A stretch of 64,000 nucleotides of DNA from an uncultured Elusimicrobia bacterium (GTDB lineage Bacteria > Elusimicrobiota > Elusimicrobia > UBA1565 > UBA9628), in NCBI GenBank assembly GCA_964510095.1, contig CAZEAE010000001.1, positions 232,551 through 296,550 of the forward strand, in the 5' to 3' direction. The notes beneath the pieces are model-generated. The model was not told the origin of the DNA and did not search any database. It worked only from the letters and a program-made list of their open reading frames with translations. The position numbers were made by a program, and so were the translations under genes. Positions 1 through 64,000 of this stretch are shown one piece after another (within the stretch, counting starts at the first letter, position 1; each line of letters opens with the position of its first letter).

Positions 1-529
1 GAGGATATTGCTCCTGGCCGTGATGCTCTCCCCCTTGCCCGCCGCCGCGCAGACCCAGCCCGTATGGGATTCGCTCAAGCAAGGCTGCGGCTTCGACGGG
101 GCGGCTTGCTCGGCTCCGGTCGGGCCCGTGAAGGCCTCCGGCAGCCCGACCGACGACCTCATCCGCGAGACGATCGACGACAGCTCGGGCTTATCCGGAG
201 AGCTCCTTAGGAAGACTCGTGAAGGCGAGGCCCAGCTGCTCCAGCGCACGATCGACGAGTCTCCGACCTTGAAGAAGGCGTTCGAAGACGCTGACCGCAA
301 TCGCACGTGGAACGACTATTACCAGGACCGCAACATGGACGCCGCCGTCGCCTCCTGGGGCAGCAACATGAAGGCCGGCTACCTCAAGTGCACGGCCGCG
401 GCCTACGCCACCTACAAGACGGCGCCCCCCGTGGTCGCCGAGCTCGGCGGCGCCGTGCTGTGGGTCGCCGGAGCCGTCGCCGGCGTGGGCCTGGGCTTGC
501 TGGCCTCCGCTTTCACCGGACATTTCTGA
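1..529 (+). CDS. Hypothetical secreted protein, 5'-truncated by the window edge; its C-terminus has a hydrophobic Gly/Ala-rich segment
   Basis: The ORF runs to the window start in frame, and its first residues look like the end of a signal peptide (LLLAVMLSPLPAAAQ). I recognised no domain. Confidence 0.4.
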   Translation, partial: RILLLAVMLSPLPAAAQTQPVWDSLKQGCGFDGAACSAPVGPVKASGSPTDDLIRETIDDSSGLSGELLRKTREGEAQLLQRTIDESPTLKKAFEDADRNRTWNDYYQDRNMDAAVASWGSNMKAGYLKCTAAAYATYKTAPPVVAELGGAVLWVAGAVAGVGLGLLASAFTGHF

Positions 530-548
530 CTTCATAAAGGAGAAAAAC

Positions 549-1091
549 ATGATCATCAAGACGATCGTCGCCGCAAAACCGCTGCCGGCCTTGGCCCTGG
601 CGCTTTTCACCTCCGCGCCGAACCTCTCGGCGCCGATGGCCCCGACCCTGCTGTCGAGCCTCTCGCCGGACATGCCGGCGCTGACGGCCCCGCTCGTCGC
701 CCGGTCTCTCGACGCGGCCCAGATCCCCGACGTGCCGGGACGCGCGGTCTCGGCGGCGGCCGCCGTGCCCGCCTGGTTCGACGCCCGCGGGCTGTCGTTT
801 GAAAGGGTCAACAGAAGGGAGACGGGCTTCGCCTACGCGGTGCTCAGCCGCGGGCGCTATGAGCTGGGGGTCTTCATCGACGCCGACGGCCAGAGCCAGG
901 CGACCTTCACCAAGTTCTCAAGGAACCCCATGGGCACGCCCGAGGGCAGGGAAGAAATCAAGCTCCTGACGCCCGCCTCGCGCCAGGCCGTGGCCGACAT
1001 CCTGCGCCGGGCGCAGGAAGCCTCCCCCGTCACCGGCAAGGAAGAGGCCGCGCTCAACGGCATGCTCGCCGTGCTCGAGGCAAGCCTATGA
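549..1091 (+). CDS. Hypothetical secreted protein. Its C-terminal ~90 aa are paralogous to the C-terminus of the 2787..3818 product
   Basis: A strong RBS (AAGGAG) lies 7 nt upstream. It has an N-terminal signal peptide followed by a Pro/Ala/Leu-rich segment. The shared C-terminal motif is F..F...PMG.P...E...A...IL.RAQ...PV.GK. Confidence 0.55.
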   Translation: MIIKTIVAAKPLPALALALFTSAPNLSAPMAPTLLSSLSPDMPALTAPLVARSLDAAQIPDVPGRAVSAAAAVPAWFDARGLSFERVNRRETGFAYAVLSRGRYELGVFIDADGQSQATFTKFSRNPMGTPEGREEIKLLTPASRQAVADILRRAQEASPVTGKEEAALNGMLAVLEASL

Positions 1092-1606
1092 AAGGAATGA
1101 CCAGCGTCAAATCCATCATCGTTTCCGCATATGTCTTGTCCGCGGCCCCCGCAAGCTTCGCCGCGCAAGGGACGATTATGGCGAACACTCTCGTCGACCG
1201 CCTTCAAGCGACGGCAGATGGCGGGCCGAACGCCGGTCCCAGCCTTTTCGACGGCACCTCCTCGCGGGGAGACGCTTCCACGATGCCGACCGCCGCTCCC
1301 CAGACCATGGCCTATCGCCACGAACTGGGCGCGCCGCGCGCTACCCGCGTCAATCATATGCACAAGCCCGGCGAGAGACCGGACGGCAGGGTTGTCCCCC
1401 GGGGCAGGAGCTCACTTGAGCGCGGATATGCCTGGACGATGCATCCAGCCACGGAGCTGCTCGACTCCGACAATGCCGGTCTCAAGATCGCGGGATTCAT
1501 CCTGGGCGTCGTGTTGGTCATCCCGGCCGTCATACTCGCCGTGTTAAATAACATCGCCAGCAACTCGCGGCTCACCAAAGGCACGTCTTGGCATCGGCAC
1601 GACTGA
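1088..1606 (+). CDS. Hypothetical protein with a signal peptide and a C-terminal transmembrane helix
   Basis: ATGA overlap with the upstream gene; hydrophobic C-terminus GFILGVVLVIPAVILAVL. Confidence 0.45.
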   Translation: MKGMTSVKSIIVSAYVLSAAPASFAAQGTIMANTLVDRLQATADGGPNAGPSLFDGTSSRGDASTMPTAAPQTMAYRHELGAPRATRVNHMHKPGERPDGRVVPRGRSSLERGYAWTMHPATELLDSDNAGLKIAGFILGVVLVIPAVILAVLNNIASNSRLTKGTSWHRHD

Positions 1607-1743
1607 GCCGAACCCCTACCGATGGTTACCAAAAGTTCACCAAATCAGGCCCCTGCGGCGATTTGCGCTTGTAGACCATTCACCGTCGCCGGCGCGGCCC
1701 AAGGACACCTGAGCCGGCACCGTGACGCGGCTATACTAAAAAC

Positions 1744-2244
1744 ATGAGAAACCTACTCCTGATCGTGATGTTCGTCTCGACCTCAGCCGCGGCGCAGGAA
1801 TTCTCCTTCGACGCGGAGGCCATGGGCAAGATCCTCGCCGGGACGCAGGCGCTCAAGGTGAAGCACCAGGGTCGGCCTCTTCCGCCGATGGTGTCTGATT
1901 ACGAAACGCGGCACATCAGCTTCAAGCTGATAAGCAACGGTTCCGGACGGGATGACGGCGGCGTCTACGTCAATAAGGCGATCCAAATCTATCATACAGA
2001 GTCGCTCCTCGCCACGCTTTATCTCAACGACGATCCCCGCGGCTGGGCCGCCGCCAAGAAGCTGCTGCAGGCCTTCGAGGACCGCCGCCGCGACGCCATG
2101 AACCAGAAGCGCCGCCTCGTCATCGACTATGACGCGATCTCTCGCCAGAACAAGGCCGGCGCATGGGCTATGGCTTGGAATCCGAATGAGTGCGAAAACT
2201 TCGACGAAATCATCCGGCTCGGGATCGTGCACGCCGGTCATTAA
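1744..2244 (+). CDS. Hypothetical secreted protein; N-terminal paralog of the 2262..2771 product
   Basis: Signal peptide; the shared N-terminal motif is AAQEF....ILA.TQALK. Confidence 0.5.
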   Translation: MRNLLLIVMFVSTSAAAQEFSFDAEAMGKILAGTQALKVKHQGRPLPPMVSDYETRHISFKLISNGSGRDDGGVYVNKAIQIYHTESLLATLYLNDDPRGWAAAKKLLQAFEDRRRDAMNQKRRLVIDYDAISRQNKAGAWAMAWNPNECENFDEIIRLGIVHAGH

Positions 2245-2261
2245 ACAGGAGACCCATACAC

Positions 2262-2771
2262 ATGAAAAACATGCTGCTCGTCATGATGCTCGTCGCCGCT
2301 CCCGCCGCCGGCCAGGAATTCGCCGCCGAGATGCCCTTCGTGGCCGACATCCTCGCCAAGACTCAGGCCCTCAAGACCCCGCCGGCCGCTTCGGGCCGCT
2401 CAAACATGATGCTCGCGAGTTCCGGCGACAGGCGAGCCGATATCCTCGCCGAGATCGAGACGCTGAAGGTGAAATACCAGAAACATGAGAAGGATACGAC
2501 GCGGTCGGGGATTTACGCGCTCGAGATCAGCCGCTTGTACATGGTCCTCGCAACCACCTACCCTTTGGGCACCGCCGCCACGTCATCGCCGGCGCAAGGG
2601 GCCTCGCTTGTGAGTTTCAGCGACAGGCGCGTCGAGATCCTCGCCGAAATCGAGAGCCTGAAGGAGAAATATCAGAAATACCGGAACGACCCGACGCGGT
2701 CCGGGATTTACGCGATCGAGCTGAGCCGCCTGTACATGGCGCTCGCAAATCACGCGGACAGGCGCATATAA
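2262..2771 (+). CDS. Hypothetical secreted protein with an internal ~48-aa tandem duplication
   Basis: An RBS (AGGAG) lies 11 nt upstream. The repeat DRR.(D/E)ILAEIE.LK.KYQK...D.TRSGIYA.E.SRLYM.LA occurs twice. Confidence 0.5.
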   Translation: MKNMLLVMMLVAAPAAGQEFAAEMPFVADILAKTQALKTPPAASGRSNMMLASSGDRRADILAEIETLKVKYQKHEKDTTRSGIYALEISRLYMVLATTYPLGTAATSSPAQGASLVSFSDRRVEILAEIESLKEKYQKYRNDPTRSGIYAIELSRLYMALANHADRRI

Positions 2772-2786
2772 CACGAGAGCGACCCC

Positions 2787-3818
2787 ATGAAAAAACTACT
2801 TCTCGCCGTGATTTTCACCGCCTCACCTGCCGCCGCCGCTCAGACCACATTGCGCGCGCCCATCTCGGGCCCCAACGTGATCCCCGGCCTCGGAGCCTCC
2901 CTCGGCGGCGCCCGTTCCGCCGCGACGCCGATGCCGACAATGATAGTGCCCACGTTGTCGCCAGGCATGCAGGCGCCGGCGCTATCCGCGCTCGCGCTTA
3001 CGCCAACCCCCGCGCTGGCGGTCGACATCTTCCCCGCGGCCGCCCAGACGACCGAGAGCTCCCCCCTCGGCGTGATAGGCGACGCCTCCGCCGACGAGGC
3101 TCAGAAGACCGCCGCGCTCGACAGGCTCTTCGACAACTCCGCGCCCGCCGTCATGGACCACCATGTCGACGCCGCGGCCCCTACCCTCATGGGCGGCTCC
3201 GCCGGGAAAATAGGGCCATTCCCGGCGACGGAGTACACAAGCCTCAAGGCAGCCATCAAGGCACGCGGCGTCAAAGCGGGGCTTGCGCTGCAGGCAAGTC
3301 GGACCAAAAGAGAAGGACGCTATTGGTTTACCGTCAACATACGGGGCACTAGCGACGATTTCAAGAAAATCGAGGATCTCTTTGAAAAGGATTCCAAGGG
3401 CTGGAGCTATGCGGGGATTCCCACCGACATCCAGCTTCGCGGGACTCCGGTCGACCTTGCGGCGCTCGCTGCGCAACGCCAGAATGAATTCGCGCAGGCG
3501 CCCGCCTGGTTCGACGTCTCCAAGCTGAAGCTCGACGCGGTCATAAAATCCGGAGCCGGCGGGATCGCGGTCCTCCGCTACGGATGGAGAAGCCAGTACG
3601 AGATGACCGTCTTCGCCTTCCCGGGCGGCGAAAGCATTTCGTTCAAGGAATACCCAGCCAGCCCCATGGGCAACCCCAAGCAGTCCTTCGACGCGACGCT
3701 GGAAACGGCGGCGGCGCGAAAGGCGGCGGCGCAGATCCTGCGCGCCGCGCAAGCGCGCAACCCCGTCAGCGGAAAGGACAAGACCACGCTCGATCAGATT
3801 CTTGCTTTTCTCGAGTGA
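2787..3818 (+). CDS. Hypothetical secreted protein; C-terminal domain paralogous to the 549..1091 product
   Basis: Signal peptide, a Pro/Ala/Leu-rich linker, and a conserved C-terminal block (PMGNPKQSFDATLETAAARKAAAQILRAAQARNPVSGKDKTTLDQIL). Confidence 0.55.
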   Translation: MKKLLLAVIFTASPAAAAQTTLRAPISGPNVIPGLGASLGGARSAATPMPTMIVPTLSPGMQAPALSALALTPTPALAVDIFPAAAQTTESSPLGVIGDASADEAQKTAALDRLFDNSAPAVMDHHVDAAAPTLMGGSAGKIGPFPATEYTSLKAAIKARGVKAGLALQASRTKREGRYWFTVNIRGTSDDFKKIEDLFEKDSKGWSYAGIPTDIQLRGTPVDLAALAAQRQNEFAQAPAWFDVSKLKLDAVIKSGAGGIAVLRYGWRSQYEMTVFAFPGGESISFKEYPASPMGNPKQSFDATLETAAARKAAAQILRAAQARNPVSGKDKTTLDQILAFLE

Positions 3819-3904
3819 GCCCGATGTGAAGCGGATGATTCGCGCTGTCTGCGGTCCTTGACACGCCCGACCGGACCGGCTACAGTCATACCGTTCGGTA
3901 TGAA

Positions 3905-4420
3905 ATGATGAAAGAGAAAATGGACCGATTCGAGCTGTCGGTGCAGGAATGGCTGGGCACACCCTGGATACCCAGGCCCGTCAATCTATGCCTGGTGTTC
4001 CAGGTTAATTGCCCGGGTTGTTTCATCCTTTCCCTGCCTCAGCTCGAGCGGCTTCAGCGCGAGTGGGCGCCACGCGGCGTCGGATTCTTCGGCCTGTCCA
4101 CGGCCTTCGAAGACTTCGAGCTCAACGCGCCGGAACACACACACGGGCTTTTCCACAAAAGGAAGGTCGTCGGCGAGACCGCGAAGGCTCTGCTACGGGA
4201 GAACATCGACCCGGCCGCGCTCGAGATCAACTTCCCCGTCGGCATCGACCGGCGTTTACCCGACGGGCGAGGCGAGACCTTCGCCCGCCACAAACTGCCG
4301 GGTACGCCGACCTGGCTGATACTCGATGAAGAGCAACATATATTGACCGGCTGGTTTGGACACGAGGACGACGAGGCCGTAGCCCATCGCCTCGAGAGCT
4401 TGAGCCGCAAAGAAGACTAA
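3905..4420 (+). CDS. Thioredoxin-fold protein with a CPGC motif (redoxin / TlpA-like thiol-disulfide oxidoreductase)
   Basis: A CPGC dithiol motif near the N-terminus, with flanking sequence typical of the AhpC/TSA-redoxin fold. Confidence 0.45.
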   Translation: MMKEKMDRFELSVQEWLGTPWIPRPVNLCLVFQVNCPGCFILSLPQLERLQREWAPRGVGFFGLSTAFEDFELNAPEHTHGLFHKRKVVGETAKALLRENIDPAALEINFPVGIDRRLPDGRGETFARHKLPGTPTWLILDEEQHILTGWFGHEDDEAVAHRLESLSRKED

Positions 4421-4438
4421 GTATTGTAGAATCCGGGC

Positions 4439-5284
4439 ATGGCGCTTTTCTCCAAATCGCTCGCCCTGCTCCGGCTCGAGGCGGGATTCATGACGCCGTA
4501 CGCCTTCTACCACCGCAACGGCGGCCGCCACGTTTTCCCGTTCACCTTCGCCTACTACCTCAAGCTCGAGCGCGGCCAGCACCTGCCCCGGCCCGAGTGG
4601 CTGCCGATCCTGCTGAGCCTCCTGCGCATCCCTCCCAGCGACGCGCTGTACCAGCGCTTCGTCACCGACTACCTGCGCGATCATTTCGGCACCGAGGAGA
4701 ACTATCAATCTCTGCTCGCCCCGCTGCTGATCCCGAAGCACGATAAGAACGACAAGCAGCAGGCGACCAAACGCCTGCTCAGCGAGCAGGCCTACCACAT
4801 CACCCCGGCGCAGTATAAAACCATCGTCGGCGACGCCGCGACCTACTGGGCTTTCGAGTGCCTGGTCAACGATCGCGGCGTCTTCAGCTCCGCCGAACTG
4901 TCCGACATCACCGGGCTGCCAAAGGCCGCGCTCGAGGCGGGGCTTAAAAAACTCGCCGCGCAGAAGCTCGTCCGCCGCGCGTCGGCCGGAAAATTCAAAA
5001 GCCCCTTAGCCGGCAAGTTCTACATGTTCCCCAAAACCTTCCCGGGAATCGAGGCCTACCGGAAAAAGCTCGCCAAGCTCATCGCGGAGATGGTCGCCCG
5101 CCGGGGCGCCATCACGCACGAGTCGGGCGTCATGATCCGCGCCGAGGAGGGCTCCGTGCTGCGCTCGATCGCCGCCATGCGCGACGCGCTCGAGGCCTCG
5201 ACGGCCTACTCCGTGTACGAGAGGGCAGAAGGCAGCGGCGTCTTCCTCCTGCAGATCCGCGCGCGCAAAGTCTTCGACTTCTAA
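4439..5284 (+). CDS. Hypothetical protein
   Basis: A 281-aa ORF with coding-like composition and no recognisable domain. Confidence 0.4.
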   Translation: MALFSKSLALLRLEAGFMTPYAFYHRNGGRHVFPFTFAYYLKLERGQHLPRPEWLPILLSLLRIPPSDALYQRFVTDYLRDHFGTEENYQSLLAPLLIPKHDKNDKQQATKRLLSEQAYHITPAQYKTIVGDAATYWAFECLVNDRGVFSSAELSDITGLPKAALEAGLKKLAAQKLVRRASAGKFKSPLAGKFYMFPKTFPGIEAYRKKLAKLIAEMVARRGAITHESGVMIRAEEGSVLRSIAAMRDALEASTAYSVYERAEGSGVFLLQIRARKVFDF

Positions 5285-5495
5285 GCACCGCCAGCACAGC
5301 CTTCCGTGCGGCATCCTGATCCACACGCGCTGATTACTCGCGGTGAACTAAAACCGCGCCATTACCGCTTCATCCCGAATAGACCCATTGCCGCCCGGCT
5401 GGTTCCCCTCCGCCTCAGGCCCGCACGCCCGCACGTCACTATACTATGGGGGACCGTGCTCGATGAGATACTCGCTTTCCTACAAGGAGCTTAAC

Positions 5496-6812
5496 ATGAA
5501 GAAAACGATTCCCTTAGCCGTCCTCATCGCATGCGCCGCCGAGCTGGCGGTGCCCCGCAGCCTCCAAGCGCAGGAGCTAGACACTGAGATGAAGGCCGCC
5601 CGTGATCTCGTCGGCGACGCCAGGCCCCGGCTGATGTCGCATAAGAACGGCATCCTCCAGCAGATCAACGACGCGCTGGCCCATCTGACGGCGGAGTCCA
5701 AGCCCTCGGTGGCGATGGTGCGCACGGCGAAGGGCTCGGGGACGGGGTTCGTAGTGGACGCCTCAGGCCTGATGCTGACCAACGCGCACGTGGTGCTGGA
5801 AGCCGGCCTCAACGCGAAGGTCAAGGTGGTCTTCGCAGGAGGCAGCCAATACGTGGGCACGGTGGTAGCGCTGGGCTCGATGGGGACCGAGCAGGACCCG
5901 TTCTCGGGACGCGATCTGGCCATCATACGCCTGCCGGCCAAATCTGGAGGCTGGCCGGCCTTGGCCCTGGGCGACGCGGCCAAGCTGCGCGAAGGCGACA
6001 TGGTGGCGATGATGGGCTATCCATTGGGGCTTCCCTTCACCTTGACGCAGGGCGTGGTCAGCGGCCTGGGCAGACGGGAAGGGGGCATCAAAGGCTTTCC
6101 CGTGAAATTCGTGCAGAGCGACGCGGCGATCAACCCGGGGAACTCCGGGGGGCCGCTGGTGTCGATGGATGGGCTGGTGGTGGGGGTCAATACGCTGTCC
6201 TTCTCGCCCAACGGAGGCTCCGACGGCATCGGCTTCTCGGTAGGAGCCGACGCGGTGAAGGGCTTCTTGGCGGAGTACAAGAGACGGGGCGCCTTCAGCG
6301 ACGGCTTACGAGCCGCGGGCATCGTCCGGAGCCAAGGCGCCTTGATGAAGCCCGCGTCCTGCCCGGCGCAAGAGACGCTGTCCCGGCCCTGGGTGGAGCA
6401 TGCGGGACCCGTTCCACAGGCGGCGCTTGACGCTCACCTGGGCGCGAAGCTTGACGGGGCGGCGCCGGTGCTGCTGCCGGTCAACACGGTATCGTGGTGG
6501 ATCGGAGCGTCTCGCCGCGGGCGGGGCGACGCCCCAGACTGCTTCGTCCTGGGCAGCGCGGGCCTTTACGTCAACGGGCCGGAGGACGCCCCCGCGGTGG
6601 ATTTCGTGAAGGTGGTGGGCTCGGGCGCCGAAGCCGGCTTGCGTTCGTCCTTGATCGAATTGCGGTGGTATGATGAAAAGGACGGCCGCAAGCACCGCTG
6701 GTTCGACACGGCCCTGGCCCGGCGCCTGGGGTGGGACGTCGACGGCCGCGGCGCGCCGACGGACATGCCCCGACCGATCCCGCTGCCCGCCGCGAGCAAC
6801 GCGCTGCTATAG
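5496..6812 (+). CDS. Secreted trypsin-like (S1 family, HtrA/DegP-like catalytic domain) serine protease with a ~170-aa C-terminal extension
   Basis: An RBS (AAGGAG) lies 7 nt upstream and the protein has a signal peptide. The catalytic motifs are TNAHVV (His), DLAIIRL (Asp) and GNSGGPL (Ser). Confidence 0.75.
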   Translation: MKKTIPLAVLIACAAELAVPRSLQAQELDTEMKAARDLVGDARPRLMSHKNGILQQINDALAHLTAESKPSVAMVRTAKGSGTGFVVDASGLMLTNAHVVLEAGLNAKVKVVFAGGSQYVGTVVALGSMGTEQDPFSGRDLAIIRLPAKSGGWPALALGDAAKLREGDMVAMMGYPLGLPFTLTQGVVSGLGRREGGIKGFPVKFVQSDAAINPGNSGGPLVSMDGLVVGVNTLSFSPNGGSDGIGFSVGADAVKGFLAEYKRRGAFSDGLRAAGIVRSQGALMKPASCPAQETLSRPWVEHAGPVPQAALDAHLGAKLDGAAPVLLPVNTVSWWIGASRRGRGDAPDCFVLGSAGLYVNGPEDAPAVDFVKVVGSGAEAGLRSSLIELRWYDEKDGRKHRWFDTALARRLGWDVDGRGAPTDMPRPIPLPAASNALL

Positions 6813-6818
6813 CCGACG

Positions 6819-8255
6819 CTATCGCTTGATCTTGCGCTCGGTCTGCTCGATGAGCTGGCGCGTCCTCAAAGACGGGCTCACCTCGAAGGCTTTCTTGAAG
6901 AATTTAAGCGCGTAAGGCGCGTCGCCCTCGGCCAAAAGGCACTGGCCCAGGCCGACGTAAGCGTCGGCCACGTTCAGGTCGCTGAGCCCGAGTGAGCCCG
7001 CCAGCTTCAGGCCTTCCGTGTAGAAGCCTTTCGCCTTGCGCACGTCGCGCTCGGCAAGCGCGATGGTTCCCTGGCGCTCGTAATACAGCACGCGCCGGCG
7101 GTCTTCGGGCGCCAGCATCGCCTCGGCCAGCTCCAGCTCCGCGCGCGCGTCCGCGAACTGCTTCGCGTCGATCAGGCGCCGGGCCTTGGCGAAATGGCCC
7201 TCGGCGGTCTCTTCACCCTTGACCGGCTTGGCCTCCTTGGGCACATAAGCCTCCGTCCTCGTCCCCCAATCCACCTTCGGGGGAGGCTCGCGCCGAGGCT
7301 CGACTTTTTCCGGGATCGGCGCGTCTTCCTCGGGCGAAGGCTCATGGCCATCGTCGTGGCCGCCCCAGCGGAACGTGACGCTGGCGCGATGCGTCAGCCC
7401 CAGGTCCCCGTAGGGAGCGAAGGCGTAGTCGATCGAGAAAGACCGCCAGCCCCAGCCCACGCCGCCGGTGATGCCGATATCGGTGTCATTGGCCCCATTG
7501 AAGCCCAGACGCATCGTCATGGGCTTGAGCAGGACGACTTCCACGCCCGCATGCGCCTTCAAGCGGTCGGTGCGCCCCTTGGTCAGGTCGACGGCCACCG
7601 TCGCGCTGTCGAAGGCGTACGCCGCGCCGACCCGGCCGCTCAACGGCAGCTTCTCCTTGTCCCGGATGAAGCGCACGTCAGGCCCCACGTTCTGGATCGC
7701 CGCGCCCAGGGTGAAGCGCGGCGCCGGCGGCACCGTAAGCATCACGCCCGCGTCGCCGGCGAAGGCCGAGGCTTTCACGTTGTCGTTGGTCTCCTGGATG
7801 AACTTCCCGGCCACGCCCAGGCTGAGCGCTCCGAAGAACGTATGGCCATAACCCGCCGCCACGGCCAGGTCGTCGACACGGAACTTGCCCAGCGCGCCGT
7901 CCTTGGAGGCGTAGGTCGTCCGGGGGATGTTGCCGAAGCTCAGGTAGTTGAGGTTGAGCCCCAGGCCCTGCCTCAACGCCAGCCCCATGTACTCGTGGTT
8001 GATGCCCTCCACGTAGGAGTTATGCATCATGGTGACCTCATGCCGGGTGACCCGGCCCAAGCCGGCCGGGTTGTAGAGCAGCGCGTTGGCGTCCGTCGCC
8101 AAGGCCGTGTAGGCGCCGCCCAAGCCGACCGCCCGGGCGTTGCCGTCCAGGAACAGGAAGTCGAAGGGCTCGGCCCCGGCCGAGGCCGCGCCGTGAGCCC
8201 AGCCGGCGGAGCCGGCTGCCCACAGACCGAGCCAAAGGGCCAGTGTCTTCTTCAT
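6819..8255 (-). CDS. Outer-membrane beta-barrel of the FadL/TodX/PorV superfamily, fused to a C-terminal TPR domain
   Basis: A signal peptide is followed by the motif GLGGAYTALATDANALLYNPAGLG, which matches the FadL/PorV N-terminal signature G.G.A...A.DA....NPA.L. The barrel ends in an aromatic residue (FRW). The last ~140 aa hold TPR-like repeats. The ATG overlaps the stop codon of the giant gene (ATGA). Confidence 0.65.
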   Translation of the reverse strand: MKKTLALWLGLWAAGSAGWAHGAASAGAEPFDFLFLDGNARAVGLGGAYTALATDANALLYNPAGLGRVTRHEVTMMHNSYVEGINHEYMGLALRQGLGLNLNYLSFGNIPRTTYASKDGALGKFRVDDLAVAAGYGHTFFGALSLGVAGKFIQETNDNVKASAFAGDAGVMLTVPPAPRFTLGAAIQNVGPDVRFIRDKEKLPLSGRVGAAYAFDSATVAVDLTKGRTDRLKAHAGVEVVLLKPMTMRLGFNGANDTDIGITGGVGWGWRSFSIDYAFAPYGDLGLTHRASVTFRWGGHDDGHEPSPEEDAPIPEKVEPRREPPPKVDWGTRTEAYVPKEAKPVKGEETAEGHFAKARRLIDAKQFADARAELELAEAMLAPEDRRRVLYYERQGTIALAERDVRKAKGFYTEGLKLAGSLGLSDLNVADAYVGLGQCLLAEGDAPYALKFFKKAFEVSPSLRTRQLIEQTERKIKR

Positions 8256-11200
8256 CGGATGATCGAAAGCCTCTTGATGATGCTCTTCTGCCCGGGCGAG
8301 GCGATCACGGCGAAATAGCCGCCCGTGGCCAATTCCCGCCCATCCTCGTTGCGCGCGTTCCACTGCAGCCGGCCGCCGCTGTTGGCCGAGCTGAACTGGG
8401 CGGCCAGCTTCCCGCTGACCGTGAAGACCTTGATCGTGACGGCCGCCGGCAGGTTGTCGAAGACGATGCCCGAGTTCACGTTGCCCGGCGAGAAGGGACG
8501 GCCCTCATCGGGGTTGACGCCGTTGGGCTTGAAGGGCACCGGATAGACGCGCACGGTGTCCAGGTTGGCGGCGCCGGCCAGCGGGAAGGCGGCGAAGAAG
8601 CTGAAGTGGCGCGTCGCCCCGTAGACCGTGTGGTTGACCAGGTCGATCGTCGTCGTCAGGTCGGCCGTCCACTGGTTGGTCACGGTATCGAAGCTGTAGA
8701 GCTTAAGATCCTGAGCGCGCAGCGAGGTGCCGTCCAAGATGCCGTCGTCGTTGGCGTCGAGGTAGGTGAAGGTCAGGGTGGCCGAATTGCCGCCGGAGAG
8801 CAGCGTCTGGCCGTTGCCCAAGGTGATGCTCATCGAGATGCCGACGTCCTGCGTGCCCTCCGGGGCCGCGGCCGGCAGGACCGGGGAGTTGACGACCGAG
8901 ACCGTCGTCGAGGAGCCGCTCAAAGAGCCCGCCGGCAGGTCGATCTTCGTGACCAAGGAGCCGACGCCGGCTCCCGTGATCGCTTGCGGCGCACCGTTGT
9001 TGAGCACCTCCTCGCGCGTGATCAAGCTTCCCACCAGGCGCTCGCGCACGTCCCACCCCGCGGGGTCGACGACGACGGTCACCACCCCCGGCGTCGTATC
9101 GGAGGAATCAGAGATGTCGGCAGCCACCGCGCGCAGGTCATAGCTGGTGGCCGTCAAGCCGGTGACGTCCCAGTGCAGGAACCAAGGGGCCGACAGGTCG
9201 CCGTTGGTCTGCGTCGGCCCGGCCGGCACGACCGGGAGCCAGGCCGTGTCGCTGGATGCCTTGTATTGGAAAAGCACGCTCTTGGTCTGCGCATCCGTGC
9301 CGCTGAGCAGCTGCGCCGACACCGTGACGCGGTCGCCGGCGATGCGCTTTCCTGAGACGGGGGACTTGATCTGGGCCCGCACCGCCGACACCGACGCCGT
9401 CGATGATGCCGAGGCGTAGACGCCGGAGGTTTCTTCCACGCCGCAACGGTGCGCCGCCCGCAATGCGAAGAGATAGGTGGGGCTAGAGACCAGCACGCCG
9501 GTCGTATATGAGGTCTCAGTGGAGGTGAAGACCGCCGCCGGCGTGACGAAGTCGACCGCGCCCGTGCCCGCGTCGTAATACAGCTTATAGGCGGTGATGC
9601 CTTCCGTAGGTGAAGCCGTCCATGACAGGGAGATGCGGTTGCCGGTCAGCGCGTTGGCCGCCAAGCCGCTGGGCGCCGAAGGCGTCGAGGCCAGGGTCAC
9701 GAAGGAGACCGTGCCGTCGAAAGCGGTGGCCACCGCGTCTCCATTGCGGTTGCGCACGCGCAGGTAATACGTCGTGCAGCCCAAGAGGCCCGTGTCGGCG
9801 TAGGCGACCACCGAGCTCAAAGACACCAAGGAGAAGGCGGCATTGTCGGTGGAATGCTGGACCTCGGCCAGCGTGTCCGCGGGGTTGGTGTTGAGGCTCC
9901 AGGAGATCGTCGCGCTGGTGCCCTGGACCAGGCTGATGACGCTGCCCGTAGGCGGCGCGGCTAGGGTATAAGCCGTCGCGGCCGCAGACAGCGGCCCTTG
10001 CCCGCTGACGTTGATGCCCGCGACGACCAAGCCGTAGGCGGTGTTGGTGGCCAGGCCCAGGTGCGAGAACGCCGCCGCCGCCGGATTGCCGATGATCGAC
10101 GCCGTGTTCGAAGCGGGGAAGACGTAGTAGCCGACGGCATCGGCCGCCGCGCCCCAAGTCCAAGAGATCGACGAGACGCCCAGGGCCGCGCCGACGGGCA
10201 CGCCCGGCTGGCCGGGGGCCGCCGGCTCCGTCCGGGTGCTGACGGTCGCGTCGAAGGTCGTGACGCCGCCGTTGTGGCCGAGCGTGCGCGCTTTGAAGTA
10301 ATAGGTGGTCGACGGCGACAGCCCCGCAGCCTCGGCGTCGGTCACGGAGACCAGCGTCTTGACGGGCGACGCGAACGCGGCGGAGACGTCGCGCCAGAGC
10401 TCGTAGACCGTGCCGGGGTCGGGGTTGCCCTGCGGCAGCCAGTCGAGCGAGACGGTCGAAGACGTCACGCTCAGGACCTCCGTCGCCGACGGAGAGAAGG
10501 CGGGGCTAGCCGCCGAGCCCAGATCCTTCACGGTGCTGGCGTTGGCCCCGCTGCGGGCCCGGACGCGGAAATAATAAGTCGTGTTGGCCAGCAGGTCGGC
10601 TCCGGCTCCGCCCGCGCCGAAGACCACTGAGAGGTTCAGCGTCGACGAGCTGAAGTTCACGGAGGCGAAAGCGTCGCTGGAAAGGTCGGCCTCGTAGCCG
10701 GTGCCCGGCGGGTTGCCGCCATCGGTCCACGAGACGGTGACGCTGGCAAAATCGACGGCGACCAGGCTGGGCGCGCCGGCGCCGGGCTCGGCGAGCAGCG
10801 TCGTCGTGGAAGGCAGCGTCGTCAATGATGTGAGCCGGCCGCCGTGGCCCAGGGCCCGGACCTGGAAGTAGTAGGTGGTGTTGGCGCTCAGGCCGGCGAA
10901 GGCCGCCGAGACGCCGTAGGTGCCGCTCGAGGCGTTCAAGGTCGAGAACTCGTCGGTGGAGACCCGCGCCTCGTAAAGCGTGCCCGAAGCGTTGCCATTG
11001 GCAGTCCAGTTCGCGGTGACCGCCGCCGGGCCGACGAAGGTCGGCGCCAAGGCCGCGGGCTCGGCCGGCAAGGTGGCAGTGGCGACGACGGCCACGAACG
11101 CCGTGGGCATCGAGGCGGCGTTGAAGGCCTGCACCCGCAAATAGTAAGTGGCGTTGGACTGCAGGGCGAAGAAGGTGGCTGAAGTCAGGAGCGTATTGCT

Positions 11201-14200
11201 GGAGGCGTTGACCGTGGTGAAGGCGTCGGTCGATATCTGGGCCAGATAGGGCGTCGCGGCCGGATTACCGCCCGCGCCCCAGGACAGCGCGGCCGAGGAC
11301 AACTCCACCGCGCTCAAGAAAGGCGCCGCCGGCGTGACGGCCAGGGTCGGCGCGGCGGCGGCTTGCGCGAACGGGCTCGACCCGCCCCAGCCCAGCGCCT
11401 GGACGTGCAGGTAATAGGTCGTGTTAGGGGCCAACGCCTGGAACGTGGCGGAAAGGGAGAGCGTCTGGCTGGAGAGATTCAGGGTCGTGAAGCCGTCCGT
11501 AGACAGCTGGGCCAAGTAGACCGTGCCGGCGGGGTTGCCGTCGGCCGACCAATCCAGCGTCATCGAAGACAGCGCTATCGCGCTCAGCGCCGGCGCGGCC
11601 GGCGAAGCGGGCAAGGTGAAGGCCGGCGCCGCCGCGATGAAGACGGTAGGAAGCTCGTTGCTGTTGAGGGCGCGCACCCGCAGGTAATAGGTGGTGTTGG
11701 GCACCAGCGCCTGGAAGGTGGCCGAGACGTTGAGCGTCTGGCTGGTGATGTTGAGGGTCGTGAAGGCGTCGGTGGACAGCTGGGCTTGATAGCGCGTGCC
11801 CGCCGGATCGCCCCCGGAGCCCCAGGTCAGGCTCATCGACGAGACGCTGGGGCCGGCGGCGGGCGCCGCCGGAGGAGCGGCCAGCGTGGACGTCGAGCCC
11901 AGCGCTACGTTGGCGCTGACATTGGAAGGCCCCACCGTGCGGACCTGGAAGAAATACGTGGTGTTGGGCGACAGCGCGCTCCCGGCGCCTCCGGAGCCGA
12001 AGAGGGTAGAGAGGCTCAGCGTCAGCGAGCTGAAGTTCACCGTGGCGAAGGCGTCGGTGGAGAGCTCGGCGGCGTAGAAGGCTCCCGGGCCGTTGCCGCC
12101 GCTGGTCCACTGCACGGCGGCGCTGGCGGTCTCGACGGCCAAGAACGAACCCGCGGTCAAGCCCGGCGGCAGGAGCAGCGTGGTGGTCGAAGGCAGCGTA
12201 GCGAAGCCCGTGACCTGGCCGCCATGCCCAAAAGCGCGCACCCGGACGTAGTAGGTCGTATTGGATAGCAGCCCTGCGAAGCCGGCCGCGGCATTGAAAG
12301 TCGCGCTCGACTCATTGAGCGTGGCGAAGGTGTCGGTGGAAAGCTCGGCCTCGTAGCGGGTCGTCAGCGGCGCGTTGCCGTTGGCCGACCAGTTCGCCTG
12401 GAAGGCCGCCGCGGCCACGGCGGAGGGCTGGGCTGAGACCGGCAGCGCCGGCGGCGTCGCGGTGGCCGGCCCCACGGCGAAGCCGGTGGCGGCAAACGCA
12501 TGAGAAAGCGCCTGCACGCGCAGGTAATAAGTGGCGTTGGACAGCAGGCCGAAGAAGGTGGCCGAGGTCAGCAGGGTAGAGCTCGAAGCGCTGAGCGTGG
12601 AGAAGTCGTCGGTGGAGAGCTGTACCGCAAAGCGCGTGCCCGCCGGGTTGCCGTTGGCGCTCCAAGAGAGCGCGGCCGAGGACAGCTCGACGGCCGTCAG
12701 TGAAGCCCCGGCCGGCGTCGCCGCCAGCGTCGGCGCGGCGGCGGCGGAAGCAAACGGGCTCAGCGCGCCGGCCCAGCCGATGGCTTGGACGCGCAGATAA
12801 TAAGTGGTGTTGGGCACCAGGGCCTGGAACGTGGCGGAGAGGTTCAGCGTCTGGCTGGAGGTATTGAGGGTCGTGAAGGCGTCGGTAGACAGCTGCGCCA
12901 GATACACCGTCCCGGCCGGATCGGCGTTGGCGAGCCAATCGACGGTCATCGAGGACAGGTTGATCGCCGCTAAAGAGGGGCTCGGCGGCGCCGGCAGCGT
13001 GACGGTCGTCATCGCCGCCGCGTAGCTCGAAGGCACGCCGTTGTTGTTGACGGCCCGCGCGCGCAGATAGTAAGTCGTGTTGGGGACCAGCGCCTGGAAC
13101 GTGGCCGACAAGCTCAGCGTCTGGCTGGAGGCATTGAGCGTGACGAAGACGTCGGTGGAAAGCTCCGCCTGATAGACCGTGCCGGCGCCGTTGCCGGCCG
13201 AGGTCCAGGTCAGGCTCATCGACGAGACGCTCGGCAGCGCCGCGGAGGCGGCGGGGACCGCCGCCAGCGTCGACGTCGACCCCAAGGGGATGTCGGCGCT
13301 GCTGTTGCCTCCGCCCGTGGCGCGCACCTGGAATTGATACGTGGTATTGGGAGACAGCGCCGGGCCGGCCCCGCCCGCGCCGTAGAGGACCGTGAGGTTG
13401 AGCGTCGACGAGCTGAAGTTCAGCGTGGCGAAGCCGTCGGTGGACACCTGGGCCACGTAGACCGTCGTAGGCCCGTTGCCGCCGCTGTTCCACTGCACCG
13501 CGACGCTGGACTGCTCGACGAGGAAGAAGGAACTCCCCGCCGGCACCGGCGGCAGCAGCAGGGTCATGGTCGCGGGCAGGACCGTGAAGGCGGAAAGCCG
13601 GCCGTCATGGCCCGAGGCGCGGACCCGGACGTAGTAGGTCGTGTTGGACAACAGCCCGCCGAAGCCGGCCGAGACGTTGAGCGTCGCGCTCGACTCCCGG
13701 AGCGTGGAGAAGGCGTCGGTGGATATCTGGGCCTCGTAGAGGGTCGTCAGCGGCGCGTTGCCGTTGGGCGACCAGTCGGCCTGCAAGGAGTTGGCCGTGA
13801 TCGCCGAGGGCGGCGCCGACGCCGGTTCGGCGGCCGAGGTCGCCGTGGCCGCCGCGACGGCGAAGGCCGTCTGCGCCCCCGCATGCGACCAGGCGGCCAC
13901 CCGCAAGTAATGCGTGGCGTTGGAGAGCAGCCCGAAGAAGGTCGCCGAGGTCAAGAGCGTCCGGCTGGAGGAGTTGACCGTGACGAAGGCGTCGGTGGAG
14001 TCTTGCGCCAGATATTCGGTGCCCGCGGGATTGCCGCCGGCCGCCCAGCTCAGCGCGGCGGAAGTCACCCAGACGCCGCTGACCGCAGGCGAGACCGGCA
14101 GGTCAGGGAGCGTCACGGAAGGACTCGCCGCCGCGAACCCGCCCGGCCCGTAATGACCGGAGGAGCGCACGCGAAGATAGTAGGTCGTGTTGGGCGTCAG

Positions 14201-17200
14201 CGCGGTGAAAGTCGCCGACTGGCTGAGGGTCGCGCTCGTCAAGTTGACGGTGGCAAAATCGTCGGTGGAGACCTGCGCGTCGTAAGGCGTGCCGACGTCG
14301 TTGGAAGGCGAGCTCCAGGTCAGGACGGCGGAGGACAGGTTGACGGCGGTCGACGTCGAGGCCGGGTCGGCCGTCAAGGTGAAGCTCGAAGAGGGCGTCA
14401 GGAAGGCCGTCGCCGTGCCGCCGTGGCCCAGCGCCCGGACCCGAAGGGAATAGTCCTTGTTGGAGACCAAGCCGAAGAACGTCGCGCCGGCGTTGAGCGT
14501 CCAGCTGGAGGCGTTGAGCGTGAGGAAGGCGTCGGTCGACTGCTCCACGGCATAGAGCGTGCCCTCCGGGTTGCCGTTGCGGCCCCAAGAAAGGCCGTGC
14601 GACGACAAGCCGACCGAGAAGACCGCCGCGACCGGCGGGTGAGCCCAGGTGGCGGTGGCGCCAGACGCCGCGTAGTTATAGACGGCGCCATAGAGGGTGC
14701 CGACGCGCAAAGTGTAGGTCGTGTTGGGGAGCAGGCTTTGCGGGCTGAGCTGCGTCGACGATCCGTTGGTCGTGACCGAGGAGACGATGCCCGAGGAAAA
14801 ATCAGCGACGGAGGAGACCTCGGCGGAATAGCCGTCGGAGGCCGCCAACGCCCAGCTCAGCGTCACGCTCGAGCCGGAGACGCCGAGGAGCACCGGCGCG
14901 GCCGTAGGCGCCGACTTGGAGGCTTCCAGCGTCTGGCCGTAAGAGCCAAGATTGGCCCGCGCCCCGTTAGGCGACGCCTCGAGGCCGGCGGCGGCGGCCG
15001 GATCGGCGGCGTCGATGGTGAGCGCGGTGACGCCGTCGACGACGAATCCGGCCGCGGCGGGGTCCCAGCGTCCGCGCTGAGAGCGGGGATGGAAATCCTC
15101 GACGCCGCCGGAGGCGTCGTTCCAGAGCGGCTGGGCCGCCAGCGAGTTGAGGTCCCGGCCGGTGCCCGAGCGCCAGGCGGCGAGGAAGTCATAGCTCGAC
15201 GCTCCCCAGGTCCCGGAGTTGAGGACGGCGGAGCTGAAGAAGTCGTTATAATCGGAGACGAAGCCGCTCTGGCTGTCGGCGGAGACCTCGATGGTCGCCG
15301 AAGCTCCCGAGACGCTGAAGGAGCTCAGGAAGACGTTGCCCTTGACTTGGACGCCCGTCGAAGCGGAACGGACGCTCAACAGCACGGCATTGTTGAAGTT
15401 CGCCCCCGTGGCGTGAAGGTCGTTGAAGAGCAGCGAGCTGTTGGTGGTGGCCCACAAGGAGACCGCCTCATGGCTGCCCGAGGTGATCTTGCCGGGCTCG
15501 TTGAAGCGGTTGTGGTCGATCACCAGACCCGAGGAGCCTAGCGCATAGAGGCCGTAAGCGGTGACGCCGGGGATGGCCAAGGCGGTGCGGTAATAGACGC
15601 CGTTATCCTGGATGGTGGCGCCCGTGATCAAGCCGTTCAAGTGGATGCCGTAGGTGTCCAGCGACGTCGACAAGGTGGGCAGGACCGTGTTCGAGGTGAT
15701 CCAGACCTGGGCGCCGGCGCCCTGCGCCGCGACCCGGATGCCGTATTGGGCGCCGGTCCGGATCGTGTTGGTCGAGAGGATCAGGCGCCCGGCGCCCGCC
15801 TCCAGCGCGATCCCGGCGCCCTGGGCGCCGCCTGAGACGGTGTTCGAAGACATCGACAGGTTCACGCTGCCGGAGCGAAGCCAGAGGCCGCTGCCCAGCG
15901 CCGAGGTCGCCGCCAGGAAGTTCGACGAGACGACGGTGCCCGTGGCGCCGGCCACGATCACGGCGGTGGAGCCCTCGATGTAGCAGGAGGACACCGTGTT
16001 GGAGGATCCCTCGAGGAACTGAAGGCCGGCGGTGATCGTGCTCAGCGTGACCAGGTTGCCGATGGAGCCGCCGGTGATGACGGGAGCCGAGAGCAGGCTG
16101 CGGCTGACCGTGTTATAACTGCCCCCCGTCAGACGCAGGACGCTGATCGTGCTGAGCGTGACGGTGTTGTAATCGGCGCCTCCGCTCAACACCAGGCCGT
16201 AGCCCCCCGGGCTGGGGATCGAGAGCCCCGTCAACGTGTTGAACGCGCCGTTGACGTCGATCGAGGAGTTGCCGGTGATGACGCTTTGCGACAGCGTGTT
16301 GTAGTTGCCCCCGATGAAAGCGCCGCCGCTGACGAAGCCGGCCGCGTAGCTCTGCGTGATGATGTTCGAATAGGAACCCACCGAGATGGAGAGGCCTCCG
16401 TTTCCCGTCATCGTACTGAGGCTGATGACGTTGTCGTGGGCGCCGTTCTTAAGCTGGGCGCCGCCGAAGTTGCCGTAGAAGCGGCCGTTGGTGATGGTGG
16501 AGGAGGACGCTCCATCGAGGACCAGCGCGGCGTCGCCGGCCCCAACGACGGCCGACGTCGCATACGAGACGACGCTCCACGGCCCGGTGATCACCAAGCC
16601 GTGGCCGGCCAGGACCGTGATGCTGGAACGCTCTATCGAGCTGCCGCTCGACACCCGGACGCCGGCGCTCCAGATCCCGGCCCGGCCGTCGACGCTGACG
16701 CTGGAAAGGGCGACGTAGGCCGAAGAAGACCAGACGCCGTAGGCCACGGTGTTGGTCGTGATGATGGAGATCTGCTGGAGGGTCACCGAGTCGTTGAACA
16801 CGAGGAAGGCGGCAGTCGAGCCCGCCGGGGGGTTGAAGACCGGAGCGGAGCTGACGAAGGTCGGGTCGGCCATGATCCTGAGCCGATAGCCGTTGTTGGA
16901 AAAACCCTGGATGGTGACCTGCTCGCTATAGGTCAGCGCGTCGCGGATGACGAGGCAGGCGTCGCCGGTCAGGCCGGGCGGCATGGCGTTAAGCGCCCCT
17001 TGCAGTGTGACATGGTCCATGCTGCCGTCCTGCTTGACGTTGAAGCCGGTCAGGCAGCCCGGCGGCAGGCTCGACGCGGTATGGGTGGCCGCGACGAAGG
17101 AATAGTTGGCGCTGCCGTTCCAGTTGAGCGCGCCCAGGCGCAGGTAGTAAGTGGCGTTGCTCAGGCCCGTCAGGCTCAGCGTGCTCAAGGCCACGTTGGA

Positions 17201-20200
17201 AGTCGCGCTGGAGAACTGCGTGCCGCTGAAATCAGCCGCGGTGGAGGCCACCAGCACGTAGCCAGAAGAAGTCTTCGAGGAAGCGTCAGGCGGGCTTAAG
17301 GCCAGCGGGACCCAGTTGACCGTCACGCTCGTCGCGAAAACGCCGTAGAGCGAGACGCCTTGCAGGTCGCCGGCCCAGGTAGCCGTGGCCAGCGAGGCCC
17401 CGAAGTCCGTAGCCAGGCCGGCATGGTTGATCGCCTGCACGCGCGCCTGATAAGTCGTGTTGGGCAGGAGGTTCAAGAAGGCCGCCGCCGAGCCCATCGT
17501 GCGGCTGGATTCGTTGATCGTGACGAAGGCGTCGGTGGAGAGCTGGGCTGAATAGAGCGTGCCGGCCGGGTTGCCGTTAGCCGCCCAGCTCACGATGATC
17601 GAAGACGTGAAGACCACCGCCTCCGAGCCCTCCGCGGGGACGGCGGCCAAGGTCGGAGTCGAGACGGCGGCGCCCAAAGGATAGACCACGGCCGAGCCGT
17701 AAAGGGCGCCGACGCGGACGTAGTACGTCGTGTTGAGCGCCAGGCCCTGGGGACTGAGCTGCGTGGAAGCCGCGTTGGCCGTCGCGGAGGAGATCACGGA
17801 GGCGAAGCCCGGGTCGGTGGCCGCCTGGGCGTTGTAGCCGTCGGAAGCCACGGCGCCGAAGGTCAAGGTGATGCTCGACAGGTCGACGGCGCCGGCGATC
17901 TGGCCCGTCGGCGCCGGCGCCGCCTTCGAGGCCTCGGCCGTGCCGCCGTAGGACCCCGCATTGAGCCGCGAGCCGTTGGGCGAGGGCTCCAAGCCCACGG
18001 CCTCGGCCGGGTCGCCCGCGTCGATGGAACGCGCCAGCACCCCATCGACGACAAAACCCCCCGTGCCCGGGTCATAGCGGCCCCGCGGCGAGCGCGGGTG
18101 ATAATCCTCGACGCCGGCGGAGGGGTCGGCCCAGTAAGGATGCTGGCCGTCGAGCGAGTTGGCGTCCTGCCCGCTGCCCGCCGTCCAGGCGGAGGTCAGA
18201 GCGTAGGCCGCCGCGCCCCAGAAGCCGGTGCTGTAGGCATTCGAGCTGTAGTAGCTGTTGTAGTCGGAGACGAAGCCCGGCTGGCTGTCGGCCGACACGC
18301 TGATGGTCGCCGAAGAACCAATGACGGCCGTCGAGCTGAGGAAGACGTTATCCTTGACCTTGACCCCCGTCGACCCGGAGAGCACGCTCAACCCGTAGGC
18401 GTTGGTCAGGCCGGCGCCCGCCACGTGGACGTCGTTGGACTTGAAGGAGCTGTTCGTGGTGCCCGAGAACTTCACGGCCTCGTGGCTGCCCGCCGTGATC
18501 ATCCCGGGCGCCCCGAAACGGTTGCGGTCTATCAAAAGCCCCGCCGCGCTCTGCGCATAGAGCCCGTAGGAGGTAAAAGCTCCCATCGACCCCGCGCTGC
18601 GATAGAAGATCCCGTTGTTCTGGATCGTCGCGCCGCTGACCAGGCCGTTGAGGTAGATGCCGAAGGTGTCGCGCGAGGCGGACAAGGAAGGCAGGACGGT
18701 GTTCGAAGAGATCCACAACTGCGTCCCCGGCTGCTGGGTGGCGGCATAGACGGCGTAGCGCGCGGCCGCCGGGAAGGAGTTCGTCGAGATCAGCAGGCGT
18801 CCTGAGTTGCCCTCATCCACGAAGAGGCCGGCGCCCTGCGCGCCGCCGACGAGCGTGCTCGTCGACAGCGACAGGTCGAGGCTGCCGGCCGACATCCAGA
18901 GCGCGCTGCCCGCCGTATGGGTGGCGATGAGCACCGAGCCGCCGATGACGGTGGCAGTCGATCCATGGATGACGGCGGCCGTCGAACCCTGGATATAGGA
19001 ATCCACTATGGTGTTGGAGGATGATTCGCCGATATAGAGCGGATAAAGGTCCGCCGCGACGGCGGCGGAAGTCATGGTGCTGCGGATGATGGCGTTGTAG
19101 TCGGAGCCGGTGACCAGGATGGCGCCGTCTCCCGCCGTGTTGCGTATGGTGGAATCGACCACCGTGTTGTGGTCGCAATCGGAGAGGAAGAACGCGGCGG
19201 CGGTCGCGGAGTTGGCGCTCAAGACGCTCTGGCTGAAGGTGTTGTAGTCGGCGCCGGTGTTCATGCCGACGCCTTGACCCTGGAGGTTCGAGATGACGGA
19301 GCCGGTCACGGTGTTGTTGTCGGACGCGATGACCAGCAGCGCCAGCGCGCTGGCATGGTTGCAGGCCAGGGAGCTTTGGCTGATGACGTTGTAGTCGGAG
19401 CCGTTGGTCAAGAAGGCGCCATAGCCCGCCGCCGAGTGCTGGAAGTAGGAGCCGGTCACGGTGTTGCTGTCGGAAGCGGTCAGATAGAGCGCATGGAAGT
19501 CGTCGCCGGAGACGGCCACCGTGCTGTATTGGACCGTGGTGCGTATGGCGTAGTTCAAGCGCAGGCCGTCGGCGCTTTGGACGGTGATGCTGCCATAGGA
19601 CACCGACGACCAACTGCTCACGGCGACTCCGGCCGTCCAGATCTTGCCGCCGGAATCCACGTTGACGCTGGAAAGCGTCACGTAGGCCGAAGACGACCAG
19701 ACGCCGTAGGCCACGGTGTTGGTCGTGATGACCGTCAGGTGCTGGAGCGTGACCGAGTCGTTGATCACCAGAAAAGCCGCGGTGGAGGCCGTGGGCGGGT
19801 TGATGACGGGCGCGCTGCTGATGAAGCCGGGGTCGGCCATGATGGTCAGGCGGAAGCCGTTGTTGGCGAGGTTTTGCACGGTCACCTGCTCGTTATAGGT
19901 CTGCGTGTCGCGGACGACCACGCAGGAGTCGGTGCCGAGGAATGAAAGAGCCGTCACGGCGGCCTGGATGGTCGTGTAGTCCTTGCTGCCGTCCTGCTTG
20001 ACGTTATAGCCCGCGCCGCAGCCGGCCGGCAGGTCCAGGTAGGACTGCGACGCCTCGGCCGTCAGGCCGTAGGAGCCCTGGTTGGCGCGCCCGCCGTTGG
20101 GATTGGCCTCGAGCCCCGCGCCCAGGAGAGGATCGCCCCGGTCGATGGTCTGGGAGGTCTGGGCGTCGGCGGCGAAAGAACCCGTCGCCGGGTTCCAGCG

Positions 20201-23200
20201 TCCCGACTGAGAAAGCGGATGGAAATCCTCGACGCCGGCGCCGGGATCCTTCCAGCGCGGCAGCACCGCCGCGGAATTGGCGTCCTGGGAGCTGGCGGCG
20301 CGCCAGGCAGCAAGCAGGTCATAGCTCAAGAGCCCCCACAGGGCCGAGTTCGCGCTGTTGGAGCTGTAGAAGTCGTTGTAATCAGCGGAGAAGCCCGTCT
20401 GGCTGTCGCCGGAGACGGCGATCGTCGCCGAGGCGCCGGTCACCGAGAAGCTGCTGGAAAGGACGTTGTTCTTGACGGCCACGCCCGTCGAGCCGCTGTG
20501 CAGGCGCAGCACATAGGCGTTGGTCAGGGGAACCGAGGCCGCGCCATAGAGGTCGTTGAACTTCAACGTCGAGTTTACCGCCCCCGCCAGAGAGACCGCC
20601 TCGAAGCCGCCCGCGCTCAACACGTCGGGCTGGGAGATCCGGTTGTGGTCGACGACCAATCCGGCGACGCTCCTGGCGTGGAGGCCGTAGGCGGTGAAGG
20701 CGCCCATCGAACCCGCGGCGCGGTAATAGATCCCGTTGTTCTGGATCGTCGCCCCGGTGGCCAGGCCGTCGAGGTAGATGCCGTAGGTGTCGTAAGCCGC
20801 CGACAGCGTCGGCAGGACCGTGTTCGACGCGATCCAGAGCTGCGTCCCCGCTTGCTGGGTGGCGGCGTAAACGGCGTAGCGGCCGCCTTGGAATACGTTG
20901 GTGGAGAGGACGATCCGGCCCTTGTTGCCGTCCGCGAGGAACAAGGCCCGTCCCTGGGCGCCGCCTGAGACCGTGGACGAGGAGAGGCTGAGGTTGACGC
21001 TGGTGCTGGAGAGCACCAAGCCGTCTCCCGCGGCGATAGTGACGGCCAAGACGCTGCCCCCGATGACCGTGCCGGTCGAGCCCGAGACGTAGACCGCCGT
21101 CGAGCCCTGGATGTAGGAGCCGAGGATGGTGTCGGAGGAAGAGTTTTGGACATAGAGTCCGTAGCCCGTCCCATTGGAGGCCATGGTGCTCATCGAGATC
21201 ACCGTGTTGGTGTTCAAGGCTAGGTAGGCGCCATGGCCATTGGCGCTGTAGGCGTATATCTGGCTGAACGAGTTGCCGGAGCAGCCTTGGACATCCAGCG
21301 CGGCGGACGACGCGTAGATGCGCGCGTTGGTGACGGTGTTGCTGGGCGAGGCGTTGAAGGAAAGGCCCACCTCCTGAGCGACCTGGATGTAGACGTCGGA
21401 GACCGTCGTATGGTGGTTGCCGCCCCAGGCCCAAAGGCCGTAGGCGCCCGCGATGAAGGTGCTGGCGCTGACGGAGGTATAGTTGGCGCCCTCATCGAGC
21501 CCCAGCGCCCAGCCGGCGCCCATGTTGCGGAGGAAAGAGCCGGTGATCGCCGTGCCGCTGCTCCACTGGGCTCCGATCACGTCTACGGCGGAGCTGTTGG
21601 TGACGCCGGTGCTGTAGGCGATCGTGTTGTAATCGGAGCCGACGTCCAGATATATCCCCAGCGCGCCGGACAGGTTCTGCACGTAGGAGCCCGTGACCGT
21701 ATTGCTGTCGGAGTGGCTCAAGTAGAGCACGGAGTTGGTTGTGGCCGCGCTCGCCGCATTCGAGACCATGGTGCTGAGGCTGATCGCGTTGTAGTCGGAG
21801 CCGGCGACCAGGCGGACGGCGGGGCCCGCCTGGCTCAGGAAGTAGGCGTTGGCCACCGTGTTGTTGTCGGCCGTGGAAAGAAAGAGCGCGCTGAAGCCGG
21901 AGCCGGCGGCGGAGGCCGTGCTGTAGAGGATCGTGCTGCCCAAAGAGGCGTTCAAGCGCAGGCCGTCGGCGCTTTGGACGGTGATGCTGCTGTCGGCGAC
22001 CGACGACCAGCTGCTCACCGCCACTCCCGCCGTCCAGATCTTGCCGCCGGAATCGACGCTGACCCTGGCCAGCGTCACATAGGCCGAGGAAGCGTAGACC
22101 CCGTAAGCCACCGTGTTGGTGGTGATGATGGCCATGTTCGTGATCGTCACCGAGGCGTTGGCCAGATAGAAGGCGGCGGTGGACCCCGCCGGCGGGTTTA
22201 TGACCGCCGGACCGGCCTGGGAGGGGTCGGCCGTGACGAAGCTCAGGCGATGATCGTTCATCGCCAGGCCCGACACGCTCACCTGCTCGCTGTAGGTCTG
22301 GGTGTCGCGGATGACCACGCAGGAGTCGACGGCCAGGGAGCCGCCGAAGGAGGCCAAAGCGGAGGCGATCGTCGTGAAGGCGTAACCGGTCTTGGCCACC
22401 TCGGCGGCGACGGCACAGCCGAGGGGCAGGCCCAAGGGCGTGACCACGGAGCTGATCGACACGAAGTTCGGCGCCCCCCTCCAGTTGAGGCCGCCCACGC
22501 GCAGGTAGTAGGTCGTCAGCCCGCTCAAGCCCGACACCGTCAGCGTGCTCAAGGCGGCGTTCGGCGTGGAGGATGAGAAGATCAGCCCCGTGTAGGTCGG
22601 AGAGGTGGAGGCTTGGAGCAGGTAGCCTTCCGCCGTCTTGGAAGAGGCGTCCGGCGGGCTCGATGGCAGCGCAAACCAGTTGGCGGTCACGCTCGCCCCG
22701 TTGACCGCGTAGACGGCGGCCGCCAGCACGGGCTTGCTCAGCGTGCCGCTGTCGCCCAGGACCGTGAAAGGCCCCCCCGCCGAGGTCGACACCTGCAGGT
22801 AGTAGCTGGTGTTGGGGAGCAGCGACACGGCCCCGCCGAAGGTGGCGAAGAGGTTGAGCGTCGTCGAGCTCTGGTTGCCGGCGAAGACGTTGGGCCAAGG
22901 CGCGCTGGAGAGGTTCGCGGTGTAGCTCAGCCCCGGCGGGAAGCTCGAGTCCCAATGGACCGTCACGCTGGTGGCCCCGATCGCCGTCCAGCTGGAGGCG
23001 CTGATCACGCCGAAGACCGGGAAGGTCCAATTCAAGTTGTTGCCGCGGTCCAAGCTCGAGGCCGCGGAGATGGCGCCGCCGCCGCTGGAGTCGATGTCCT
23101 TCACCGCCGTGAAGCTGACGTCGGAGAAGACCGCCGTCATCTTGCCGCGCGTCCCGTCGGAGCTGCTCCTGATCGTCTGCCTCGTGCCCGCCGCCTGGCC

Positions 23201-26044
23201 GTTCAACACCAGGCTGGTGACCTGCATCGCCGAGCCCAAGGAGTCGAAGACCAGCGTCGTCGAGGGCTGCGTGGCGATGAAGATGCCGACCGGGACCTCC
23301 GGCAGCGTGAAGGTCGAAGACGTCTGCACGTAGAGGTTGGCGAGCGCGGTCGCGTCGCCCTCGCCGGTGGTGTAGAAGCGCTGAGGCGAGGTGCCCGCGA
23401 TCACGGTCGTGCTGAGAGAGGAGTCCAGGTAGCCGTTGGCCAGGACGATGTTCTGGTGGAAATACTGGTAATGACTTCCCGCCGTGTGGCTCCCGGACAA
23501 GACGGTGAAGTTGCCGCGCACCTCCAGGTCGGACAGCAGGGTCTCCATGACGCCCGCGGCCGCGAGCTTGTTGATGACCAAGTGGTTGAACCGGGCCGGC
23601 CCGGCGGTCAGGCGTTTGATCTTCGACACCCCCCCGCCGGTGAAGACGACCGTGCTGCCCGCCACCGTGCTCGTCGTCCTCATGTCGCCCACGAGCCAGT
23701 CGCCCGTGACCGCCAGCGCGCGCCCGTTGAGGTCGAGCATGGCGGAGGAGCCGGCGTCGAAGGTCGCGCCGCTGGAGATCGACAGGTCGACCGTGAGCGT
23801 GACGGTGCTGGCGTAGCCGCCCGTGATGCTCATGCTTGCCAGCGTCACCGCCAGGTCCCAGGCGCAGGGCGACGTCGGCGTGGTGTTGCCGAAGACGACG
23901 GAATCGCCCGCGGCGGGCGCCCCCGACGGGACCCAGTTCGCGGAAGCCGATGCCGCCGAGGAGCCCCCGCCGTAGCTCCAGGTCTTCAGCGCGCCGCCGC
24001 CCCCGCCGATGAACGTCCAGTTCGTGTTGCCGCCGCCGTCGACGCTGTTGCTCGCGGTGACGGCGACGCCCAAGCTGGAGTCGATATCGCGCGCGTAGAC
24101 GAAGGCGAGCGTGGGCGCCGAGCCCAAGGTGAGCTGGGCCGCCACGCCGTCGGAGCCGCCCCGCAGCTGGACGCGCGACGAGGCGGCCAGGCCGCTGACG
24201 GTCATGCTGGCGATTTCCGTCACGCTTCCGCTCTCGAAGAGCACCGTCGCGTTGGGCTGCGTGGCGACGAAGACCTGGATATCCGACTGCACCAGGCTGA
24301 TCACGGCCGGGGTCTGGATGAACAAGGCCCCGATGTTGGTGACGCTGCCCACCGCGGCCCCCACGGCGGGGCCCAAGGACTGAGGCTGGCTGCCGGTGAA
24401 GACCAGCGTGCTCACCGAGACGTCGACGGCGCCGTCGCCGACGAAGAACCCGCCGTGCAAGCGCTGGGTATGGGCGCCGACCAGGTAAGCGCCGGTCGAA
24501 GCGGTGAAGGTGCCGAAGGTCTCGATGTCCGACAGCAGCATCAGCGTCGCGCCGCTGGCCTTGGCGGCGACCAGACTGTTGAAAAGAGCCGGCCCGCCCG
24601 TGGTGCGCAGGATATGAGAGGTGCCGGCGCCGTAGAAGGTCACGCTGCTGCCGGCCACCGTGCTGGTCGTCTTGACGCCGCCTGCGGCCCAGTCTCCCTG
24701 GACCGACAGGTTGCGCCCGTTGAGGTCGAGCTTGGCCGAGGAGCCCGCGTCGAGCAAGACGCCGCTGCTGACGGTCAGGTCGACCGTCAGCGTGACCGTG
24801 CTGGCGTAAGCGTTGGTGACGCTCATCGACGTCACGACGACGGAAAGATCCCATGTGCAGGGCGCCGTCGGCGTCGTGCTGCCGAAGACGACGTAGTCTC
24901 CCGCGCCGGGAGGCCCGCCGGCAGCCCAATTGCCGGCGTTGGAAGCCAACGCGGAGCCGCCTCCCCAGCTCCAGAACCGCGTCGCGCGAGGGTCGCCGCC
25001 GGAGAAGGTCCAGCCCGTGTTGCCGCCGCCGTCGACGCTGCTGGTGGCGGTGATGGCCGTCCCCTGAGAGACGTCGATGTCGCGGACGAACGCGAAGCGC
25101 ACCGTGGGAGCCGTGGTGATGACCTGCGCCGCCTGGCCGGCGACCAGGCTCTGGATCTGGATGCGCGAGGTCGCGGCCAGACCGCTGATCGTCATGCTGG
25201 TGATGCTGATAGGGTCGATCGGCGTCTGCAGGATCAAGGTCGAGCTGGGCTGGGTGGCCACAAGGACGGCCACCTGCACGCCCGGCAGCGTGATCGCGGC
25301 CGGGGCCTGGATGAAGATCGCGCCGATGAAGGTCGCGCCGCCCTCGCCATTGCTGGCCAGCGCCTGCGGCCGGTCGCCCACGAAGACCAGCGTGCTGACC
25401 GACACGTCCAGGAAGCCTTCGGTCAGCAGGAGGCCGCCGTGGAGATGCTGGCTATGCTTGCCGGCCACATGGTTTCCGGTCAAGATGGTGAAGAGGCCGA
25501 AGACCTCTATGTCCGACAGCAGCTGCTCGGTCTGACCGGCCGTCTTGTCGATGACGAGATAGTTGAACCGGGCGACCCCGCCGCCGGTCCGCGTTATGTT
25601 CGAGGTCCCCGTCCCGTAGAACGTCACCGTGCTGCCGGCCACCGTGCTCGTCGTCTTCATGCTGCCTACGGTCCAATCGCCCTGGACGGAGAGGTTGTGA
25701 CCGTTGAGGTCGAGCATGGCCGAGGAACCGCCGCCGAGCCAGACGCCGCTGCTGACGGTCAGGTCGACGGTGAGGGTCACGGTGCTGGCATAGGACCCCG
25801 ACACGCTCATGGAAGCGATGGTCAGCGCCAGGTCCCAGGTGCAGGGTGAAGTCGGGGTGGTGTTGCCGAAGAGGACGCCGTCACCATCCGTGGGAGCGAC
25901 GCCGCCGATCCAGTTGGCGGGGTTGGAAGCCAGGGCCGTGCCGCCGGCGTAGCTCCAGGTCAGGTCGGCCGCCTGCGCGGCCGGGCTCACCATGAGGGCG
26001 AGGAGGAATGCTCGTGCCAACGACTTATAAGAGGAAGTGCTCAT
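8252..26044 (-). CDS. Giant (5,930-aa) secreted modular adhesin-like protein. It contains N-terminal repeats, parallel beta-helix (PbH1/pectate-lyase-like) modules, a long fibronectin-III-like domain array, an Ig-like region and a T9SS-type C-terminal sorting domain (Por_Secre_tail / FlgD-Ig-like)
   Basis: A single uninterrupted 17.8-kb ORF with an N-terminal signal peptide (AAQA-AD). Repeated NTV...GS..NT beta-helix rungs are present. There are about 27 units of ~93 aa with a conserved W, Y..Q.STD.F and TTYY.RV (FN3-like). The C-terminal ~95 aa (VRVYPVPFKP...GGYFAVI...KSIIKRLSIIR) fit the T9SS CTD consensus. Confidence 0.85.
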   Translation of the reverse strand: MSTSSYKSLARAFLLALMVSPAAQAADLTWSYAGGTALASNPANWIGGVAPTDGDGVLFGNTTPTSPCTWDLALTIASMSVSGSYASTVTLTVDLTVSSGVWLGGGSSAMLDLNGHNLSVQGDWTVGSMKTTSTVAGSTVTFYGTGTSNITRTGGGVARFNYLVIDKTAGQTEQLLSDIEVFGLFTILTGNHVAGKHSQHLHGGLLLTEGFLDVSVSTLVFVGDRPQALASNGEGGATFIGAIFIQAPAAITLPGVQVAVLVATQPSSTLILQTPIDPISITSMTISGLAATSRIQIQSLVAGQAAQVITTAPTVRFAFVRDIDVSQGTAITATSSVDGGGNTGWTFSGGDPRATRFWSWGGGSALASNAGNWAAGGPPGAGDYVVFGSTTPTAPCTWDLSVVVTSMSVTNAYASTVTLTVDLTVSSGVLLDAGSSAKLDLNGRNLSVQGDWAAGGVKTTSTVAGSSVTFYGAGTSHILRTTGGPALFNSLVAAKASGATLMLLSDIETFGTFTASTGAYLVGAHTQRLHGGFFVGDGAVDVSVSTLVFTGSQPQSLGPAVGAAVGSVTNIGALFIQTPAVISLVQSDIQVFVATQPNATVLFESGSVTEIASMTVSGLAASSRVQLRGGSDGVAAQLTLGSAPTLAFVYARDIDSSLGVAVTASNSVDGGGNTNWTFIGGGGGALKTWSYGGGSSAASASANWVPSGAPAAGDSVVFGNTTPTSPCAWDLAVTLASMSITGGYASTVTLTVDLSISSGATFDAGSSAMLDLNGRALAVTGDWLVGDMRTTSTVAGSTVVFTGGGVSKIKRLTAGPARFNHLVINKLAAAGVMETLLSDLEVRGNFTVLSGSHTAGSHYQYFHQNIVLANGYLDSSLSTTVIAGTSPQRFYTTGEGDATALANLYVQTSSTFTLPEVPVGIFIATQPSTTLVFDSLGSAMQVTSLVLNGQAAGTRQTIRSSSDGTRGKMTAVFSDVSFTAVKDIDSSGGGAISAASSLDRGNNLNWTFPVFGVISASSWTAIGATSVTVHWDSSFPPGLSYTANLSSAPWPNVFAGNQSSTTLNLFATFGGAVSLLPNTSYYLQVSTSAGGPFTVLGDSGTLSKPVLAAAVYAVNGASVTANWFALPSSPPDASSKTAEGYLLQASTSPTYTGLIFSSSTPNAALSTLTVSGLSGLTTYYLRVGGLNWRGAPNFVSISSVVTPLGLPLGCAVAAEVAKTGYAFTTIASALASFGGSLAVDSCVVIRDTQTYSEQVSVSGLAMNDHRLSFVTADPSQAGPAVINPPAGSTAAFYLANASVTITNMAIITTNTVAYGVYASSAYVTLARVSVDSGGKIWTAGVAVSSWSSVADSSITVQSADGLRLNASLGSTILYSTASAAGSGFSALFLSTADNNTVANAYFLSQAGPAVRLVAGSDYNAISLSTMVSNAASAATTNSVLYLSHSDSNTVTGSYVQNLSGALGIYLDVGSDYNTIAYSTGVTNSSAVDVIGAQWSSGTAITGSFLRNMGAGWALGLDEGANYTSVSASTFIAGAYGLWAWGGNHHTTVSDVYIQVAQEVGLSFNASPSNTVTNARIYASSAALDVQGCSGNSFSQIYAYSANGHGAYLALNTNTVISMSTMASNGTGYGLYVQNSSSDTILGSYIQGSTAVYVSGSTGTVIGGSVLAVTIAAGDGLVLSSTSVNLSLSSSTVSGGAQGRALFLADGNKGRIVLSTNVFQGGRYAVYAATQQAGTQLWIASNTVLPTLSAAYDTYGIYLDGLATGATIQNNGIYYRAAGSMGAFTAYGLHARSVAGLVVDHNRISQPDVLSAGGFEAVSLAGAVNSTLKFNDLYGAASVPLTNAYVLRLHSGSTGVAVKNNVLSSSFSVTGASATIAVSGDSQTGFSADYNDFYSSNSANSALWGLLSYDLLAAWRAASSQDANSAAVLPRWKDPGAGVEDFHPLSQSGRWNPATGSFAADAQTSQTIDRGDPLLGAGLEANPNGGRANQGSYGLTAEASQSYLDLPAGCGAGYNVKQDGSKDYTTIQAAVTALSFLGTDSCVVVRDTQTYNEQVTVQNLANNGFRLTIMADPGFISSAPVINPPTASTAAFLVINDSVTLQHLTVITTNTVAYGVWSSSAYVTLSSVNVDSGGKIWTAGVAVSSWSSVSYGSITVQSADGLRLNYAIRTTVQYSTVAVSGDDFHALYLTASDSNTVTGSYFQHSAAGYGAFLTNGSDYNVISQSSLACNHASALALLVIASDNNTVTGSVISNLQGQGVGMNTGADYNTFSQSVLSANSATAAAFFLSDCDHNTVVDSTIRNTAGDGAILVTGSDYNAIIRSTMTSAAVAADLYPLYIGESSSNTIVDSYIQGSTAAVIHGSTATVIGGSVLIATHTAGSALWMSAGSLDLSLSTSTLVGGAQGAGLFVDEGNSGRLLISTNSFPAAARYAVYAATQQPGTQLWISSNTVLPSLSASRDTFGIYLNGLVSGATIQNNGIFYRSAGSMGAFTSYGLYAQSAAGLLIDRNRFGAPGMITAGSHEAVKFSGTTNSSFKSNDVHVAGAGLTNAYGLSVLSGSTGVKVKDNVFLSSTAVIGSSATISVSADSQPGFVSDYNSYYSSNAYSTGFWGAAAYALTSAWTAGSGQDANSLDGQHPYWADPSAGVEDYHPRSPRGRYDPGTGGFVVDGVLARSIDAGDPAEAVGLEPSPNGSRLNAGSYGGTAEASKAAPAPTGQIAGAVDLSSITLTFGAVASDGYNAQAATDPGFASVISSATANAASTQLSPQGLALNTTYYVRVGALYGSAVVYPLGAAVSTPTLAAVPAEGSEAVVFTSSIIVSWAANGNPAGTLYSAQLSTDAFVTINESSRTMGSAAAFLNLLPNTTYQARVQAINHAGLATDFGASLATATWAGDLQGVSLYGVFATSVTVNWVPLALSPPDASSKTSSGYVLVASTAADFSGTQFSSATSNVALSTLSLTGLSNATYYLRLGALNWNGSANYSFVAATHTASSLPPGCLTGFNVKQDGSMDHVTLQGALNAMPPGLTGDACLVIRDALTYSEQVTIQGFSNNGYRLRIMADPTFVSSAPVFNPPAGSTAAFLVFNDSVTLQQISIITTNTVAYGVWSSSAYVALSSVSVDGRAGIWSAGVRVSSGSSIERSSITVLAGHGLVITGPWSVVSYATSAVVGAGDAALVLDGASSSTITNGRFYGNFGGAQLKNGAHDNVISLSTMTGNGGLSISVGSYSNIITQSYAAGFVSGGAFIGGNYNTLSQSVITGNSSIDVNGAFNTLTGLSIPSPGGYGLVLSGGADYNTVTLSTISVLRLTGGSYNTVSRSLLSAPVITGGSIGNLVTLSTITAGLQFLEGSSNTVSSCYIEGSTAVIVAGATGTVVSSNFLAATSALGSGLWLRSGSVNLSMSSNTVSGGAQGAGIALEAGAGRLILSTNTIRTGAQYGIRVAAQGAGAQVWITSNTVLPTLSTSLDTYGIHLNGLITGATIQDNGVYYRTALAIPGVTAYGLYALGSSGLVIDHNRFNEPGKITSGSHEAVSLWATTNSSLLFNDLHATGANFNNAVLLSVRSASTGVQVKGNVFLSSFSVSGASATIEVSADSQSGFVSDYNDFFSSAVLNSGTWGASSYDFLAAWRSGTGRDLNSLAAQPLWNDASGGVEDFHPRSQRGRWDPAAAGFVVDGVTALTIDAADPAAAAGLEASPNGARANLGSYGQTLEASKSAPTAAPVLLGVSGSSVTLSWALAASDGYSAEVSSVADFSSGIVSSVTTNGSSTQLSPQSLLPNTTYTLRVGTLYGAVYNYAASGATATWAHPPVAAVFSVGLSSHGLSWGRNGNPEGTLYAVEQSTDAFLTLNASSWTLNAGATFFGLVSNKDYSLRVRALGHGGTATAFLTPSSSFTLTADPASTSTAVNLSSAVLTWSSPSNDVGTPYDAQVSTDDFATVNLTSATLSQSATFTALTPNTTYYLRVRSSGHYGPGGFAAASPSVTLPDLPVSPAVSGVWVTSAALSWAAGGNPAGTEYLAQDSTDAFVTVNSSSRTLLTSATFFGLLSNATHYLRVAAWSHAGAQTAFAVAAATATSAAEPASAPPSAITANSLQADWSPNGNAPLTTLYEAQISTDAFSTLRESSATLNVSAGFGGLLSNTTYYVRVRASGHDGRLSAFTVLPATMTLLLPPVPAGSSFFLVEQSSVAVQWNSGGNGPTTVYVAQVSTDGFATLNFSSSTLNLTVLYGAGGAGPALSPNTTYQFQVRATGGGNSSADIPLGSTSTLAAVPAASAALPSVSSMSLTWTSAGNGAGTVYQAELSTDVFVTLNASSQTLSLSATFQALVPNTTYYLRARAVNNNGVPSSYAAAMTTVTLPAPPSPSLAAINLSSMTVDWLANADPAGTVYLAQLSTDAFTTLNTSSQTLNLSATFQALVPNTTYYLRVQAIGWAGALSPFASAAAAPTLAATPAGASLTAVELSSAALSWSANGNPAGTRFAVQLSTDDFSTLSASSSTLLTSATFFGLLSNATYYLRVQALSHAFAATGFAVGPATATPPALPVSAQPSAVAAAAFQANWSANGNAPLTTRYEAELSTDTFATLNESSATFNAAAGFAGLLSNTTYYVRVRAFGHGGQVTGFATLPSTTTLLLPPGLTAGSFLAVETASAAVQWTSGGNGPGAFYAAELSTDAFATVNFSSLTLSLSTLFGSGGAGSALSPNTTYFFQVRTVGPSNVSANVALGSTSTLAAPPAAPAAGPSVSSMSLTWGSGGDPAGTRYQAQLSTDAFTTLNITSQTLNVSATFQALVPNTTYYLRVRALNSNELPTVFIAAAPAFTLPASPAAPALSAIALSSMTLDWSADGNPAGTVYLAQLSTDGFTTLNLSSQTLSLSATFQALAPNTTYYLHVQALGWGGSSPFAQAAAAPTLAVTPAAPFLSAVELSSAALSWGAGGNPAATPYLAQISTDAFTTVNASSNTLLTSATFFALQSNATYYLRVQAFNAASMPTAFVAVVATATLPAEPAALAPTFVGPAAVTANWTANGNASGTLYEARVSTDEFSTLNASSGTYGVSAAFAGLSANTTYYFQVRALGHGGRLTSLTTLPSTTTLLAEPGAGAPSLVAVDFASVTVSWTDGGNPPGTGYEADLSSDAFASVNFSSSTLNLSVVFGAGGAGADLLANTTYYFRVRARSGANASTVKDLGSAASPAFSPSATEVLSVTSSTVSLDWLPQGNPDPGTVYELWRDVSAAFASPVKTLVSVTDAEAAGLSPSTTYYFKARTLGHNGGVTTFDATVSTRTEPAAPGQPGVPVGAALGVSSISWTWGAAADAVGYYVFPASNTASIIGNPAAAAFSHLGLATNTAYGLVVAGINVSGQGPLSAAATAYTLAAPPTGSVISLVQGTSATISWSLNTNPADTLAEVQHSTDNAAFSLVSLSSVVAYADTGLLGCTTYYLRVRNRNGDAVATAFDGTVSFVTLASTPSAPSGLAANALTGNRISLSWTASPTEGITAYKLYYDAGTGAVDFVTPAAVFTSTETSYTTGVLVSSPTYLFALRAAHRCGVEETSGVYASASSTASVSAVRAQIKSPVSGKRIAGDRVTVSAQLLSGTDAQTKSVLFQYKASSDTAWLPVVPAGPTQTNGDLSAPWFLHWDVTGLTATSYDLRAVAADISDSSDTTPGVVTVVVDPAGWDVRERLVGSLITREEVLNNGAPQAITGAGVGSLVTKIDLPAGSLSGSSTTVSVVNSPVLPAAAPEGTQDVGISMSITLGNGQTLLSGGNSATLTFTYLDANDDGILDGTSLRAQDLKLYSFDTVTNQWTADLTTTIDLVNHTVYGATRHFSFFAAFPLAGAANLDTVRVYPVPFKPNGVNPDEGRPFSPGNVNSGIVFDNLPAAVTIKVFTVSGKLAAQFSSANSGGRLQWNARNEDGRELATGGYFAVIASPGQKSIIKRLSIIR
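8255..8560 (-). other. C-terminal sorting domain of the giant protein (T9SS CTD-like / FlgD Ig-like fold)
   Basis: The sequence is YP.PF.P......F.......V.I.V.T.SG......L.......G.Y...W....E.G...A.G.YF. It ends in a basic stretch, as Por_Secre_tail domains do. Confidence 0.6.
10100..14300. repeat. Higher-order tandem repeat of about 1.38 kb, about 3 copies, each encoding five FN3-like units, inside the giant gene. Boundaries are approximate
   Basis: Near-identical DNA blocks recur at about 10.14, 11.52, 12.88 and 14.26 kb. At the protein level a five-domain block (e.g. GTVYLAQLSTDAFTTLN...TTYYLRVQAIGW) is reiterated. Confidence 0.7.
14800..23000. repeat. Tandem repeat of about 2.9 kb, 3 copies, each encoding a ~960-aa module (FN3-like pair plus PbH1 parallel beta-helix). 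Boundaries are approximate
   Basis: Highly similar DNA occurs at about 16.73, 19.69 and 22.09 kb (gacgccgtaggccacggtgttggtcgtgatga...). The protein modules begin GC..G(F/Y)NVKQDGS and contain VVIRDTQTY..QV and VDSGGKIWTAGVAVSSWSSV. Confidence 0.7.
23000..26000. repeat. Tandem repeat of about 1.0 kb, 3 copies (~330-aa N-terminal modules of the giant protein). Boundaries are approximate
   Basis: Similar DNA at about 23.80, 24.79 and 25.78 kb (gtgctggcgta...ctcatcg...caggtcccaggtgcaggg...). The protein repeats begin TWSYGGGS.ASNA.NW..GG.P.AGD.V.FGNTTPTSPC.WDL. Confidence 0.65.
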
Positions 26045-26071
26045 TGCCAGGAAAACACCGCGGCACTCAGA

Positions 26072-26100
26072 AGTGTAGGCGGGGAATGAAGAACGGTCAA
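26072..26100 (-). promoter_or_regulatory. Candidate sigma70-type promoter for the giant gene (TTGACC-N17-TACACT)
   Basis: On the minus strand, TTGACC occupies 26100..26095 and TACACT 26077..26072, with a 17-nt spacer. The -10 box lies 27 nt upstream of the ATG at 26044. Confidence 0.35.
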
Positions 26101-26146
26101 TACCGTTCCGGTTACAGGTTATTTCTGGGCCTTGACAGGCCCGGGC

Positions 26147-26887
26147 TCAGTCTTGGAGCCGGAAGATGATGTTCTGGGGGAGCTTGACCGGCACCGGCCC
26201 GCCGCGGCCGACGGCCGGCGAGAAGCGCATGAGCGCGGCGACCTTGCGCGCGGCGGCGTCGAAAGCCGCTCCGGCGGAGGCCGTGACGTCGACGGGGTCG
26301 ACCTTGCCGTCGACGCCTATGTGGAGCGCGACGACCACCGTGCCCTCGCGCCCGGCGCGCCGCTCGCTCTCGGGATAGAAGCGCCGCAGATTAGCCAAGA
26401 CCTCGTCGCGGTTGAGCAGCTTCGGCAGCTGCAGAAGCGCGGCTCCGCCGTTGCCGGTGCCGCCGGGCACGCCGTCATCGGAGCCCGCCCCCGAGCCGCC
26501 GACCTTGGCCGCCGTGCCTTTTCCATCCACCGCGCCTCCCGAGGTGGCCGCGGGCGCCTCAGGAGCCTCGATGACCTTGGTCTGCGGGCCGGGCAGGACC
26601 CAGTCCTTCGGCGGCTCGACCGGCTTGACCACCGGGGCGGCGACCGGGCTGTCCACGGGTCGCGCCGGAGCCTTGGCTTCGGGCGCCAGCTTTTTGGGGG
26701 CGCCAAGCTTAGCCGGGCCGGTGCCCAGAAAAGAGGAGGTCAGGTCGATCTCCGCCGACGGCGACGGCGCCCATGAAGGCAGGCTCAGCCCGTGGGCGGC
26801 CAGCCAGAGGCCGCAGTGGAACAAGACGGAGGCGGCTAAAGCGCGTTGAAAGAGGCCCTCTTCCGCCGTCAGCTGCCGCAGCTTCAC
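26147..26887 (-). CDS. tonB: TonB-family energy transducer: N-terminal TM helix, Pro-rich linker and TonB C-terminal domain
   Basis: TM helix ASVLFHCGLWLAA; PEAKAP/KPVEPP proline-rich region; the C-terminal block REGTVVVALHIGVDGKV...F.PA...G.PV fits TonB_C. ATGA overlap with exbD. Confidence 0.65.
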   Translation of the reverse strand: MKLRQLTAEEGLFQRALAASVLFHCGLWLAAHGLSLPSWAPSPSAEIDLTSSFLGTGPAKLGAPKKLAPEAKAPARPVDSPVAAPVVKPVEPPKDWVLPGPQTKVIEAPEAPAATSGGAVDGKGTAAKVGGSGAGSDDGVPGGTGNGGAALLQLPKLLNRDEVLANLRRFYPESERRAGREGTVVVALHIGVDGKVDPVDVTASAGAAFDAAARKVAALMRFSPAVGRGGPVPVKLPQNIIFRLQD

Positions 26888-27276
26888 TTGACCTCCAGGC
26901 CGATCTTGCGCACCCCCGCTCCGCGCACGACGTCGAGCAGGGCTACGACCTCGCCGTACGGCAGGGTCTTGTCCGCCGACAGCGAGACATGCAGGTCGGG
27001 ACGGGCCTTGGCGAGCCCGGACAAGGTCTTGGCCAGCTCGGCGGCCGTCGTCAGCTTTCCGCCCAAGGCGACCTGCCGCTGAGCGTCGAAGAGTATCTGC
27101 AGCGTCTCGGTGGCGGTGCGTTCGTGGTGGGCGGCCTTGGGCACCTCGACCTTGAGGGCTCGCTTGGCGATCATGGGCGCGGTGGCCATGAAGATGATGA
27201 GCACGACGAGGATGATGTCGACCAGCGGCGTGACGTTGATGGCGGTGATCGCCTCGTCGCCGCTTCCGGACTGCAC
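26884..27276 (-). CDS. exbD: Biopolymer transport protein ExbD/TolR
   Basis: The motif INVTPLVDIILVVLIIFM is the ExbD signature. The start is assigned to a GTG (VQSGSG...) that overlaps the exbB stop by 1 nt; the longer listed ORF is an upstream-extension artefact. Confidence 0.6.
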   Translation of the reverse strand: MQSGSGDEAITAINVTPLVDIILVVLIIFMATAPMIAKRALKVEVPKAAHHERTATETLQILFDAQRQVALGGKLTTAAELAKTLSGLAKARPDLHVSLSADKTLPYGEVVALLDVVRGAGVRKIGLEVK

Positions 27277-27911
27277 TACTGCCTCCGGCCCGCCGGCGCC
27301 GAGCGGATGTGGGCCAAGAGCAGCCGGCCCAGCAGCTCGGTGCCCATCAGCAGGTCCTTGGCCTTCTTCTGGAAGTAGTTGAAGCCTACGACGCAGGGGA
27401 TGGCCACGATCAGGCCGACGGCAGTCGCGATCAGCGCCTCGGAGAGCCCCTGCATGACGACCTCCGGACCCGAGCCGCTCTCCCCCAGGTCGTGGAAAGC
27501 CTTGATGACGCCCAGCACGGTGCCGAAAAGGCCGATGAAAGGGGCGTTGCTGCCCAGGGTGCCCAAGACCAGCAGGCGCTGCTCGACGCGCCGCCTTTCG
27601 GCCAGGGTGGCCGCGACCATATGGTCCTCGACGCCGGCGGGGCCGTGCTTGGCCTGCTTGAGGCCGGCCAAGAGCACGCGCGCGGCGGCGCCGGGATGGG
27701 CGCGGATGGTCTTCTCCACGGCGGGAAGGTCGCGGTCGTCCCAATCCCCGATGAGCGCGGAGTTGAGCGTCTCGAGGGCGCGCAGCTCTCGGCTGAGCAA
27801 GAGCCCGCGCTCGATGATGACGGCGACCGCCGCGATCGAGCAGAGCAAGAGGCCGTAGATGACCCAATCGCCGCCCGTCAGCGCCAACGACCTTAAGAAG
27901 AGCAGATCCAT
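27276..27911 (-). CDS. exbB: MotA/TolQ/ExbB proton-channel family protein
   Basis: 211 aa with three TM segments. The motif GTLGSNAPFIGLFGTVLGVIKAF is a canonical ExbB/TolQ signature. Confidence 0.75.
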   Translation of the reverse strand: MDLLFLRSLALTGGDWVIYGLLLCSIAAVAVIIERGLLLSRELRALETLNSALIGDWDDRDLPAVEKTIRAHPGAAARVLLAGLKQAKHGPAGVEDHMVAATLAERRRVEQRLLVLGTLGSNAPFIGLFGTVLGVIKAFHDLGESGSGPEVVMQGLSEALIATAVGLIVAIPCVVGFNYFQKKAKDLLMGTELLGRLLLAHIRSAPAGRRQ

Positions 27912-27915
27912 GTCG

Positions 27916-28737
27916 TCACCGGTCCTTGAAGCGGTCGAGGTTGAGCAAGGCCGAGACGAGCTCGGCCTTGACGGAAGCGTTGGGCTCGAAGGTCAACTGC
28001 TGCATCAGCTTGCGGTATTCCTCGGCGCCGCCGAGCTCTCCCAGGTAGCGCACGGCCATGGCCCGGAGGAACCAGTCGGTGTGCCGGGCCATGCGCAGCA
28101 AGATCTCGCGGCCGGTCACATCGCCCATGCGCCAAAGCCCGGCGGCCGCGTAGATCTGCATGACCGGAGAGCGGTCGTCGCGCGCGGCGTTGGCCACCTG
28201 GAACTGCACGGCCGGGCTGCCGAGGATGAGCAGGGACTCCAAGGCCCCCAGGCGCACGGTCACGTTTTGATCGATGAGGGCTCCTTGAAAGAGGCCCAGG
28301 TAGCGCAGGTCGCGGGTGTAGGCCAAAGCGACCATGGCGGCGGCGCGGGTCTGCACGTTGCTGCCCTGGCGCACCGTGCGCTCGAGCTCGCTGGTCAGCT
28401 CGAGGTCGGTGACGCCGGCCAAGCCCTCGGTCAATAAAAAGCCCAATTCGGTATAGCGCGTCTTGAGCTGATAGCCCTTCACCGTCGAGATCTTCCCCAG
28501 GTTGCCGATGGAGGAATCGAGTAGGGCCTGGGAATCCGGACGCGCGTCCTGGCGCTGGCGCAGGAGGCGCAGCAGATGCATGTTGATCTGAGGGTCGATG
28601 ACGGCGCTCTTAGGGACCCTGTAGCGCGGCGCCGAGATCTCGAGGTCCTCGAGCCGGTAGGTGGTCAGGTCGACGGCCAGGTTCTGCGCGAGCGCCGCCG
28701 GCGCCAAGACCAGCAGCAGCGCGGTCAGCCCCCTCAC
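27916..28737 (-). CDS. Secreted HEAT-repeat (PBS-lyase HEAT-like) protein
   Basis: A signal peptide ending AALAQ; repeated V(R/Q)..A...LG......A...L..LL.D motifs. Confidence 0.5.
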   Translation of the reverse strand: MRGLTALLLVLAPAALAQNLAVDLTTYRLEDLEISAPRYRVPKSAVIDPQINMHLLRLLRQRQDARPDSQALLDSSIGNLGKISTVKGYQLKTRYTELGFLLTEGLAGVTDLELTSELERTVRQGSNVQTRAAAMVALAYTRDLRYLGLFQGALIDQNVTVRLGALESLLILGSPAVQFQVANAARDDRSPVMQIYAAAGLWRMGDVTGREILLRMARHTDWFLRAMAVRYLGELGGAEEYRKLMQQLTFEPNASVKAELVSALLNLDRFKDR

Positions 28738-29582
28738 TTGGGCACCGTCTTAGGGAAGAGCTTAAGGGCGGCGATGCAGTACTCGGCCACGACGAAGTCG
28801 TTGCTGACCTCGCGGCCGATGCGGGAGGTCATGAGGCGATAATCCTCTGCGGCGCCGTAATCGCCGAGGTAGCGGGCGGCCATGGCGCGCACCAGCCAGC
28901 TGGGGTCGTCCAAAAAGGCGCGCAGGCGCAGCAGGCCGGAGGGGTCTTCCATGCGGGCCAAGCCCGAGGCGGCATAGACGCGCAGGATGGGCTCGTACTC
29001 GCGCTCGGTGGCCATCGACAAGAGCGACATCGACTTCTCCGGATGCCCCCAGACGATGAGCGCCTCGAGGGCGGCGAAGCGCACCGCGGGGTCCAGGTGG
29101 ACCAAGGCCTCCCGGAAGATGTCGAAATGCGCGATATCGTGAAGGCCGGCCAGCGCGACCAGGGCGTTGGCGCGCGTCTCGCCGTTGTTGTCCCAGCGAG
29201 CCAGTTCGATGAGCTTCTGACGGAAGACGGGGTCGGCATTGCGCGAGGAGGCCTCGGACAATGGGACACCGATATTGAGGAATCGGTTCCTCAGCTGGAA
29301 GCCGATGGGCGAGCCCACGCTCAATATCTCGCCTAGGGGCGTGCCTTGCACGTTGGCCAGGTCGACGCGGGCCTTGTCCTTGCGCTCGATGAGGTCGACC
29401 AAGGTGTTGGTGATCTGGGCGTCGGGCTTGACGGCCGGCGCCGGGGGCGGCGCGCCGGCGGCGACGCCGCCCGCGGGGGCCGCGGGACCGCCGGGGATGA
29501 CGGGGGCTTCCACGCAGCCGCCCAGCGCCAGGCCGAGCGCGGCCAAGAAGATCCACCGTCGGGAAGCGTTCATCCTCTTCAT
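28734..29582 (-). CDS. HEAT-repeat lipoprotein
   Basis: Lipobox LALGGC; HEAT-like repeats (DPAVRFAALEALIVWGHPE, DPSWLVRAMAARYLGDYGA); ATGA overlap with the downstream HEAT gene. Confidence 0.5.
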   Translation of the reverse strand: MKRMNASRRWIFLAALGLALGGCVEAPVIPGGPAAPAGGVAAGAPPPAPAVKPDAQITNTLVDLIERKDKARVDLANVQGTPLGEILSVGSPIGFQLRNRFLNIGVPLSEASSRNADPVFRQKLIELARWDNNGETRANALVALAGLHDIAHFDIFREALVHLDPAVRFAALEALIVWGHPEKSMSLLSMATEREYEPILRVYAASGLARMEDPSGLLRLRAFLDDPSWLVRAMAARYLGDYGAAEDYRLMTSRIGREVSNDFVVAEYCIAALKLFPKTVPK

Positions 29583-31051
29583 TCTAACAAAATGTCGGCC
29601 GAGAAGACGCTCAGGCGGGTCGCGGGGTCATCGGCACAGCTGACCGGCAAGCCGGCCTTCTGATGGCAAAGCTCTTCCAGGAAGCGCTTTTTATCCGGCA
29701 GCACGGACCAGACCTGCGGCAGGAAGACGCCGGTCCGCCCTCCCTGTTCCAAGAGGACGCCGTCGCCTTGGGATACTTCGGCGGAACCCTTCACCGGCTT
29801 GAGCCGCGACAAGACGGAGATCTCAAGGCGGACTTGCGCCACTTCTTCGGCCTTGAGCGCCGCAAAGCGCGCGTCCTGCGTGGCGCTGGCCTGAGCCATG
29901 TGCGCCACCGCCTCCGCGAGGGTCTCTTCCGGACGGGTCTGCCCCACGCAGCCCCGCAAAGCCCCGTCGGGCCCGTTGATGGTCACGAACACCGCCGCCG
30001 GGAGGTTCAAGGCCGTCATGCTGGAAAGGGCGATGGGCTCGACCTTAGCCCCGCTCAACAAGCCCTCTATGCTGCGGCGGGCGATCTGCAACAACCGTTG
30101 TCGTAATCCCGGCTGAGCCCCGAGAGTAGGCGGCGCCGGCGCTATCTTCGTGCGCAGAAACAAGCCCGAAGCATAGCCCACGACATGCCGGTAGTCGCGC
30201 TCGGACACCACATCGCCTGAGTTATAACGACTGAGCAACGAGAAGCGATCGGCCCCGAGCTCGCCGGCCGCCGTCATCACCGCAGTCACCGCCCCTTCCC
30301 CGCAATAACTGACGTCGAGATGCGGCAGCGACCGATCGAGCATCAGCCGGTTGGTCAGCCAGAAATACGCGGGGTCCATCGAGGCCAGCGCCGCCAAAGT
30401 GGTCTGGTCGACGAGGTCGGCCGTCCCCCCTTCCGGATAGTGCGACAGGTCGGTGGAGGCGACGAGCAGGACGCGCTTGCCGCGCGCGGCCGAAGCGATG
30501 GCGCTTCCGACGGCGCGGGCCGTTTCGAGATCCTGAGCGTTCATGATCAGCGCCACGAGCTTGACCGCGCCGAGACGCTTGCGCAGGAAGGGCAGTTGGA
30601 CCTCGATGGAATGCTCTTTCTCGTGAGCCGCGGCGTCAGGCCTGATCAAAGGGCTGGCCGCTTCGAGGGCCGCGGCCAGCTTCTCGTCGAAGGCCAGCGC
30701 CCCCTCCGGGGTGGCATAGGCGCCGGGATAGAGCGCGGCGCCCGCCACGTCCCTGGTATGGGCCGTGCCGACGATGATGACCGAATCCCAGCGCCCCGGC
30801 CCGAGCGCGGCATAAGCCTTTGCCGCCGCGGCGCCGGAGAACTCCCAGCCGGCATGGGGCACGAGCAGGGCAAGGACCTCGCCGGAGACAGCCGGGCCTT
30901 TGGCCGCGGCCAGAAGCCTGTCGGCGGCCGCGGCGATGTCCTTGGCTCTCGTCGGGTAGAACTGGCCCGCCATCGCGGGCTGGCGCGGCTCGGCGGCCGG
31001 CGCGGCGGGCGCCATGAGGAAAGCGAGAAGCAGCAGCAACCGAATCTTCAT
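29579..31051 (-). CDS. Memo-like (AmmeMemoRadiSam system protein B) fused to AMMECR1 (protein A), preceded by a cleavable-looking signal peptide
   Basis: N-terminus MKIRLLLLLAFLMAPAAPAA. The Memo motifs are AGQFYP and PHAGWEFSG. The C-terminal AMMECR1 motif is AVFVTINGPDGALRGCVGQ. Confidence 0.7.
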   Translation of the reverse strand: MKIRLLLLLAFLMAPAAPAAEPRQPAMAGQFYPTRAKDIAAAADRLLAAAKGPAVSGEVLALLVPHAGWEFSGAAAAKAYAALGPGRWDSVIIVGTAHTRDVAGAALYPGAYATPEGALAFDEKLAAALEAASPLIRPDAAAHEKEHSIEVQLPFLRKRLGAVKLVALIMNAQDLETARAVGSAIASAARGKRVLLVASTDLSHYPEGGTADLVDQTTLAALASMDPAYFWLTNRLMLDRSLPHLDVSYCGEGAVTAVMTAAGELGADRFSLLSRYNSGDVVSERDYRHVVGYASGLFLRTKIAPAPPTLGAQPGLRQRLLQIARRSIEGLLSGAKVEPIALSSMTALNLPAAVFVTINGPDGALRGCVGQTRPEETLAEAVAHMAQASATQDARFAALKAEEVAQVRLEISVLSRLKPVKGSAEVSQGDGVLLEQGGRTGVFLPQVWSVLPDKKRFLEELCHQKAGLPVSCADDPATRLSVFSADILLE

Positions 31052-31210
31052 TTTCTTGTAATGATTCCGCGACGGAGTCCTGTTAGACTAGTGATGAAGG
31101 CGCGACAACTGCTAGGCGCATCGAGTTCGACAACAGCCTCATACTGAAGCAAGCGACCAGTGCCGCCCTCCGGACTCTCCTCCGGAGGGCGGTTTTTTCA
31201 GCACGTCAGC

Positions 31211-31747
31211 TCACTCGACCTTGCCCACGTCTTGGAAGCTCTTGAGGATCCGTTCGAGCCAGCGCTGGTCCATCTCGTCGAAGGCGGCCGGCTGCTCGCT
31301 GTCGACGTCGAAGACGGCGATGACCTTGCCGTCGCGGTCGAAGACCGGGACGGCGATCTCGCTCTGGTTCTTAGGGTCGCACTCGACGTGCGCCTCGCCC
31401 AAAGCCTTGATGTCGGGCACGATCACGGCCTGGCCGGTCTTGGCCACTTTGCCGCAGACGCCGTGCATGGGCAACGGCGAGCAGGCGGGCTTGTCGCGGT
31501 GCGGCCCCAGCACCAGGGTCTGGCCGCCGCCTTGTAATAGGTAAAAGCCGCACCAGGAATAGGGCGCGCCGCCGAAGGCGTCCCAGAGCATGTCGACGAC
31601 TTCTTTCATCATACGGTCGCTCTTGAGCTCACGCCTGCGCCATTTGCGGTCCAATTCATGGCGCACCTTGTCGTAGCGGGCGCGTGAAGGGCGGCCCTTG
31701 ATGTCTATCTGCTCTTCCGGCATCTCAGGCAAGTCGCTCAAGCTCAT
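31211..31747 (-). CDS. GAF-domain protein (free methionine-R-sulfoxide reductase / YebR-like)
   Basis: WCGFY...GPHRDKPACSPLPMHGVCG is typical of the fRMsr GAF family. Confidence 0.6.
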   Translation of the reverse strand: MSLSDLPEMPEEQIDIKGRPSRARYDKVRHELDRKWRRRELKSDRMMKEVVDMLWDAFGGAPYSWCGFYLLQGGGQTLVLGPHRDKPACSPLPMHGVCGKVAKTGQAVIVPDIKALGEAHVECDPKNQSEIAVPVFDRDGKVIAVFDVDSEQPAAFDEMDQRWLERILKSFQDVGKVE

Positions 31748-32739
31748 GGTTTCGGCTCCGATGCTATCAGTTGGCCGCAGGCTCCCTGGATATCGCGGCC
31801 CAGGTTCTGGCGGACGGTGGCATGCAGGCCCGCCGAGAGCAGCGCGCTCTGGAAGCGGCGCGCGCCCTCCTCGGCGGTGGCCTCGTGCGGCGTGTCGGTC
31901 TGGTTATAGACGATCAGGTTCACGTGCAAAAGCTCGAGGGTCCCCACCGACTTGACCCAGGCGATGAGGTCCTGTGAATCCTGCGGCCGGTCGTTCTCGC
32001 CGCGAAGCATCACGTATTCCAAGAACACCTTGCGCGGCGTGAGCGCCAGGTAAGTCTTGAGCGCTTCGGCCAAGCGCGCCAGCGGATAGGCCTTGTTCAG
32101 CGGCACGAGCTTCGTCCGCAAGGCGTCGTTGGCCGCATGCAAGGAAAGCGCCAGGTTGATCTGAGGGAAATCCCGGCCGAAGCGCTCCATCTGCGGCGCC
32201 AGACCGGACGTGGAGACCGAGATGTGCCGTGCGCCGATGCCGAACTGCTTCTGGTCCATCAGGATCCTCAAGCTCTGGGCCACGGGCTCGTAGGCGGCGA
32301 AGGGCTCCCCCATGCCCATATAGACCACGTTGTCTATGCGGCCGGCAAGCCCCTCGGCCTTCATGTACTGCCGCCAGAAGAGGACCTGGTCGGTGATCTC
32401 CTCGGGCGTCAGATCGCGGGAAAACCCCATCAGGCCGGTGGCGCAGAAGGTGCAGCCGATGGCGCAGCCGACCTGCGAAGAGATGCAGGTCGTCCAGCGC
32501 GTCTCGCTGGGGCGCAGCAGGACCGTCTCGATGACGCGGCCGTCGCTGAGCGTCAGCAGCGCCTTGTGGGCGCGCTTGTCGGCGGAGACCTTCACGAGCT
32601 TGCGCGTCAGGCTCATCAGCGGGAGGTCTCTCTCGAGCGATTCCCGTAAAGAGGCCGGCAGCACCGCGATCTCCCCGTAGGAGGCCGCGGCTTCCGTGAA
32701 AACGGCCCGGCGCAGCTGATCGAGCCGGAAGGCCGGCAT
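31744..32739 (-). CDS. rlmN: Radical SAM 23S rRNA (A2503-C2) / tRNA (A37-C2) methyltransferase RlmN
   Basis: CISSQVGCAIGCTFCATG (CxxxCxxC); MGMGEP; VSTSG; ACGQL. The start is set at the internal Met MPAFRLDQL; the listed ORF extends upstream. Confidence 0.75.
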   Translation of the reverse strand: MPAFRLDQLRRAVFTEAAASYGEIAVLPASLRESLERDLPLMSLTRKLVKVSADKRAHKALLTLSDGRVIETVLLRPSETRWTTCISSQVGCAIGCTFCATGLMGFSRDLTPEEITDQVLFWRQYMKAEGLAGRIDNVVYMGMGEPFAAYEPVAQSLRILMDQKQFGIGARHISVSTSGLAPQMERFGRDFPQINLALSLHAANDALRTKLVPLNKAYPLARLAEALKTYLALTPRKVFLEYVMLRGENDRPQDSQDLIAWVKSVGTLELLHVNLIVYNQTDTPHEATAEEGARRFQSALLSAGLHATVRQNLGRDIQGACGQLIASEPKP

Positions 32740-32780
32740 CTTCAGCGCCTGCAGGGCGACGGACGCGCGCGCCAAGTCCA

Positions 32781-33410
32781 CTAGTAGGTGACCTCCAGCA
32801 CGTCCTTGGAGTCGATGAGCTGCTTGACCACGTCCTTCTGCGTCAAGCGCGCCCCCGAGGTATACCATTCGCTGTAAAAAAGGTCGTTCTTCTTCATCAG
32901 CTTGCGGCGCAGGACGACGACGTCGGCCTCGCGAAAGATGGTCTTGATGTCCTCGATGACCTTCTCGTCGAGCTTGGAGACGATCTTGAAGTTGTGCCGC
33001 TGGCGCCAGTCGTCGATCAGGATGTCCATGCGCGTGAAGACCAGCTGGACGAAGAGCACGGTGGCCGTCGTCAGCGCCGCGACCGTGTACAGTCCGTAGC
33101 CGACGGCCATGCCGATGGCGGCGACGATGAAGATCATGGCCGCCGTCGTCAAGCCGACGACGCGGTCGCCGTCGCGCATGATCGCGCCGGCGCCCAGGAA
33201 CCCGACGCCGGAGACCAGCTGGGCGGCGATGCGCGCGGGATCCGCCGTGAACCGGGAAGAAATGATCGTGAAAAGCGTCGCGCCCAGGCAGATCAGGATA
33301 TTGGTGCGCAGGCCGGCGGCCTTATCGCTGACCTCGCGCTCCAGGCCGATAGCCGCGCCGAGGACCAGCGAAAAAAGGAGTCTTACGGCTTCTTGGCTGA
33401 TGTGTTCCAT
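32781..33410 (-). CDS. MgtC/SapB family membrane protein
   Basis: The motif LGAAIGLEREVSDKAAGLRTNILICLGATLF is the MgtC signature. Only the C-terminal 209 aa of the listed ORF are used; the upstream part is Arg-rich antisense of hemY. Confidence 0.6.
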   Translation of the reverse strand: MEHISQEAVRLLFSLVLGAAIGLEREVSDKAAGLRTNILICLGATLFTIISSRFTADPARIAAQLVSGVGFLGAGAIMRDGDRVVGLTTAAMIFIVAAIGMAVGYGLYTVAALTTATVLFVQLVFTRMDILIDDWRQRHNFKIVSKLDEKVIEDIKTIFREADVVVLRRKLMKKNDLFYSEWYTSGARLTQKDVVKQLIDSKDVLEVTY

Positions 33411-33418
33411 TCTCCCCC

Positions 33419-34816
33419 CTAGATGACCGCCCCAGACGCCGCGGCCCGCGCCTGGGCGGCGGCCTTGCGTCCGGAGTTGATGCAGTCGGGCAGGCCCACG
33501 CCGCGGTAAGACGATCCCGCCAGGATCAAGCCCGGGTGGGCCCGCAGGCAGGATTCGATGCGAGCCAGCCGCAAGCCGTGCCCGACGTTGAATTGGGGGT
33601 TGGCGCGGGGCCAACGCGCCACGCGAGACCAGAGCGGGTGAGCCTCGCCCAGGCCCAGCATCTGCCGAAGCTCGGTGCGCGCCAGGCGCGCGACCTGCGC
33701 CTCGTCGCCGGAGACGTCGGCTTCGCGGCCCGCGCCTCCCAGGAAACAGCGGATCAGCGCGACACCCTCGGGTGCGCGCTGCGGGAACTTGGTCGATAAG
33801 AAGGTGACGCCGCTCAAGGCGCGCTTCTCCGAGCGCGGCACCAAGAAGCCGTAGCCGTCGAGCGGGTGGGGGATGTCCTTGCGGGCGTAGGCCAGGGTCA
33901 CCGTCGCGCTGGAGGCGAACGGGATCTCGCGCAAGACGCAAGCCAGCTCGGGATCCAAGTCTTCCGCCGTCTCCGCAAGGGCCCAAGCGGGCAAAGCGCT
34001 GACCACCGCCTCGGCCTCGTAAACGCCCTTGGCGGTAGCCGCCTGCCAGCCGCCCCGCAGCCGGCGCAAGGAGACCGCGCCCTCGCTCAAACGCAAAGAG
34101 CCTGGCGGCAGGCGCGCGGCCAAGGCCGCGATCAAGCTCGACAGTCCCCCTTTCAGGGTCATGAAGCCGGCCGGGGCGGCTCCGGAGGAGGCACGCCGCT
34201 TGGCCCACATCGCGCGCAGCAGGCCGCCCTGCTTCTCCATCTGAAGGAACTGCGGGAAAGTGCTTTGCAGGCTCAACTGCTCGGCGTCGGCGGCGAATAT
34301 GCCGGCAAGCATCGGAGCGACCAAGAGGTCGGCCGCCTCCGGTCCCAGGCGCCTTCGAAAGAAGCTCGCCACCGATTCATCGACGCCGGGCTCGCCCTCG
34401 GCGGCGAACGGCTCAAGGCCCATGCGCAGCCGCCCCTTAAGGCTCATCAGGTCGCTTCTAAGGAACGGGAGGATCTTGGTCGGCAAGATCAGGCTCAAGC
34501 CTTCGGGCATGGCCCGCAGGGCGCCGCGCGTATAGACCCAGATGGTCTTGGCGAGCGGGTTGGTGCCGACCAGCTCGTCGGAGAGCCCCAGCTCCTTGAT
34601 CAGCTCGACGGCATGAGGCTTGGCGGCCAAGAAGGAATCGGGGCCGGTCTCGAAAAGCGCGCCGTCGCGCTCCTCGGTGCGCACCTTGCCGCCGATACGA
34701 TCGGAGGCCTCCAGCACGACGACCGAACGCCCGGCGCGCGCCAGGTCATAGGCGGCCGAGAGGCCGGTGATGCCGGCGCCCAGCACGACGACGGGGCCCG
34801 CGCCGGGCTCGCTCAA
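33419..34816 (-). CDS. hemY: Protoporphyrinogen / coproporphyrinogen III oxidase, HemY family (FAD-dependent)
   Basis: The dinucleotide-binding motif VVVLGAGITGLSAAY and the overall HemY-like sequence. The start is uncertain; it is assigned to a TTG overlapping the hemE stop (TTGA). Confidence 0.55.
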   Translation of the reverse strand: MSEPGAGPVVVLGAGITGLSAAYDLARAGRSVVVLEASDRIGGKVRTEERDGALFETGPDSFLAAKPHAVELIKELGLSDELVGTNPLAKTIWVYTRGALRAMPEGLSLILPTKILPFLRSDLMSLKGRLRMGLEPFAAEGEPGVDESVASFFRRRLGPEAADLLVAPMLAGIFAADAEQLSLQSTFPQFLQMEKQGGLLRAMWAKRRASSGAAPAGFMTLKGGLSSLIAALAARLPPGSLRLSEGAVSLRRLRGGWQAATAKGVYEAEAVVSALPAWALAETAEDLDPELACVLREIPFASSATVTLAYARKDIPHPLDGYGFLVPRSEKRALSGVTFLSTKFPQRAPEGVALIRCFLGGAGREADVSGDEAQVARLARTELRQMLGLGEAHPLWSRVARWPRANPQFNVGHGLRLARIESCLRAHPGLILAGSSYRGVGLPDCINSGRKAAAQARAAASGAVI

Positions 34817-35841
34817 GAGCGGCCCTCGTGGACGCAGTCGACGGCGGCACGGACGTTCTCGACGGGAGTCTTGGGCAGGATGCCGTGGCCAAGATTGAAG
34901 ATGAAGCCGCGCCTGCCTCCGGCCTGGCCCAGGATGCGGCGGACGTCCTTCTTGAGCGCGGCTTTGGAGCCCAGCAGCAACACAGGGTCGAGGTTGCCCT
35001 GGATGGCTCGGCCATGGCCGATGCGCTTCCACGCGACGTCGAGATCGATGCGCCAGTCGACGCCGACCACCGAGCCGCCGGAAGCGGCGAAGTCCTCCAA
35101 GAACCCGTTGGTCCCGGTGCCGAAGTGGATGACGGGCACGCCGAGGCCCTTGACGGCGTCGAGGACGAAGCGCGAGTGAGGCTGGATGGACTTGCGATAT
35201 TGGTCGGGCGAGAGCGCGCCCACCCAGCTGTCGAAGAGCTGCAGGGCCTGGGCGCCGGCGGCCGCCTGGGCCTTCAGCGAATCGGCGGTGATCCGGCGGA
35301 CCTTGCGCATCAGGAGGTCCCAGGCCTCGGGCTGCTCGTACATGAAGGCCTTGGTCAAGACGTAGTGGTCGGAATGCCCCCCTTCGATCAGATAGCTGGC
35401 CAGCGTGAAGGGGGCTCCGGCGAAGCCGATGAGCGGGACCTTTCCGTCGAGCTCGCGGCGCGCCAGACGGACGGACTCGAAAAGGAAGCCCAGGCCCTCT
35501 TCGACGTCGAAGTCCTTGAGGCGGCGGACGTCTCCCGCGCTGCGGACGGGGTTGTCCAAGATGGGGCCCGGGGCGAAGCGCAGGTTGACGCCCATGGGGG
35601 TCACCGGCAGCAGGATGTCGGCGAAGATGATGGCGGCGTCGAGCGAGAACTCGTTGATGGGCTGCAGCGTGACCTGGCAGGCCAGCTCCGGGGTGCGAGC
35701 CAGCTGGAGGATGCTGTATTTCTCGCGCAAGGCGCGGTATTCGGACATATAGCGCCCGGCCTGGCGCATGAACCAGACGGGCGTGCGGTCGACGCTCTGG
35801 CGTCGGCAAGCTCGGAGGAAGCGGTCGTTCATAGGGGGCAT
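34813..35841 (-). CDS. hemE: Uroporphyrinogen decarboxylase
   Basis: RTPVWFMRQAGRY near the N-terminus and full-length similarity to HemE. Confidence 0.8.
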   Translation of the reverse strand: MPPMNDRFLRACRRQSVDRTPVWFMRQAGRYMSEYRALREKYSILQLARTPELACQVTLQPINEFSLDAAIIFADILLPVTPMGVNLRFAPGPILDNPVRSAGDVRRLKDFDVEEGLGFLFESVRLARRELDGKVPLIGFAGAPFTLASYLIEGGHSDHYVLTKAFMYEQPEAWDLLMRKVRRITADSLKAQAAAGAQALQLFDSWVGALSPDQYRKSIQPHSRFVLDAVKGLGVPVIHFGTGTNGFLEDFAASGGSVVGVDWRIDLDVAWKRIGHGRAIQGNLDPVLLLGSKAALKKDVRRILGQAGGRRGFIFNLGHGILPKTPVENVRAAVDCVHEGRS

Positions 35842-35870
35842 GTCCTATGATACCAAACTAGCCTCTTCCT

Positions 35871-36851
35871 TTATTGCGCGGGGCCGAAGAGGGAGCCCTG
35901 GTCCATCCGGACCCGCAGGGGGGCCAAAGCCTCGTCGAAATAGCGCTGAGCCTCCGCCAGGCGGCGAGGATCGCGCCAGAAGGCCAGCTCGGCCTCGAAG
36001 ACGCCCCGGCTCTCGGGGGCGAGGTCGGAGCGGGCCAGGAGGGCCTTGAGGCGCTCGGCCTGCGGCCCGGGTTCGGAGCGCACCGAGACGATGCCGCGGT
36101 AATGGCGGTCGATGAATTCGGTGAAGGGCCCCCAGCCGTAGAGGTAGTGGCAGGTGAAGAGCCGCCCGCCGCAGAGGGCGGGAAGCTCGCGCTCCAGCCG
36201 CGCGATATCGGCGTCCATGGTGCGACGCAAGGCCTCTTTGCGCGCCGTGTCGCCCCGAGCGGCGGCGGCCTTGGCTTCTTCCAGCTGGGCACGGAACCGG
36301 CGCATGTGCTTGGCAAGGCTCTCCGACGCGGGCGCGGCCTCGGCCAGCTGGAACTCGGCCTCCCGGGCGAAGGCCAGATACTCGTCCTCGAGCACCAGCG
36401 GCGCGCGGAAGGGCAAGGCGGTCGCCGTCATGGCATGAGAGGTCTCGTGGACCATGGTGGCCGCGGTGGTCTCGACCAAGACGCGGAACTGGTCCTCGGA
36501 GAGGTCCTCGCGGATGGATTGGTCGCCCAGGACCTTGAGGGTGCGCTCGGGCAGGAAGATGGCCTGCTGGCGGGCCCCGTAAAGAGCGTCGGCCTTGGCC
36601 CAGGTGCCCCATCCGAAGGTATGGATGAACTCGTCGTCGGTCAGGACGAGGAAGGCGAAGGCGGGACGGTCCTGATAGAAGGACCAGGCGTCGCGGGCGA
36701 CCCTGTTCGTCTGAGCCTTTTCTTCGAAAAACTGGACGTAGGCCCGGCGCAGCCGCCGCTCGAAGGGGATGGGCGCAAATCCCCGGGCCTGGCGCAGCTG
36801 GGCGGCGACTGGCCCCGGGGCCAGCAGGAACAGCGAAAGCAGCAGGTGCAC
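35871..36851 (-). CDS. Hypothetical secreted protein with a putative zinc-binding HExxH motif (VHETSHAM)
   Basis: Signal peptide; 326 aa; an HExxH motif followed by a downstream Glu/Ala-rich helix. Confidence 0.45.
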   Translation of the reverse strand: MHLLLSLFLLAPGPVAAQLRQARGFAPIPFERRLRRAYVQFFEEKAQTNRVARDAWSFYQDRPAFAFLVLTDDEFIHTFGWGTWAKADALYGARQQAIFLPERTLKVLGDQSIREDLSEDQFRVLVETTAATMVHETSHAMTATALPFRAPLVLEDEYLAFAREAEFQLAEAAPASESLAKHMRRFRAQLEEAKAAAARGDTARKEALRRTMDADIARLERELPALCGGRLFTCHYLYGWGPFTEFIDRHYRGIVSVRSEPGPQAERLKALLARSDLAPESRGVFEAELAFWRDPRRLAEAQRYFDEALAPLRVRMDQGSLFGPAQ

Positions 36852-36932
36852 GGTTCTATCTTAGCACCTGTCCCATGTGTAATACTTTTAGTTCCCGCGC
36901 GAATACTTGATGGACGCAAGGAGCGCAGGGGT

Positions 36933-37448
36933 ATGATGAGCGAGACCAGCCTGGACTTCGCGGACTTCTACGAGGAGTGGTTCGGCCGGGTCTACAACTA
37001 CGCCCGAAACCGCACGGGCTCGCCGACGCGGGCCGACGAGGTGGTCTCCGACACCTTCTCCCGGGTCTTCAAATCCTGGTCCCGCTTCGACCCGGCCAAG
37101 GCGGACCGCAGGACCTGGCTGTTCTCGATCGCCTTCCGGGCCGTGGCCGACCATTACCGCGCCGAAAAACGCCGGTTCTGGTCGCCGCTGGAGCTTCTGG
37201 AAGAACCCAAGGCGCCGGGCGGCGGGCCGGCCCAAGCGGCGGAAGCGGCGCAGGACCAGAAGGATCTGGCCGCGGCGCTGGCTCTCCTGGAGGACCAGCA
37301 GCGCGAGATCGTCTCCCTAAGATTCTACGGCGGCATGACCAACCGCGCCATCGCCGGGCTGATGGGGCTGACCGAGTCGAACGTGGCCGTGATCTTGTTC
37401 CGCTCGGTGCGGCAGATGCGCAGGAGCTTTCCCGGAGTGGAGGCATAA
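36933..37448 (+). CDS. ECF (sigma-70 family, group 4) RNA polymerase sigma factor
   Basis: An RBS (AGGAG) lies 10 nt upstream. It has a sigma region 2 (FYEEWFGRVYNYARNR...DEVVSDTF) and a region 4 HTH (REIVSLRFYGGMTNRAIAGLMGLTESNVAVILFRS). Confidence 0.75.
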   Translation: MMSETSLDFADFYEEWFGRVYNYARNRTGSPTRADEVVSDTFSRVFKSWSRFDPAKADRRTWLFSIAFRAVADHYRAEKRRFWSPLELLEEPKAPGGGPAQAAEAAQDQKDLAAALALLEDQQREIVSLRFYGGMTNRAIAGLMGLTESNVAVILFRSVRQMRRSFPGVEA

Positions 37449-37449
37449 T

Positions 37450-39513
37450 ATGGACGAAACCCAAGAAGCCGAGACTTTCAGCCGCGAGCTAGACGCGCTC
37501 CTGGACGGCAAGCCCTCCAAAGCCGAAGGCGAGGTGGCCAAGGACCTAGGTTTTGCGACTCAGCTGTTCAAGATGGATCTAAGCGGCCATAGCCGCGTCA
37601 AACGCAGCTTGAAGGCCAAGCTCCTGCCGGTGAAAGCGCCTGAAACTCCCCTGCGCCGATTCTTCGCCACATACCTAACCCGGCCGGTCATGGCCACGGC
37701 CTTCGCCGCCTTGGGCGTCCTGCTGCTGGGGCCTGAGGCCATCGAGTGGTACATGTCGCCTTTTGCCCGCCCCAGTCGCCTCGGTAGCAGCAGCGCCTAC
37801 GAAGGTAACGAGCTCCCTCAGTACCTGGGCGGCATCAACGGCCTCGCCCCCAGCGGAGTGATCGGCGGCAGCGATGTCATCACGCCGCTGGATGTACGCG
37901 ACCCTTCATCCCTGATTACAAGCAACTCCAAGGCGAAGTTGGAGCTGCGCGGCATGGGGACCTCCGGATACCGGGGCGCGGCACTTCCGGACTTTGAGGC
38001 CAAGCACGACTTGAGCAATTCCCAAGGGGCCAGCGGCCTGGCACGGATGCGCATTTCTTTAAGTCAGGACAGACAACAGACCGAATTCAGCCGTGAGGGC
38101 TACTCCCACCTCGAGGAGAACGTCTTCCTGCAGACCAAACACGACCCGCTGTCGACATTCTCCATCGACGTCGACGGCGCCTCCTACTCCAACGTCCGCC
38201 GCATGCTCGGCGAGAGCCACCTGCCGCCGAAGGACGCCGTGCGCGTCGAAGAGATGATCAACTACTTCCACTATGACTATCCCGAGGCCCAAGGCGAGCA
38301 TCCCTTCTCCATCACCACCGACCTCGCCGTCTGCCCCTGGAACAACGAGCACAAGCTGGCGCGCATCGCTATAAAGGGCAAGACCATCGCCAAAGAGGCC
38401 ATCCCCCCCAGCAACCTGGTCTTTTTGATCGACAGCTCGGGCTCGATGTCGAGCGCCGACAAGCTGCCGCTGCTCAAACAGGGCCTGAGTCTGCTCGTCG
38501 AGCAGCTGCGCAAAGAGGACCGCATCTCGATCGTGGCCTACGCCGGCTCCGCCGGCCTCGTCCTGCCCCCCACCTCCGGCGCCCATAAGGCCGAGATCCT
38601 GGCCGCCCTGGGCCGCCTGGAGGCCGGCGGCTCCACCGCCGGAGGCGCCGGCATCGACCTCGCCTACAAGGTCGCCGCCGAGAACTTCATCAAAGAGGGC
38701 AGCAACCGCGTCATCCTGGCCACCGACGGCGACTTCAACGTCGGCGTGACCAGCGACGGCGAGCTCGTCCGCATGATCGAAACCAAGCGCGGCCAAGGGG
38801 TCTTTTTGACCGTGCTCGGCTTTGGCACCGGCAACTACCAGGACGCCAAGATGGAACAGCTGGCCGACAAGGGCAACGGCAACTACGCCTACATCGACGA
38901 CATCAACGAGGCCAAGAAGGTCCTGGTCAACGAGATGGCCGGCACCCTGCTGACGCTGGCCAAGGACGTCAAGCTGCAGATCGAGTTCAACCCGGCGCAC
39001 GTGCAGGCCTACCGGCTCATCGGCTACGAGAACCGCATGCTCAAGGCCCAGGACTTCAACGACGACAAGAAAGACGCCGGCGAGCTCGGTGCCGGCCAGA
39101 CCGTGACCGCCCTCTACGAACTGATCCCCGTCGGCGCGCCGGCGGAGCTGCCGGACGTCGACGCGCTCAAGTACCAGAAGACCCGTCCCGTCGAAGAGGC
39201 TTCAGACCGCGGCGAGGTCTTGACCGTCAAGTTCCGCTACAAGAAGCCCGACGGCGACAAGAGCCGGCTGGCCGTGCGCCCGCTGGGCGACAAGGCGTTG
39301 GCCTTCAGCGAGGCGCCCGCTGACTTCCGCTTCGCCGCCGCGGTCGCCGGCTTCGGCATGCTCCTGCACGGGTCTAAGAACGCCGGCGACTTGAACTACA
39401 GCAGGGTCAGCCGCATGGCCCAGGATTCGCTCGGCCGTGACGAAGGCGGCTACCGCGGCGAGTTCGTCCGGCTCGTCGAGAAGGCCAAGCTCCTCGACGA
39501 CTTGACGAAGTGA
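37450..39513 (+). CDS. Membrane anti-sigma-like protein with a periplasmic von Willebrand factor A domain (YfbK / DUF3520-like)
   Basis: The start codon is 2 nt after the sigma-factor stop. It has a single TM helix (VMATAFAALGVLLLG). The vWA MIDAS motif is LIDSSGSMS, and the C-terminus is YfbK-like. Confidence 0.65.
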   Translation: MDETQEAETFSRELDALLDGKPSKAEGEVAKDLGFATQLFKMDLSGHSRVKRSLKAKLLPVKAPETPLRRFFATYLTRPVMATAFAALGVLLLGPEAIEWYMSPFARPSRLGSSSAYEGNELPQYLGGINGLAPSGVIGGSDVITPLDVRDPSSLITSNSKAKLELRGMGTSGYRGAALPDFEAKHDLSNSQGASGLARMRISLSQDRQQTEFSREGYSHLEENVFLQTKHDPLSTFSIDVDGASYSNVRRMLGESHLPPKDAVRVEEMINYFHYDYPEAQGEHPFSITTDLAVCPWNNEHKLARIAIKGKTIAKEAIPPSNLVFLIDSSGSMSSADKLPLLKQGLSLLVEQLRKEDRISIVAYAGSAGLVLPPTSGAHKAEILAALGRLEAGGSTAGGAGIDLAYKVAAENFIKEGSNRVILATDGDFNVGVTSDGELVRMIETKRGQGVFLTVLGFGTGNYQDAKMEQLADKGNGNYAYIDDINEAKKVLVNEMAGTLLTLAKDVKLQIEFNPAHVQAYRLIGYENRMLKAQDFNDDKKDAGELGAGQTVTALYELIPVGAPAELPDVDALKYQKTRPVEEASDRGEVLTVKFRYKKPDGDKSRLAVRPLGDKALAFSEAPADFRFAAAVAGFGMLLHGSKNAGDLNYSRVSRMAQDSLGRDEGGYRGEFVRLVEKAKLLDDLTK

Positions 39514-39539
39514 GGAGGCTCCTGCGGCCTGACCGAGCT

Positions 39540-40160
39540 CTACGAGGCCGAGCTGAGCCGGTAGACCCGCTCGACTCGCCGGGACGGGTTCTCCAGCCGG
39601 TACGCCCCGGCGCTCAATTGCCAGACCTGCGGGCGGCGCTTGCCGTTCTTCAGGGCTTCGACGGCCTGCCAGCCGGCGCGGACGCGACGCAATAGACGCA
39701 AAGCGCCGCCAGTCCGTCCCACGACGACCGCCTCGACGGCGGACCTCCAAGTCAGGACGCCTTTCGCCGCGACAGCACAGTCCTTCAGCCGTCCGCTTCC
39801 CTGCTTGAACTCCACGCGCGTAGCCCGGTAATCCCGCCGCCCGGTGTTGGTCACATAGTGCAAAGGCTCGGCCGCCACCGGATGGGCCGACGGCCGCCGC
39901 GGCTGCTTCAACTGGCGCCGCCGCTCGAAGACCACCTTGCGCCGCCCCGCCGCGTCGACCAGGCGCACCACGATCGGCGCCGGCTGGTCGGTGAACATAT
40001 AACTGTCCAACAGATGCGTATGCGGACGCTCCGCGCGGCCCGCGCCGATGAAGACGTCGACGACCTTGAGCCCTGATGATTGCCGCAGCAGGCGGTGGTT
40101 CTCCGGGAAACGGGCGACGCCGTCCAGGCCCCTGGGCCGGTGCTCGACGAAGGAGGTCAT
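39540..40160 (-). CDS. Hypothetical protein
   Basis: A 206-aa ORF packed 8 bp from the downstream gene. I recognised no domain, so it may be a GC-rich spurious frame. Confidence 0.3.
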   Translation of the reverse strand: MTSFVEHRPRGLDGVARFPENHRLLRQSSGLKVVDVFIGAGRAERPHTHLLDSYMFTDQPAPIVVRLVDAAGRRKVVFERRRQLKQPRRPSAHPVAAEPLHYVTNTGRRDYRATRVEFKQGSGRLKDCAVAAKGVLTWRSAVEAVVVGRTGGALRLLRRVRAGWQAVEALKNGKRRPQVWQLSAGAYRLENPSRRVERVYRLSSAS

Positions 40161-40168
40161 AGGCGATT

Positions 40169-41116
40169 CTAGGATAATACGCGCCGCGAGAGCGCCGCGC
40201 TGGCCACCTGCCGGTAAAGCTCCCCGCCGTAGCGCCGATGCTGCCGCCGGCAGGAGTAGGCCAGCTTGACGTCATGCTCGTCGGTGGCCTCACAGGCGCG
40301 TCGTTCGATCTCCTCCCAGCTCAAACTGTCATCCCTCTTCACGGGCCGGTTGGCGGATGCTCCTCCCACGCTGGCGTAGGCGCAAGCCAAGGCCTGCCAC
40401 AGATACCGCAGGGCCAAACCTTCGTCCCGCATGTAGGGCGCCAGCACGGCAAAGGCGTCGCAAGCCGTGATCCCATGCAGGAGCGTGAAGTCGCCAGTGG
40501 CCGCATAGGCCTCGATGAGCGCCTGCGACAGAAGGCTCAGGTCGAGGCCGCCAGCCGAAGCGACCAGCGCCGAAAATCCTGGAGCCGCCGCGGCGCGGTC
40601 CATGCGGCTGGCGATACGCCCGCCGGTCTGACGCTTGCCGTTTACGCCCGCCAAAGCCTGGGCCGGAGTCAGGGTGCCCGAGGCCTCGGGCAGAGGCCCC
40701 AGCGCTTGATAACCCAGCTCCCAATGCGCCAAGGCCTGGGCCAGCTCGGACCGGCTGCCGGACTCCACCGCGTAGGCGGTGCGCACCAGGCCGTGGAAGG
40801 CGATGCTGCAGACGCCGGGCAGCAGGCGCTCGAGCCGGCGCTCTAAGACCGCCTGCTCGCCGTCTTGCTCCAGCTCCCGCCGGATGCCGGCGGCCAGCAA
40901 AGCCTCCGCCTCCGGCAGGGGCTCCAGCTTCTTCTCATAGCGCGCGGCGAAGGCCGCGACCTGCGCGCCGGAAGCGCCCAGGCCGTCCAAGGCCGTCAAT
41001 GCCATCGGCAGGTGGTTGGAAAGATCTCCTTGATAGAAGGAGCTGTAGCGGTGGGCGTCCACGATGCGGCTCAGGGTCTCTTGTCTCATGCCCATAGGAT
41101 AGCAGGTCGATTCCAT
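40169..41116 (-). CDS. Hypothetical protein, possibly DUF4243 (questin-oxidase-like)
   Basis: A 315-aa ORF with coding composition. The family assignment is tentative and based on the N-terminal HLPMALTAL segment. Confidence 0.4.
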   Translation of the reverse strand: MESTCYPMGMRQETLSRIVDAHRYSSFYQGDLSNHLPMALTALDGLGASGAQVAAFAARYEKKLEPLPEAEALLAAGIRRELEQDGEQAVLERRLERLLPGVCSIAFHGLVRTAYAVESGSRSELAQALAHWELGYQALGPLPEASGTLTPAQALAGVNGKRQTGGRIASRMDRAAAAPGFSALVASAGGLDLSLLSQALIEAYAATGDFTLLHGITACDAFAVLAPYMRDEGLALRYLWQALACAYASVGGASANRPVKRDDSLSWEEIERRACEATDEHDVKLAYSCRRQHRRYGGELYRQVASAALSRRVLS

Positions 41117-41129
41117 TTTATCAGCAGTA

Positions 41130-41705
41130 ATGATAATATATCAGCAAATGGACGATTCCTTGCCCGGCCGCCTGGCCGCCAATCTAGGCCACTTGCGAAA
41201 AGAACGCCGGATGACCCAAGCCCGCCTGGCCGAGCATGCGGGCGTCCCCCGCTCGACGATCGCCAACCTCGAATCCGGCGCCGGCAACCCCTCCCTCAAG
41301 AACCTGGCCGCGCTCGCAGGCGCGCTGCAGGTCACCATCGAGGAACTCCTGGCCCGGCCCCGCGGCCAGTGCGAACTCATCCGCGCCAAGGACCTGCCCA
41401 GCAGCCAACGGAGTCAAGGCTCGGTGCGGGTCTTCCGCCTGCTGCCCGACTCGCTCAAAGGCCTGCAGATGGAGCGCATGGAGGTCCTGCCCGGGGCCTT
41501 CCTGCGCGGCGTACCCCACATCGGCGGCACCAAGGAATACCTCACCTGCCTGGCCGGGGCCATCCGCGTGACGACCGGCGGGCAAGACTATACGCTCGGG
41601 CCCGGCGACCTGCTGGCCTTCCCCGGCGACCAGCCGCATGCCTATCACAACCCGGGACGCGTGAAATCCGTCGCGATCAGCGTCGTGGCGCTCGTGCCGG
41701 CCTAA
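41130..41705 (+). CDS. XRE-family HTH transcriptional regulator with a C-terminal cupin domain
   Basis: HTH TQARLAEHAGVPRSTIANLESG; cupin-like segment GGTKEY..CLAGAIRVTTGGQDYTLGPGDLLAF. Confidence 0.7.
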   Translation: MIIYQQMDDSLPGRLAANLGHLRKERRMTQARLAEHAGVPRSTIANLESGAGNPSLKNLAALAGALQVTIEELLARPRGQCELIRAKDLPSSQRSQGSVRVFRLLPDSLKGLQMERMEVLPGAFLRGVPHIGGTKEYLTCLAGAIRVTTGGQDYTLGPGDLLAFPGDQPHAYHNPGRVKSVAISVVALVPA

Positions 41706-43210
41706 GCCGCCAGCAGCGTGTCGCCGGTGCGCAGGATGTCGAGCATCGCCTCCGACGTCTTGGCGCGCAGCAGCTTGCGCCGCAGGTTCTCGTTGGTGAG
41801 CAAGGACGCGATGCGCCCCAGCACCTTGAGCTGGACCACCGGCGTCGAAGCCGGAGTCAGGATCAAGAACACGAGCCGCACCGGCATGTTGTCGGGGCTG
41901 GGGAAGGGCACGGGCTTGGCGAAGCGTCCGATGGCCACCATCGGGCGCTCGAGGTTCAGGAGCCTGCCATGCGGCACCGCCGCGCCGTGGCCCACGGCGC
42001 TCGAGAACTTCATCTCGCGCTCCCAGACCGTCTTGAAGGCGTCCTCCTCGTCGAGCTCCGGGTGGGCGGCCTTGAGCTTGGCCAGGAGCTGGGTCACGGC
42101 CGAGCGCCGGTCGGGGGCCTGCAGGCCCACGGCCACGGCGCTGGCGGGCACCAGGTCCATCAAGGACCACGCCCCCGGCAGGTCGTACTCGTCGTGGACC
42201 TCGCCGATGAGCTCCTCGATGATATCTTCCAGGGTCAAGAGCCCGGTGATCTGGCCGGCCGCGTTGCGCACGACGGAGATCTGGATGCCCTTGTCGGGAA
42301 AACTCTTGAGCAGCTTCTCCAAAGGCTCGCTCTCGGAGACCTCCGTCAGGTCCCGGCGCAGGAGCTTGAGATCCGGAGAAGGTCCCGCGTCCTTGAGGAT
42401 CAGGTCCTTGATCAGGACGAAGCCGACCACCGAGTCGAGCTCGTCGGAACAGAGCGGGTAGCGCGAGAACTTCCGCGCGCGGATGGTCTCCAGGTTCTGC
42501 TCCCAGGTCTTGCTCAGCGAGAGGAAGGCCACCTTCTCCCGGGGCACCATCGCCTCGGACACCTTCGCCGAGCCGAAATCGAACAGGTTCTCGAGCAAAA
42601 GCAGCCGCTCCAGGGGGAAGGTGCCCTTCTCGTGGGTGTCGCCCAGCAGGACGCGCATCTCCTCTTCCGACACCGTCGGCTCTCCCTCGGCGGCCGTCTT
42701 GAAGCCGAAAAGGCCCAACAGGCTCGTCGAAAGCCACGACATCAGCCGGATCGGCAGGCGGAAGATCAAAGCGAAGGCGCGCAGGGGGATCGCGCCCCAG
42801 AGCGCGACCGAGTCGGGCCTCTGGATGCCGATCGAGCGCGGCACGAGCTCGCCCAGCACGATATGCACCGTGCTCAGCACGATCAAAGCCAGCGCCAGCG
42901 ACAGGCCGTGCAGGACAGCGGCGGGAAGGAAGATGGATAGGCGCTCCAGATGAGGGGCCATGAAGGCCGCCAGCGCGGGTTCGGCCATCCAGCCCAGCGC
43001 CAAGCCGATCAAGGTGATGCCGAACTGGCTGGCCGCCAGAAAATCATCCAGACGGCTCTGCATCTCCTGGACGACCAAGGCCCGCGTCGAGCCCTTGCGC
43101 GCCAGCACCTCGATGCGCGAGGTGCGGACCTTCACCAAGGCGAACTCCATCGCGACGAAGAAGGCGTTGAGCGCGATGAGGACGACCGCCACCGTCAGGA
43201 TGGAGAACAT
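41702..43210 (-). CDS. CNNM/DUF21 transmembrane domain - CBS pair - PTS EIIA type-2 (Ntr/Fru-like) fusion protein
   Basis: Four N-terminal TM helices (DUF21). CBS pair with AMVPREKVAFLS and ISVVRNAAGQITGLLTLEDIIEEL. The C-terminal segment GHGAAVPHGR...VRLVFLILTP matches the EIIA-2 phosphorylation-site context. Confidence 0.7.
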   Translation of the reverse strand: MFSILTVAVVLIALNAFFVAMEFALVKVRTSRIEVLARKGSTRALVVQEMQSRLDDFLAASQFGITLIGLALGWMAEPALAAFMAPHLERLSIFLPAAVLHGLSLALALIVLSTVHIVLGELVPRSIGIQRPDSVALWGAIPLRAFALIFRLPIRLMSWLSTSLLGLFGFKTAAEGEPTVSEEEMRVLLGDTHEKGTFPLERLLLLENLFDFGSAKVSEAMVPREKVAFLSLSKTWEQNLETIRARKFSRYPLCSDELDSVVGFVLIKDLILKDAGPSPDLKLLRRDLTEVSESEPLEKLLKSFPDKGIQISVVRNAAGQITGLLTLEDIIEELIGEVHDEYDLPGAWSLMDLVPASAVAVGLQAPDRRSAVTQLLAKLKAAHPELDEEDAFKTVWEREMKFSSAVGHGAAVPHGRLLNLERPMVAIGRFAKPVPFPSPDNMPVRLVFLILTPASTPVVQLKVLGRIASLLTNENLRRKLLRAKTSEAMLDILRTGDTLLAA

Positions 43211-43252
43211 GGGGACGATATTATATAGTATTAGAGAAGTTCAGGAGGGCCC

Positions 43253-43714
43253 TTGGCCGAAGCAAACCGCGAATTCAAGCCGCTCAAAGAGCTGGGAACT
43301 CTGCCGCTCTCCGAGACCAGCGAACTGAAATTCTACGTCGACGAATACAAAGGCTACAAATACGGGTCCATCCGGACCTTCGTCAAAGGCGAGACCTATA
43401 ACGGGCCGACCAAATCCGGCGTCACCTTGAACGCCGCCATCCTAGCCGGAGCCATCGAGGCCCTGTCAAAACTGCCCGCCGAGCCCGAGGCCCTGGAGGA
43501 CACCGAGCTGGCGCGCTTCCCCAAGAAGATGGGCGTCGAGCTGGTTTTACGCGTGACCATCCACAAAGACTCCACCGGCATCGACATCCGCGAATGGGTC
43601 CAAGAGAACGACTACAAAGGCTGGTCCAAGAAAGGCGTCCGTATCCCTTATAAAGAGCTCCCCCGCACCCTCCAGCATCTCAAAGAGATGAAAGAGCTCG
43701 TTGTAAAAAAATAG
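43253..43714 (+). CDS. PC4/YdbC-like ssDNA-binding fold protein (hypothetical)
   Basis: The motif FYVDEYKGYKYGSIRTF resembles the bacterial PC4-like family. Confidence 0.45.
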   Translation: MAEANREFKPLKELGTLPLSETSELKFYVDEYKGYKYGSIRTFVKGETYNGPTKSGVTLNAAILAGAIEALSKLPAEPEALEDTELARFPKKMGVELVLRVTIHKDSTGIDIREWVQENDYKGWSKKGVRIPYKELPRTLQHLKEMKELVVKK

Positions 43715-43761
43715 CCCCTTCCACCCTGGCGCGAAACCGGAATCCTATCTATACTAACGGC

Positions 43762-45963
43762 ATGATCACCAAACACCCCTTGAAAAAAATATCCTTAGGC
43801 TTACTGGCGTCTTTCAGCCTTGTCCAGGGCGCCGGGGCCGCAGTCGAGCCCGCTCCCGCCGCCCCCGTGGTGGCCCAGCTCGTCGGCCGCATCTTCGAGC
43901 AGACCCACTACAACCATCACCCCATCGACGACACGGTCTCCCGGCAGCTCCTGATGCAGGCCATCGAAGCCTACGACTACAACCACATGATCTTCGACAA
44001 GGCCGACATCGACGACTTCCAGGCCCGCTACGGCGCCACCCTGGACGACCGCCTGCGCGAAGGAGACATCACCCCCGCCTATGAGATCTTCGAGAAATAC
44101 CTCCAGCGGCTGGAGGAGCGCGCCGCCCTGGTCAAGAAGCTGACCGCCGAGACCTTCACCTTCACCGCCGATGAGGCCCTCGTCGTCGACCGGCACGACG
44201 CCGCCTGGCCCGCCACGCCCGAGGAATCCTCGGACCTCTGGCGAAAGCGCGTCAAATACGAGGTCCTCCAAGAGAAGCTCGGCGGGACCAAGGCGGAAGA
44301 GCAGGCCAAGACCGTCAACCAGCGCTACGAGCGCCTGCTGCGCAGCTACAAGGAATACGACTCCAACGACGTCCTGCAGAGCTACCTCACCTCGCTGGCG
44401 CACACCTACGACCCGCATTCCGACTATATGGCCGCCCCGCAAGCCGAGAACTTCAACATCAGCATGCGGCTGTCGTTGGTGGGCATCGGAGCCGTGCTGC
44501 GCTCGGAAGACGGCTACGCCAAGATCGTCTCGCTGGTGCCCGGCGGACCGGCCGACACCGACAAGCGCCTCAAGCCCAACGACAAGATCGAGGCCGTGGC
44601 CCAGGGCGACGGCCCCTTCCTCGAGGTGGTCGGCATGAAGCTAGACCGGCTGGTCCAGCTCATCCGCGGGGAGAAAGGGACCACCGTGCGCCTGCGCGTG
44701 ATCCCCACCGACGCCATGGACCCCGCCACGCGCACGACCATCGCGCTCGTGCGCGAGGAGATCAAGCTCACCGACCAGGAGGCCAAGGCCAAGATCATCA
44801 CGACCCCCGCCCTCTCGGGGCGCGGCGGCCGCCGCATCGGCGTCATCGACCTGCCTTCTTTCTACGCCGACATGAAATCCGCCGGCGAAGCCAAGAGCAC
44901 GACCCGCGACGTCGAGAAGCTCATCACCGAGCTCCGGCGCGAAGGCATCGACGGCCTGATCATCGACCTGCGGCGCAACGGCGGAGGCTCCCTGTCGGAG
45001 GCGGTGACCTTGACCGGCATCTTCATCCCCGACGGGCCCGTCGTCCAGGTCAAGGACACCCATGGCCTCATCAAGAGCCTCCGAGACACCGACCCCGGCA
45101 TGGCCTACACCGGCCCCCTGGCCGTGCTCACCTCCCGGGCCTCGGCGTCGGCCTCCGAGATCTTCGCCGGCGCCCTGCAGGACTACGGCCGGGCGGTGAT
45201 CATCGGCGAGAAGAGCACCTTCGGCAAGGGGACCGTCCAGTCCGTCGTCGAGCTGGCCCAGTACCTGCCGGGCGCCATGCAGTCCTACAAACCGGGCGCG
45301 CTGAAGCTGACGATCCAGAAATTCTACCGCGTCTCGGGGGGCTCCACCCAGAACCGCGGCGTCATCCCCGACATCCGCCTGCCGTCCTTGACCGACTACA
45401 TGGACGTCACCGAGACCTCGCTCAAGAACGCCCTCCCTTATGATGAGGTCGAACAGGCGCGCTTCTCGCGCATAGACCTGGTCAGCCGCGCGATGAACCA
45501 GCTGCAAAAAGCCTCCACCGAACGGGTCAACGGCTCCAAGGAGTTCGCCTACGTGCGCGAGGACATCGAGCGCTTCAAGAAGCAGCTGGCCGACAAATCC
45601 GTCTCCCTCAACGAGAAGAAGCGGCTCGATGAGAAGAAGACCGACGAAGCCCTGACGCAGAGCCGTAAAAAAGAACGCGCCGCGCGCAAGGCGGTCAAGC
45701 CCGACGAGGTCGACATCACCCTGGCGTCCATAGACGCCGGCACGGCGCCCTTGCCCGTCAAGCCGCCCGAGGAGAAAAAGCCCGACGAAAAGGCGAAGGC
45801 CGACGGCAAGCACGGCGACCCCGAGGACGAGAGCTATGACAAAGCTCCGCCCGCGCCCGACGTCTACCTCGAAGAAAGCGTGCAGGTCGTCTCGGATCTG
45901 GCCGGCCTGACCGCCGTGCAGGGGGCGGCCGCCGGCTCGCCCGCCCCCGTCCTGACGCCGTAA
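43762..45963 (+). CDS. prc: Tail-specific (C-terminal processing) protease, S41 family
   Basis: PDZ segment ([14 protein letters not shown]); S41 catalytic region ([12 protein letters not shown]...[37 protein letters not shown]). Confidence 0.8.
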
Positions 45964-46019
45964 TTGGCGGCTGTGTTGCAACTTCTCTAGCAGCGCCCCC
46001 CGGGCCGCAGGAGCCTCCC

Positions 46020-48566
46020 ATGAACCTCGACCAATGGACCACCCGCTCCCAGCAAGCCCTGCAGGACGCCCAGCGCCTGGCGGAAAACCGCGGGCATCAG
46101 GAGCTCTCCGATGAGCACCTCCTGGAGGCCCTTTTGTCCCAGATCGAAGGCGTCGTGCCCGAGGTGCTGCGCAAGGCGGGCCTCGACCCGCGCGCCGCGG
46201 CCCAGGCCGTCGAGAAGGAGCTGGCCAAACGCCCGCGCGTCTCGGGCGAGACCGCCCAGCCCTACGCCTCCCGGGATCTGACGCGCGCGCTGAGCGCGGC
46301 GGAACAGCGCATGAAGGCGATGAAGGACGAGTTCGTCTCCGTCGAGCACCTCCTCCTGGGCCTGCTCGATGCCGGCGCCTCCGCCGCCCGCCTGCTCGCG
46401 GGCCTTGGACTCACGCCCGACAAGGCGCTGGCCGCGCTGGCCTCGGTGCGCGGTTCGCAGAGGGTCACCAGCCCGGACCCCGAGGGCACCTTCCAGGCGC
46501 TGGAGAAATACGGCCGCGACCTGACCTCGCAGGCGCGGCGCGGCAAGCTCGACCCGGTCATAGGCCGCGACTCCGAGATCCGGCGCGTCATCCAGGTCCT
46601 ATCACGCAGGACGAAGAACAACCCGGTCCTCATCGGAGAGCCCGGCGTAGGCAAGACCGCCATCGTCGAGGGCCTGGCCCAGCGGGTGGTGGCCGGAGAC
46701 GTCCCCGAAGGCATCAAGGACAAGAAGGTCATCGCCCTGGACCTCGGCTCCCTGGTGGCCGGCGCCAAATACCGCGGAGAATTCGAGGAGCGCCTCAAGG
46801 CCGTGCTCAAGGAAGTGACGGCCCAAGAGGGCAAGATCATCCTGTTCATCGACGAGCTCCATACGCTGGTGGGGGCCGGCGCCGCCGAGGGCGGCATGGA
46901 CGCGGCCAACATGCTCAAGCCGATGCTGGCGCGAGGCGAACTGCGCTGCGTCGGGGCGACCACGCTCGATGAGTACAAGAAGCATATCGAGAAAGACGCG
47001 GCGCTGGAGCGCAGGTTCCAACCCGTCATGGTGGGCGAGCCCACGGTGGAAGACACCATCGCGATCTTGCGCGGCCTCAAGGAGCGCTATGAGGTCCACC
47101 ATGGCGTCGTCATCCGAGACGCCGCGCTGGTGGCCGCGGCCGTCCTATCCTCGCGCTACATCAGCGACCGCTTCCTCCCGGACAAAGCCATCGACCTTGT
47201 CGACGAGGCCTCCAGCCGCCTGCGCATGGAGATCGACTCGATGCCCCTGGAGCTCGATGATAAGGAGCGGCGCATCCGTCAGCTGGAGATCGAAGCCACC
47301 GCGCTTCGCAAGGAGTCCGACGCGCCCAGCCGTGATCGCCTGAAGGCGATCGAAAAGGAGCTCAAAACCCTCAAGGACGCTTCCAAGGAGCTGCGCGCGC
47401 ACTGGGAGAAGGAGAAGGCCTTCATCCTGCGCCTGCGCGGGGCCAAAGCCAAAACCGATGAGCTCAAGACCGAGGAGAAGCGCGCCGAGCGTCAAGGCGA
47501 CCTGGCCCGCGCCGCCGAGATCCGTTTCGGCCGCCTGCCTGAGCTCACGAGAGAGGCCGAGGCCGCCCGAAAGGACCTCGCCGCGCTCCAAGCCGACCGC
47601 AAGCTGCTCAAGGAAGAGGTCGACGAGGAGGACGTGGCCCAGGTCGTGGCCCGCTGGACGGGCATCCCGGTCTCCAAGCTCCTGGAAGGCCAGACGCAGA
47701 AGCTCCTGAAGATGGAGGAGTCCCTGCACGAGCGCATCGTCGGCCAAGACGAAGCGGTGACCGCCGTCTGCGAGGCCGTGCGGCGCTCGCGCGCCGGGCT
47801 TTCCGACCCCGAGCGCCCCATCGGCTGCTTCCTGCTGATGGGCCCCACCGGCGTAGGCAAGACGGAGCTTTCGCGCTCCCTGGCCGAGTACCTCTTCGAC
47901 TCGGAGAAGAACATGGTCCGCGTCGACATGACCGAGTACATGGAAAAGCATTCCGTATCGCGCCTCATCGGCGCGCCCCCGGGCTACATCGGCTACGAGG
48001 AGGGCGGCCAGTTGACCGAGGCGGTGCGGCGCAAGCCTTACTGCGTGCTGCTGCTCGACGAAGTGGAAAAGGCCCATCCCGACGTCTTCAACATCCTCCT
48101 GCAGATCATGGAGGACGGCCGCCTGACCGACGGCCAGGGCCGGACGGTCAATTTCAAGAACACGATCCTGCTGATGACCTCCAACGTCGAGCAGGACGCG
48201 CTCAAGGACCGCTTCCGCCCCGAGTTCTTGAACCGCATCGACGAGATACTCCTCTTCCGTTCGCTGACGCCCAAGGACCTGCGGCGCATCGTAGACATCC
48301 AGCTGAAAAGGGTCTCCGAGCGCCTGACGGACAAGCGCATCACGCTGACCGTCAGCGAAGAGGCCAAGGACTTCCTGGCCCATCAAGGCTACGATCCGGC
48401 CTACGGCGCGCGCCCGCTCAAGCGCGCCGTGCAGAAGCACCTGGTCGACCCTTTGGCCAAGCTGCTCTTGACCGGCGAAGTCAGGGAAGGCCAGAAGGTG
48501 GAGATCGACGCGGGTTCCGGGCGTCTGAGCTTCCGGACGGCCAAGAAAAAGGACCTGGCATCCTAA
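46020..48566 (+). CDS. clpB: ATP-dependent chaperone ClpB
   Basis: 848 aa with two AAA+ modules (Walker A GEPGVGKT and GPTGVGKT) and a coiled-coil middle domain. Confidence 0.9.
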
Positions 48567-48590
48567 CGCCGCCGGGGCTATACTTCGGAC

Positions 48591-49712
48591 ATGAGGCCGC
48601 TCACCCCCGGCGCCGCCCTCCTGCTCTGCCTATGGGCCCTTCCCCTGCGGGCGGCCTCGGCGCCCGAGGCTTGCCCCTTCAAAGCCCATAGCCCCGACGG
48701 CTCCCCCCACCCCATCGAGGACAGGCTCTGCGGCCGGCTCAAGGCCTTCGAGCGCCACATCAAGCGCCTGACCGCGGCGGCCTCCTTCGGGGCCAAGGAG
48801 CTGTCTTACTTCCAGCCGCTCACCGCGGACCCCGCCTCCGCGATCAACGCCTGGTATCACCCGAGCGCCCACTCCCTCGAAGTGAGTTGGGCCTTCCTCG
48901 AAGCCTTCGAGGGCGACGCGCCGGCCGCCATCGACACCTTGGCCCATGAGATCGGCCATGCCGTGCAGGACCGCGAAGGGGCCTTCGACTGGGACGAGGA
49001 GGGCAAACCCGAAGAAGAAGTCCTCCAGCGCTCGCGCGTCATCGAGGCTCAGGCAGACGCCATCGGCACCGAGCTTCTGTCGCGCGCCGGCTACCCGGCG
49101 TCGACGTCGCAGGCCAGCAACGAGCAGTTCTTCGACTGCACGGTGATCCGCGGCGACAAGGACGCCGTCGGCAAGAACCACCCGGCCCCCACGCAGCGCT
49201 GGCTCAACAGCCTCAAGGGCAAGGAGCACCTGGCCTCGGGCACGCTCAGGGTGGGGCGAATCGAGTCGCGCCTCAACGAGACGCTCGGCCGAAGCGAGAC
49301 CGGAGCCGCAGCGGTCTTCGACGGGGCGGCCGCCCGGTCCGGCGAAACGCCCGCCTTCCTGCCGATGGGAGCGGATTCCTTCAAGCCCAAAGCCGGCCTC
49401 AACGACTTCGACGCGCATGGGCGCCTCTTGCCCGGGCGCATGGCTTCGGCCGACCTGCGCGCCAAGGCGCCGCCGCCGAATTCCGGCGCGGTGCGCCAGC
49501 ACGCTTATTACATCCGAGCCAGCTACCTCGACCGCGCCGCCGACGCTTGGCAGAAGGCCGTCGACTGGGCGGCCACCAGCGCGCCCGCGGCCGACTTGGC
49601 CGTGCAGGCCTGCGGCAAGGCGTCGGGCCAGACCTACGGCGAAGCGGTGTCCTACGGCGCGAAAGACTGGGCCAAGAGGGCGGCCGAAGACGTGGCGCGC
49701 TGGTTAAAGTAA
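48591..49712 (+). CDS. Hypothetical secreted protein with an HExxH..Q motif (LAHEIGHAVQD; DUF4157-like putative metallopeptidase core)
   Basis: Signal peptide plus the motif. It is paralogous in motif context to the products of 35871..36851 and 52907..53824. Confidence 0.5.
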   Translation: MRPLTPGAALLLCLWALPLRAASAPEACPFKAHSPDGSPHPIEDRLCGRLKAFERHIKRLTAAASFGAKELSYFQPLTADPASAINAWYHPSAHSLEVSWAFLEAFEGDAPAAIDTLAHEIGHAVQDREGAFDWDEEGKPEEEVLQRSRVIEAQADAIGTELLSRAGYPASTSQASNEQFFDCTVIRGDKDAVGKNHPAPTQRWLNSLKGKEHLASGTLRVGRIESRLNETLGRSETGAAAVFDGAAARSGETPAFLPMGADSFKPKAGLNDFDAHGRLLPGRMASADLRAKAPPPNSGAVRQHAYYIRASYLDRAADAWQKAVDWAATSAPAADLAVQACGKASGQTYGEAVSYGAKDWAKRAAEDVARWLK

Positions 49713-49718
49713 TAGGGC

Positions 49719-50432
49719 ATGGACCTGGTCAAGATCCACAAGGACCTGCTGGCGGCCTTGAAGCCCCTGACCTTCCGGCCCCCCGTCGCCGTCGTCTACA
49801 ACCCGCTGACCTACGCCTGGCGGCCCTTCGAGCAGTACCTCAAGCGCTACGGCACGGGCCATAAGGAAGTCGTCCTCTTAGGAATGAACCCCGGCCCCTG
49901 GGGCATGGCGCAGACCGGCGTCCCTTTCGGCGAGGTGGGGATCGTCCGCCATTGGCTCAAGATCGACGGCCGCATCACCCGCCCCGCCGTCGAGCACCCC
50001 AAGCGCCCCATCCAAGGGTTTGCCTGCCCGCGCAGCGAGGTCAGCGGCGCCCGGCTTTGGGGCTGGGCGCGCGACACCTTCCATACGCCGCAGCGCTTCT
50101 TCTCCAGGTTCTTCGTCGCCAACTACTGCCCGCTGGCTTTCATGGAAGAAAGCGGCCGCAACCTCACCCCGGACAAGCTGCCCGCCGCCGAGCGCGCCTT
50201 GGTGGAAGCTGCTTGCGACCAGGCCCTGCAGCGCCTGGTCCACTACTGGAGGCCGCGCCACGTCATCGGCGTCGGCGCCTTCGCCGCCCAGCGGGCGCAG
50301 GGCGCGTTAAAAGGGTTCGACCTGACGGTAGGCACCGTCCTGCATCCCAGCCCCGCCAGCCCCGCGGCCAACCGCGGCTGGGCCAAGGCCGCCCAGGCCC
50401 AGCTGCTCAAACAGAACATCCGCCTGCCCTAG
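49719..50432 (+). CDS. Single-strand-selective monofunctional uracil-DNA glycosylase (SMUG1 family)
   Basis: GMNPGPWGMAQTGVPFG matches the SMUG1 family signature. Confidence 0.75.
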   Translation: MDLVKIHKDLLAALKPLTFRPPVAVVYNPLTYAWRPFEQYLKRYGTGHKEVVLLGMNPGPWGMAQTGVPFGEVGIVRHWLKIDGRITRPAVEHPKRPIQGFACPRSEVSGARLWGWARDTFHTPQRFFSRFFVANYCPLAFMEESGRNLTPDKLPAAERALVEAACDQALQRLVHYWRPRHVIGVGAFAAQRAQGALKGFDLTVGTVLHPSPASPAANRGWAKAAQAQLLKQNIRLP

Positions 50433-50504
50433 GCGCGCAGTCTCCTCGTAAAGGGAACCAAATCGGCACCTCAATCGTATAAGAGTAGAGGCTTTTTCTG
50501 GGCC

Positions 50505-50533
50505 TTGCGTGATAGCTATTTAATAGCTATATT
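50505..50533 (+). promoter_or_regulatory. Sigma70-type promoter (TTGCGT-N17-TATATT) with an embedded 19-bp palindromic operator (ATAGCTATTTAATAGCTAT)
   Basis: -35 at 50505..50510 and -10 at 50528..50533. The perfect palindrome at 50512..50530 sits in an AT-rich patch 50 nt upstream of the brnA-like start. Confidence 0.5.
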
Positions 50534-50581
50534 AAATGAAACTACTCCAAGACGACGCGACGGCGCAGTGAAGGAGGCTTT

Positions 50582-50839
50582 ATGCGGCAAGCACGCAAAC
50601 CCAAGCGTAAGAGCAAGGAAGCGTTCGATCCCATCCTCCACGAGTTCGAGACGAAAGACCTTGCCGAAGACATCATCCGAAGCGGCGTCGCCGTCGTCAT
50701 CCGCCCCAAACAGATGGCGACCTCCATCTTGCTGCCCCCCGCCATCATCGAGAAGCTCAAGGTCAAAGCCGCCAAGCGCGGGATCGGCTACCAGACCATG
50801 CTCAAGATCATCGTACACGAACACGTCGACGATTATTAA
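50582..50839 (+). CDS. BrnA-like (CopG/RHH-related) antitoxin-family protein
   Basis: An RBS (GAAGGAGG) lies 5 nt upstream. The C-terminus ILLPPAIIEKLKVKAAKRGIGYQTMLKIIVHEHVD matches the BrnA consensus (LP..L...K..A...G..YQ.L.K..L...V). Confidence 0.5.
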   Translation: MRQARKPKRKSKEAFDPILHEFETKDLAEDIIRSGVAVVIRPKQMATSILLPPAIIEKLKVKAAKRGIGYQTMLKIIVHEHVDDY

Positions 50840-50915
50840 GGTAGGCCTTTAGCCTGCCTCCTGACTAGGTCCAAATCCCCTGGGAGCGGGCGGCCGCCCA
50901 GGCTATAATCCTTTC

Positions 50916-52910
50916 ATGAGCCTTCGCCGCGCATTGGCCGCCCTGCTGACCCTGTGCCTGCCGTCCTTGGCACTGGCCGTCCAGCTCTCGGTCAAACCCA
51001 CCATCGTACCGCTGGCGCTTCCCAGCGCCGCAATAGGCGCCGCGCCCACGCTTTCGCTGACGCCACGGCTTCTTAGCCTCACTCCGACGCTGGCCGCCCC
51101 CTCCCTGATACCGGCGCCCGCGCTGGCGCCCGCTCCCGCCGTCACCGTGGAAGCCTCGCTCCAGGACTTCGGCGCCCAGCTGGCGCCGCTGGCCCAAGGC
51201 GAAGCCCACACCGCCGCCCTGTCGCAGACGCTCGGCGGCTTCTTCGACGGCTCAGCGGCCCTGCCCGAGGCGTCGGTCCCCGCCGAGGCCTCGCCGGTCC
51301 AGAAGCGGGCGCTGTCTTCGATCAAGCAGCTCAAGGTCGGCACCTACAACGTGCTCAACCTCTTCAACAGCGTCGGCAAGCATGAGCCCGACCCAGCCAA
51401 CCCCGGCAAGCTCAAGCAGGTCACTCCCGCCGCGCCCAAGGATGACGCGGCCCTGCGCGGCGAAGGCAAGGCCATCTTGGAAAGCGACCTCGACCTCGTC
51501 GTCCTGCAGGAAGTGGAAGATATTCAGGCCTTGAACGACTTCAATAATCGCCACCTCGATGGCCGCTACCGCACCTTCCTCATCGAGGGCAACGACGAGC
51601 GCGGCATCGACGTCGCCTTCCTGGTGAAGAAGGACCTCCCCTTCGACGTCGAATATCGTACGCACAAGGATGACGCATGGGTCGATCCCATCCTCGGCGG
51701 TCCGCCCAGACCCTTGTTCTCGCGCGACCTGCCGCAGATGATCGTGCGCGCCGAAGGCTCGGCCAAGCCCCTCTTCATCGTCTTCGGCACCCACTTCAAG
51801 AGCAAGCGCGACCGCCCCGGCGACCCCGAGTCGCGCATCGTGGCCAAGGCCCAGGCCGAGCGCGCCGCCCAGGTCATCGAAGAGGCCCGCAAGGAGTTCG
51901 GCGCGGACGTCCCCTTGATGCTGGCCGGCGACTTCAACGGCGACGTCAACAAGGACGACACCTTCGACGCCCTCTGGAAGCAGGCCAAGCTCCTCAACAG
52001 CCTCGACCTGCGCCAACCGCCCGTGCCGCTCTCGGAGCGGGTCACGCACACCTATCACCCGCGCGAAGGCCCCGCCCACATGGCCCAGATGGACGCAGTC
52101 GCGGTCTCCGGGAGCCTCAAGGCTCTGGTGCAGGACGCCGAGATCTACCGCTACCGCGGCGAAGACGGCAAGACCAAGGCCATCCCGAAGACCTACGAAG
52201 AGCGCAGCAGGAACCCTTCCGACCACTTCCCGCTCTTCATCACGCTGGACTTCCAGCCGCTGGTGCGCCGCGCCCAGCCGGCCGCTATGGCCGACGTCGC
52301 GCCCGCCCTGAGCCTCCAGACCGAGGTCCTCTCCTCCGTCGGCCGCGAACTGGGCCTGGGGATGCTCGAGGTCTCGATGCTGATGGCCGCCTCCTCCAAA
52401 GGCCCCACGCTGGGAGACTGGGTACGCCTTGAGCGCCGCTTTTCGAAGCTCGAAGCCACCCGCGAGGAGATCTGGGCCGCCGCCGCCCAAGCGGTCAGTT
52501 CGACCGGCATCAAGCGCAAGCTCGCCCAAGGACAACGCACCGACCAGAGAGACTTCTTCCGGCTCGCTGAAACCGTCAAGCAAGCCGACCAGGAGCTGAT
52601 CATCGTGCGCAACAACCGCTTCCTGAACTGGCGTCAGGCTTGGGCTGCCGGAGACCGGCGCGCCGCGGAGGTCTCCTTCGAAGCCGCTTCGGCCGAGTTG
52701 GAGGGCGAAGAGCTGCACATGCTCATCGGCCGCCTCGGGGCCGGAGCGGACGCCCAGGCGCTGCGCGTGACGCTCTCCTTGAGCGTCGGCGGCTCGTCGG
52801 CGGTGCGCAAGCTTTTAGACAGCCTGTCGGCTTCGCCGTCGCTGACGCCCGCCCATCGCGCCCAGCTCGGCAAGCTGGCCGCCCGCCTCCAAACCCTAGG
52901 CGTCCTCTAA
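50916..52910 (+). CDS. Secreted endonuclease/exonuclease/phosphatase (EEP) family protein with a long C-terminal helical extension
   Basis: Signal peptide and Pro/Ala/Leu-rich linker. The EEP motifs are VGTYNVLNLF, DLVVLQEVED, GIDVAFLV and SDHFPLFITL. Confidence 0.65.
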   Translation: MSLRRALAALLTLCLPSLALAVQLSVKPTIVPLALPSAAIGAAPTLSLTPRLLSLTPTLAAPSLIPAPALAPAPAVTVEASLQDFGAQLAPLAQGEAHTAALSQTLGGFFDGSAALPEASVPAEASPVQKRALSSIKQLKVGTYNVLNLFNSVGKHEPDPANPGKLKQVTPAAPKDDAALRGEGKAILESDLDLVVLQEVEDIQALNDFNNRHLDGRYRTFLIEGNDERGIDVAFLVKKDLPFDVEYRTHKDDAWVDPILGGPPRPLFSRDLPQMIVRAEGSAKPLFIVFGTHFKSKRDRPGDPESRIVAKAQAERAAQVIEEARKEFGADVPLMLAGDFNGDVNKDDTFDALWKQAKLLNSLDLRQPPVPLSERVTHTYHPREGPAHMAQMDAVAVSGSLKALVQDAEIYRYRGEDGKTKAIPKTYEERSRNPSDHFPLFITLDFQPLVRRAQPAAMADVAPALSLQTEVLSSVGRELGLGMLEVSMLMAASSKGPTLGDWVRLERRFSKLEATREEIWAAAAQAVSSTGIKRKLAQGQRTDQRDFFRLAETVKQADQELIIVRNNRFLNWRQAWAAGDRRAAEVSFEAASAELEGEELHMLIGRLGAGADAQALRVTLSLSVGGSSAVRKLLDSLSASPSLTPAHRAQLGKLAARLQTLGVL

Positions 52911-53824
52911 GGCGCGGCGCAAGCCGAAGACGGCCCCGCCGGGACGACCTCGTCGCGGAACCAGGTCTGGATATCGACAGCCTCTTCTTCATAAGAGCCG
53001 TTCAAGTCCTGAGTGAAGTCCGCACGATCGTAGACGGCCTGCATGTGGTGGGCCAGCTCATGGGCCAAAGAATCGTCCGGCGAACGCTTGAGCCGCGCGT
53101 AGTAGCCGGCCTCGTCGATGAGGAAGACCTCCCCAGTCTTGAAGGAATAGGCGTTGCTGAACATCTCCGGGCGGCCGCCCCACTGCTTCTCCACCGCGTC
53201 CTGGAAGCGCGAAAGCTCCGTCTCGCTCTCGAAAAGCACGCTCGGCACGGGCTTGCTCGCGTCCAAGTGCCAGCGCGCGCGGCGCTTGGCCACCATGGCC
53301 AGCACGCAGGAGGTCTTGAAGCGCGGACGCGCCGGCGCCAGGCAGGGGTCGGCCCCGCCGGCGACATGAAGCTGCCGGAACCAATCTTGCACGCGGACGG
53401 CCTCGACCTCGAGAGCGTCCTGGTCGGATTGGGGGTTGTCCTTTTCCCCCTTATAGTAATACTGGAAATAATGGGTGTACTCATGAGCCAGCGAATCGTC
53501 CAGCGTGCGCCCTTTCTGATAGAACTTCGCTTTGTCGGCCAAGAATATCGCGTTCTGCTTGGGCAAGAACATATTGGTGACCACGTCGTAGCCCTGCGCC
53601 GTGCCGTACTCGGCCTTGAGCGCGGCTTGAAAGATAGACACCTTGATCTTGCTGGCGTAGAAGACGGCGGGCGCGGTCAGCTCGGGGCGGACCGGCGCCT
53701 TCATCCGGCGGCTGACGGCCTCGAAGACGCAGCGCGGCTCGTATTTTAGCGCCGCCACCTCGTCTGCAGCCGCCGCGGGGCCGGCAAATAGGACGGCCAA
53801 GGAGAGGGCGAGGAGGGGTCTCAC
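52907..53824 (-). CDS. Secreted protein with two tandem HExxH..Q modules (LAHEYTHYFQ and LAHELAHHMQ; DUF4157-like)
   Basis: Signal peptide, then an internal duplication of about 130 aa, each copy carrying the motif. Confidence 0.55.
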   Translation of the reverse strand: MRPLLALSLAVLFAGPAAAADEVAALKYEPRCVFEAVSRRMKAPVRPELTAPAVFYASKIKVSIFQAALKAEYGTAQGYDVVTNMFLPKQNAIFLADKAKFYQKGRTLDDSLAHEYTHYFQYYYKGEKDNPQSDQDALEVEAVRVQDWFRQLHVAGGADPCLAPARPRFKTSCVLAMVAKRRARWHLDASKPVPSVLFESETELSRFQDAVEKQWGGRPEMFSNAYSFKTGEVFLIDEAGYYARLKRSPDDSLAHELAHHMQAVYDRADFTQDLNGSYEEEAVDIQTWFRDEVVPAGPSSACAAP

Positions 53825-53848
53825 CTCTTTAGGATAACAGGCGATCTT

Positions 53849-54379
53849 TCATTTCGCCAGGGGGGCTTCTTTGATCGGGATGTAAAGCGAGCCCTCCGGG
53901 CTGGACCGGCTTTCGAAGAGGAGCAGGCGGTCCACTCTTTGGGCCAGCTTCAGCGGCGGGACTTGCCTGAGCGCGGCCTTCATCGCCTCGCGCTTGCCCA
54001 AGCCGCGCCGGCGGCCCAGGGTCACGTGAGGGCAAAAGGGCCGGTCCTGCGGCCCGCAAGCAGCGGCCAGCGCACCGAGCGGTTCGGCGCCTTCCTCGAT
54101 CCCCAACCACACGGCCCTGGGGTCCTCCAGTGAGTCGAAGGCCCCGATGCCGCCGAAGGTGACTGTAAAGCTCGGCCGGTCCGCCGCCCGGCGCAGGACC
54201 TCCTCCAGAGCCGGCAGGCGCTCCAGGGGAGTCTCGCCGAGGAAGTTCAGCGTCAGATGCAGGCCCTTGGGCTTGACCCAGCGATACTCCGCGCCGCAGG
54301 CGCGCAGCCGCTCGATGAGCGCGGCCGCCGCCGCGCCCACCTCGTCTGAGACCGCTAGACCGAAGAAGAGCCGCATCAA
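53849..54379 (-). CDS. thpR: RNA 2',3'-cyclic phosphodiesterase (2H phosphoesterase, ThpR/LigT)
   Basis: Two H-x-T/S-x motifs: HLTLNFLG and HVTLGR. Confidence 0.7.
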   Translation of the reverse strand: MMRLFFGLAVSDEVGAAAAALIERLRACGAEYRWVKPKGLHLTLNFLGETPLERLPALEEVLRRAADRPSFTVTFGGIGAFDSLEDPRAVWLGIEEGAEPLGALAAACGPQDRPFCPHVTLGRRRGLGKREAMKAALRQVPPLKLAQRVDRLLLFESRSSPEGSLYIPIKEAPLAK

Positions 54380-54396
54380 AAGATATAATAGCCGTC

Positions 54397-54843
54397 GTGA
54401 GAGCGTTAATCCAGCGCGTCAGCCGCGCCGCGGTCTCCTTTCCCGATGGTGCGCCGCGCGCCATCGGCCGCGGTTATCTGATCTTCCTGGGCATAGGCAA
54501 GGGAGACACCGAAGACGCCGCCAAGCGCCTGGCCGAGAAGATCGTCAATCTGCGGATCTTCTCCAACGAAAACGGCAAGTTCGACTTCTCCCTGCTTGCG
54601 GAGAAAGGCGAAGCCCTGGTGATCTCGCAGTTCACCCTGTTCGGCGAAGCCAAAGGCGGCCGCCGGCCGGATTTTGCCGCCGCCGCCGCCCCGGACCTGG
54701 CCAAGCCTCTCTACGAAGCCTTCGCCCGGCTGCTGAGCGGCCACGGGGTAGCGGTCAAGACCGGCGAGTTCGGCGCCCACATGCAGGTCGAGTCGGTCAA
54801 CGACGGCCCCGTCACGCTCTGGCTCGACACCGAGCGCCTTTAG
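54397..54843 (+). CDS. dtd: D-aminoacyl-tRNA deacylase
   Basis: MRALIQRVS...SQFTLFG...GPVTLWLD; 148 aa, full-length Dtd-like. Confidence 0.8.
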   Translation: MRALIQRVSRAAVSFPDGAPRAIGRGYLIFLGIGKGDTEDAAKRLAEKIVNLRIFSNENGKFDFSLLAEKGEALVISQFTLFGEAKGGRRPDFAAAAAPDLAKPLYEAFARLLSGHGVAVKTGEFGAHMQVESVNDGPVTLWLDTERL

Positions 54844-54967
54844 GCCTAGGCCCTGGACGGCCCATAAGGCCTATTGAGCGCAATCAACCTCTTGTCTTGA
54901 CTCCTATCATTGGGAAAAAAGGCCCCAGGGGGTATCCTATAGGGGTCGCAATAGATAAGGAGAATTT

Positions 54968-55495
54968 ATGAAGCGCAACTTCTGGCTGACCCTCGCGATC
55001 CTCGCCCCGATCTCGGCGCATGCCGCGGCCTTCTCACCGGTGACCCTCGTCGCCCCCCGCATGTTCCCGATCCTGCCCACCCCGATCGTCTCGATCCGCC
55101 CCAACATCGCGCTCCCCTCTCCGATCAACCCGCTGGCGCCGCTCTCCCCTTCCGTCCTGCTGGCGCCCACCCTCAGCGCTTCCGCCCTGCCCTCCGCCCC
55201 CGCCCTCGTGCCCGCCATCGAGATCACTCCGGTGACGGAAGAGAAGAAGATCATCCTCCCCGGCTCCTTCAACCCCGGCAGCCCCATCAAGATGCCGCTG
55301 GTCAACGACCAGAACGTCTCCAAGGTCGCGGCCCGGCTCAACGCCGTCTTCGACGGCACGTCGCAGCCCGAGAGGGCCCCGGTGGCCGCGCCCAGCCAGC
55401 AGGTCCGCGAGGACGAGAGCGCTTCCGGCGAGCACCTGACGCTGCCTGAGATGGACCTCGAGAACGAGATCGGCATCGGCCAAGCTCTCGAATAA
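54968..55495 (+). CDS. Hypothetical secreted Pro/Leu/Ala-rich protein
   Basis: Signal peptide (AHAAA) followed by low-complexity LxPxL repeats. Confidence 0.4.
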   Translation: MKRNFWLTLAILAPISAHAAAFSPVTLVAPRMFPILPTPIVSIRPNIALPSPINPLAPLSPSVLLAPTLSASALPSAPALVPAIEITPVTEEKKIILPGSFNPGSPIKMPLVNDQNVSKVAARLNAVFDGTSQPERAPVAAPSQQVREDESASGEHLTLPEMDLENEIGIGQALE

Positions 55496-55980
55496 CGCTT
55501 TACACGGGAACAAAGACCCCTTGGGAGGGCCCAGGGGGTCTTTCCTTTTTGGCGGGGACCCTAGCGGCGGCTGGTGACAGGCACGACGACCGGATCGAGA
55601 GCCTCGTGCGGCGCCTTCATGAGGATGTAGAAGGCCACCAAGAGCAAGAGCACGCCGCTGCCCAAGCAAGCCATCGAGCAGGACTCTTGCAGCGGCGAGA
55701 CGGCGAGGACTCCAGAAGAGGTCGGCATGGCGCTGAAAGCGAGTATCGCGTTCATGCTCACAGGATACCCGGACCGTGTTGCCTAAATATTGCGTCCGCC
55801 GACGAGGATAGGTCTTCCTTGGGCCTTGACGCCAAGGGCTCGCCCTGTTATCCTTAGGATGTCCAGCCCGAGAAACAGGGTCTGGGCGGCGAGTCTTTAA
55901 GGGCTCAACTTGGCCCCGGCCTACAGGGACCTAAAGCGGCAGAGGACCCCGGTTCCTATCAGGAGCTGGGGTTTTTCGTT

Positions 55981-56820
55981 CTACTGGTAGAAGTAGAGCC
56001 CGGCGCCGAACTTGTAGTCCTCGAAGGGCTCGGTCAGGGGCTCGATGACGGTACCGATCATGACCTTGCCCTGGCTGACGAGATACTCGGCGCGCTCCTT
56101 GACCTTCTTCTCGATCTCTTCGCGCGTCTTGCCGATGCGGCTGACGTAGCCGACCTCGCGGCCGAAGTAGACCATCATCCACTTCTCGGGCGTCTGCAGG
56201 ATATCGAGGCCCGCCCTCCTGAGCAGCTCGAAATCGATGTCGTCGCCGGGCTTGAGCACGCGCACCTGCGACTCGTCTTCCGTCCGCGCCTGAGGCTTGA
56301 CCAGGTAATAGACGTTGTAGGTCGGCAGGAGGAACTCGAGGTCGAGCACGTAGGAGGTCAGCACGCTCACCTGCCGCTGGGCCAGCGCGGACAGGACCAT
56401 GGCGCGGTTGTCGCGCAAAGAGGCGTCGTCCTTGGGCTTGAACTGCCGGGGCTCGGCCCTGAAATCGCGGATCACGGAGCCGTCGGCGGTCTTGTAGGGG
56501 ATCGTGTAGAAGCCGCTCTTGAAGGTGGCCTTGCCGGGCGTGATGCCGGCGCCGGAGAGTATTGCCGACCACAAGGCCACGGCTTCTTCGAACTGGGCGT
56601 CGGTGTCGGCGTAGCCGAAGAGGACTTCCTTGCCGCTCTGGGCGAGGAGGTAGCCCTTGCTCAGGCGGTCCTGCGGCGCGCCCAAGACGGAAGGCGCGGC
56701 GGCGGCGCTTTGGACCTGGCGCAGGCCGAGGTCTGAGAAGGGGATCGAGCCAAGGGTCTGCGCGGCCTGGGCCGAGGCGCAGAGAGAGGCGAGCACAAGG
56801 GAGGTCAAGAGGGTTTTCAT
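55981..56820 (-). CDS. Hypothetical secreted protein
   Basis: Signal peptide (ASAQAAQ); 279 aa; ATGA overlap with tag upstream. Confidence 0.5.
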   Translation of the reverse strand: MKTLLTSLVLASLCASAQAAQTLGSIPFSDLGLRQVQSAAAAPSVLGAPQDRLSKGYLLAQSGKEVLFGYADTDAQFEEAVALWSAILSGAGITPGKATFKSGFYTIPYKTADGSVIRDFRAEPRQFKPKDDASLRDNRAMVLSALAQRQVSVLTSYVLDLEFLLPTYNVYYLVKPQARTEDESQVRVLKPGDDIDFELLRRAGLDILQTPEKWMMVYFGREVGYVSRIGKTREEIEKKVKERAEYLVSQGKVMIGTVIEPLTEPFEDYKFGAGLYFYQ

Positions 56821-57329
56821 GTGGCCATTCTAACATGTTTATGGCATTTCGGTTCATGGTCTTGGACCAGCCCGCAGGCCTGCTGGAAGGCGTAGCAGAT
56901 CGTGGGCCCCACGAACTTAAAACCCCGCGAGAGCAGGTCCCGGCTCAAGCCCGGAGCCTTGCCGGCGAAACGCCAGAGGTAGGCGTCGAAGCTGCCGAAC
57001 TCGGCCTGGACCTTGAGGAAGGCCTTGGCGTTGACGACCGCCGAGCGCACCTTGAGCCGGTTGCGCACGATGCCTTCATCCTTCAGTATCATGCGGATCT
57101 TGCGCTCATCGAAGCGCGCCACCTTCCTGGGGTCGAAGCCGGCGAAGGCCTTGCGGTAGTTCTCGCGCTTCCTCAGGATGGTCAGCCAGGACAGGCCGGC
57201 CTGCGCGCCCTCCAGGATCAGGAACTCGAAGAGCCTGCGGTCGTCATGGACGGGCACGCCCCACTCCCGGTCATGATAGAGGACGTAGAGCGGGTCGTCG
57301 GTGACCCAGGCGCAGCGGCGTTTTTCCAT
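56817..57329 (-). CDS. tag: DNA-3-methyladenine glycosylase I
   Basis: CAWVTDDPLYVLYHDREWGVP...FLILEGAQAGLSWLTIL... and the Cys/His zinc site are typical of Tag. Confidence 0.8.
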   Translation of the reverse strand: MEKRRCAWVTDDPLYVLYHDREWGVPVHDDRRLFEFLILEGAQAGLSWLTILRKRENYRKAFAGFDPRKVARFDERKIRMILKDEGIVRNRLKVRSAVVNAKAFLKVQAEFGSFDAYLWRFAGKAPGLSRDLLSRGFKFVGPTICYAFQQACGLVQDHEPKCHKHVRMAT

Positions 57330-57437
57330 GGCGATAAAACGGCGGAGAGGGTTGGACGCTGTTCGAAACCGAAAGTCTCACTGACGGATCGGTTTCGAAT
57401 CGAAGTTAAGCGCAGCCCCTCCGGTAAAAAGCTTATA

Positions 57438-57483
57438 GCCTTAGCGCCAACGAAACGGCGCTGAGGCTATTTTATTGCTTTTA
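57438..57483 (+). terminator. Hairpin (13-bp imperfect inverted repeat TAGCCTTAGCGCC/GGCGCTGAGGCTA) followed by TTTTATTGCTTTT. Terminator-like, or part of an attachment site
   Basis: A stem-loop plus a T-run, read directly from the sequence, lying 40 bp upstream of the integrase start. Confidence 0.3.
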
Positions 57484-57523
57484 GCCGGGATTACAAGGGA
57501 CTCGCCACTTCGGGGAGCGTCCT

Positions 57524-59110
57524 ATGTTGCCTACGCCTATGTCCGAGGAGTTTGAATCCGTTATTAGAGGATACCGTCATCCCAGGACCGGGGAGCCGCT
57601 GAGCCCCGGAACCCGAGAAAAATATTTAGCGAACCTTCGGCTCTTTCGGGATGGAGTACTGAGCCTCTATCCCGGTCGGAAGTTCGAAGTCCTCGCCGAC
57701 TTCCTGCCGCAGGACTTGAAGGACTATAAGGGCCGTCTTGAGAGCGATAGCGGAAACATGAAGGGGATCACCATAGCGACCCGGCTCATGTGCTTGCGCG
57801 GATTCTTCAAGACGGCGTATGCCTTGAACGCCATCCCGCATGACATCATTGACGGCTTCAAGGTTCGTTGGCCGCGCTCGGAGGAACAGTACCGCCGCCT
57901 TCAACCCGAGGAGGTCGAGCGGCTTTGCTCGATTGATGAAAAGAAGCTCGCCCGCATGAACCTACGGGAGAAGTTCATCCATCTTCGAAATCGAACGATG
58001 GCCGCAGTTCAGAAAGACGCAGCCCTTCGCGCCAGCGAGGTTGTCCGCATCAGCGAGGCCGATATCCTTTGGGAAAGGCGGAGCGACGGCGGGCATGTCC
58101 CCCTCATCGTCCGCGAATCCAAGGCGCGCGTCCGAGGACACCAGGACACGACATACCTGAGCCCGTGGGGCGTGAAGCATCTCAAGCGTTACTTCGAAGC
58201 GCGCAGCGCCTATTTGGAGTCGCGGGAATTAACCCCCGGCCAAATCATCACGCCCAAGTCCAAGCAAGCGGTCGGCCCGGCCTTATTTGTTTCGCAGTTC
58301 GGCGAACCGATGACGACTCCTACGACATACCAGGATGTCATCTTCCCCGACCTCGTGAAACGGGCCGGACTGAACCAGGCGTACACGTCGCACTACCTGA
58401 GGCATACTCGAATTACTGAGTGGGTCGAATCGGGGATGGACCCGAAGCGCGTACAGAAGCTCGCGCGCCACACGGACGTTACGATGACGCTGCACTATTA
58501 TCACTTCAACGAAAAGGAACTTGTCGCCGATCTGGACAAGCGTTCCGGCGTCACCGAGCCGACGGGCGACTTTACGCATCAACTGACGCCCGAGCAGCCG
58601 GTACGTCTCGCGCTCTACCGCCACGCCCTCGCTGACGCGGGCCGGACGCCGGATGAGCCGACCCTGGAACGTCTCGACTCCACCCTTCAAGGGAACATGA
58701 AGGCAGAGGCGTTTGCTCAGGTCTATTACACCGTCCATGAAACGTGCGCCAAGCTCAAAATACAGAGGACGCAGCTTTACGTCGGCTGGATCAAGGCCGG
58801 GCATTTGCATCCGTTCAAGGAAGGCGCGCGCACCGTATTCCTCAGGACCGAGGTTGACGCCCTGGCGTCTCTTCGGACGACCGAGGAAGCGTCTCGGGCT
58901 CTCGGATACAGTGAGAAGGTTCCCGTCACCGTTGCACACATGGCCGCGCAAGGGGTACTTAAAGGAACCAAGATCGGGCGATGCTGGCGCTTCCACGACC
59001 GCGACCTGATCGAATACCTGATCGCCAAGCGGCTTGGACGCCTACGGCTCCAACAGGCGCACCGCCGCCGCACGACGCGCCCGGCCTCGCTGCAAGTCGG
59101 GATGATATGA
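57524..59110 (+). CDS. int: Tyrosine-type site-specific recombinase/integrase with two C-terminal excisionase-like (MerR/HTH_17-type) HTH domains
   Basis: Catalytic-core residues (R...HYLRHTRITEW...LHYYHF). The two C-terminal helix-turn-helix segments are TCAKLKIQRTQLYVGWIKAGHLHPF and ASRALGYSEKVPVTVAHMAAQGVLKGTKIGRCWRF. Confidence 0.75.
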   Translation: MLPTPMSEEFESVIRGYRHPRTGEPLSPGTREKYLANLRLFRDGVLSLYPGRKFEVLADFLPQDLKDYKGRLESDSGNMKGITIATRLMCLRGFFKTAYALNAIPHDIIDGFKVRWPRSEEQYRRLQPEEVERLCSIDEKKLARMNLREKFIHLRNRTMAAVQKDAALRASEVVRISEADILWERRSDGGHVPLIVRESKARVRGHQDTTYLSPWGVKHLKRYFEARSAYLESRELTPGQIITPKSKQAVGPALFVSQFGEPMTTPTTYQDVIFPDLVKRAGLNQAYTSHYLRHTRITEWVESGMDPKRVQKLARHTDVTMTLHYYHFNEKELVADLDKRSGVTEPTGDFTHQLTPEQPVRLALYRHALADAGRTPDEPTLERLDSTLQGNMKAEAFAQVYYTVHETCAKLKIQRTQLYVGWIKAGHLHPFKEGARTVFLRTEVDALASLRTTEEASRALGYSEKVPVTVAHMAAQGVLKGTKIGRCWRFHDRDLIEYLIAKRLGRLRLQQAHRRRTTRPASLQVGMI

Positions 59111-59354
59111 GCGGATACGTCCAAATGCTTTACCAACCGAACAGCCGGAGGAAATTATCGGTTTCTCGACGAGAGCATACCAGGGGAACTGTCGAGCTTC
59201 TCACAGGGGTCTAAGTGGATTTAAGGCGCTTTAAGACACTTTAAGCGCGTAACGGCACAAGCGACCGAACAACAAAATCGGGGCCAGCCGAACGGGAACA
59301 GGTGGCTTCAATAACGAAGGCCCATGTCGAATTTCAAGGTATGTGTTTGGCCAT

Positions 59355-60173
59355 TTAGGGCGCGGCTGATTGAGCATAAGTCGGCGCAATAAGACGCACG
59401 TCAAAGTCTGCTGAGTGCTGGCCTATTTTAACGGCGTCCCATTGGGCTACGTCCATCCACGCCAGGAAATTGACTGGCTTGAGCGTTTTATTCCCGAGGT
59501 TAACCTCGAAAGTCCCGGTCAGCGGGTCCATTCCATCCCATTGGTAGGAATAGGAGACCTCATAAACCTCGCCCTCGCCTCGGATGGCCGTCCATTTAAG
59601 GTGGGAGGTTTCGATAAACTGTTTAAGCTTGTCCCCCATCTTGCGCGTATTGTTCCACTCTACATAGAGGTCGCCTATTGCGGGATTCTTCATGGTAGGG
59701 ACGATAAGGCTTGTGACAATTACGGCGCTGCCCACCGTGCAGCCGGGACGATTATGGTCGGCACATTTTGTTTTTCTGACCGTTGGGAACTGCTGGACAA
59801 AAGCGACAGCCTCGCTCCCTTGCGGCTTTGAGGGAGTTACTAGATATACCCCGCGAGCAATCGCGACCATTACACCCGCCGCTATTAACAATGTGGACCA
59901 TAAGGGCTTACGACTTTTTTCCACTTGCGGAGCCGCCACCGCGCTTTGCGGCTCCGGAGCTGTGGCCGGTTTGGGGGGCGGAGGCGGTAAGGGCGCTGCT
60001 TTGATAAAGAGGCCGCGCAGGGCGTCAAAGGTTTTGGCGGCTCGCCATTGATCGGTGCTTGAAGCCCCCTCCGGCGCGACAACTGTCTCCGGTCCAAAAC
60101 CTGGAACCGCTTTTAGTTGTTCAACCGCGTAAGGCCCCTGCGCCTGCTTGCCATCGAAAATCCAATATTTCAT
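59355..60173 (-). CDS. Hypothetical membrane-anchored protein with an N-terminal DUF4339/GYF-like segment
   Basis: MKYWIFDGKQAQGPYAVEQL resembles DUF4339; one TM helix (LWSTLLIAAGVMVAIA). Confidence 0.45.
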   Translation of the reverse strand: MKYWIFDGKQAQGPYAVEQLKAVPGFGPETVVAPEGASSTDQWRAAKTFDALRGLFIKAAPLPPPPPKPATAPEPQSAVAAPQVEKSRKPLWSTLLIAAGVMVAIARGVYLVTPSKPQGSEAVAFVQQFPTVRKTKCADHNRPGCTVGSAVIVTSLIVPTMKNPAIGDLYVEWNNTRKMGDKLKQFIETSHLKWTAIRGEGEVYEVSYSYQWDGMDPLTGTFEVNLGNKTLKPVNFLAWMDVAQWDAVKIGQHSADFDVRLIAPTYAQSAAP

Positions 60174-61102
60174 GGGAGGATATTCCCTGTGCTTTGTTTT
60201 TTCTCTTTTGTGATAGCTTGGAAGCGGGCATTGTCGCGCAGCGAATTAAATTCCCACGCGCGGTGGGCTTTCCCCGCAAACGTCTTATCCATTCGCACCG
60301 CTTCCTCAAGCGACTCTAAGGCCTGATCGTCCGATCCCGCCATAGCCAGATAAATCGCATGGGTATACCGTCCCTGCGCTGACGGGTCGGTGCTGTCTCG
60401 CTGCTTATTCGTGGGCCAGTCCGTGGGCCGCAGATTCCGGCCCCCCGCTTGAATTTTATGAAGCATGGCGGCGATCTTACGGCTGATTTCGCGGGCTCCG
60501 CGATATGTCGCACCAGAAGACGCGGACCAGAGGAGCCCATATGTAGTTGTTTGGAGCGATGCCCGGACCTCCCCCGTTCTCAGGTCAATCATCCTCGCGC
60601 TTGTCTCCACTGGATATGGAAGTAGCCCGAGAGTAATGACGGATAGAAGGCTGATATTTTCGCTTGTTTCGAGCATAATCCCGTGGGTGGCGGCTGGTTG
60701 ATATTCATTGATGTCGGTCGCCGTGGTGTGGACACCTGACAACTTGGCTTGATTGAGCCTGTCCTTGATGACGGCGGACTCAGCATCATCAACGACAGTG
60801 ATATTGCGCTTGAGGAGTTCACCTTCCATTGATGCGCGGATTCTTCTTTCGTTGGTCAAGGGGACCAATTCCCCGTCCCGGCGGCGCATGAATTTTGACG
60901 TATCCGCGTGAATTTCCAAGATGGCCACGCGCATCTTGTCGTAAGGAGGATGATCGTGGGCACAAGAACTCAAGAGAGTGGCGGATAGCAGGAGATAAAG
61001 AGCACCGCCCGGATTAACTTTTTTTATTTGCCAAGTCCATCGACAAAGATCAGGCGCTTGGAGGGCACCACGCACATTTTCCCGGGCGCACTTCTGGATC
61101 AC
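60170..61102 (-). CDS. Hypothetical lipoprotein with C-terminal TPR-like helices
   Basis: Lipobox LLSSC. The start is uncertain; it overlaps its neighbours by 4 nt at both ends. Confidence 0.4.
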   Translation of the reverse strand: MIQKCARENVRGALQAPDLCRWTWQIKKVNPGGALYLLLSATLLSSCAHDHPPYDKMRVAILEIHADTSKFMRRRDGELVPLTNERRIRASMEGELLKRNITVVDDAESAVIKDRLNQAKLSGVHTTATDINEYQPAATHGIMLETSENISLLSVITLGLLPYPVETSARMIDLRTGEVRASLQTTTYGLLWSASSGATYRGAREISRKIAAMLHKIQAGGRNLRPTDWPTNKQRDSTDPSAQGRYTHAIYLAMAGSDDQALESLEEAVRMDKTFAGKAHRAWEFNSLRDNARFQAITKEKKQSTGNILP

Positions 61103-61677
61103 CGCAGAAAATCCATCAACTTTTCTAACCAGCGCTGCCCCGCAGACTTCTGAGCGGCGGTTTCATTCGATGCCTTCGTCCCCTGTGCTTTCTGAAAACC
61201 GGCGGTTTCCGATACCAGTTCAGATTCTAGCGCGAAGAGCGGAATGCCCAATCCTCGCTCCTTATAATCGTAACGCATGTTTGCCCATTCACATTCGATA
61301 TACCTTGCGTCATAGTATCCGATGGTATCATCAGTGCGAAGCTTGCCGCTGACTTGAATAGTTTTAAGCTGCATTTTGCCGATGGGGCCAATATCTCCGT
61401 ACAGCGTAACCTGAGATCCCTTCTTCATGTTGTACAGCCCAATCGCCAGGCACATGCTTTGCATGGAGCCGCCCTGATTCTTGACCTGGACATTGAGAAT
61501 TATTTCCGAGACGCCATCCATATCCACCTTGTTTCGAGCGACATCATCGACTTTTACTACTCCATAGGACTGCTCCCGGCCTTTAGTTCCGTTGATGGCA
61601 GTCAGTTTGTCAGCAAAGATAATCGTTGCTGAGGCATGGGACGGCAATAGAAGCCCGATCAAGAACAGCATATTCAT
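61099..61677 (-). CDS. Hypothetical secreted protein
   Basis: Signal peptide MNMLFLIGLLLPSHASA; the start is placed at an internal Met of the listed ORF. Confidence 0.4.
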   Translation of the reverse strand: MNMLFLIGLLLPSHASATIIFADKLTAINGTKGREQSYGVVKVDDVARNKVDMDGVSEIILNVQVKNQGGSMQSMCLAIGLYNMKKGSQVTLYGDIGPIGKMQLKTIQVSGKLRTDDTIGYYDARYIECEWANMRYDYKERGLGIPLFALESELVSETAGFQKAQGTKASNETAAQKSAGQRWLEKLMDFLR

Positions 61678-61741
61678 AGTTATTCCCTCCAATTTATTTG
61701 CTCCTGTTTCGGGAGCAAACATCATACAAAGTTAGGCTTGC

Positions 61742-61993
61742 TTGCCCAGAAGGCAAGCAATGGCAACAATACGGAAATCCTCCTTTCACAGCGCAGCCTA
61801 TCGTCGCTTCCGTCGGAGGCTTCGGGACGCGCGGGTCGAGAACAAACTGACCCAACGGCAGGTCGCCAAGAAGCTCGAAAAACCGCCCAGCTATGTCGCC
61901 AAGATTGAGACCGGTGAGCGGCGGGTTGACTTCATTGAGTTGCAGGTCCTTGCAGCGCTCTACAAAAAACCCCTGAGCTTCTTCCAAGACTGA
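61742..61993 (+). CDS. XRE-family helix-turn-helix transcriptional regulator
   Basis: LTQRQVAKKLEKPPSYVAKIETGERRVDFIELQVLAALYKKPLSFF is a canonical HTH_XRE with a C-terminal tail. Confidence 0.6.
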   Translation: MPRRQAMATIRKSSFHSAAYRRFRRRLRDARVENKLTQRQVAKKLEKPPSYVAKIETGERRVDFIELQVLAALYKKPLSFFQD

Positions 61994-62013
61994 ACATAGC
62001 CGGTCTTGTTTTT

Positions 62014-63513
62014 TCAAAGACTCCTCAGGTGCTTCAACAGCGCGACCATGCCGAGCGTATCCTGCCCACAATGCTGCCGCAAGTCATCCGATATTTTCTG
62101 CCGTTCTTGGTCCAAGAGCCCCACGTCATTCATCAACGTCCAGTAGGCGAGCTGCGCCTGTGGGCCATCTTGAATCGCGAAATTCTTGTAGGTCATCTCG
62201 GGCACGAGCGCGGGTAGGACCGTCTTGAGCGACCAACTCCCACCAAAGGCCGGATGAACATAGAGTGCCCCCCGGAAGGGCTCTCCTATGTCCCACAAGC
62301 GCTCTGTGACCGAGTGGAGAAAGTTGTATTTGGCCGAGAACTCTACGGCCAGGCTTTTCAGGCAATCCCTTTTAAAGACCTTATTATCAACAACGACAGA
62401 ACCTTCCGGGCCGATATGTTTTCTGAGGAAGTTAACGAGGCCCAACCTGGGATCGCTCTTTCCGTCGCCCAGGTATTCGAAATGCGAGGTCGGCCAACCG
62501 TCTTGCTCTTGAATACGGATAGACGCTTGAAAGGCCACAAATTCAAACGGCCTTAAGCCGTCATACGGCGGAATCGGGAGGCTGATCGTCTCGAAATCGA
62601 GGAAGTAGAGCGGATATTTTAAGCCCTGCAAACTCTCGTCGATGGCTTCCCGGTCAATGTGGGGCTCGCCGGTCTTGGCGACTTTGACCTGGATTCGTTG
62701 GGACGGGGTCAGGTCAAAGTCGTCCGGGATATCGCGCATGAGCGTGACTCCGCGACTTTTCAAAAAGCTTCTTTCCAGTATGGGGAAGCGGTTTAGCTCA
62801 TGAGTCGAACTGGTAGGAACGGTCTTCCAGCATGAAGATTTGAACCCGCATTCAGAGGGGTAGTTGCAGCGTTCGCCGACTTCGGCCTCCGGCATTCCTT
62901 CAGAAGCGACGATGTCCTGCATCTCTCGGATTTGCCGTTTGATGCCCTGGCGCAGCATAAATTCGTCGCCGGTTGCTTCAGTCACGTTTTTAAGGGTGAA
63001 AAATTTATGCGCGTCGATATCGCCTCTGCGCACATATGAACTGGCGATGTTCAGGAGATAAGCCTGTCGGATCGGGAAACCCGCACCATGTAGGACATGG
63101 CGCTGGCTGGCGATATCGTAAAGGAAACTTTTGTCGTTGCCCATTGAGGCTTTGGCCTCGATCAAATCCCATTCCCCCGCATCAGTCCGAATCAAAACAT
63201 TGGCGCGGACAAGCAGGCCGTTAAAGAGCGCCGCCGGTTCGAAAAGGACACGGGCTCCGCTCTGAATAGCGGCCTGAGTCGCCTTGTGCGCTTCGGGGAT
63301 ATTCCCGTCATCTTCCGCGATCAAGACGCCGCCAGGGAAGCGCTTACGGGCGAGTTGAACTGCCTCGCGGCCTTGCTCGGAATAAATTTTTTGACGGGGC
63401 GAGGCTTTCGATATCAGGAGGCGGCGATGGCGATAAAGCCAAAGCGCTTTAGGGCATTGAACCCCGCGCAGATATTCGGCCTTGGACAAAATACCCGGAG
63501 TGCTGGCGATCAT
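62014..63513 (-). CDS. DUF2779-like protein: an N-terminal PD-(D/E)xK (RecB/Cas4-like) nuclease region plus a C-terminal RNase-H-like/DEDD exonuclease-like region
   Basis: N-terminus LSKAEYLRGVQCPKALWLY. A mid-region D/E-K pattern (DLIEAK). The C-terminal segment YFLDFETISLPIPPY is RNase-H-fold-like. Confidence 0.5.
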   Translation of the reverse strand: MIASTPGILSKAEYLRGVQCPKALWLYRHRRLLISKASPRQKIYSEQGREAVQLARKRFPGGVLIAEDDGNIPEAHKATQAAIQSGARVLFEPAALFNGLLVRANVLIRTDAGEWDLIEAKASMGNDKSFLYDIASQRHVLHGAGFPIRQAYLLNIASSYVRRGDIDAHKFFTLKNVTEATGDEFMLRQGIKRQIREMQDIVASEGMPEAEVGERCNYPSECGFKSSCWKTVPTSSTHELNRFPILERSFLKSRGVTLMRDIPDDFDLTPSQRIQVKVAKTGEPHIDREAIDESLQGLKYPLYFLDFETISLPIPPYDGLRPFEFVAFQASIRIQEQDGWPTSHFEYLGDGKSDPRLGLVNFLRKHIGPEGSVVVDNKVFKRDCLKSLAVEFSAKYNFLHSVTERLWDIGEPFRGALYVHPAFGGSWSLKTVLPALVPEMTYKNFAIQDGPQAQLAYWTLMNDVGLLDQERQKISDDLRQHCGQDTLGMVALLKHLRSL

Positions 63514-63536
63514 GGCGCTATCTGCCCACCGCCTTT

Positions 63537-63851
63537 TCAGGCGGTGGCGCGGGTCGCGGCCAGCGCGGCGAGGCGCGGACTATTCTTGAAACGGAATTTC
63601 CGCAGCCAGGCAAAATATCCCGGCGTCCCCCTCCGGTTTTTTGTCTTGAGGACGCGGCTCTGATTCCTGTTGATCTGCTTCAGTTCCGAAAGCTGCCGCT
63701 CCTGCTCGTCGATCTGCCGCTCCTGGTCGGCAAGTAGAATTTGCGCGAACAGGGTTTTCCGGCGCGCGTCGAGAACTTTGCCGCACAAATCGGCGACCGT
63801 ATCTATGTAGCTGTCCCAGGATACCTGATAAGACGAATCTTTTAGGCCCAT
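63537..63851 (-). CDS. Hypothetical coiled-coil protein
   Basis: A 104-aa ORF in the lower-GC region with a charged, heptad-like middle (QERQIDEQERQLSELKQ). Confidence 0.3.
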   Translation of the reverse strand: MGLKDSSYQVSWDSYIDTVADLCGKVLDARRKTLFAQILLADQERQIDEQERQLSELKQINRNQSRVLKTKNRRGTPGYFAWLRKFRFKNSPRLAALAATRATA

Positions 63852-64000
63852 ATACTCCTCCGGTATTGGCCCCGTTATCCGTCCATAAAAAAATCAGGCG
63901 GACACAGATACCCCAAGCCATTGCAATAGCCAGGAAAATCCGCGCCGCCCTTTCCCCGTGCCGAAGCACAGGTACATACCATCAGGCGACCGATTCCTCG

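Follow-up and report, generated by a model that had tools for sequence, protein, structure and literature searches.

The T9SS is powered by an ExbBD-related motor, and motors related to ExbBD/TolQR move or secrete surface adhesins in the Myxococcus Agl-Glt gliding machinery as well as in the T9SS (GldLM/PorLM). We know of no T9SS in Elusimicrobia. Anchoring of cargo by outer-membrane barrels has precedents in PorQ-PorZ of the P. gingivalis T9SS attachment complex (PMC5562754) and in the PorP/SprF-type barrels that act on type B CTDs (PMC9143113, PMC12618676). Elusimicrobia have been reported to possess a Tol-Pal system whose TolA is Pro-rich, and Ton gene sets are frequently unlinked to receptor genes (PMC12204202).

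We analysed a 64,000-nucleotide stretch of DNA from an uncultured Elusimicrobia bacterium (the window) that carries a string of seven genes for two HEAT-repeat proteins, an ExbB-ExbD-TonB set, a giant secreted protein and an outer-membrane barrel (Table 1). The initial annotation of these genes had proposed a single energised device for exporting, anchoring or moving the giant fibre. The comparisons described below indicate that the string is probably made up of two envelope modules lying side by side, each specific to Elusimicrobia and conserved independently of the other: module A, in which a HEAT protein would be the client of TonB, and module B, in which the barrel would anchor the giant. 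We found no description of either module in the literature on Elusimicrobia TonB/T9SS/PorV or on HEAT-ExbB.

Table 1. Features of the seven-gene string, with positions in the window
Feature	Positions	Strand	Remarks
HEAT-repeat lipoprotein (HEAT1, 282 aa)	28734-29582	minus	module A; lipobox LALGGC; Pfam HEAT_2 62.8 bits
HEAT-repeat protein (HEAT2, 273 aa)	27916-28737	minus	module A; Pfam HEAT_2 63.1 bits
Ton-box-like motif in HEAT2, residues 29-38 LEDLEISAPR	28624-28653	minus	family consensus ELEPLVVTAPR
ExbB/TolQ-like proton channel (211 aa)	27276-27911	minus	module A; Pfam MotA_ExbB 111.5 bits
ExbD/TolR-like (130 aa from GTG at 27276)	26884-27276	minus	module A; Pfam ExbD 99.3 bits
TonB-family transducer (246 aa)	26147-26887	minus	module A; Pfam TonB_C 56.1 bits
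Sigma-70-like promoter site, TonB-giant gap	26072-26100	minus	TTGACC-17-TACACT, consensus match only
Giant secreted cargo (5930 aa)	8252-26044	minus	module B; Pfam Beta_helix, NosD, fn3
Conserved C-terminal module of the giant (~620 aa)	8255-10144	minus	common to cassette cargos of otherwise different architecture
CTD of the giant, last ~100 aa, T9SS type-A-like	8255-8554	minus	alignment and NCBIfam scores
PorV/PorQ-family barrel with C-terminal TPR	6819-8255	minus	module B; NF033709 146.1 bits

The string had been described as seven co-directional genes with stop/start overlaps at most junctions. All seven genes are present on one strand with the claimed domains, as judged from profile matches, and all the overlaps were found in the sequence: ATGA between a Memo-AMMECR1 fusion gene and HEAT1, GTGA between HEAT1 and HEAT2, TAGTG between ExbB and ExbD, GTGA between ExbD and TonB, and ATGA between the giant and the barrel (4 nt in each case except ExbB/ExbD, where it is 1 nt). 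HEAT2 and ExbB are separated by a gap of 4 nt; the codon at 27279 is GTA, no start, and ExbD begins with the GTG at 27276. The overlap at 29579, however, joins the string to an eighth, unrelated gene, the Memo-AMMECR1 fusion, which was undetected in all 80 related ExbB loci. In this genome, the MgtC/RlmN and RlmN/GAF pairs likewise overlap, by 1–4 nt. Since overlaps also occur between such unrelated genes, they are generic in a compact genome and provide no evidence of common function. The sole sizeable gap of the string is that of 102 nt between TonB and the giant. The promoter-like site in it was found once, versus 0.0 expected in 50 shuffles, and no terminator-like site was found in this gap, so that co-transcription from TonB to the giant by read-through is possible.

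By tblastn, HEAT1-HEAT2-ExbB-ExbD-TonB was recovered in the same order and orientation at loci L001–L020 and L025, representing about 21 species-level Elusimicrobia genomes, with HEAT identities of 36–73%. TonB is the last gene of this conserved five-gene block in the relatives, and the genes that follow it differ: an ArsP permease, PFOR and citrate synthase; an ABC ATPase; an HDAC; DnaJ-HEAT; a U32 peptidase; or a convergent RNase D and P5CR. Neither a giant nor a barrel directly follows TonB in any of the 16 related HEAT-type loci whose downstream sequence is visible, and the downstream genes of the relatives have no match to the window below 26147. Several long ORFs in high-GC loci were discarded as antisense artefacts (e.g. 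11813–12730 of L009, antisense of an HDAC gene). The refutation test set beforehand for the single-device proposal was a Ton trio placed beside different genes in relatives, and the proposal largely fails it: in about 16 relatives the Ton block is conserved beside varied genes. The part of the proposal that tied the Ton set to HEAT proteins, with no receptor nearby, is borne out by the conservation of the five-gene block across the phylum.

The barrel matched the PorV_fam model NF033709 (cut-off 90) along residues 31–296, with the whole model covered, and stayed below the cut-offs of both equivalogs, PorQ NF033711 (95.7 bits; cut-off 220) and PorV NF033710 (51.3 bits; cut-off 250). Judged by these scores, the protein is a member of the PorV/PorQ family and an orthologue of neither PorQ nor PorV. 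Its AF2 model (mean pLDDT 87; 14 strands and 7 helices) consists of a 14-strand barrel at residues ~28–298, a disordered linker, and a TPR domain at residues 351–477 that would be periplasmic. Foldseek searches of the PDB returned PorV (8gl6_F, E 1.1e-13; 6h3i_F, E 1.2e-10), followed by FadL/TodX. More than 330 homologues were found, and all of those with a source name are labelled Elusimicrobia; some of them carry OmpA_C or DUF2914 in place of TPR.

The giant consists of a Sec signal peptide, three N-terminal repeats of ~330 aa, three beta-helix blocks, ~20 fn3 domains and a conserved C-terminal module. Over ~600–630 aa, this last module mostly shares 43–60% identity with the cargos of L081, L083, L085, L087, L088, L089 and L102, and most cargos from metagenome cassettes fall in the same range; a few are lower, among them L115 (38%) and L111 (29%). 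The N-terminal parts of the cassette cargos vary (Kelch/Big_2, S8 peptidase, beta-helix). The CTD of the giant aligns full-length with those of 7 other cargos, and its best NCBIfam match was the C-terminus of PorZ, with 34.8 bits for the window and 34.8–44.5 bits across the homologous CTDs. TIGR04183 (cut-off 23) gave 17.4 bits on the window CTD and 20.1–23.2 bits on the homologous CTDs, only that of L085 (23.2) reaching the cut-off; the matches to FlgD_ig and CHU_C were weak (CHU_C, 15.8 bits; cut-off 27).

The proposed arrangement, in which a 14-strand barrel of the PorV/PorQ family would hold a surface protein that keeps its T9SS-type CTD, resembles PorQ-PorZ and PorV-PorU. The likeness is to PorQ-PorZ in particular, in that the CTD is closest to the C-terminus of PorZ and the barrel scores higher for PorQ (95.7 bits) than for PorV (51.3 bits). 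Unlike either pair, it is found in an Elusimicrobiota rather than a Bacteroidota host and is encoded by an overlapping, multicopy gene pair, and the barrel, unlike PorQ and PorV, bears a C-terminal TPR domain. SprA/Sov, PorK/L/M/N and PorU were found neither among the window proteins scanned nor in the Pfam lists of the relatives' neighbouring genes. As in SprB-SprF, a large adhesin-like cargo gene is followed by the gene for its cognate outer-membrane barrel, several specialised pairs occur per genome, and the barrel would determine surface anchorage (PMC9143113, PMC12618676). Unlike SprB-SprF, the barrel is of the PorV/PorQ family and the CTD is type-A-like (TIGR04183/FlgD_ig); with CHU_C below threshold and a barrel that matches PorV/UPF0164 and not PorP_SprF, the pair does not fall into the type B CTD/PorP-SprF class.

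Cargo and barrel together form a multicopy Elusimicrobia cassette, of which we sampled about 32. Seven were read from the encoding contigs; they occupy six distinct places, one with two tandem cassettes, and their cargos range from 1629 to >3433 aa. In all seven, the barrel gene is preceded by a cargo gene with a 4-nt overlap, and the upstream sequence available contains no Ton genes. A metagenome scan yielded 26 further cassettes. In 11 cassettes the cargo is complete and 2 kb or more of sequence precedes it; none of these has ExbB, ExbD, TonB or HEAT genes upstream, and Ton genes were absent downstream in 18 of 20 cassettes. The overlapping pairing recurs in every cassette examined, which upholds the initial designation of the barrel as the cognate partner of the giant. 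The suggested co-occurrence of the Ton trio with CTD giants largely fails to hold, as cassettes without Ton genes occur in about 30 places. A device dedicated to the fibre is supported from neither side: varied genes follow TonB in the relatives, and the cassettes lack Ton genes upstream.

Cassettes do lie beside Ton clusters sporadically. In L102 and L104, both metagenomic, the genes for cargo, barrel, ExbB, ExbD and TonB_2 are co-directional, with barrel-to-ExbB gaps of 39 and ~490 nt, respectively, and the ExbB is a third paralogue; the two loci may represent one ancestral event. In L009, a cargo-like ORF with S8-peptidase/fn3 lies two genes past the HEAT-type TonB. At L081 the cassette directly adjoins a block whose counterpart in the close relative L002 lies one gene from TonB; the L081 cargo runs off the contig, and the homology to L002 begins exactly at the RNase D stop. 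Adjacency between cassettes and Ton clusters is commoner than under naive random placement, by which ~0.07 events would be expected in ~32 cassettes; after removal of the window for ascertainment bias, P was ~0.07. Convergent giants beside TonB_2 clusters (L171, L173) were rejected as cassettes, being without a CTD and mutually unrelated. The uncharacterised ORFs beside TonB or cassettes shared no family, and a scan of viral contigs gave no additional neighbourhoods.

Such sporadic adjacency leaves room for a loose coupling in trans, in which Ton/Tol-type motors, HEAT-type or TonB_2-type, would power the secretion, anchorage or turnover of cargos with a CTD through the PorV-TPR barrels; adjacency would be only occasional because few motors would serve many cassettes. 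Independent adjacencies involving two ExbB paralogues and two gene orders (the window; L102/L104) are consistent with this coupling, as is the cargo-like gene near TonB in L009, but L102 and L104 possibly count as one event and the probability without the window is no lower than that given above. Both modules are apparently restricted to Elusimicrobia, the periplasmic TPR tail of the barrel could touch a partner anchored in the inner membrane, and the T9SS likewise runs on an ExbBD-related motor. Most cassettes are nevertheless unlinked to Ton genes, on either side, as are 15 of 16 HEAT-type and 4 of 4 unbiased TonB_2-type motor loci, and the 54 barrels and the giant have no Ton-box-like motif (see below). 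We consider coupling in trans unlikely. Its elaborated form, in which the cassettes display giant CTD proteins energised in trans by Ton-like motors, with the HEAT protein as a receptor-independent adaptor that bears a Ton box and leads from TonB to the TPR tails, is speculative, and we would put little weight on it.

The MotA_ExbB, ExbD and TonB_C scores of the motor proteins all exceed the Pfam cut-offs, and TonB also exceeded that of TIGR01352 (47.5 bits; cut-off 27.1). In the NCBIfam scans, the ExbB protein gave 113.6 bits with tolQ (cut-off 221) versus 78.5 bits with exbB TIGR02797 (cut-off 206.2), and the ExbD protein 91.8 bits with TolR (cut-off 127.3) versus 68.3 bits with ExbD TIGR02803 (cut-off 152.95); both proteins match the Tol models better, with all four scores below cut-off. 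The transmembrane Asp of ExbD is present (TPLVDIILV), and TonB has an N-terminal TM with S-x-x-x-H, a Pro-rich linker and the TonB_C domain. A tblastn search with two Elusimicrobia receptors confirmed that no TonB-dependent receptor is encoded in the 64-kb window, and found none within 10 kb of any HEAT-type locus. Receptor matches were confined to the non-HEAT Elusimicrobia ExbB loci L021, L034 and L044, beside a different ExbBD-TonB paralogue. The phylum also has a TonB_2-type ExbB paralogue, and one 3.1-Mb contig carries two of the types. The scanned neighbours of the HEAT-type block, in the window and in the relatives, included no member of the TolB, Pal, CpoB or OmpA_C families.

In about 21 Elusimicrobia loci, HEAT2 is immediately preceded by a HEAT1 orthologue (36–70% identity), and in 11 of 19 loci the two are a single fused ORF. 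In these 19 loci the HEAT block always abuts ExbB, at a spacing that ranges from −4 to 117 nt. The HEAT1 lipobox is confined to the clade of the window, the distant forms having a plain signal peptide. HEAT2 comprises a signal peptide, a disordered N-terminal region and then an alpha-solenoid; in its AF2 model, residues 1–47 are without predicted secondary structure, pLDDT is <50 at residues 1–23 and 26–39, and the helical repeats start from residue 112. Its 219 homologues are nearly all labelled Elusimicrobia. The best PDB fold matches were HEAT/alphaRep proteins and, as these are generic solenoids, gave no functional lead.

A search for a Ton box in the barrel or the giant had been suggested. 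With the regular expression [PED][LIVM][VTI][VI][TS][AG], none of 54 barrel-family members and no site in the giant matched; a motif of this kind was present in HEAT2 instead. The conserved N-terminus of the barrel, EPFxFLxLD, is no extension; the generic PorV family model begins with it. The HEAT2 motif is conserved in 20 of 20 orthologues and nearly invariant among them, with unconserved linker and signal peptide sequences flanking it. It sits in a stretch of pLDDT <50 and resembles the Ton boxes of Elusimicrobia receptors (LAPITVTAAPE, LVPITISAAPT); the copy in the window is the most degenerate of the 20. The conserved Ton-box-like motif, together with the absence of a receptor nearby, suggests at the sequence level that HEAT2 is a candidate receptor-independent client of TonB.

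Module A could alternatively be an ordinary housekeeping TonB set for receptors encoded at other loci, or could represent tolQRA of a Tol-Pal system whose genes are split up; the HEAT proteins would then be accessory or unrelated, and the likeness to a Ton box fortuitous. The motif is indeed short, but it is the most conserved element of a variable, disordered region, and in all ~21 loci the HEAT genes, whether fused or split, sit next to ExbB and are never apart from the block. The best scores of ExbB and ExbD are with the TolQ and TolR models, and Tol-Pal with a Pro-rich TolA is reported in Elusimicrobia (PMC12204202), but TolB, Pal and CpoB are missing among the scanned HEAT-type neighbours. 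Receptor genes are often unlinked to Ton sets (PMC12204202); separate receptor-linked and TonB_2-type paralogues nevertheless exist in the phylum. Taken together, we regard this alternative as improbable. Hardly credible is a single operon for a PMF-driven machine dedicated to this fibre, which accords with the co-directional, tightly spaced genes, the gap without a terminator-like site and the receptor-free window, but fails on synteny, as Ton block and cassette each occur apart, on the promoter-like site ahead of the giant and on overlaps that here are unspecific to functionally related genes. Unlike Agl-Glt and GldLM, the tie between motor and fibre consists here of a non-conserved adjacency alone, and no Glt, GldLM or PorLM family turned up in the scanned proteins of the window.

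The analysis shows which genes are present, how they are conserved and what folds and motifs they have; for the two-module reading we propose the following mechanism. Module A would be a self-contained TonB-type force-transduction operon that has no receptor gene next to it. The client of TonB would probably be the periplasmic HEAT protein itself: HEAT2 may offer the Ton-box-like strand from its disordered N-terminal region for binding by TonB and would work with HEAT1, to which it is fused in roughly half of the lineages. ExbB/ExbD would then use the proton-motive force to pull, via TonB, on the HEAT solenoid, by analogy with TolA acting on TolB. In module B, Sec would export the giant, which would then cross the outer membrane, and the PorV/PorQ-like barrel encoded next downstream would recognise and bind its conserved C-terminal stalk and T9SS-like CTD. 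The barrel would retain the fibre at the cell surface, as in PorQ-PorZ and SprF-SprB, and its periplasmic TPR tail may dock to a periplasmic partner.

Module A is like the Ton system in its MotA_ExbB, ExbD and TonB_C domains, the S-x-x-x-H of TonB and the transmembrane Asp of ExbD. The Ton-box-like strand that the presumed client carries in its disordered N-terminal part may be a further likeness. It is like Tol-Pal in that this client would be a soluble periplasmic protein, comparable to TolB binding TolA. Unlike both, its operon lacks a receptor, TolB, Pal and CpoB, and the candidate client is a HEAT alpha-solenoid, encoded as a two-gene pair in the clade of the window and as a single fused protein in distant lineages.

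The energised export device read from this gene string dissolves under synteny comparison, which cautions that tight spacing, a common direction and overlaps do not turn the genes of a compact genome into an operon-level machine. The PorV/PorQ-like barrel-TPR cassettes constitute a phylum-wide, putative cargo-anchor family outside Bacteroidota, and are relevant to how PorV-like shuttles and T9SS-type CTDs evolved and to the making of the cell surface in uncultured Elusimicrobia. The HEAT solenoid, if confirmed, would add a third kind of client of TonB/TolA to TonB-dependent receptors and TolB.

The gene string on the minus strand, from HEAT1 to the barrel (see the table), is as the initial annotation had described it, with genes, domains and overlaps all confirmed. 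Read from the sequence, the junctions comprise 4-nt overlaps at 29579, 28734, 26884 and 8252 and a 1-nt overlap at 27276, where ExbD starts with GTG (the codon at 27279 is GTA); HEAT2 and ExbB are spaced by 4 nt. Similar overlaps join unrelated neighbors in the same region (Memo-AMMECR1/HEAT1, RlmN/GAF and MgtC/RlmN). Only between TonB and the giant does the string have a real gap, 102 nt long. It carries a sigma-70-like site (TTGACC-17-TACACT, 26100-26072; 0 expected in shuffled sequences), and no terminator-like site was found in it. The reported lack of a TonB-dependent receptor also held, none being found in the 64-kb window.

Features of the gene string, with the positions they occupy in the window
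Feature	Position	Strand	Remarks
Memo-AMMECR1 fusion	29579-31051	minus	490 aa; Memo and AMMECR1 domains (AmmeMemoRadiSam proteins B plus A)
HEAT1, HEAT lipoprotein	28734-29582	minus	282 aa; HEAT_2, 62.8 bits
HEAT2, second HEAT protein, signal peptide	27916-28737	minus	273 aa; HEAT_2, 63.1 bits
Ton-box-like motif, LEDLEISAPR	28624-28653	minus	window copy; most degenerate copy
ExbB/TolQ-like	27276-27911	minus	211 aa; MotA_ExbB, 111.5 bits
ExbD/TolR-like	26884-27276	minus	130 aa; ExbD, 99.3 bits
TonB-family protein	26147-26887	minus	246 aa; TonB_C, 56.1 bits
Giant	8252-26044	minus	5930 aa; Beta_helix, NosD, fn3
PorV/PorQ-family barrel with TPR tail	6819-8255	minus	478 aa; NF033709, 146.1 bits (cut-off 90)

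Elsewhere in the window, a cluster of small secreted proteins, alike in their signal peptides, lies at 549-1091 and 2787-3818 (plus strand) and also at 1744-2771; two of them share the C-terminal region …NPMG.P……ILR.AQ…PV.GK….L..(M/I)LA.LE and form an uncharacterised paralogous family. The segment 56000-64000, where the GC content drops from about 0.66 to 0.53-0.58, is probably an integrated element; among its genes are one of the phage-integrase/HTH_17 type (57524-59110) and one with DUF2779 (62014-63513).

We ran the window proteins by tblastn against 80 ExbB loci, with each species represented by a single genome. The closest relatives of the window ExbB (45-71% identity) all belong to Elusimicrobia MAGs. 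The order and orientation HEAT1-HEAT2-ExbB-ExbD-TonB are kept in loci L001-L020 and L025, with HEAT identities of 36-73%; upstream of the block, several loci also keep RlmN and GAF in synteny. None of the 80 loci yielded a match to the Memo-AMMECR1 gene, which lies between GAF and HEAT1 in the window and is therefore a lineage-specific insertion into a conserved neighborhood. Synteny ends downstream of TonB, where no relative has a gene matching the window. What follows TonB varies from locus to locus: ArsP permease, PFOR and citrate synthase; an ABC ATPase; a histone-deacetylase-like protein; DnaJ-HEAT; a U32 peptidase; and, in five loci, convergent RNase D plus P5CR. Within 10 kb, tblastn detected no PorV-TPR or CTD homologue at any of the 80 loci; the nearest approach comes from L009, where an S8-peptidase/fn3 ORF, at least 1898 aa long and with its C-terminus beyond the contig end, begins two genes (3.1 kb) after TonB. 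Directly after TonB, L010 (about 11780-12580) and L013 (11764-13542), two distant HEAT-type loci, encode additional HEAT-repeat proteins on the plus strand; one of these has a DnaJ domain.

The giant and its barrel are conserved on their own. More than 330 homologues of the barrel-TPR protein were found, and all those bearing a source name are labelled Elusimicrobia. On homologue-encoding contigs, seven of seven cassettes (six distinct places, one with two tandem cassettes) have a large secreted protein encoded directly 5′ of the barrel gene with a 4-nt overlap. These cargos range from 1629 to more than 3433 aa and contain fn3, Kelch/Big_2, S8 peptidase or beta-helix/NosD domains; no ExbB, ExbD, TonB or HEAT-module genes occur in the visible upstream sequence. 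Scanning metagenomes with the family alignment brought in 26 more bona fide cassettes. Of the whole set, 11 have a complete cargo and at least 2 kb of upstream sequence, and none of these has Ton genes upstream. The last ~100 residues (CTD) are common to all aligned cargos, and the C-terminal ~620 residues (8255-10144, minus strand, in the window) to most cargos in L081-L119, mostly at 43-60% identity, while the N-terminal parts (fn3/beta-helix, Kelch/Big_2 or S8 peptidase) are unrelated. Thus, the cargos are modular, with a 'variable head on a constant stalk'.

The initial annotation had suggested that the seven genes form one dedicated machine, a reading to be refuted if exbB-exbD-tonB proved to be a generic, widely conserved Ton cluster beside differing genes and without CTD giants. 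By that criterion, the set is a widely conserved cluster with different neighbors in relatives, and the giant and barrel form a separately conserved multicopy cassette that the window juxtaposes with the motor. A loose coupling in trans between cassettes and Ton-type motors is unlikely, although two divergent metagenomic contigs, L102 (1-5098) and L104 (1664-7224), encode CTD cargo, PorV-like barrel and then a TonB_2-type ExbB-ExbD-TonB set, all co-directional. Barrel and ExbB are separated by 39 nt in L102 and by about 490 nt in L104, where the barrel carries a DUF2914 tail. The two ExbB proteins share 53% identity and match that of the window at 37-41%. They are the only cassette-to-motor adjacencies found outside the window, which was left out of the count because it had been chosen for its adjacency. 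Under naive random placement, with three clusters, two sides to each and about 2700 genes, about 0.07 adjacencies would be expected among ~32 cassettes; the two observed, possibly from one ancestral event, are a suggestive but not decisive link. Against such coupling, four other TonB_2-type loci lack a cassette. In two of the four, convergent giant ORFs directly follow the TonB_2-type cluster: L171 (10521-16615, minus strand, at least 3919 aa) and L173 (9727-16627, minus strand, at least 3680 aa). These ORFs have no CTD, are unrelated to each other and were rejected as cassette cargos. Giants appear to be a common feature of these genomes. In L081 the cassette abuts the RNase D-P5CR block which, in the close relative L002, is one gene away from TonB; the DNA identity of 89-91% begins exactly at the RNase D stop, and the upstream side of the L081 cargo is beyond the contig end. 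A dedicated seven-gene, PMF-driven machine for the giant fibre is highly improbable, since synteny from both sides shows motor and cassette each conserved apart.

At least three kinds of ExbB-ExbD-TonB paralogue system occur in Elusimicrobia: HEAT-type, receptor-linked (L021, L034 and L044, with an adjacent Plug plus TonB_dep_Rec barrel) and TonB_2-type (PF13103; L102, L104 and L171-L174). HEAT-type L019 and receptor-linked L044 share one 3.1-Mb contig. Within the HEAT type (27916-29582 of the window set against L002, L007, L009-L014, L016-L018 and L020), HEAT1 and HEAT2 form one fused ORF of ~545-600 aa in 11 of 19 loci, and two separate genes, the arrangement of the window, in the other 8; fused or split, they always adjoin ExbB, which argues that the HEAT proteins work together and with the motor. 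The HEAT domain has a generic HEAT/alphaRep fold by structure search, and the HEAT1 lipobox is confined to the window's clade.

The HEAT2 half is directly preceded by a near-invariant motif, [FL]-[EQ]-L-[ED]-P-L-[VI]-[VI]-T-A-P-R (consensus ELEPLVVTAPR in L001-L020), flanked by unconserved linker or signal peptide, placed in the inter-domain linker of the fused proteins and disordered in the AF2 model (pLDDT <50). It closely resembles the Ton boxes of Elusimicrobia receptors (LAPITVTAAPE, LVPITISAAPT) and that of E. coli BtuB (DTLVVTA). By tblastn with two Elusimicrobia receptors as queries, none of the HEAT-type loci has a TonB-dependent receptor within 10 kb. The HEAT-type block is best read, from motif and analogy, as a TonB system with a periplasmic HEAT solenoid as its candidate client; TonB would act on this solenoid much as TolA pulls on TolB (PMC12204202).

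The giant begins with a Sec signal peptide (…SPAAQA|ADL) and three ~330-aa repeats without Pfam matches, followed by three beta-helix blocks (Beta_helix/NosD, about 700-800 aa each) with fn3 pairs in between, about 20 fn3 domains and the conserved stalk and CTD. It may be an adhesin, but its head may equally well bind or cleave polysaccharides. The cargo CTD is T9SS-like: its best match is the PorZ C-terminus (34.8-44.5 bits), with TIGR04183 scores of 17-23 bits around the 23-bit cut-off and weak FlgD_ig and CHU_C matches. In the AF2 model of the barrel (mean pLDDT 87), 14 strands are followed by a disordered linker and a TPR domain of seven helices. Among solved structures, the model best matches the PorV chains in 8gl6 and 6h3i, both T9SS translocon complexes from Flavobacterium; FadL and TodX come next. 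PorQ holds PorZ and PorV holds PorU (PMC5562754), and type B CTD adhesins are held by cognate PorP/SprF barrels encoded next door (PMC9143113, PMC12618676). By analogy with both, the CTD, perhaps with the stalk, would bind its cognate barrel, which would anchor the giant fibre on the cell surface, and the TPR tail may dock to a periplasmic partner. Replacement of the tail in relatives by OmpA_C (barrel homologue P0096) or DUF2914 (L104, 3367-4941) fits such a docking role.

We found no description of either module in the literature searched. Each is a novel variation on an established type, the cassette of a cargo and PorV/PorQ-like anchor pair and the motor block of a TonB-type transducer, here with a candidate Ton-box client. 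Their main interest lies in the HEAT candidate client with its Ton-box-like motif and in a family of T9SS-like cargo/barrel cassettes outside Bacteroidota.

Follow-up and report, generated by a model that had tools for sequence, protein, structure and literature searches.

An old and diverged five-domain FN3 block repeat in the stalk of a giant putative surface-fibre protein

The window, i.e., the complete 64-kb stretch of DNA analyzed here, apparently derives from an uncultured member of the Elusimicrobiota. Its minus strand carries a giant gene that runs as one uninterrupted 17.8-kb reading frame across the whole repeat region and whose end overlaps with the start of a gene for a barrel protein. 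From the N- to the C-terminus, the giant protein comprises a signal peptide, three N-terminal repeats (~331 aa), two FN3 domains, two beta-helix modules arranged back to back, three further FN3 domains, a third beta-helix module, about 20 FN3 domains, a conserved C-terminal stalk and a C-terminal domain (CTD) of the type found in type IX secretion systems (T9SS). Pfam matches were obtained for Beta_helix (1.3e-28) and fn3 (PF00041; E = 2e-93, 307 bits over 10 stretches, all within the last 2930 aa), the latter lying above the gathering score and assigning the array to the fn3 family. GC3 in the frame of the giant gene amounts to 0.90. The following features are referred to in the text:

6819 to 8255, minus strand: gene for an outer-membrane barrel of the PorV/PorQ family with a C-terminal TPR region (match to NF033709)
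8252 to 26044, minus strand: giant gene, a single open reading frame of 17.8 kb (5930 aa)
8255 to 8566, minus strand: CTD of the giant protein, 104 aa, with the fold of T9SS CTDs in an AlphaFold model
9404 to 10507, minus strand: terminal FN3 units T1-T4, separating the repeat from the C-terminal stalk and identified by hmmsearch
10508 to 11347, minus strand: repeat copy 3, partial (aa 4900-5179; A3 11075-11347, B3 10778-11074, C3 10508-10777), adjoining the family-conserved terminal units
11348 to 12730, minus strand: repeat copy 2 (aa 4439-4899; A2 12455-12730, B2 12158-12454, C2 11891-12157, D2 11618-11890, E2 11348-11617), from unit segmentation, identity matrices and self-blastn
12455 to 12560, minus strand: inferred ancient crossover junction at ~12505, inside A2 and directly after a conserved N-A-T-Y-Y-L-R-V motif
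12731 to 14113, minus strand: repeat copy 1 (aa 3978-4438; A1 13838-14113, B1 13541-13837, C1 13274-13540, D1 13004-13273, E1 12731-13003), from unit segmentation, identity matrices and self-blastn
14114 to 14650, minus strand: two divergent FN3 units in register with D/E (u3 14114-14383, u2 14384-14650)

The repeat region consists of 13 clear FN3 units at 10508-14113, each of 89-99 aa, in the fixed order A-B-C-D-E / A-B-C-D-E / A-B-C, corresponding to 2.6 copies of a block of 460/461 aa with a period of 1380/1383 nt. A preliminary description of the locus had proposed a ~1.38-kb higher-order tandem repeat with five FN3 units per copy and roughly three copies inside one giant gene, and this layout was confirmed, the periodicity being present in the DNA and not in the protein only. 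In-frame autocorrelation of the DNA (9400-14700) peaks at lags of 1383 (47.5% identity) and 2763 (45.2%) over a background of 33.2% for all in-frame lags (SD 1.3%), and self-blastn aligned 10560-12692 with 11940-14075 at an offset of 1380 (72.2% identity, 2160 columns) as well as 10531-11812 with 13294-14575 at an offset of 2763 (65.6%, 1311 columns). At a lag of five units, mean identity reaches 65% (aa) and 70% (nt) compared with 45-51% and 57-59% at other lags. When the order of the 13 units was shuffled at random 200,000 times, the protein value was never reached; unit similarity thus peaks above the one-unit lag and unit types recur in order. Profile scores range from 91.5 to 122.1 bits for the 13 units and amount to 111.0 and 102.3 bits for u2 and u3 beside them; as the window units u1-C3 served to build this profile, these values are partly circular.

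A count of ~3.0 copies is reached only if the two degenerate units u2 and u3 are included (to 14650). Both lie inside the 65.6% self-alignment, in ungapped comparison they match D1/E1 at 53-56% of positions (baseline 35%), and identity per unit barely exceeds background; they may be what is left of an older copy that has since degenerated. Some of the blocks named in the preliminary description fared less well: the one near 10.14 kb lies beyond the limits of the repeat (ungapped identity of 43% with its counterpart, close to the baseline of ~35%), and the presumed near-identity of the sequences near 12.88 and 14.26 kb amounts to only ~53-56%.

With regard to the copies themselves, near-identity did not hold up either. 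Units of the same type share 54-79% of their residues in the protein and 63-75% in the DNA, as compared to ~47% and ~58% for other unit pairs and ~49% in protein for adjacent units. Copy 2 is 72.6% (nt) and 67.8% (aa) identical to copy 1 (dS 0.68, dN/dS 0.36), and copy 3 shares 65-67% DNA identity with the corresponding A-B-C stretches of the other two copies. The longest exact match among the copies is 27 nt, the best stretch of 600 nt is 75.5% identical, and identity is evenly distributed over the length of the copies (0.61-0.87 per 90 nt), conversion-like tracts being absent. Between copies, dS is 0.60-0.86 and dN/dS 0.36-0.46, while third-codon-position identity is 0.62 vs. 0.42 expected from composition. 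Synonymous divergence of 0.6-0.9 together with dN/dS of ~0.4 indicates old duplications whose products are subject to purifying selection, the DNA identity of the copies having meanwhile fallen to 66-73%.

A neighbor-joining tree of the units resolved (B1,B2)B3, (C1,C2)C3 and (A2,A3)A1, and it placed D next to E as its sister. A breakpoint inside A2 is located at alignment column 225 (maximum chi-square 18.8, permutation p = 0.0006; 246 informative sites, the sequence being saturated). As judged from identity by unit thirds, copy 2 is closer to copy 3 N-terminally of this junction and closer to copy 1 C-terminally of it, and this chimeric copy records an ancient unequal crossover in which two A units took part. 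The stalk would accordingly have grown by stepwise segmental duplication of the block A-B-C-D-E: duplication of a single unit would first have given rise to the sister units D and E, a block duplication would then have produced two partial copies, and unequal crossover between both A units would have added one more full five-unit period together with the chimeric A2.

Close orthologs of the giant protein were not present in any collection searched, the best relatives being at most 50% identical in genome contigs and at most 41% in metagenome contigs, with none above 45% in the protein collection (top-scoring match 42%); all homologs retrieved were 2085 aa or shorter, so that giant orthologs may have been missed. 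Compared with units from this wider family, the window units are each other's nearest relatives. B-C pairs group by protein (bootstrap 0.92 for copies 1 and 2, 0.995 for P0002), and monophyly of all three window copies is weakly supported (0.44). The terminal units T1-T4 retain their position across the family, with best matches to the same-positioned units in P0003, P0006, P0009, P0010, P0045, L003 and L007. Distant Elusimicrobia relatives contain independent block repeats with periods of 2, 3, 4 or 5 units, some of them young, with 92-93% DNA identity (L003, L007, L011 and L001) and exact repeats of 70-275 nt.

Taken as a whole, these data make it very probable that the repeat is part of the FN3 stalk of a surface fibre, that this stalk was lengthened by old, stepwise duplication of a five-domain block and that the copies have diverged since and are now stable. 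The region would form the middle of the stalk, every unit being maintained as a folded FN3 spacer, and the N-terminal repeats, together with the three beta-helix modules, would be kept by the stalk at a distance from the cell. FN3 domains are usually ~3.5-4 nm long, and each five-unit copy would therefore add roughly 17-20 nm.

Repeat expansion commonly proceeds by duplication of several domains at once, with units of seven domains in nebulin, five in cadherin and mostly four for FN3, and with titin as a further case (Bjorklund, Ekman and Elofsson, 2006; PMC1553488). The array described here resembles these super-repeats in its autocorrelation peak above the one-domain lag, in the duplication of ordered blocks inside the array and in neighboring domains being less alike than domains one period apart. 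It differs from them in residing in a bacterial, intron-less gene, in its period of five FN3 units and in the crossover junction of the last event, which can still be located inside A2. This junction is the sole unusual point of the repeat, which in itself is of little consequence and exemplifies textbook stalk growth by multi-domain block duplication.

It appears rather improbable that the order A-B-C-D-E, or at least the triad A-B-C, is itself under selection as in the super-repeats of titin and nebulin, be it that same-type units are spaced against misfolding with neighbors or that the period fits a partner with a periodicity of its own (e.g., a surface layer or polysaccharide). The units are maintained (dN/dS < 0.5), selection against aggregation may favor multi-domain duplication (PMC1553488), and the order B-to-C, an LLLPP-like linker and a GxGGAG loop in unit C recur membrane-proximally in many family members, the block having been re-amplified independently several times (three copies in the window and in P0003, two in P0002, and also in P0046, P0017 and L002). 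Other relatives, however, amplify quite different sets of units with periods of 2, 3, 4 and 5, which implies that no particular period or order is required; moreover, block duplication alone yields an ordered repeat without selection on order, and a partner is not known.

Far less probable still is an active recombination substrate in the manner of Periscope proteins, in which near-identical 1.38-kb copies recombine often and fibre length varies between strains. Such proteins are a documented class (PMC8201768), and like them and other variable-length fibrillar adhesins (SasG, Rib and the SHIRT arrays of Sgo_0707; PMC8201768, PMC8286594) the giant protein would combine a stalk of folded domains with a distal functional region and a surface anchor, its length being set by domain number. 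The preliminary description had regarded the repeat as a substrate of this kind. This is correct for the past, since the array grew by unequal crossover, as recorded in A2, but not for the present-day copies, which are 66-73% identical, share at most 27 nt exactly and show dS of 0.6-0.9. Periscope proteins are characterized by tandem arrays of closely similar domains, the underlying DNA repeats being long and likewise highly similar (Whelan et al., 2021), and the model of strain length variation depends on high DNA identity, adjacent domains in the example given being 82-100% identical in protein (PMC8201768). Here, the corresponding value is ~49%, and even same-type units reach only 54-79%. 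The identity figures largely refute this reading already. On the basis of established knowledge on divergence and recombination rates, the present copies are expected to be poor substrates for RecA-type homologous recombination, and the repeat would today be an ordinary, genetically stable sequence that behaves like unique DNA. In the wider protein family, changes in stalk length do occur through the duplication of blocks.

The locus had furthermore been considered a site of collapse or expansion in short-read assemblies; as no k-mer longer than 27 nt is common to the copies, an assembler finds nothing to collapse. That the three copies arose during assembly, through misjoined strain variants or the artificial expansion of a shorter array, has next to no probability, even though the window apparently stems from an uncultured organism and all relatives found are metagenome-assembled, because one uninterrupted frame of 17.8 kb passes through the region, the copies differ at ~30% of positions with purifying selection at the codon level and a coherent duplication tree while strain variants would be nearly identical, chimeric joins are seldom in frame and at domain boundaries, and the transition from partial copy 3 to the terminal units is exactly the one seen in relatives. 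There is thus no need to mark the locus as prone to assembly errors or the gene as phase- or length-variable, whereas the four distant relatives with 92-93% identical blocks do merit a flag for assembly and length variation.

The context of the repeat may be of greater weight than the repeat itself. The AlphaFold model of the CTD (pLDDT 88.4) is a seven-stranded Ig-like beta-sandwich as in solved CTDs. The best Foldseek match in the PDB is the CTD of PorZ (5m11; E 5.9e-8, TM 0.71, rmsd 2.6, 30% identity); further matches are the CTDs of NucA and RemA as bound in SprA-PorV complexes, of PorU, and of the cargo in the SprA extended-translocon complex (8gl8_D). The match to the C-terminus of the PorZ sequence model (E 1.9e-8) scores far below the whole-protein cutoff, and matches to sequence HMMs were all sub-threshold (TIGR04183, 17.9 bits with a cutoff of 23; CHU_C, 0.016; FlgD_ig, 0.038).

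The barrel gene matches the PorV family model NF033709 with 145.8 bits (cutoff 90; E 2.2e-42) and PorQ with 3.6e-27; the PorQ and PorV equivalog models remain below their own cutoffs, and the gene is therefore assigned at the family level only. Its ATG (8255-8253) overlaps with the TGA of the giant gene (8254-8252) as ATGA (CGATGAAGAAG), and the encoded protein begins with a signal-peptide-like sequence (MKKTLALWLGLWAAGSAGWA).

The barrel protein from the overlapping gene probably serves to retain the CTD at the outer membrane, an arrangement suggested by fold and gene order that would resemble the anchoring of PorZ by PorQ (PMC5562754) or the binding of SprB by SprF (PMC9143113). With SprB/SprF of Flavobacterium johnsoniae and PorZ/PorQ of Porphyromonas gingivalis the pair has in common a very large repetitive protein (presumably surface-exposed here), a T9SS-type CTD and an adjoining barrel gene. 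In contrast to these systems, the host is apparently a member of the Elusimicrobiota and not of the Bacteroidota, the CTD scores lower than the curated sequence models demand, the partner resembles PorV/PorQ rather than PorP/SprF and carries an additional TPR tail, and core T9SS genes (SprA/Sov, PorK/L/M/N or GldK-N) were not matched among the genes scanned in the 64-kb window, which renders the export route of the fibre uncertain. The reviews found place T9SS in the Bacteroidota or the FCB group, and type IX secretion has not been described in Elusimicrobiota. A speculative and on balance unlikely idea is that the fibre with its PorZ-like CTD and its own translationally coupled PorQ-like barrel constitutes an undescribed two-gene cassette of the Elusimicrobiota, i.e., CTD/barrel anchoring outside the Bacteroidota, in which the membrane-proximal A-B-C block is a functional module re-amplified by lineages to tune the projection of the head. 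The pairing of both genes is conserved: the order of fibre and barrel gene is the same in L001, L002, L003, L004, L007 and L008, and in L012 and L015 a barrel gene is located ~2.8-4.7 kb downstream.

The whole repeat lies within a single open reading frame on the minus strand (8252..26044) that encodes a cell-surface fibre protein of 5,930 amino acids, and it is a real, ancient and diverged repeat of a five-FN3 block in the stalk of this giant fibre from an uncultured, Elusimicrobia-like host. FN3 domains were identified by Pfam (E = 2e-93) and the array was cut into units at the conserved N-x-T-Y-Y-x-R-V motif, which yielded units of 89-99 aa with the recurring length pattern 92, 99, 89, 90, 91. 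The five unit types are termed A to E and are numbered by copy.

FN3 units of the repeat (all on the minus strand, delimited by the motif cut)
13838-14113 (copy 1), 12455-12730 (copy 2), 11075-11347 (copy 3), minus strand: unit A
13541-13837 (copy 1), 12158-12454 (copy 2), 10778-11074 (copy 3), minus strand: unit B
13274-13540 (copy 1), 11891-12157 (copy 2), 10508-10777 (copy 3), minus strand: unit C
13004-13273 (copy 1), 11618-11890 (copy 2), none in copy 3, minus strand: unit D
12731-13003 (copy 1), 11348-11617 (copy 2), none in copy 3, minus strand: unit E

This segmentation and the single reading frame bear out the preliminary description insofar as it proposed five FN3 units per copy inside the giant gene. 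Its figure of about three copies is reached if two upstream units (14114-14650), in register with D/E and with a similarity barely over background, are counted; the 13 clear units amount to 2.6 copies of 460/461 aa. Unit-to-unit identity at lag five averaged 65% for protein and 70% for DNA vs. 45-51% and 57-59%, respectively, at other lags, a value that none of 200,000 random unit re-orderings reached.

As had been proposed, the repeat is visible in the nucleotide sequence and not in the protein alone. A direct-repeat search returned families with spacings of 270-276 nt and 1380/1383 nt at 60-82% identity. Autocorrelation of the in-frame DNA between 9400 and 14700 peaked at lags 1383 (47.5%) and 2763 (45.2%) over a baseline for in-frame lags with a mean of 33.2% and an SD of 1.3%, and self-blastn aligned 10560-12692 with 11940-14075 (offset 1380, 72.2% identity, 2160 columns) as well as 10531-11812 with 13294-14575 (offset 2763, 65.6% identity, 1311 columns). 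Taken together, the autocorrelation and the two long colinear alignments establish a periodicity far above chance at the nucleotide level. Tandem Repeats Finder, which covered periods of up to 500 nt and needs about 70% identity, reported no repeat in the region; since the period exceeds this limit and the units are less than 70% alike, its silence is no evidence against the repeat.

The copies are, on the other hand, far from the near-identical blocks that had been described. Copies 1 and 2 share 72.6% of nucleotides and 67.8% of amino acids (dS 0.68, dN 0.24, dN/dS 0.36), while copy 3 (A-B-C) is 65-67% identical to both in nucleotides and 58-61% in amino acids (dS 0.83-0.86, dN 0.32-0.36, dN/dS 0.37-0.44). 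With a GC3 of 0.90, dS is, if anything, underestimated. Exact matches between copies reach 27 nt at most, and the highest identity over any 600 nt is 75.5%. Semi-global alignments of 300-nt blocks at the four positions originally listed, near 10.14, 11.52, 12.88 and 14.26 kb, were short and unreliable, and ungapped in-register identity was used instead; the block at 10.14 kb lies outside the repeat, with 43% ungapped identity. The duplications are old and have been kept under purifying selection. Identity per 90 nt is even along the copies (0.61-0.87), conversion-like tracts between copies were not seen in this profile, and gene conversion was rejected as the source of the likeness between units of the same type because identity is even and long identical tracts are lacking.

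RecA-dependent recombination depends on sequence divergence. Since the copies differ at 27-34% of nucleotides and share exact stretches of at most 27 nt, they should seldom undergo homologous recombination with each other, so that, judged from general knowledge of recombination, the proposed role of the copies as recombination substrates is not upheld. Nor does the suggested collapse in short-read assembly apply, as the copies lack shared k-mers that could collapse. That the repeat itself is an assembly artefact is very unlikely, because the reading frame is unbroken over 17.8 kb, selection has left a codon-level signature in the differences between copies and the duplication history is coherent. 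Periscope proteins, whose model needs high DNA identity and in which adjacent domains of a characterised example share 82-100% protein identity (PMC8201768), differ from the window repeat in just this defining feature.

A neighbour-joining tree of the units gave the topology (B1,B2)B3, (C1,C2)C3 and (A2,A3)A1, with D and E as sisters. An array A-B-C-D-E-A-B-C could have been the starting point; if its A units had undergone unequal crossover with each other, this tree pattern and a chimeric A2 would be expected. The first third of A2 is indeed closer to A3 than to A1 (identity 0.73 vs. 0.61), and the pattern is flipped in its last third (0.61 to A3, 0.71 to A1). A maximum chi-square test on the 246 sites at which copies 1 and 3 differ placed the breakpoint at column 225 of the unit A alignment, i.e., at about window position 12505 directly past the conserved NATYYLRV motif (chi2 18.8, permutation p = 0.0006). 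The chimeric A2 shows that the array was built by recombination between repeat units, which must have resembled each other more closely then than they do now.

A close orthologue was not found in the protein, species-representative genome or metagenome-contig collections searched. The best protein matches showed 42-45% identity (42% for the top-scoring one), and those with names stem almost all from Elusimicrobia. No protein match exceeded 2085 aa, yet a relative of 3710 aa (locus L001) exists in an NCBI metagenome-assembled genome; very long proteins are seemingly beyond the reach of the protein search, and the missing giant orthologue is therefore weak evidence in that collection. Species-representative genomes queried with the C-terminal 751 aa yielded two loci only (48-50% identity) and metagenome contigs queried with the repeat yielded 68 (best 41%). 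Common to the related proteins are a membrane-proximal end B-C-T1...T3, where T denotes the terminal FN3 units that follow the repeat (9404-10507 in the window), the C-terminal stalk and the CTD, while their heads differ widely and include an S8 peptidase (P0010), an M6-like peptidase (P0009) and kelch (P0005). Protein autocorrelation indicated that the FN3 arrays of relatives have block repeats of their own, with periods of 2, 3, 4 and 5 units.

Block repeats in the window and at related loci (DNA identity over 600 nt)
Window repeat: period 1383 nt, 75.5% identity, longest exact repeat 27 nt
L005: period 1140 nt, 85% identity, longest exact repeat 41 nt
L001, 6660-8300: period 528 nt, 92% identity, longest exact repeat 70 nt
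L007, 10811-12900: period 1374 nt, 92% identity, longest exact repeat 98 nt
L003, 4474-6100: period 831 nt, 93% identity, longest exact repeat 275 nt
L011, 12480-13600: period 831 nt, 93% identity, longest exact repeat 275 nt

Unlike the window repeat, those of L003, L011, L007 and L001 are young and qualify as genuine candidates for length variation by recombination and for collapse during assembly. The nearest relatives of window units are other window units, and B-C pairs group by protein (bootstrap 0.92 for window copies 1 and 2, 0.44 for all three window copies, 0.995 for P0002 and 0.60 for P0003), so that the amplifications are lineage-specific and recurrent. Units of distant relatives are only 36-58% identical to window types A-E. 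With only C, T1 and T3 recognisable across the family, the idea of an ancestral five-unit order was dropped. Domain repeats grow mostly through duplication of several domains at once (PMC1553488); block amplification in the window and its relatives agrees with this general mode, and the window repeat is an instance of well-known protein-repeat evolution.

Beyond the stalk, the protein runs from a signal-peptide-like N-terminus through three ~331-aa repeats, two FN3 units and beta-helix modules interspersed with FN3 to a conserved C-terminal region.

23009-25969, minus strand: N-terminal repeat, three tandem copies of ~331 aa (DNA offset 993 nt, 70.9% identity, 1353 columns)
14921-22441, minus strand: three right-handed beta-helix modules of ~720-755 aa each (PF13229, 1.3e-28)

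The ~331-aa repeat had no significant match in Pfam or NCBIfam and probably forms the distal head of the fibre. Beta-helix modules 1 and 2 adjoin, three FN3 units come next, and the long FN3 array follows module 3. The modules are themselves diverged repeats (self-blastn offsets of 2121, 2400, 3000 and 5130 nt, 67-74% identity); the entire giant gene is made of nested block duplications.

The C-terminal 104 aa (8255-8566, minus strand) stay below the cut-offs of curated sequence models for T9SS CTDs. AlphaFold modelling with 19 family sequences as input (pLDDT 88.4) gave a structure closest to the PorZ CTD (5m11; E 5.9e-8, TM 0.71, 30% identity); the CTD of PorU and those of cargo proteins bound in SprA-PorV complexes matched next. 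The region is accordingly predicted from its modelled fold to be a sorting or anchoring domain of the T9SS type. Its genome is apparently that of a member of Elusimicrobiota, whereas the reviews found limit type IX secretion to Bacteroidota or the FCB group, and literature searches on FN3 or type IX secretion in Elusimicrobia returned nothing relevant. Downstream of the giant gene lies the gene for a barrel of the PorV/PorQ family that has a TPR tail (6819-8255, minus strand; NF033709, 145.8 bits vs. a cutoff of 90). Its ATG overlaps the TGA of the giant gene as ATGA (8252-8255), which suggests that the two genes are coupled in translation. In L001, L002, L003, L004, L007 and L008, too, the FN3 giant gene is followed by a PorV/PorQ-like gene; in L012 and L015 this gene sits ~2.8-4.7 kb downstream of the region that matched. 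In Porphyromonas, PorZ is anchored at the surface by PorQ (PMC5562754), and SprB, a giant adhesin of Flavobacterium, binds its neighbouring barrel SprF (PMC9143113). By analogy with these pairs, the cognate barrel probably holds the fibre on the outer membrane, and the beta-helix heads would be carried outward on the FN3 stalk. This conserved pairing, outside Bacteroidota, of a PorQ-like barrel and a fibre that ends in a T9SS-type CTD is of greater interest than the repeat.

Besides the PorV/PorQ-family gene described above, the neighbouring genes include HemE. At 26147-29582, 102 nt upstream of the giant gene on the same strand (minus), lie genes for a TonB_C protein, an ExbD-domain protein of unusual length (327 aa) and two HEAT-repeat proteins, possibly in one operon with the fibre gene. 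No tRNA genes were found anywhere in the 64-kb window. Between 56000 and 64000 the GC content falls from ~0.66 to 0.53-0.61; a DUF2779 protein (62014-63513) and a phage-type integrase that carries an HTH_17 domain (57524-59110) are encoded here, and the stretch could represent an integrated mobile element.

Follow-up and report, generated by a model that had tools for sequence, protein, structure and literature searches.

A Memo-AMMECR1 fusion gene with a predicted secretion signal heads a HEAT-ExbB-ExbD-TonB operon, unlinked from an AmmeMemoRadiSam radical SAM gene, in a clade of Elusimicrobia

The window considered in the present work, that is, the whole stretch of 64,000 nucleotides from an uncultured Elusimicrobia bacterium, harbors a gene coding for a fusion of Memo and AMMECR1, which represent proteins B and A, respectively, of the AmmeMemoRadiSam system. 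The fusion gene is followed by genes for two HEAT-repeat proteins, ExbB, ExbD, and TonB (Table 1), and the junctions between these genes consist, in order, of an ATGA, a GTGA, a 4-nt gap, a 1-nt overlap (the ExbB stop with the ExbD start), and a 4-nt overlap (ExbD with TonB). The first of them had been proposed, from the sequence alone, to couple the fusion to a HEAT lipoprotein gene; the overlap is indeed present, and the product of the downstream gene has both a lipobox and HEAT_2 matches. In the relatives, there is a single HEAT lipoprotein of about 550 residues, whose C-terminal half is the counterpart of the second HEAT protein of the window. The products of the last three genes matched PF01618, PF02472, and PF03544, all above the cutoffs, and thus represent a TonB-ExbB-ExbD module. 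On the other side of the fusion gene, a GC-rich hairpin probably marks the boundary of the transcription unit; it was not accepted as a proven terminator, since its T-tract lies on the + strand, opposite to the genes.

Table 1. Features of the fusion gene, its operon, and the adjacent region in the 64-kb window.
Feature	Coordinates	Strand	Description	Basis
RlmN-type radical SAM rRNA/tRNA methyltransferase	31744..32781	-	345 aa	Start per gene call on identical locus L001
13-bp GC-rich hairpin	31162..31193	.	Within the 159-bp gap from the GAF gene to the fusion gene	
Memo-AMMECR1 (AmmeMemoRadiSam B+A) fusion gene	29579..31051	-	490 aa, ATG start, operon gene 1	ORF, Pfam, NCBIfam
Predicted Sec (SPase I-type) signal peptide	30992..31051	-	Residues 1-20: MKIRLLLLLAFLMAPAAPAA	Sequence features and homologue comparison
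Memo domain	30164..30982	-	Residues 24-296	Pfam PF01875, 168.2 bits (cutoff 27)
AMMECR1 domain	29591..30091	-	Residues 321-487; LRGCVG (C368)	Pfam PF01871, 130.6 bits (cutoff 25)
HEAT-repeat lipoprotein	28734..29582	-	282 aa, MKRMNASRRWIFLAALGLALGGC...; ATGA overlap with the fusion stop	Lipobox LALGGC, HEAT_2 matches
Second HEAT-repeat protein	27916..28737	-	273 aa; own signal peptide VRGLTALLLVLAPAALAQ; GTGA overlap with the preceding gene	
ExbB (MotA/TolQ/ExbB family)	27276..27911	-	211 aa	Pfam PF01618, 111.5 bits
ExbD	26884..27276	-	130 aa; GTG start read from the sequence	Pfam PF02472, 99.3 bits
TonB (C-terminal TonB_C domain)	26147..26887	-	246 aa	Pfam PF03544, 56.1 bits

The identity of the fusion protein was checked by means of profiles, conserved residues, and fold. 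The NCBIfam model of system protein B (TIGR04336) matched it with 228.6 bits (cutoff 26) over model positions 1–269 of 270, and that of protein A (TIGR04335) with 148.1 bits (cutoff 99). The motifs by which the sequence-only reading had recognized a B+A fusion (AGQFYP, PHAGWEFSG, and LRGCVG) all occur in the translation, and with both models above their cutoffs that assignment holds. The Memo metal ligands H66, H98, D201, H204, and C250 are retained; their columns are invariant in alignment A1 and line up with the PHAG, GxxH, SsDxxH, and CG ligand positions of MEMO1. Similarly, residues L365, G367, C368, and G370 of the AMMECR1 motif are invariant in the same alignment, and the motif matches the LRGCIG of PH0010. 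The AF2 model of the fusion (pLDDT 93.9, pTM 0.90), compared by Foldseek, resembled MEMO1 (7l5c_D; E = 7e-19, TM 0.80 normalised by target) and PH0010 (1vaj; TM 0.77 normalised by target), the MEMO1 matches including the Fe- and Cu-bound structures 7kq8 and 7l5c. According to these data, the protein belongs to both the protein B/Memo and the protein A/AMMECR1 families.

The Memo fold is shared with the LigB-type (class III) extradiol dioxygenases, such as LigAB, 2-aminophenol 1,6-dioxygenase, and DOPA 4,5-dioxygenase, which Foldseek matched to the fusion with E values from 1e-5 to 6e-8. However, the score of the window protein against Memo is far higher than that against LigB, for which the Pfam match was weak. 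Moreover, the Cys-containing ligand set of Memo differs from the 2-His-1-carboxylate set of the dioxygenases.

The fusion protein begins with MKIRLLLLLAFLMAPAAPAA, followed by EPRQP, and the Memo HMM starts at residue 23. This N-terminal region has two basic residues, a hydrophobic core of about 10–16 uncharged residues, and Pro-broken A-x-A sites, and it lacks Cys; cleavage would be expected after A19 or A20. In the AF2 model, the region has a pLDDT of about 66 and is helical at residues 2–12 only. An N-terminal extension of an equivalent kind, unrelated in sequence, was found in about 86 of the 121 nearest homologue clusters, with a median length of 21.5 residues, a median uncharged stretch of 15.5 residues, and at least one basic residue before the hydrophobic stretch in 62 of the 86. 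A lipobox-type N-terminus occurs in 8 of the 121 clusters, and several fusions from the genome loci have a lipobox-like Cys site and then a Ser/Gly-rich linker. Real export is supported by the relatives, whose N-termini are, at this position, of SPase-I type or lipobox type. Judging from its features and from the comparison with homologues, the fusion carries a Sec-type signal peptide, as first supposed, and in the exported variant of the system described below the fusion bears a signal of either the Sec or the lipoprotein kind; we infer that the protein is actually exported and cleaved.

Two other readings of this N-terminus were considered. According to the first, the hydrophobic stretch is an uncleaved inner-membrane anchor rather than a cleaved signal, and the fusion would face the periplasm if its N-terminus is inside, or the cytoplasm if it is inverted; such a protein could meet a lipid substrate as well as an anchored radical SAM enzyme. 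In Elusimicrobiales and Omnitrophota, the partner enzymes have at the N-terminus a hydrophobic helix that contains no twin-arginine motif and precedes a conserved PPPxTF; the anchor-like look of this helix would fit the idea, as would those fusions in which no basic residue comes before the hydrophobic segment. In the window protein, however, the uncharged stretch comprises only 16 residues, with Pro15 and Pro18 interrupting it and Lys and Arg ahead of it, and the family median is likewise short for a transmembrane helix; furthermore, the lipobox-like Cys sites of several fusions imply translocation and processing, and the partner enzymes of most phyla show weakly hydrophobic Tat-type signals, not anchors (an RR-bearing example is LDRRSFLKCALASGAALG). 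We therefore regard an anchored fusion as unlikely.

The second reading, in which translation starts from the internal M13 or M27, the upstream hydrophobic codons are untranslated, and the protein is cytoplasmic, appears highly improbable. It could appeal to the region preceding the first ATG, which has only AAGAAA and no strong Shine–Dalgarno sequence, and to the later starts of some database gene calls of relatives, e.g., P0002; nevertheless, an upstream GTG start would restore a signal in P0002 and explains its late call. In addition, the residues from R23 to G29, upstream of and around M27, are at least 90% conserved, the HMMs begin at residue 23, and the in-frame hydrophobic extension is maintained in the homologues counted above despite its unrelated sequence. 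Lastly, in P0001 (93% identical to the window protein) the hydrophobic N-terminus is very different and the domain is not preceded by any internal Met, which indicates that the first ATG is the start.

The canonical AmmeMemoRadiSam system, defined by comparative genomics, consists of three genes, coding for protein A (TIGR04335), protein B (TIGR04336), and a radical SAM enzyme (TIGR04337). The fusion resembles this system in passing the A and B models, in keeping the conserved residues, and in the MEMO1/PH0010 fold; unlike it, A and B are fused in the window and preceded by an N-terminal secretion signal. This had been taken as exceptional, a premise that the comparison with other bacteria does not bear out. 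A signal or lipoprotein N-terminus ahead of a B+A fusion was observed in most of the 120 nearest clusters as well as in the best 80 genome loci, which come from more than 10 phyla. In coding for a fused protein that bears such a signal, the window gene is like the exported loci of Acidobacteriota, Bacteroidota, Omnitrophota, Planctomycetota, Syntrophales, and Elusimicrobiales. Furthermore, the exported fusions are those with the radical SAM gene adjacent: a canonical TIGR04337 gene lies within 6 kb of the fusion in 49 of the 67 signal-bearing loci, compared to 3 of the 16 signal-less ones (Fisher p = 1e-4), and the linked proteins pass TIGR04337 in all of the cases tested (11/11). The partner enzyme usually has its own Tat signal or N-terminal anchor. 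In 38 of the 67 loci, the fusion is also adjoined by a polytopic membrane protein annotated as “fused MFS/spermidine synthase”. The exported loci of these other clades were annotated automatically. B+A fusions had been pointed out as early as 2007 (PMC2034487), and existing annotations of such proteins read system protein B or B/A. In the searchable literature, of which the Memo-superfamily comparison of Burroughs et al. 2019 was not a part, we found no description of an exported AmmeMemoRadiSam system.

In contrast to those loci, the window has neither of the two partner genes. Probing with five TIGR04337-type enzymes by tblastn did not retrieve any AmmeMemoRadiSam radical SAM gene from the 64 kb, the only match being the RlmN core (E = 0.001), so that the earlier claim that the system's enzyme is not encoded nearby stands; no MFS/spermidine synthase gene was found in the window either. 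The fusion gene belongs to a clade of six independent Elusimicrobia loci without radical SAM linkage: no AmmeMemoRadiSam radical SAM gene is present within ±10 kb in L002/L003, L086, L087, L092, and L093, or in the 14 kb covered for L088. Hence, TIGR04337 is not encoded together with A and B in the window or in the relatives' flanks examined, and the arrangement of the exported variant, with an adjacent Tat-signal or anchored radical SAM enzyme and an MFS/spermidine synthase, is not that of the window. In the NJ tree, the window clade is the sister of a radical-SAM-linked Elusimicrobia clade, and almost all of the other phyla are linked.

The order fusion-(HEAT)-ExbB-ExbD-TonB is kept in L002, L086, L087, L088, and L093 at 52–57% identity. 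What is specific to the window is the loss, at the level of the clade, of the radical SAM linkage, together with the position of the fusion gene at the head of the HEAT-ExbB-ExbD-TonB operon. The genomes of this clade are fairly close relatives, which also share the synteny of the unrelated HemE, HemY, RlmN, and GAF genes, and for this reason the conservation of the ExbBD-TonB neighborhood is weak functional evidence.

The radical SAM gene closest to the fusion is most likely a housekeeping rlmN, in agreement with its first description. Its product has the motifs CISSQVGCAIGCTFC, MGMGEP, and ACGQL, and it scored 285.4 bits with TIGR00048, just below the cutoff of 290, which the L002 orthologue exceeds (301.9 bits); TIGR04337 was absent from its matches at E ≤ 0.01. 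RlmN as a stand-in for the missing partner was therefore rejected: it scores as RlmN/Cfr, the GAF gene and the hairpin-containing gap lie between it and the fusion gene, and its proximity to the latter belongs to the broad synteny that includes HemE and HemY.

A TIGR04337 enzyme, and perhaps an MFS/spermidine synthase, might still be encoded elsewhere in the genome and partner the fusion, in a canonical system that is split but complete; the absence of the partner would then concern the gene order only. We give this possibility a little less than an even chance. The nearly constant radical SAM linkage of the exported fusions in the sister clades and in other phyla, the retention of every catalytic residue in the window protein, and the many such radical SAM enzymes encoded by Elusimicrobia are all consistent with it. 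On the other hand, neither the window nor the flanks of the six relatives listed above contain the gene, and eukaryotes retain Memo and AMMECR1 without an AmmeMemoRadiSam radical SAM enzyme. The accessions of 15 Elusimicrobia radical SAM proteins from NCBI were also compared with those of P0002, P0012, P0022, and P0035, which belong to the window clade or are near it; in this weak and incomplete comparison, 0 of the 15 fell clearly into the blocks of the fusions, the nearest pair (P0022/P0144) being 6,739 accessions apart. The pair P0053/P0138, only 1,214 accessions apart, was discarded as a same-genome candidate, since the two come from different assemblies and P0053 lies outside the clade.

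The eukaryotic counterparts of the two domains are human MEMO1 and AMMECR1 and yeast Mho1 and Yor289w. In eukaryotes, both domains have been kept in the absence of the bacterial/archaeal radical SAM partner, and in the window they are likewise kept with no such gene linked to them; the metal-ligand set of MEMO1 is shared. However, the eukaryotic domains reside on separate polypeptides, in the cytosol or the nucleus, whereas the window encodes a single, predicted exported, bacterial one.

On the whole, we favor, with moderate confidence, the interpretation that the fusion is a metalloenzyme of the periplasm, which originated from an exported variant of the AmmeMemoRadiSam system and whose gene heads an envelope operon. 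It would be a Sec-exported, soluble, two-domain protein, in which an N-terminal Memo domain of LigB fold that retains the whole His/His/Asp/His/Cys metal site is joined to an AMMECR1 domain with the intact Cys of LRGC(V/I)G. Its origin may be sought in the widespread exported variant, where the B+A fusion, with its Sec or lipoprotein signal, has as neighbor a TIGR04337 radical SAM enzyme that is anchored or has a Tat signal and, in many loci, also the polytopic “fused MFS/spermidine synthase”. Among the Elusimicrobia of the window clade, the fusion gene is no longer linked to either partner and stands first in a translationally coupled operon, with the HEAT lipoprotein(s), ExbB, ExbD, and TonB downstream; this position implies that the fusion is made together with an envelope energy-transducing module. 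The substrate would probably be a periplasmic or membrane molecule of the envelope rather than RNA, on which the two domains might act one after the other, the chemistry being metal-centred and thiol-based. To our knowledge, a function is known for no Memo/AMMECR1 pair, and for this reason we infer, rather than observe, this mechanistic part.

A broader scenario, which we put forward only tentatively and consider rather doubtful as a whole, is that the parent pathway is wholly extracytoplasmic and that, in the window clade, it became independent of the radical SAM enzyme and was recruited to a periplasmic process energised by TonB/ExbBD. The parent pathway would comprise a Tat-exported radical SAM enzyme, the Sec- or lipoprotein-exported Memo-AMMECR1 fusion, and the polytopic MFS/spermidine-synthase-like protein, acting on an envelope molecule (a lipid, an isoprenoid, or a polyamine-like compound) and not on RNA; without the radical SAM enzyme, the window clade would resemble eukaryotic Memo and AMMECR1. 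We know of no precedent for a periplasmic radical SAM enzyme, and such an enzyme, if real, raises the question of the route by which SAM and reducing power are supplied.

The conservation of Memo and AMMECR1 extends from archaea to humans, and both have links to disease, MEMO1 through cancer cell motility and iron/copper handling and AMMECR1 through an X-linked syndrome. The modification of RNA bases is a long-standing proposal for the AmmeMemoRadiSam system (PMC2034487), which is hard to square with a large bacterial branch that targets the fusion, and apparently the radical SAM enzyme too, outside the cytoplasm. The window clade represents a natural experiment, with a predicted exported Memo-AMMECR1 fusion, intact active sites, and the radical SAM gene unlinked. 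The existence of the exported branch narrows the search for the substrate to the cell envelope. The sequence-only reading had suggested the adjacent surface system for this role, a link that is not conserved: the giant surface protein of 5930 residues follows TonB only in the window, and in the relatives TonB is followed by Cupin_5.

The minus-strand ORF at 29579-31051 encodes a protein of 490 amino acids, in which Pfam recognizes a Memo and an AMMECR1 domain. The NCBIfam models assign its N-terminal half to AmmeMemoRadiSam system protein B (TIGR04336, 228.6 bits, cutoff 26) and its C-terminal half to system protein A (TIGR04335, 148.1 bits, cutoff 99), in agreement with the fusion proposed by the sequence-only reading. 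The AlphaFold2 model, obtained from an input alignment of 38 sequences, has a pLDDT of 93.9 and a pTM of 0.90 and is confident outside residues 1-20, which have a pLDDT of about 66 and form a short helix at 2-12. According to Foldseek, the Memo half resembles human MEMO1 (TM 0.80, normalised by target) and the AMMECR1 half Pyrococcus PH0010 (TM 0.77). Residues H66, H98, D201, H204, and C250 (His/His/Asp/His/Cys columns), the alignment counterparts of the metal ligands of MEMO1, are invariant in the fusion alignment, as is C368, the cysteine of the LRGCxG motif corresponding to LRGCIG of PH0010; judging from these columns, both domains look catalytically intact. The Memo metal site and the AMMECR1 cysteine are thus placed in one polypeptide, in a confidently predicted mutual orientation.

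Coordinates of the features discussed in the text
Feature	Location	Strand	Remarks
Memo domain	residues 24-296		fusion protein; Pfam
AMMECR1 domain	residues 321-487		fusion protein; Pfam
GAF-domain protein, 178 aa	31211-31747	minus	between RlmN and the fusion gene
5930-aa repetitive secreted protein	8252-26044	minus	no Pfam match at either end
PorV/UPF0164-like + TPR protein	6819-8270	minus	comes after the 5930-aa gene
Tat-type radical SAM genes (examples)	L021:1221-2462, L034:8774-9946, L046:4106-5362, L085:5796-6917		about 30 further loci; protein examples P0123, P0125, P0130, P0134, and others
MFS/spermidine synthase genes (examples)	L065:7929-10094, L004:11475-13553, L026:11474-13639		38 further loci

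The N-terminus of the fusion (MKIRLLLLLAFLMAPAAPAA followed by EPRQPAMAGQFYP) has two basic residues and then about 10-16 uncharged residues that form a hydrophobic core; its Ala-x-Ala sites are broken by Pro, cysteine is absent, and the Memo profile begins at residue 23. Its assignment as a signal is based on these features and on the comparison of the window protein with the best 120 clusters of homologues; an N-terminal extension is present in about 86 of the 121. The extensions (median length 21.5 residues, median uncharged stretch 15.5) appear signal-like and rather short for a transmembrane helix; an uncleaved membrane anchor is the lesser alternative. They share no sequence conservation and carry a lipobox in eight cases; moreover, in several fusions from the 80 best genome loci, Cys sites resembling a lipobox precede Ser/Gly linkers. 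This alternation of Sec-type and lipoprotein-type N-termini at the same position would be hard to explain without a genuine export of the protein. Translation might instead start internally, at M13 or M27; this is unlikely, since conservation is 90% or more at residues R23 to G29, and in a homologue 93% identical to the window fusion (P0001) the hydrophobic N-terminus is wholly different and an internal Met is missing. In another homologue (P0002) the signal is absent from the database gene call, and an upstream GTG start would restore one. Taken together, these comparisons argue for a signal-type N-terminus, as had been proposed.

The exported fused form had also been regarded as exceptional, a view that does not agree with its distribution. 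A paper of 2007 (PMC2034487) pointed out the fusion of AMMECR1 with a dioxygenase-like (Memo) gene, and among the 120 best homologue clusters almost all possess both Pfam domains in about 470-510 residues, their database names already being "system protein B" or "B/A". When GTDB species were scanned with one genome each, at least 587 confirmed relatives were recovered, the best 80 of which all span both domains and belong to Elusimicrobiota, Acidobacteriota, Omnitrophota, Bacteroidota, Planctomycetota, Syntrophales, Latescibacterota, KSB1, Calditrichota, and others. A radical SAM gene lies within 6 kb in 49 of the 67 loci with signal-bearing fusions vs. three of the 16 without a signal (Fisher p = 1e-4); hence, the canonical radical SAM partner goes significantly with exported fusions. 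Two Elusimicrobia MAGs each harbor two paralogues, one with a signal and the other without it and starting M.IRKPAV (L009 and L012 in JBAYJD01; L090 and L015 in JACRDS01). The signal-less Elusimicrobia paralogues form a separate clade, and no radical SAM gene was found within 10 kb of them.

The partner radical SAM enzymes pass TIGR04337 in all 11 cases tested (306-393 bits, cutoff 220), and the model begins only at residue 40-91. Among the 48 N-terminal extensions that could be evaluated, 22 have a strict twin-arginine RR-x-[FLIVMW] motif before a mildly hydrophobic stretch (e.g., LDRRSFLKCALASGAALG and ISRRDFFKKTAQYGLVLGG), nine (chiefly from Bacteroidota) have KR/RK variants, 12 (from Elusimicrobiales and Omnitrophota) show just a hydrophobic helix, probably an N-terminal anchor, and behind it the conserved motif PPPxTF, and three have neither motif nor helix. 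The TIGR01409 Tat-signal model scored above its cutoff in two of ten enzymes tested. From these extensions, the partner enzymes look to be exported too, and to our knowledge a Tat-exported radical SAM enzyme has no precedent. In 38 of the 67 loci with a signal-bearing fusion, a third conserved neighbour accompanies it, namely a polytopic protein of 700-850 aa from the "fused MFS/spermidine synthase" subfamily (PF01564; NF037959 at 76 bits, cutoff 40). It has about seven hydrophobic segments before the aminopropyltransferase-like domain and more after it; its gene is absent from the window. Memo contexts were reportedly linked by Burroughs et al. in 2019 to nucleotide-base and isoprenoid modification. 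A search of the accessible literature retrieved no description of the exported three-gene variant, which thus seems undescribed so far; the apparently commonplace Tat signal on its radical SAM enzyme, although outside the window, is the more surprising result.

The radical SAM gene near the window fusion belongs to the RlmN/Cfr family and is most likely the RlmN named in the sequence-only reading: it scores 285.4 with TIGR00048, just below the cutoff of 290 (301.9 for the L002 orthologue), and TIGR04337 is not among its matches. Probing the whole 64-kb window by tblastn with five AmmeMemoRadiSam radical SAM enzymes matched the RlmN core alone (E = 0.001), so that the reported absence of the partner holds for the window. 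The main alternative is that the canonical enzyme is encoded elsewhere in the genome; an accession-block comparison, a weak check of the window-clade genomes, gave no positive result. The same gene order, CNNM ... HemE-HemY-(MgtC)-RlmN-GAF, fusion-(HEAT)-ExbB-ExbD-TonB, and Cupin_5, is shared by six independent loci (L002/L003, L086, L087, L088, L093, and the window with its identical copy L001), whose fusions are 52-57% identical to that of the window; L093 lacks the HEAT gene and keeps fusion-ExbB-ExbD-TonB. Neither the system radical SAM gene nor the MFS/spermidine synthase gene was found in these loci (±10 kb in most, 14 kb in L088). At L092, whose fusion (P0035) is 50% identical, the context is different: instead of ExbBD-TonB, the exported fusion gene has downstream of it genes for a protein of 159 aa, a membrane protein with an HTTM domain, and an FKBP isomerase (L092:8136-9966), and a search of ±10 kb found no radical SAM gene. 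In Elusimicrobia loci whose fusions are 48% identical or less, the radical SAM gene lies immediately upstream (L089, L091, L004, L008-L010, and L014). The NJ tree places the window clade as the sister group of this radical-SAM-linked Elusimicrobia clade, and the rest is almost uniformly of the type signal, radical SAM, and MFS/spermidine synthase, which implies that linkage was the ancestral state and that the window's lineage lost it. The fusion gene represents a derivative, specific to this lineage and unlinked, of an exported AmmeMemoRadiSam variant that is widespread.

An ATGA overlap, as previously noted, joins the end of the fusion gene to the start of a gene for a HEAT-repeat lipoprotein (lipobox LALGGC), and a GTGA overlap joins that gene to a second HEAT gene; after a 4-nt gap comes ExbB, whose stop has one base in common with the GTG start of ExbD, and TonB overlaps ExbD by 4 nt. 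The fusion is thus translationally coupled to the exported HEAT proteins and the ExbB-ExbD-TonB module. We infer that it would be released into the periplasm, act there on an envelope small molecule or lipid via metal-centred and thiol chemistry, and be expressed together with a process energised by TonB. As evidence of function, the association with ExbBD-TonB is weak, since the genomes of the window clade are all related and their synteny also extends to unrelated genes. Furthermore, the 5930-aa surface protein gene, separated from TonB by a 102-bp gap with a promoter-like match, follows TonB in the window alone, so conservation lends no support to the functional tie once suggested between it and the fusion.

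The HEAT region (27916-29582, GTGA junction at 28734-28737) corresponds to a single protein of about 550 aa in four relatives, and the second half has gained its own signal peptide where these have a Pro/Ala-rich linker. Upstream of the fusion, a 159-bp gap to the GAF-domain gene contains a strong 13-bp GC-rich hairpin (31162-31193) with a T-tract on the plus strand, the flanking genes both being on the minus strand. The GAF protein, kept in all window-clade loci, presumably resembles a free methionine-(R)-sulfoxide reductase (conserved Cys pattern GVCG...ECD). L089 resembles the window in having giant genes (3766 and 4946 aa) and a PorV-like gene, there beside the radical SAM-fusion pair, which may be a coincidence. 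Finally, G+C drops from about 0.65-0.69 to 0.53-0.58 across the last 8 kb of the window (56000-64000), which may be foreign DNA.
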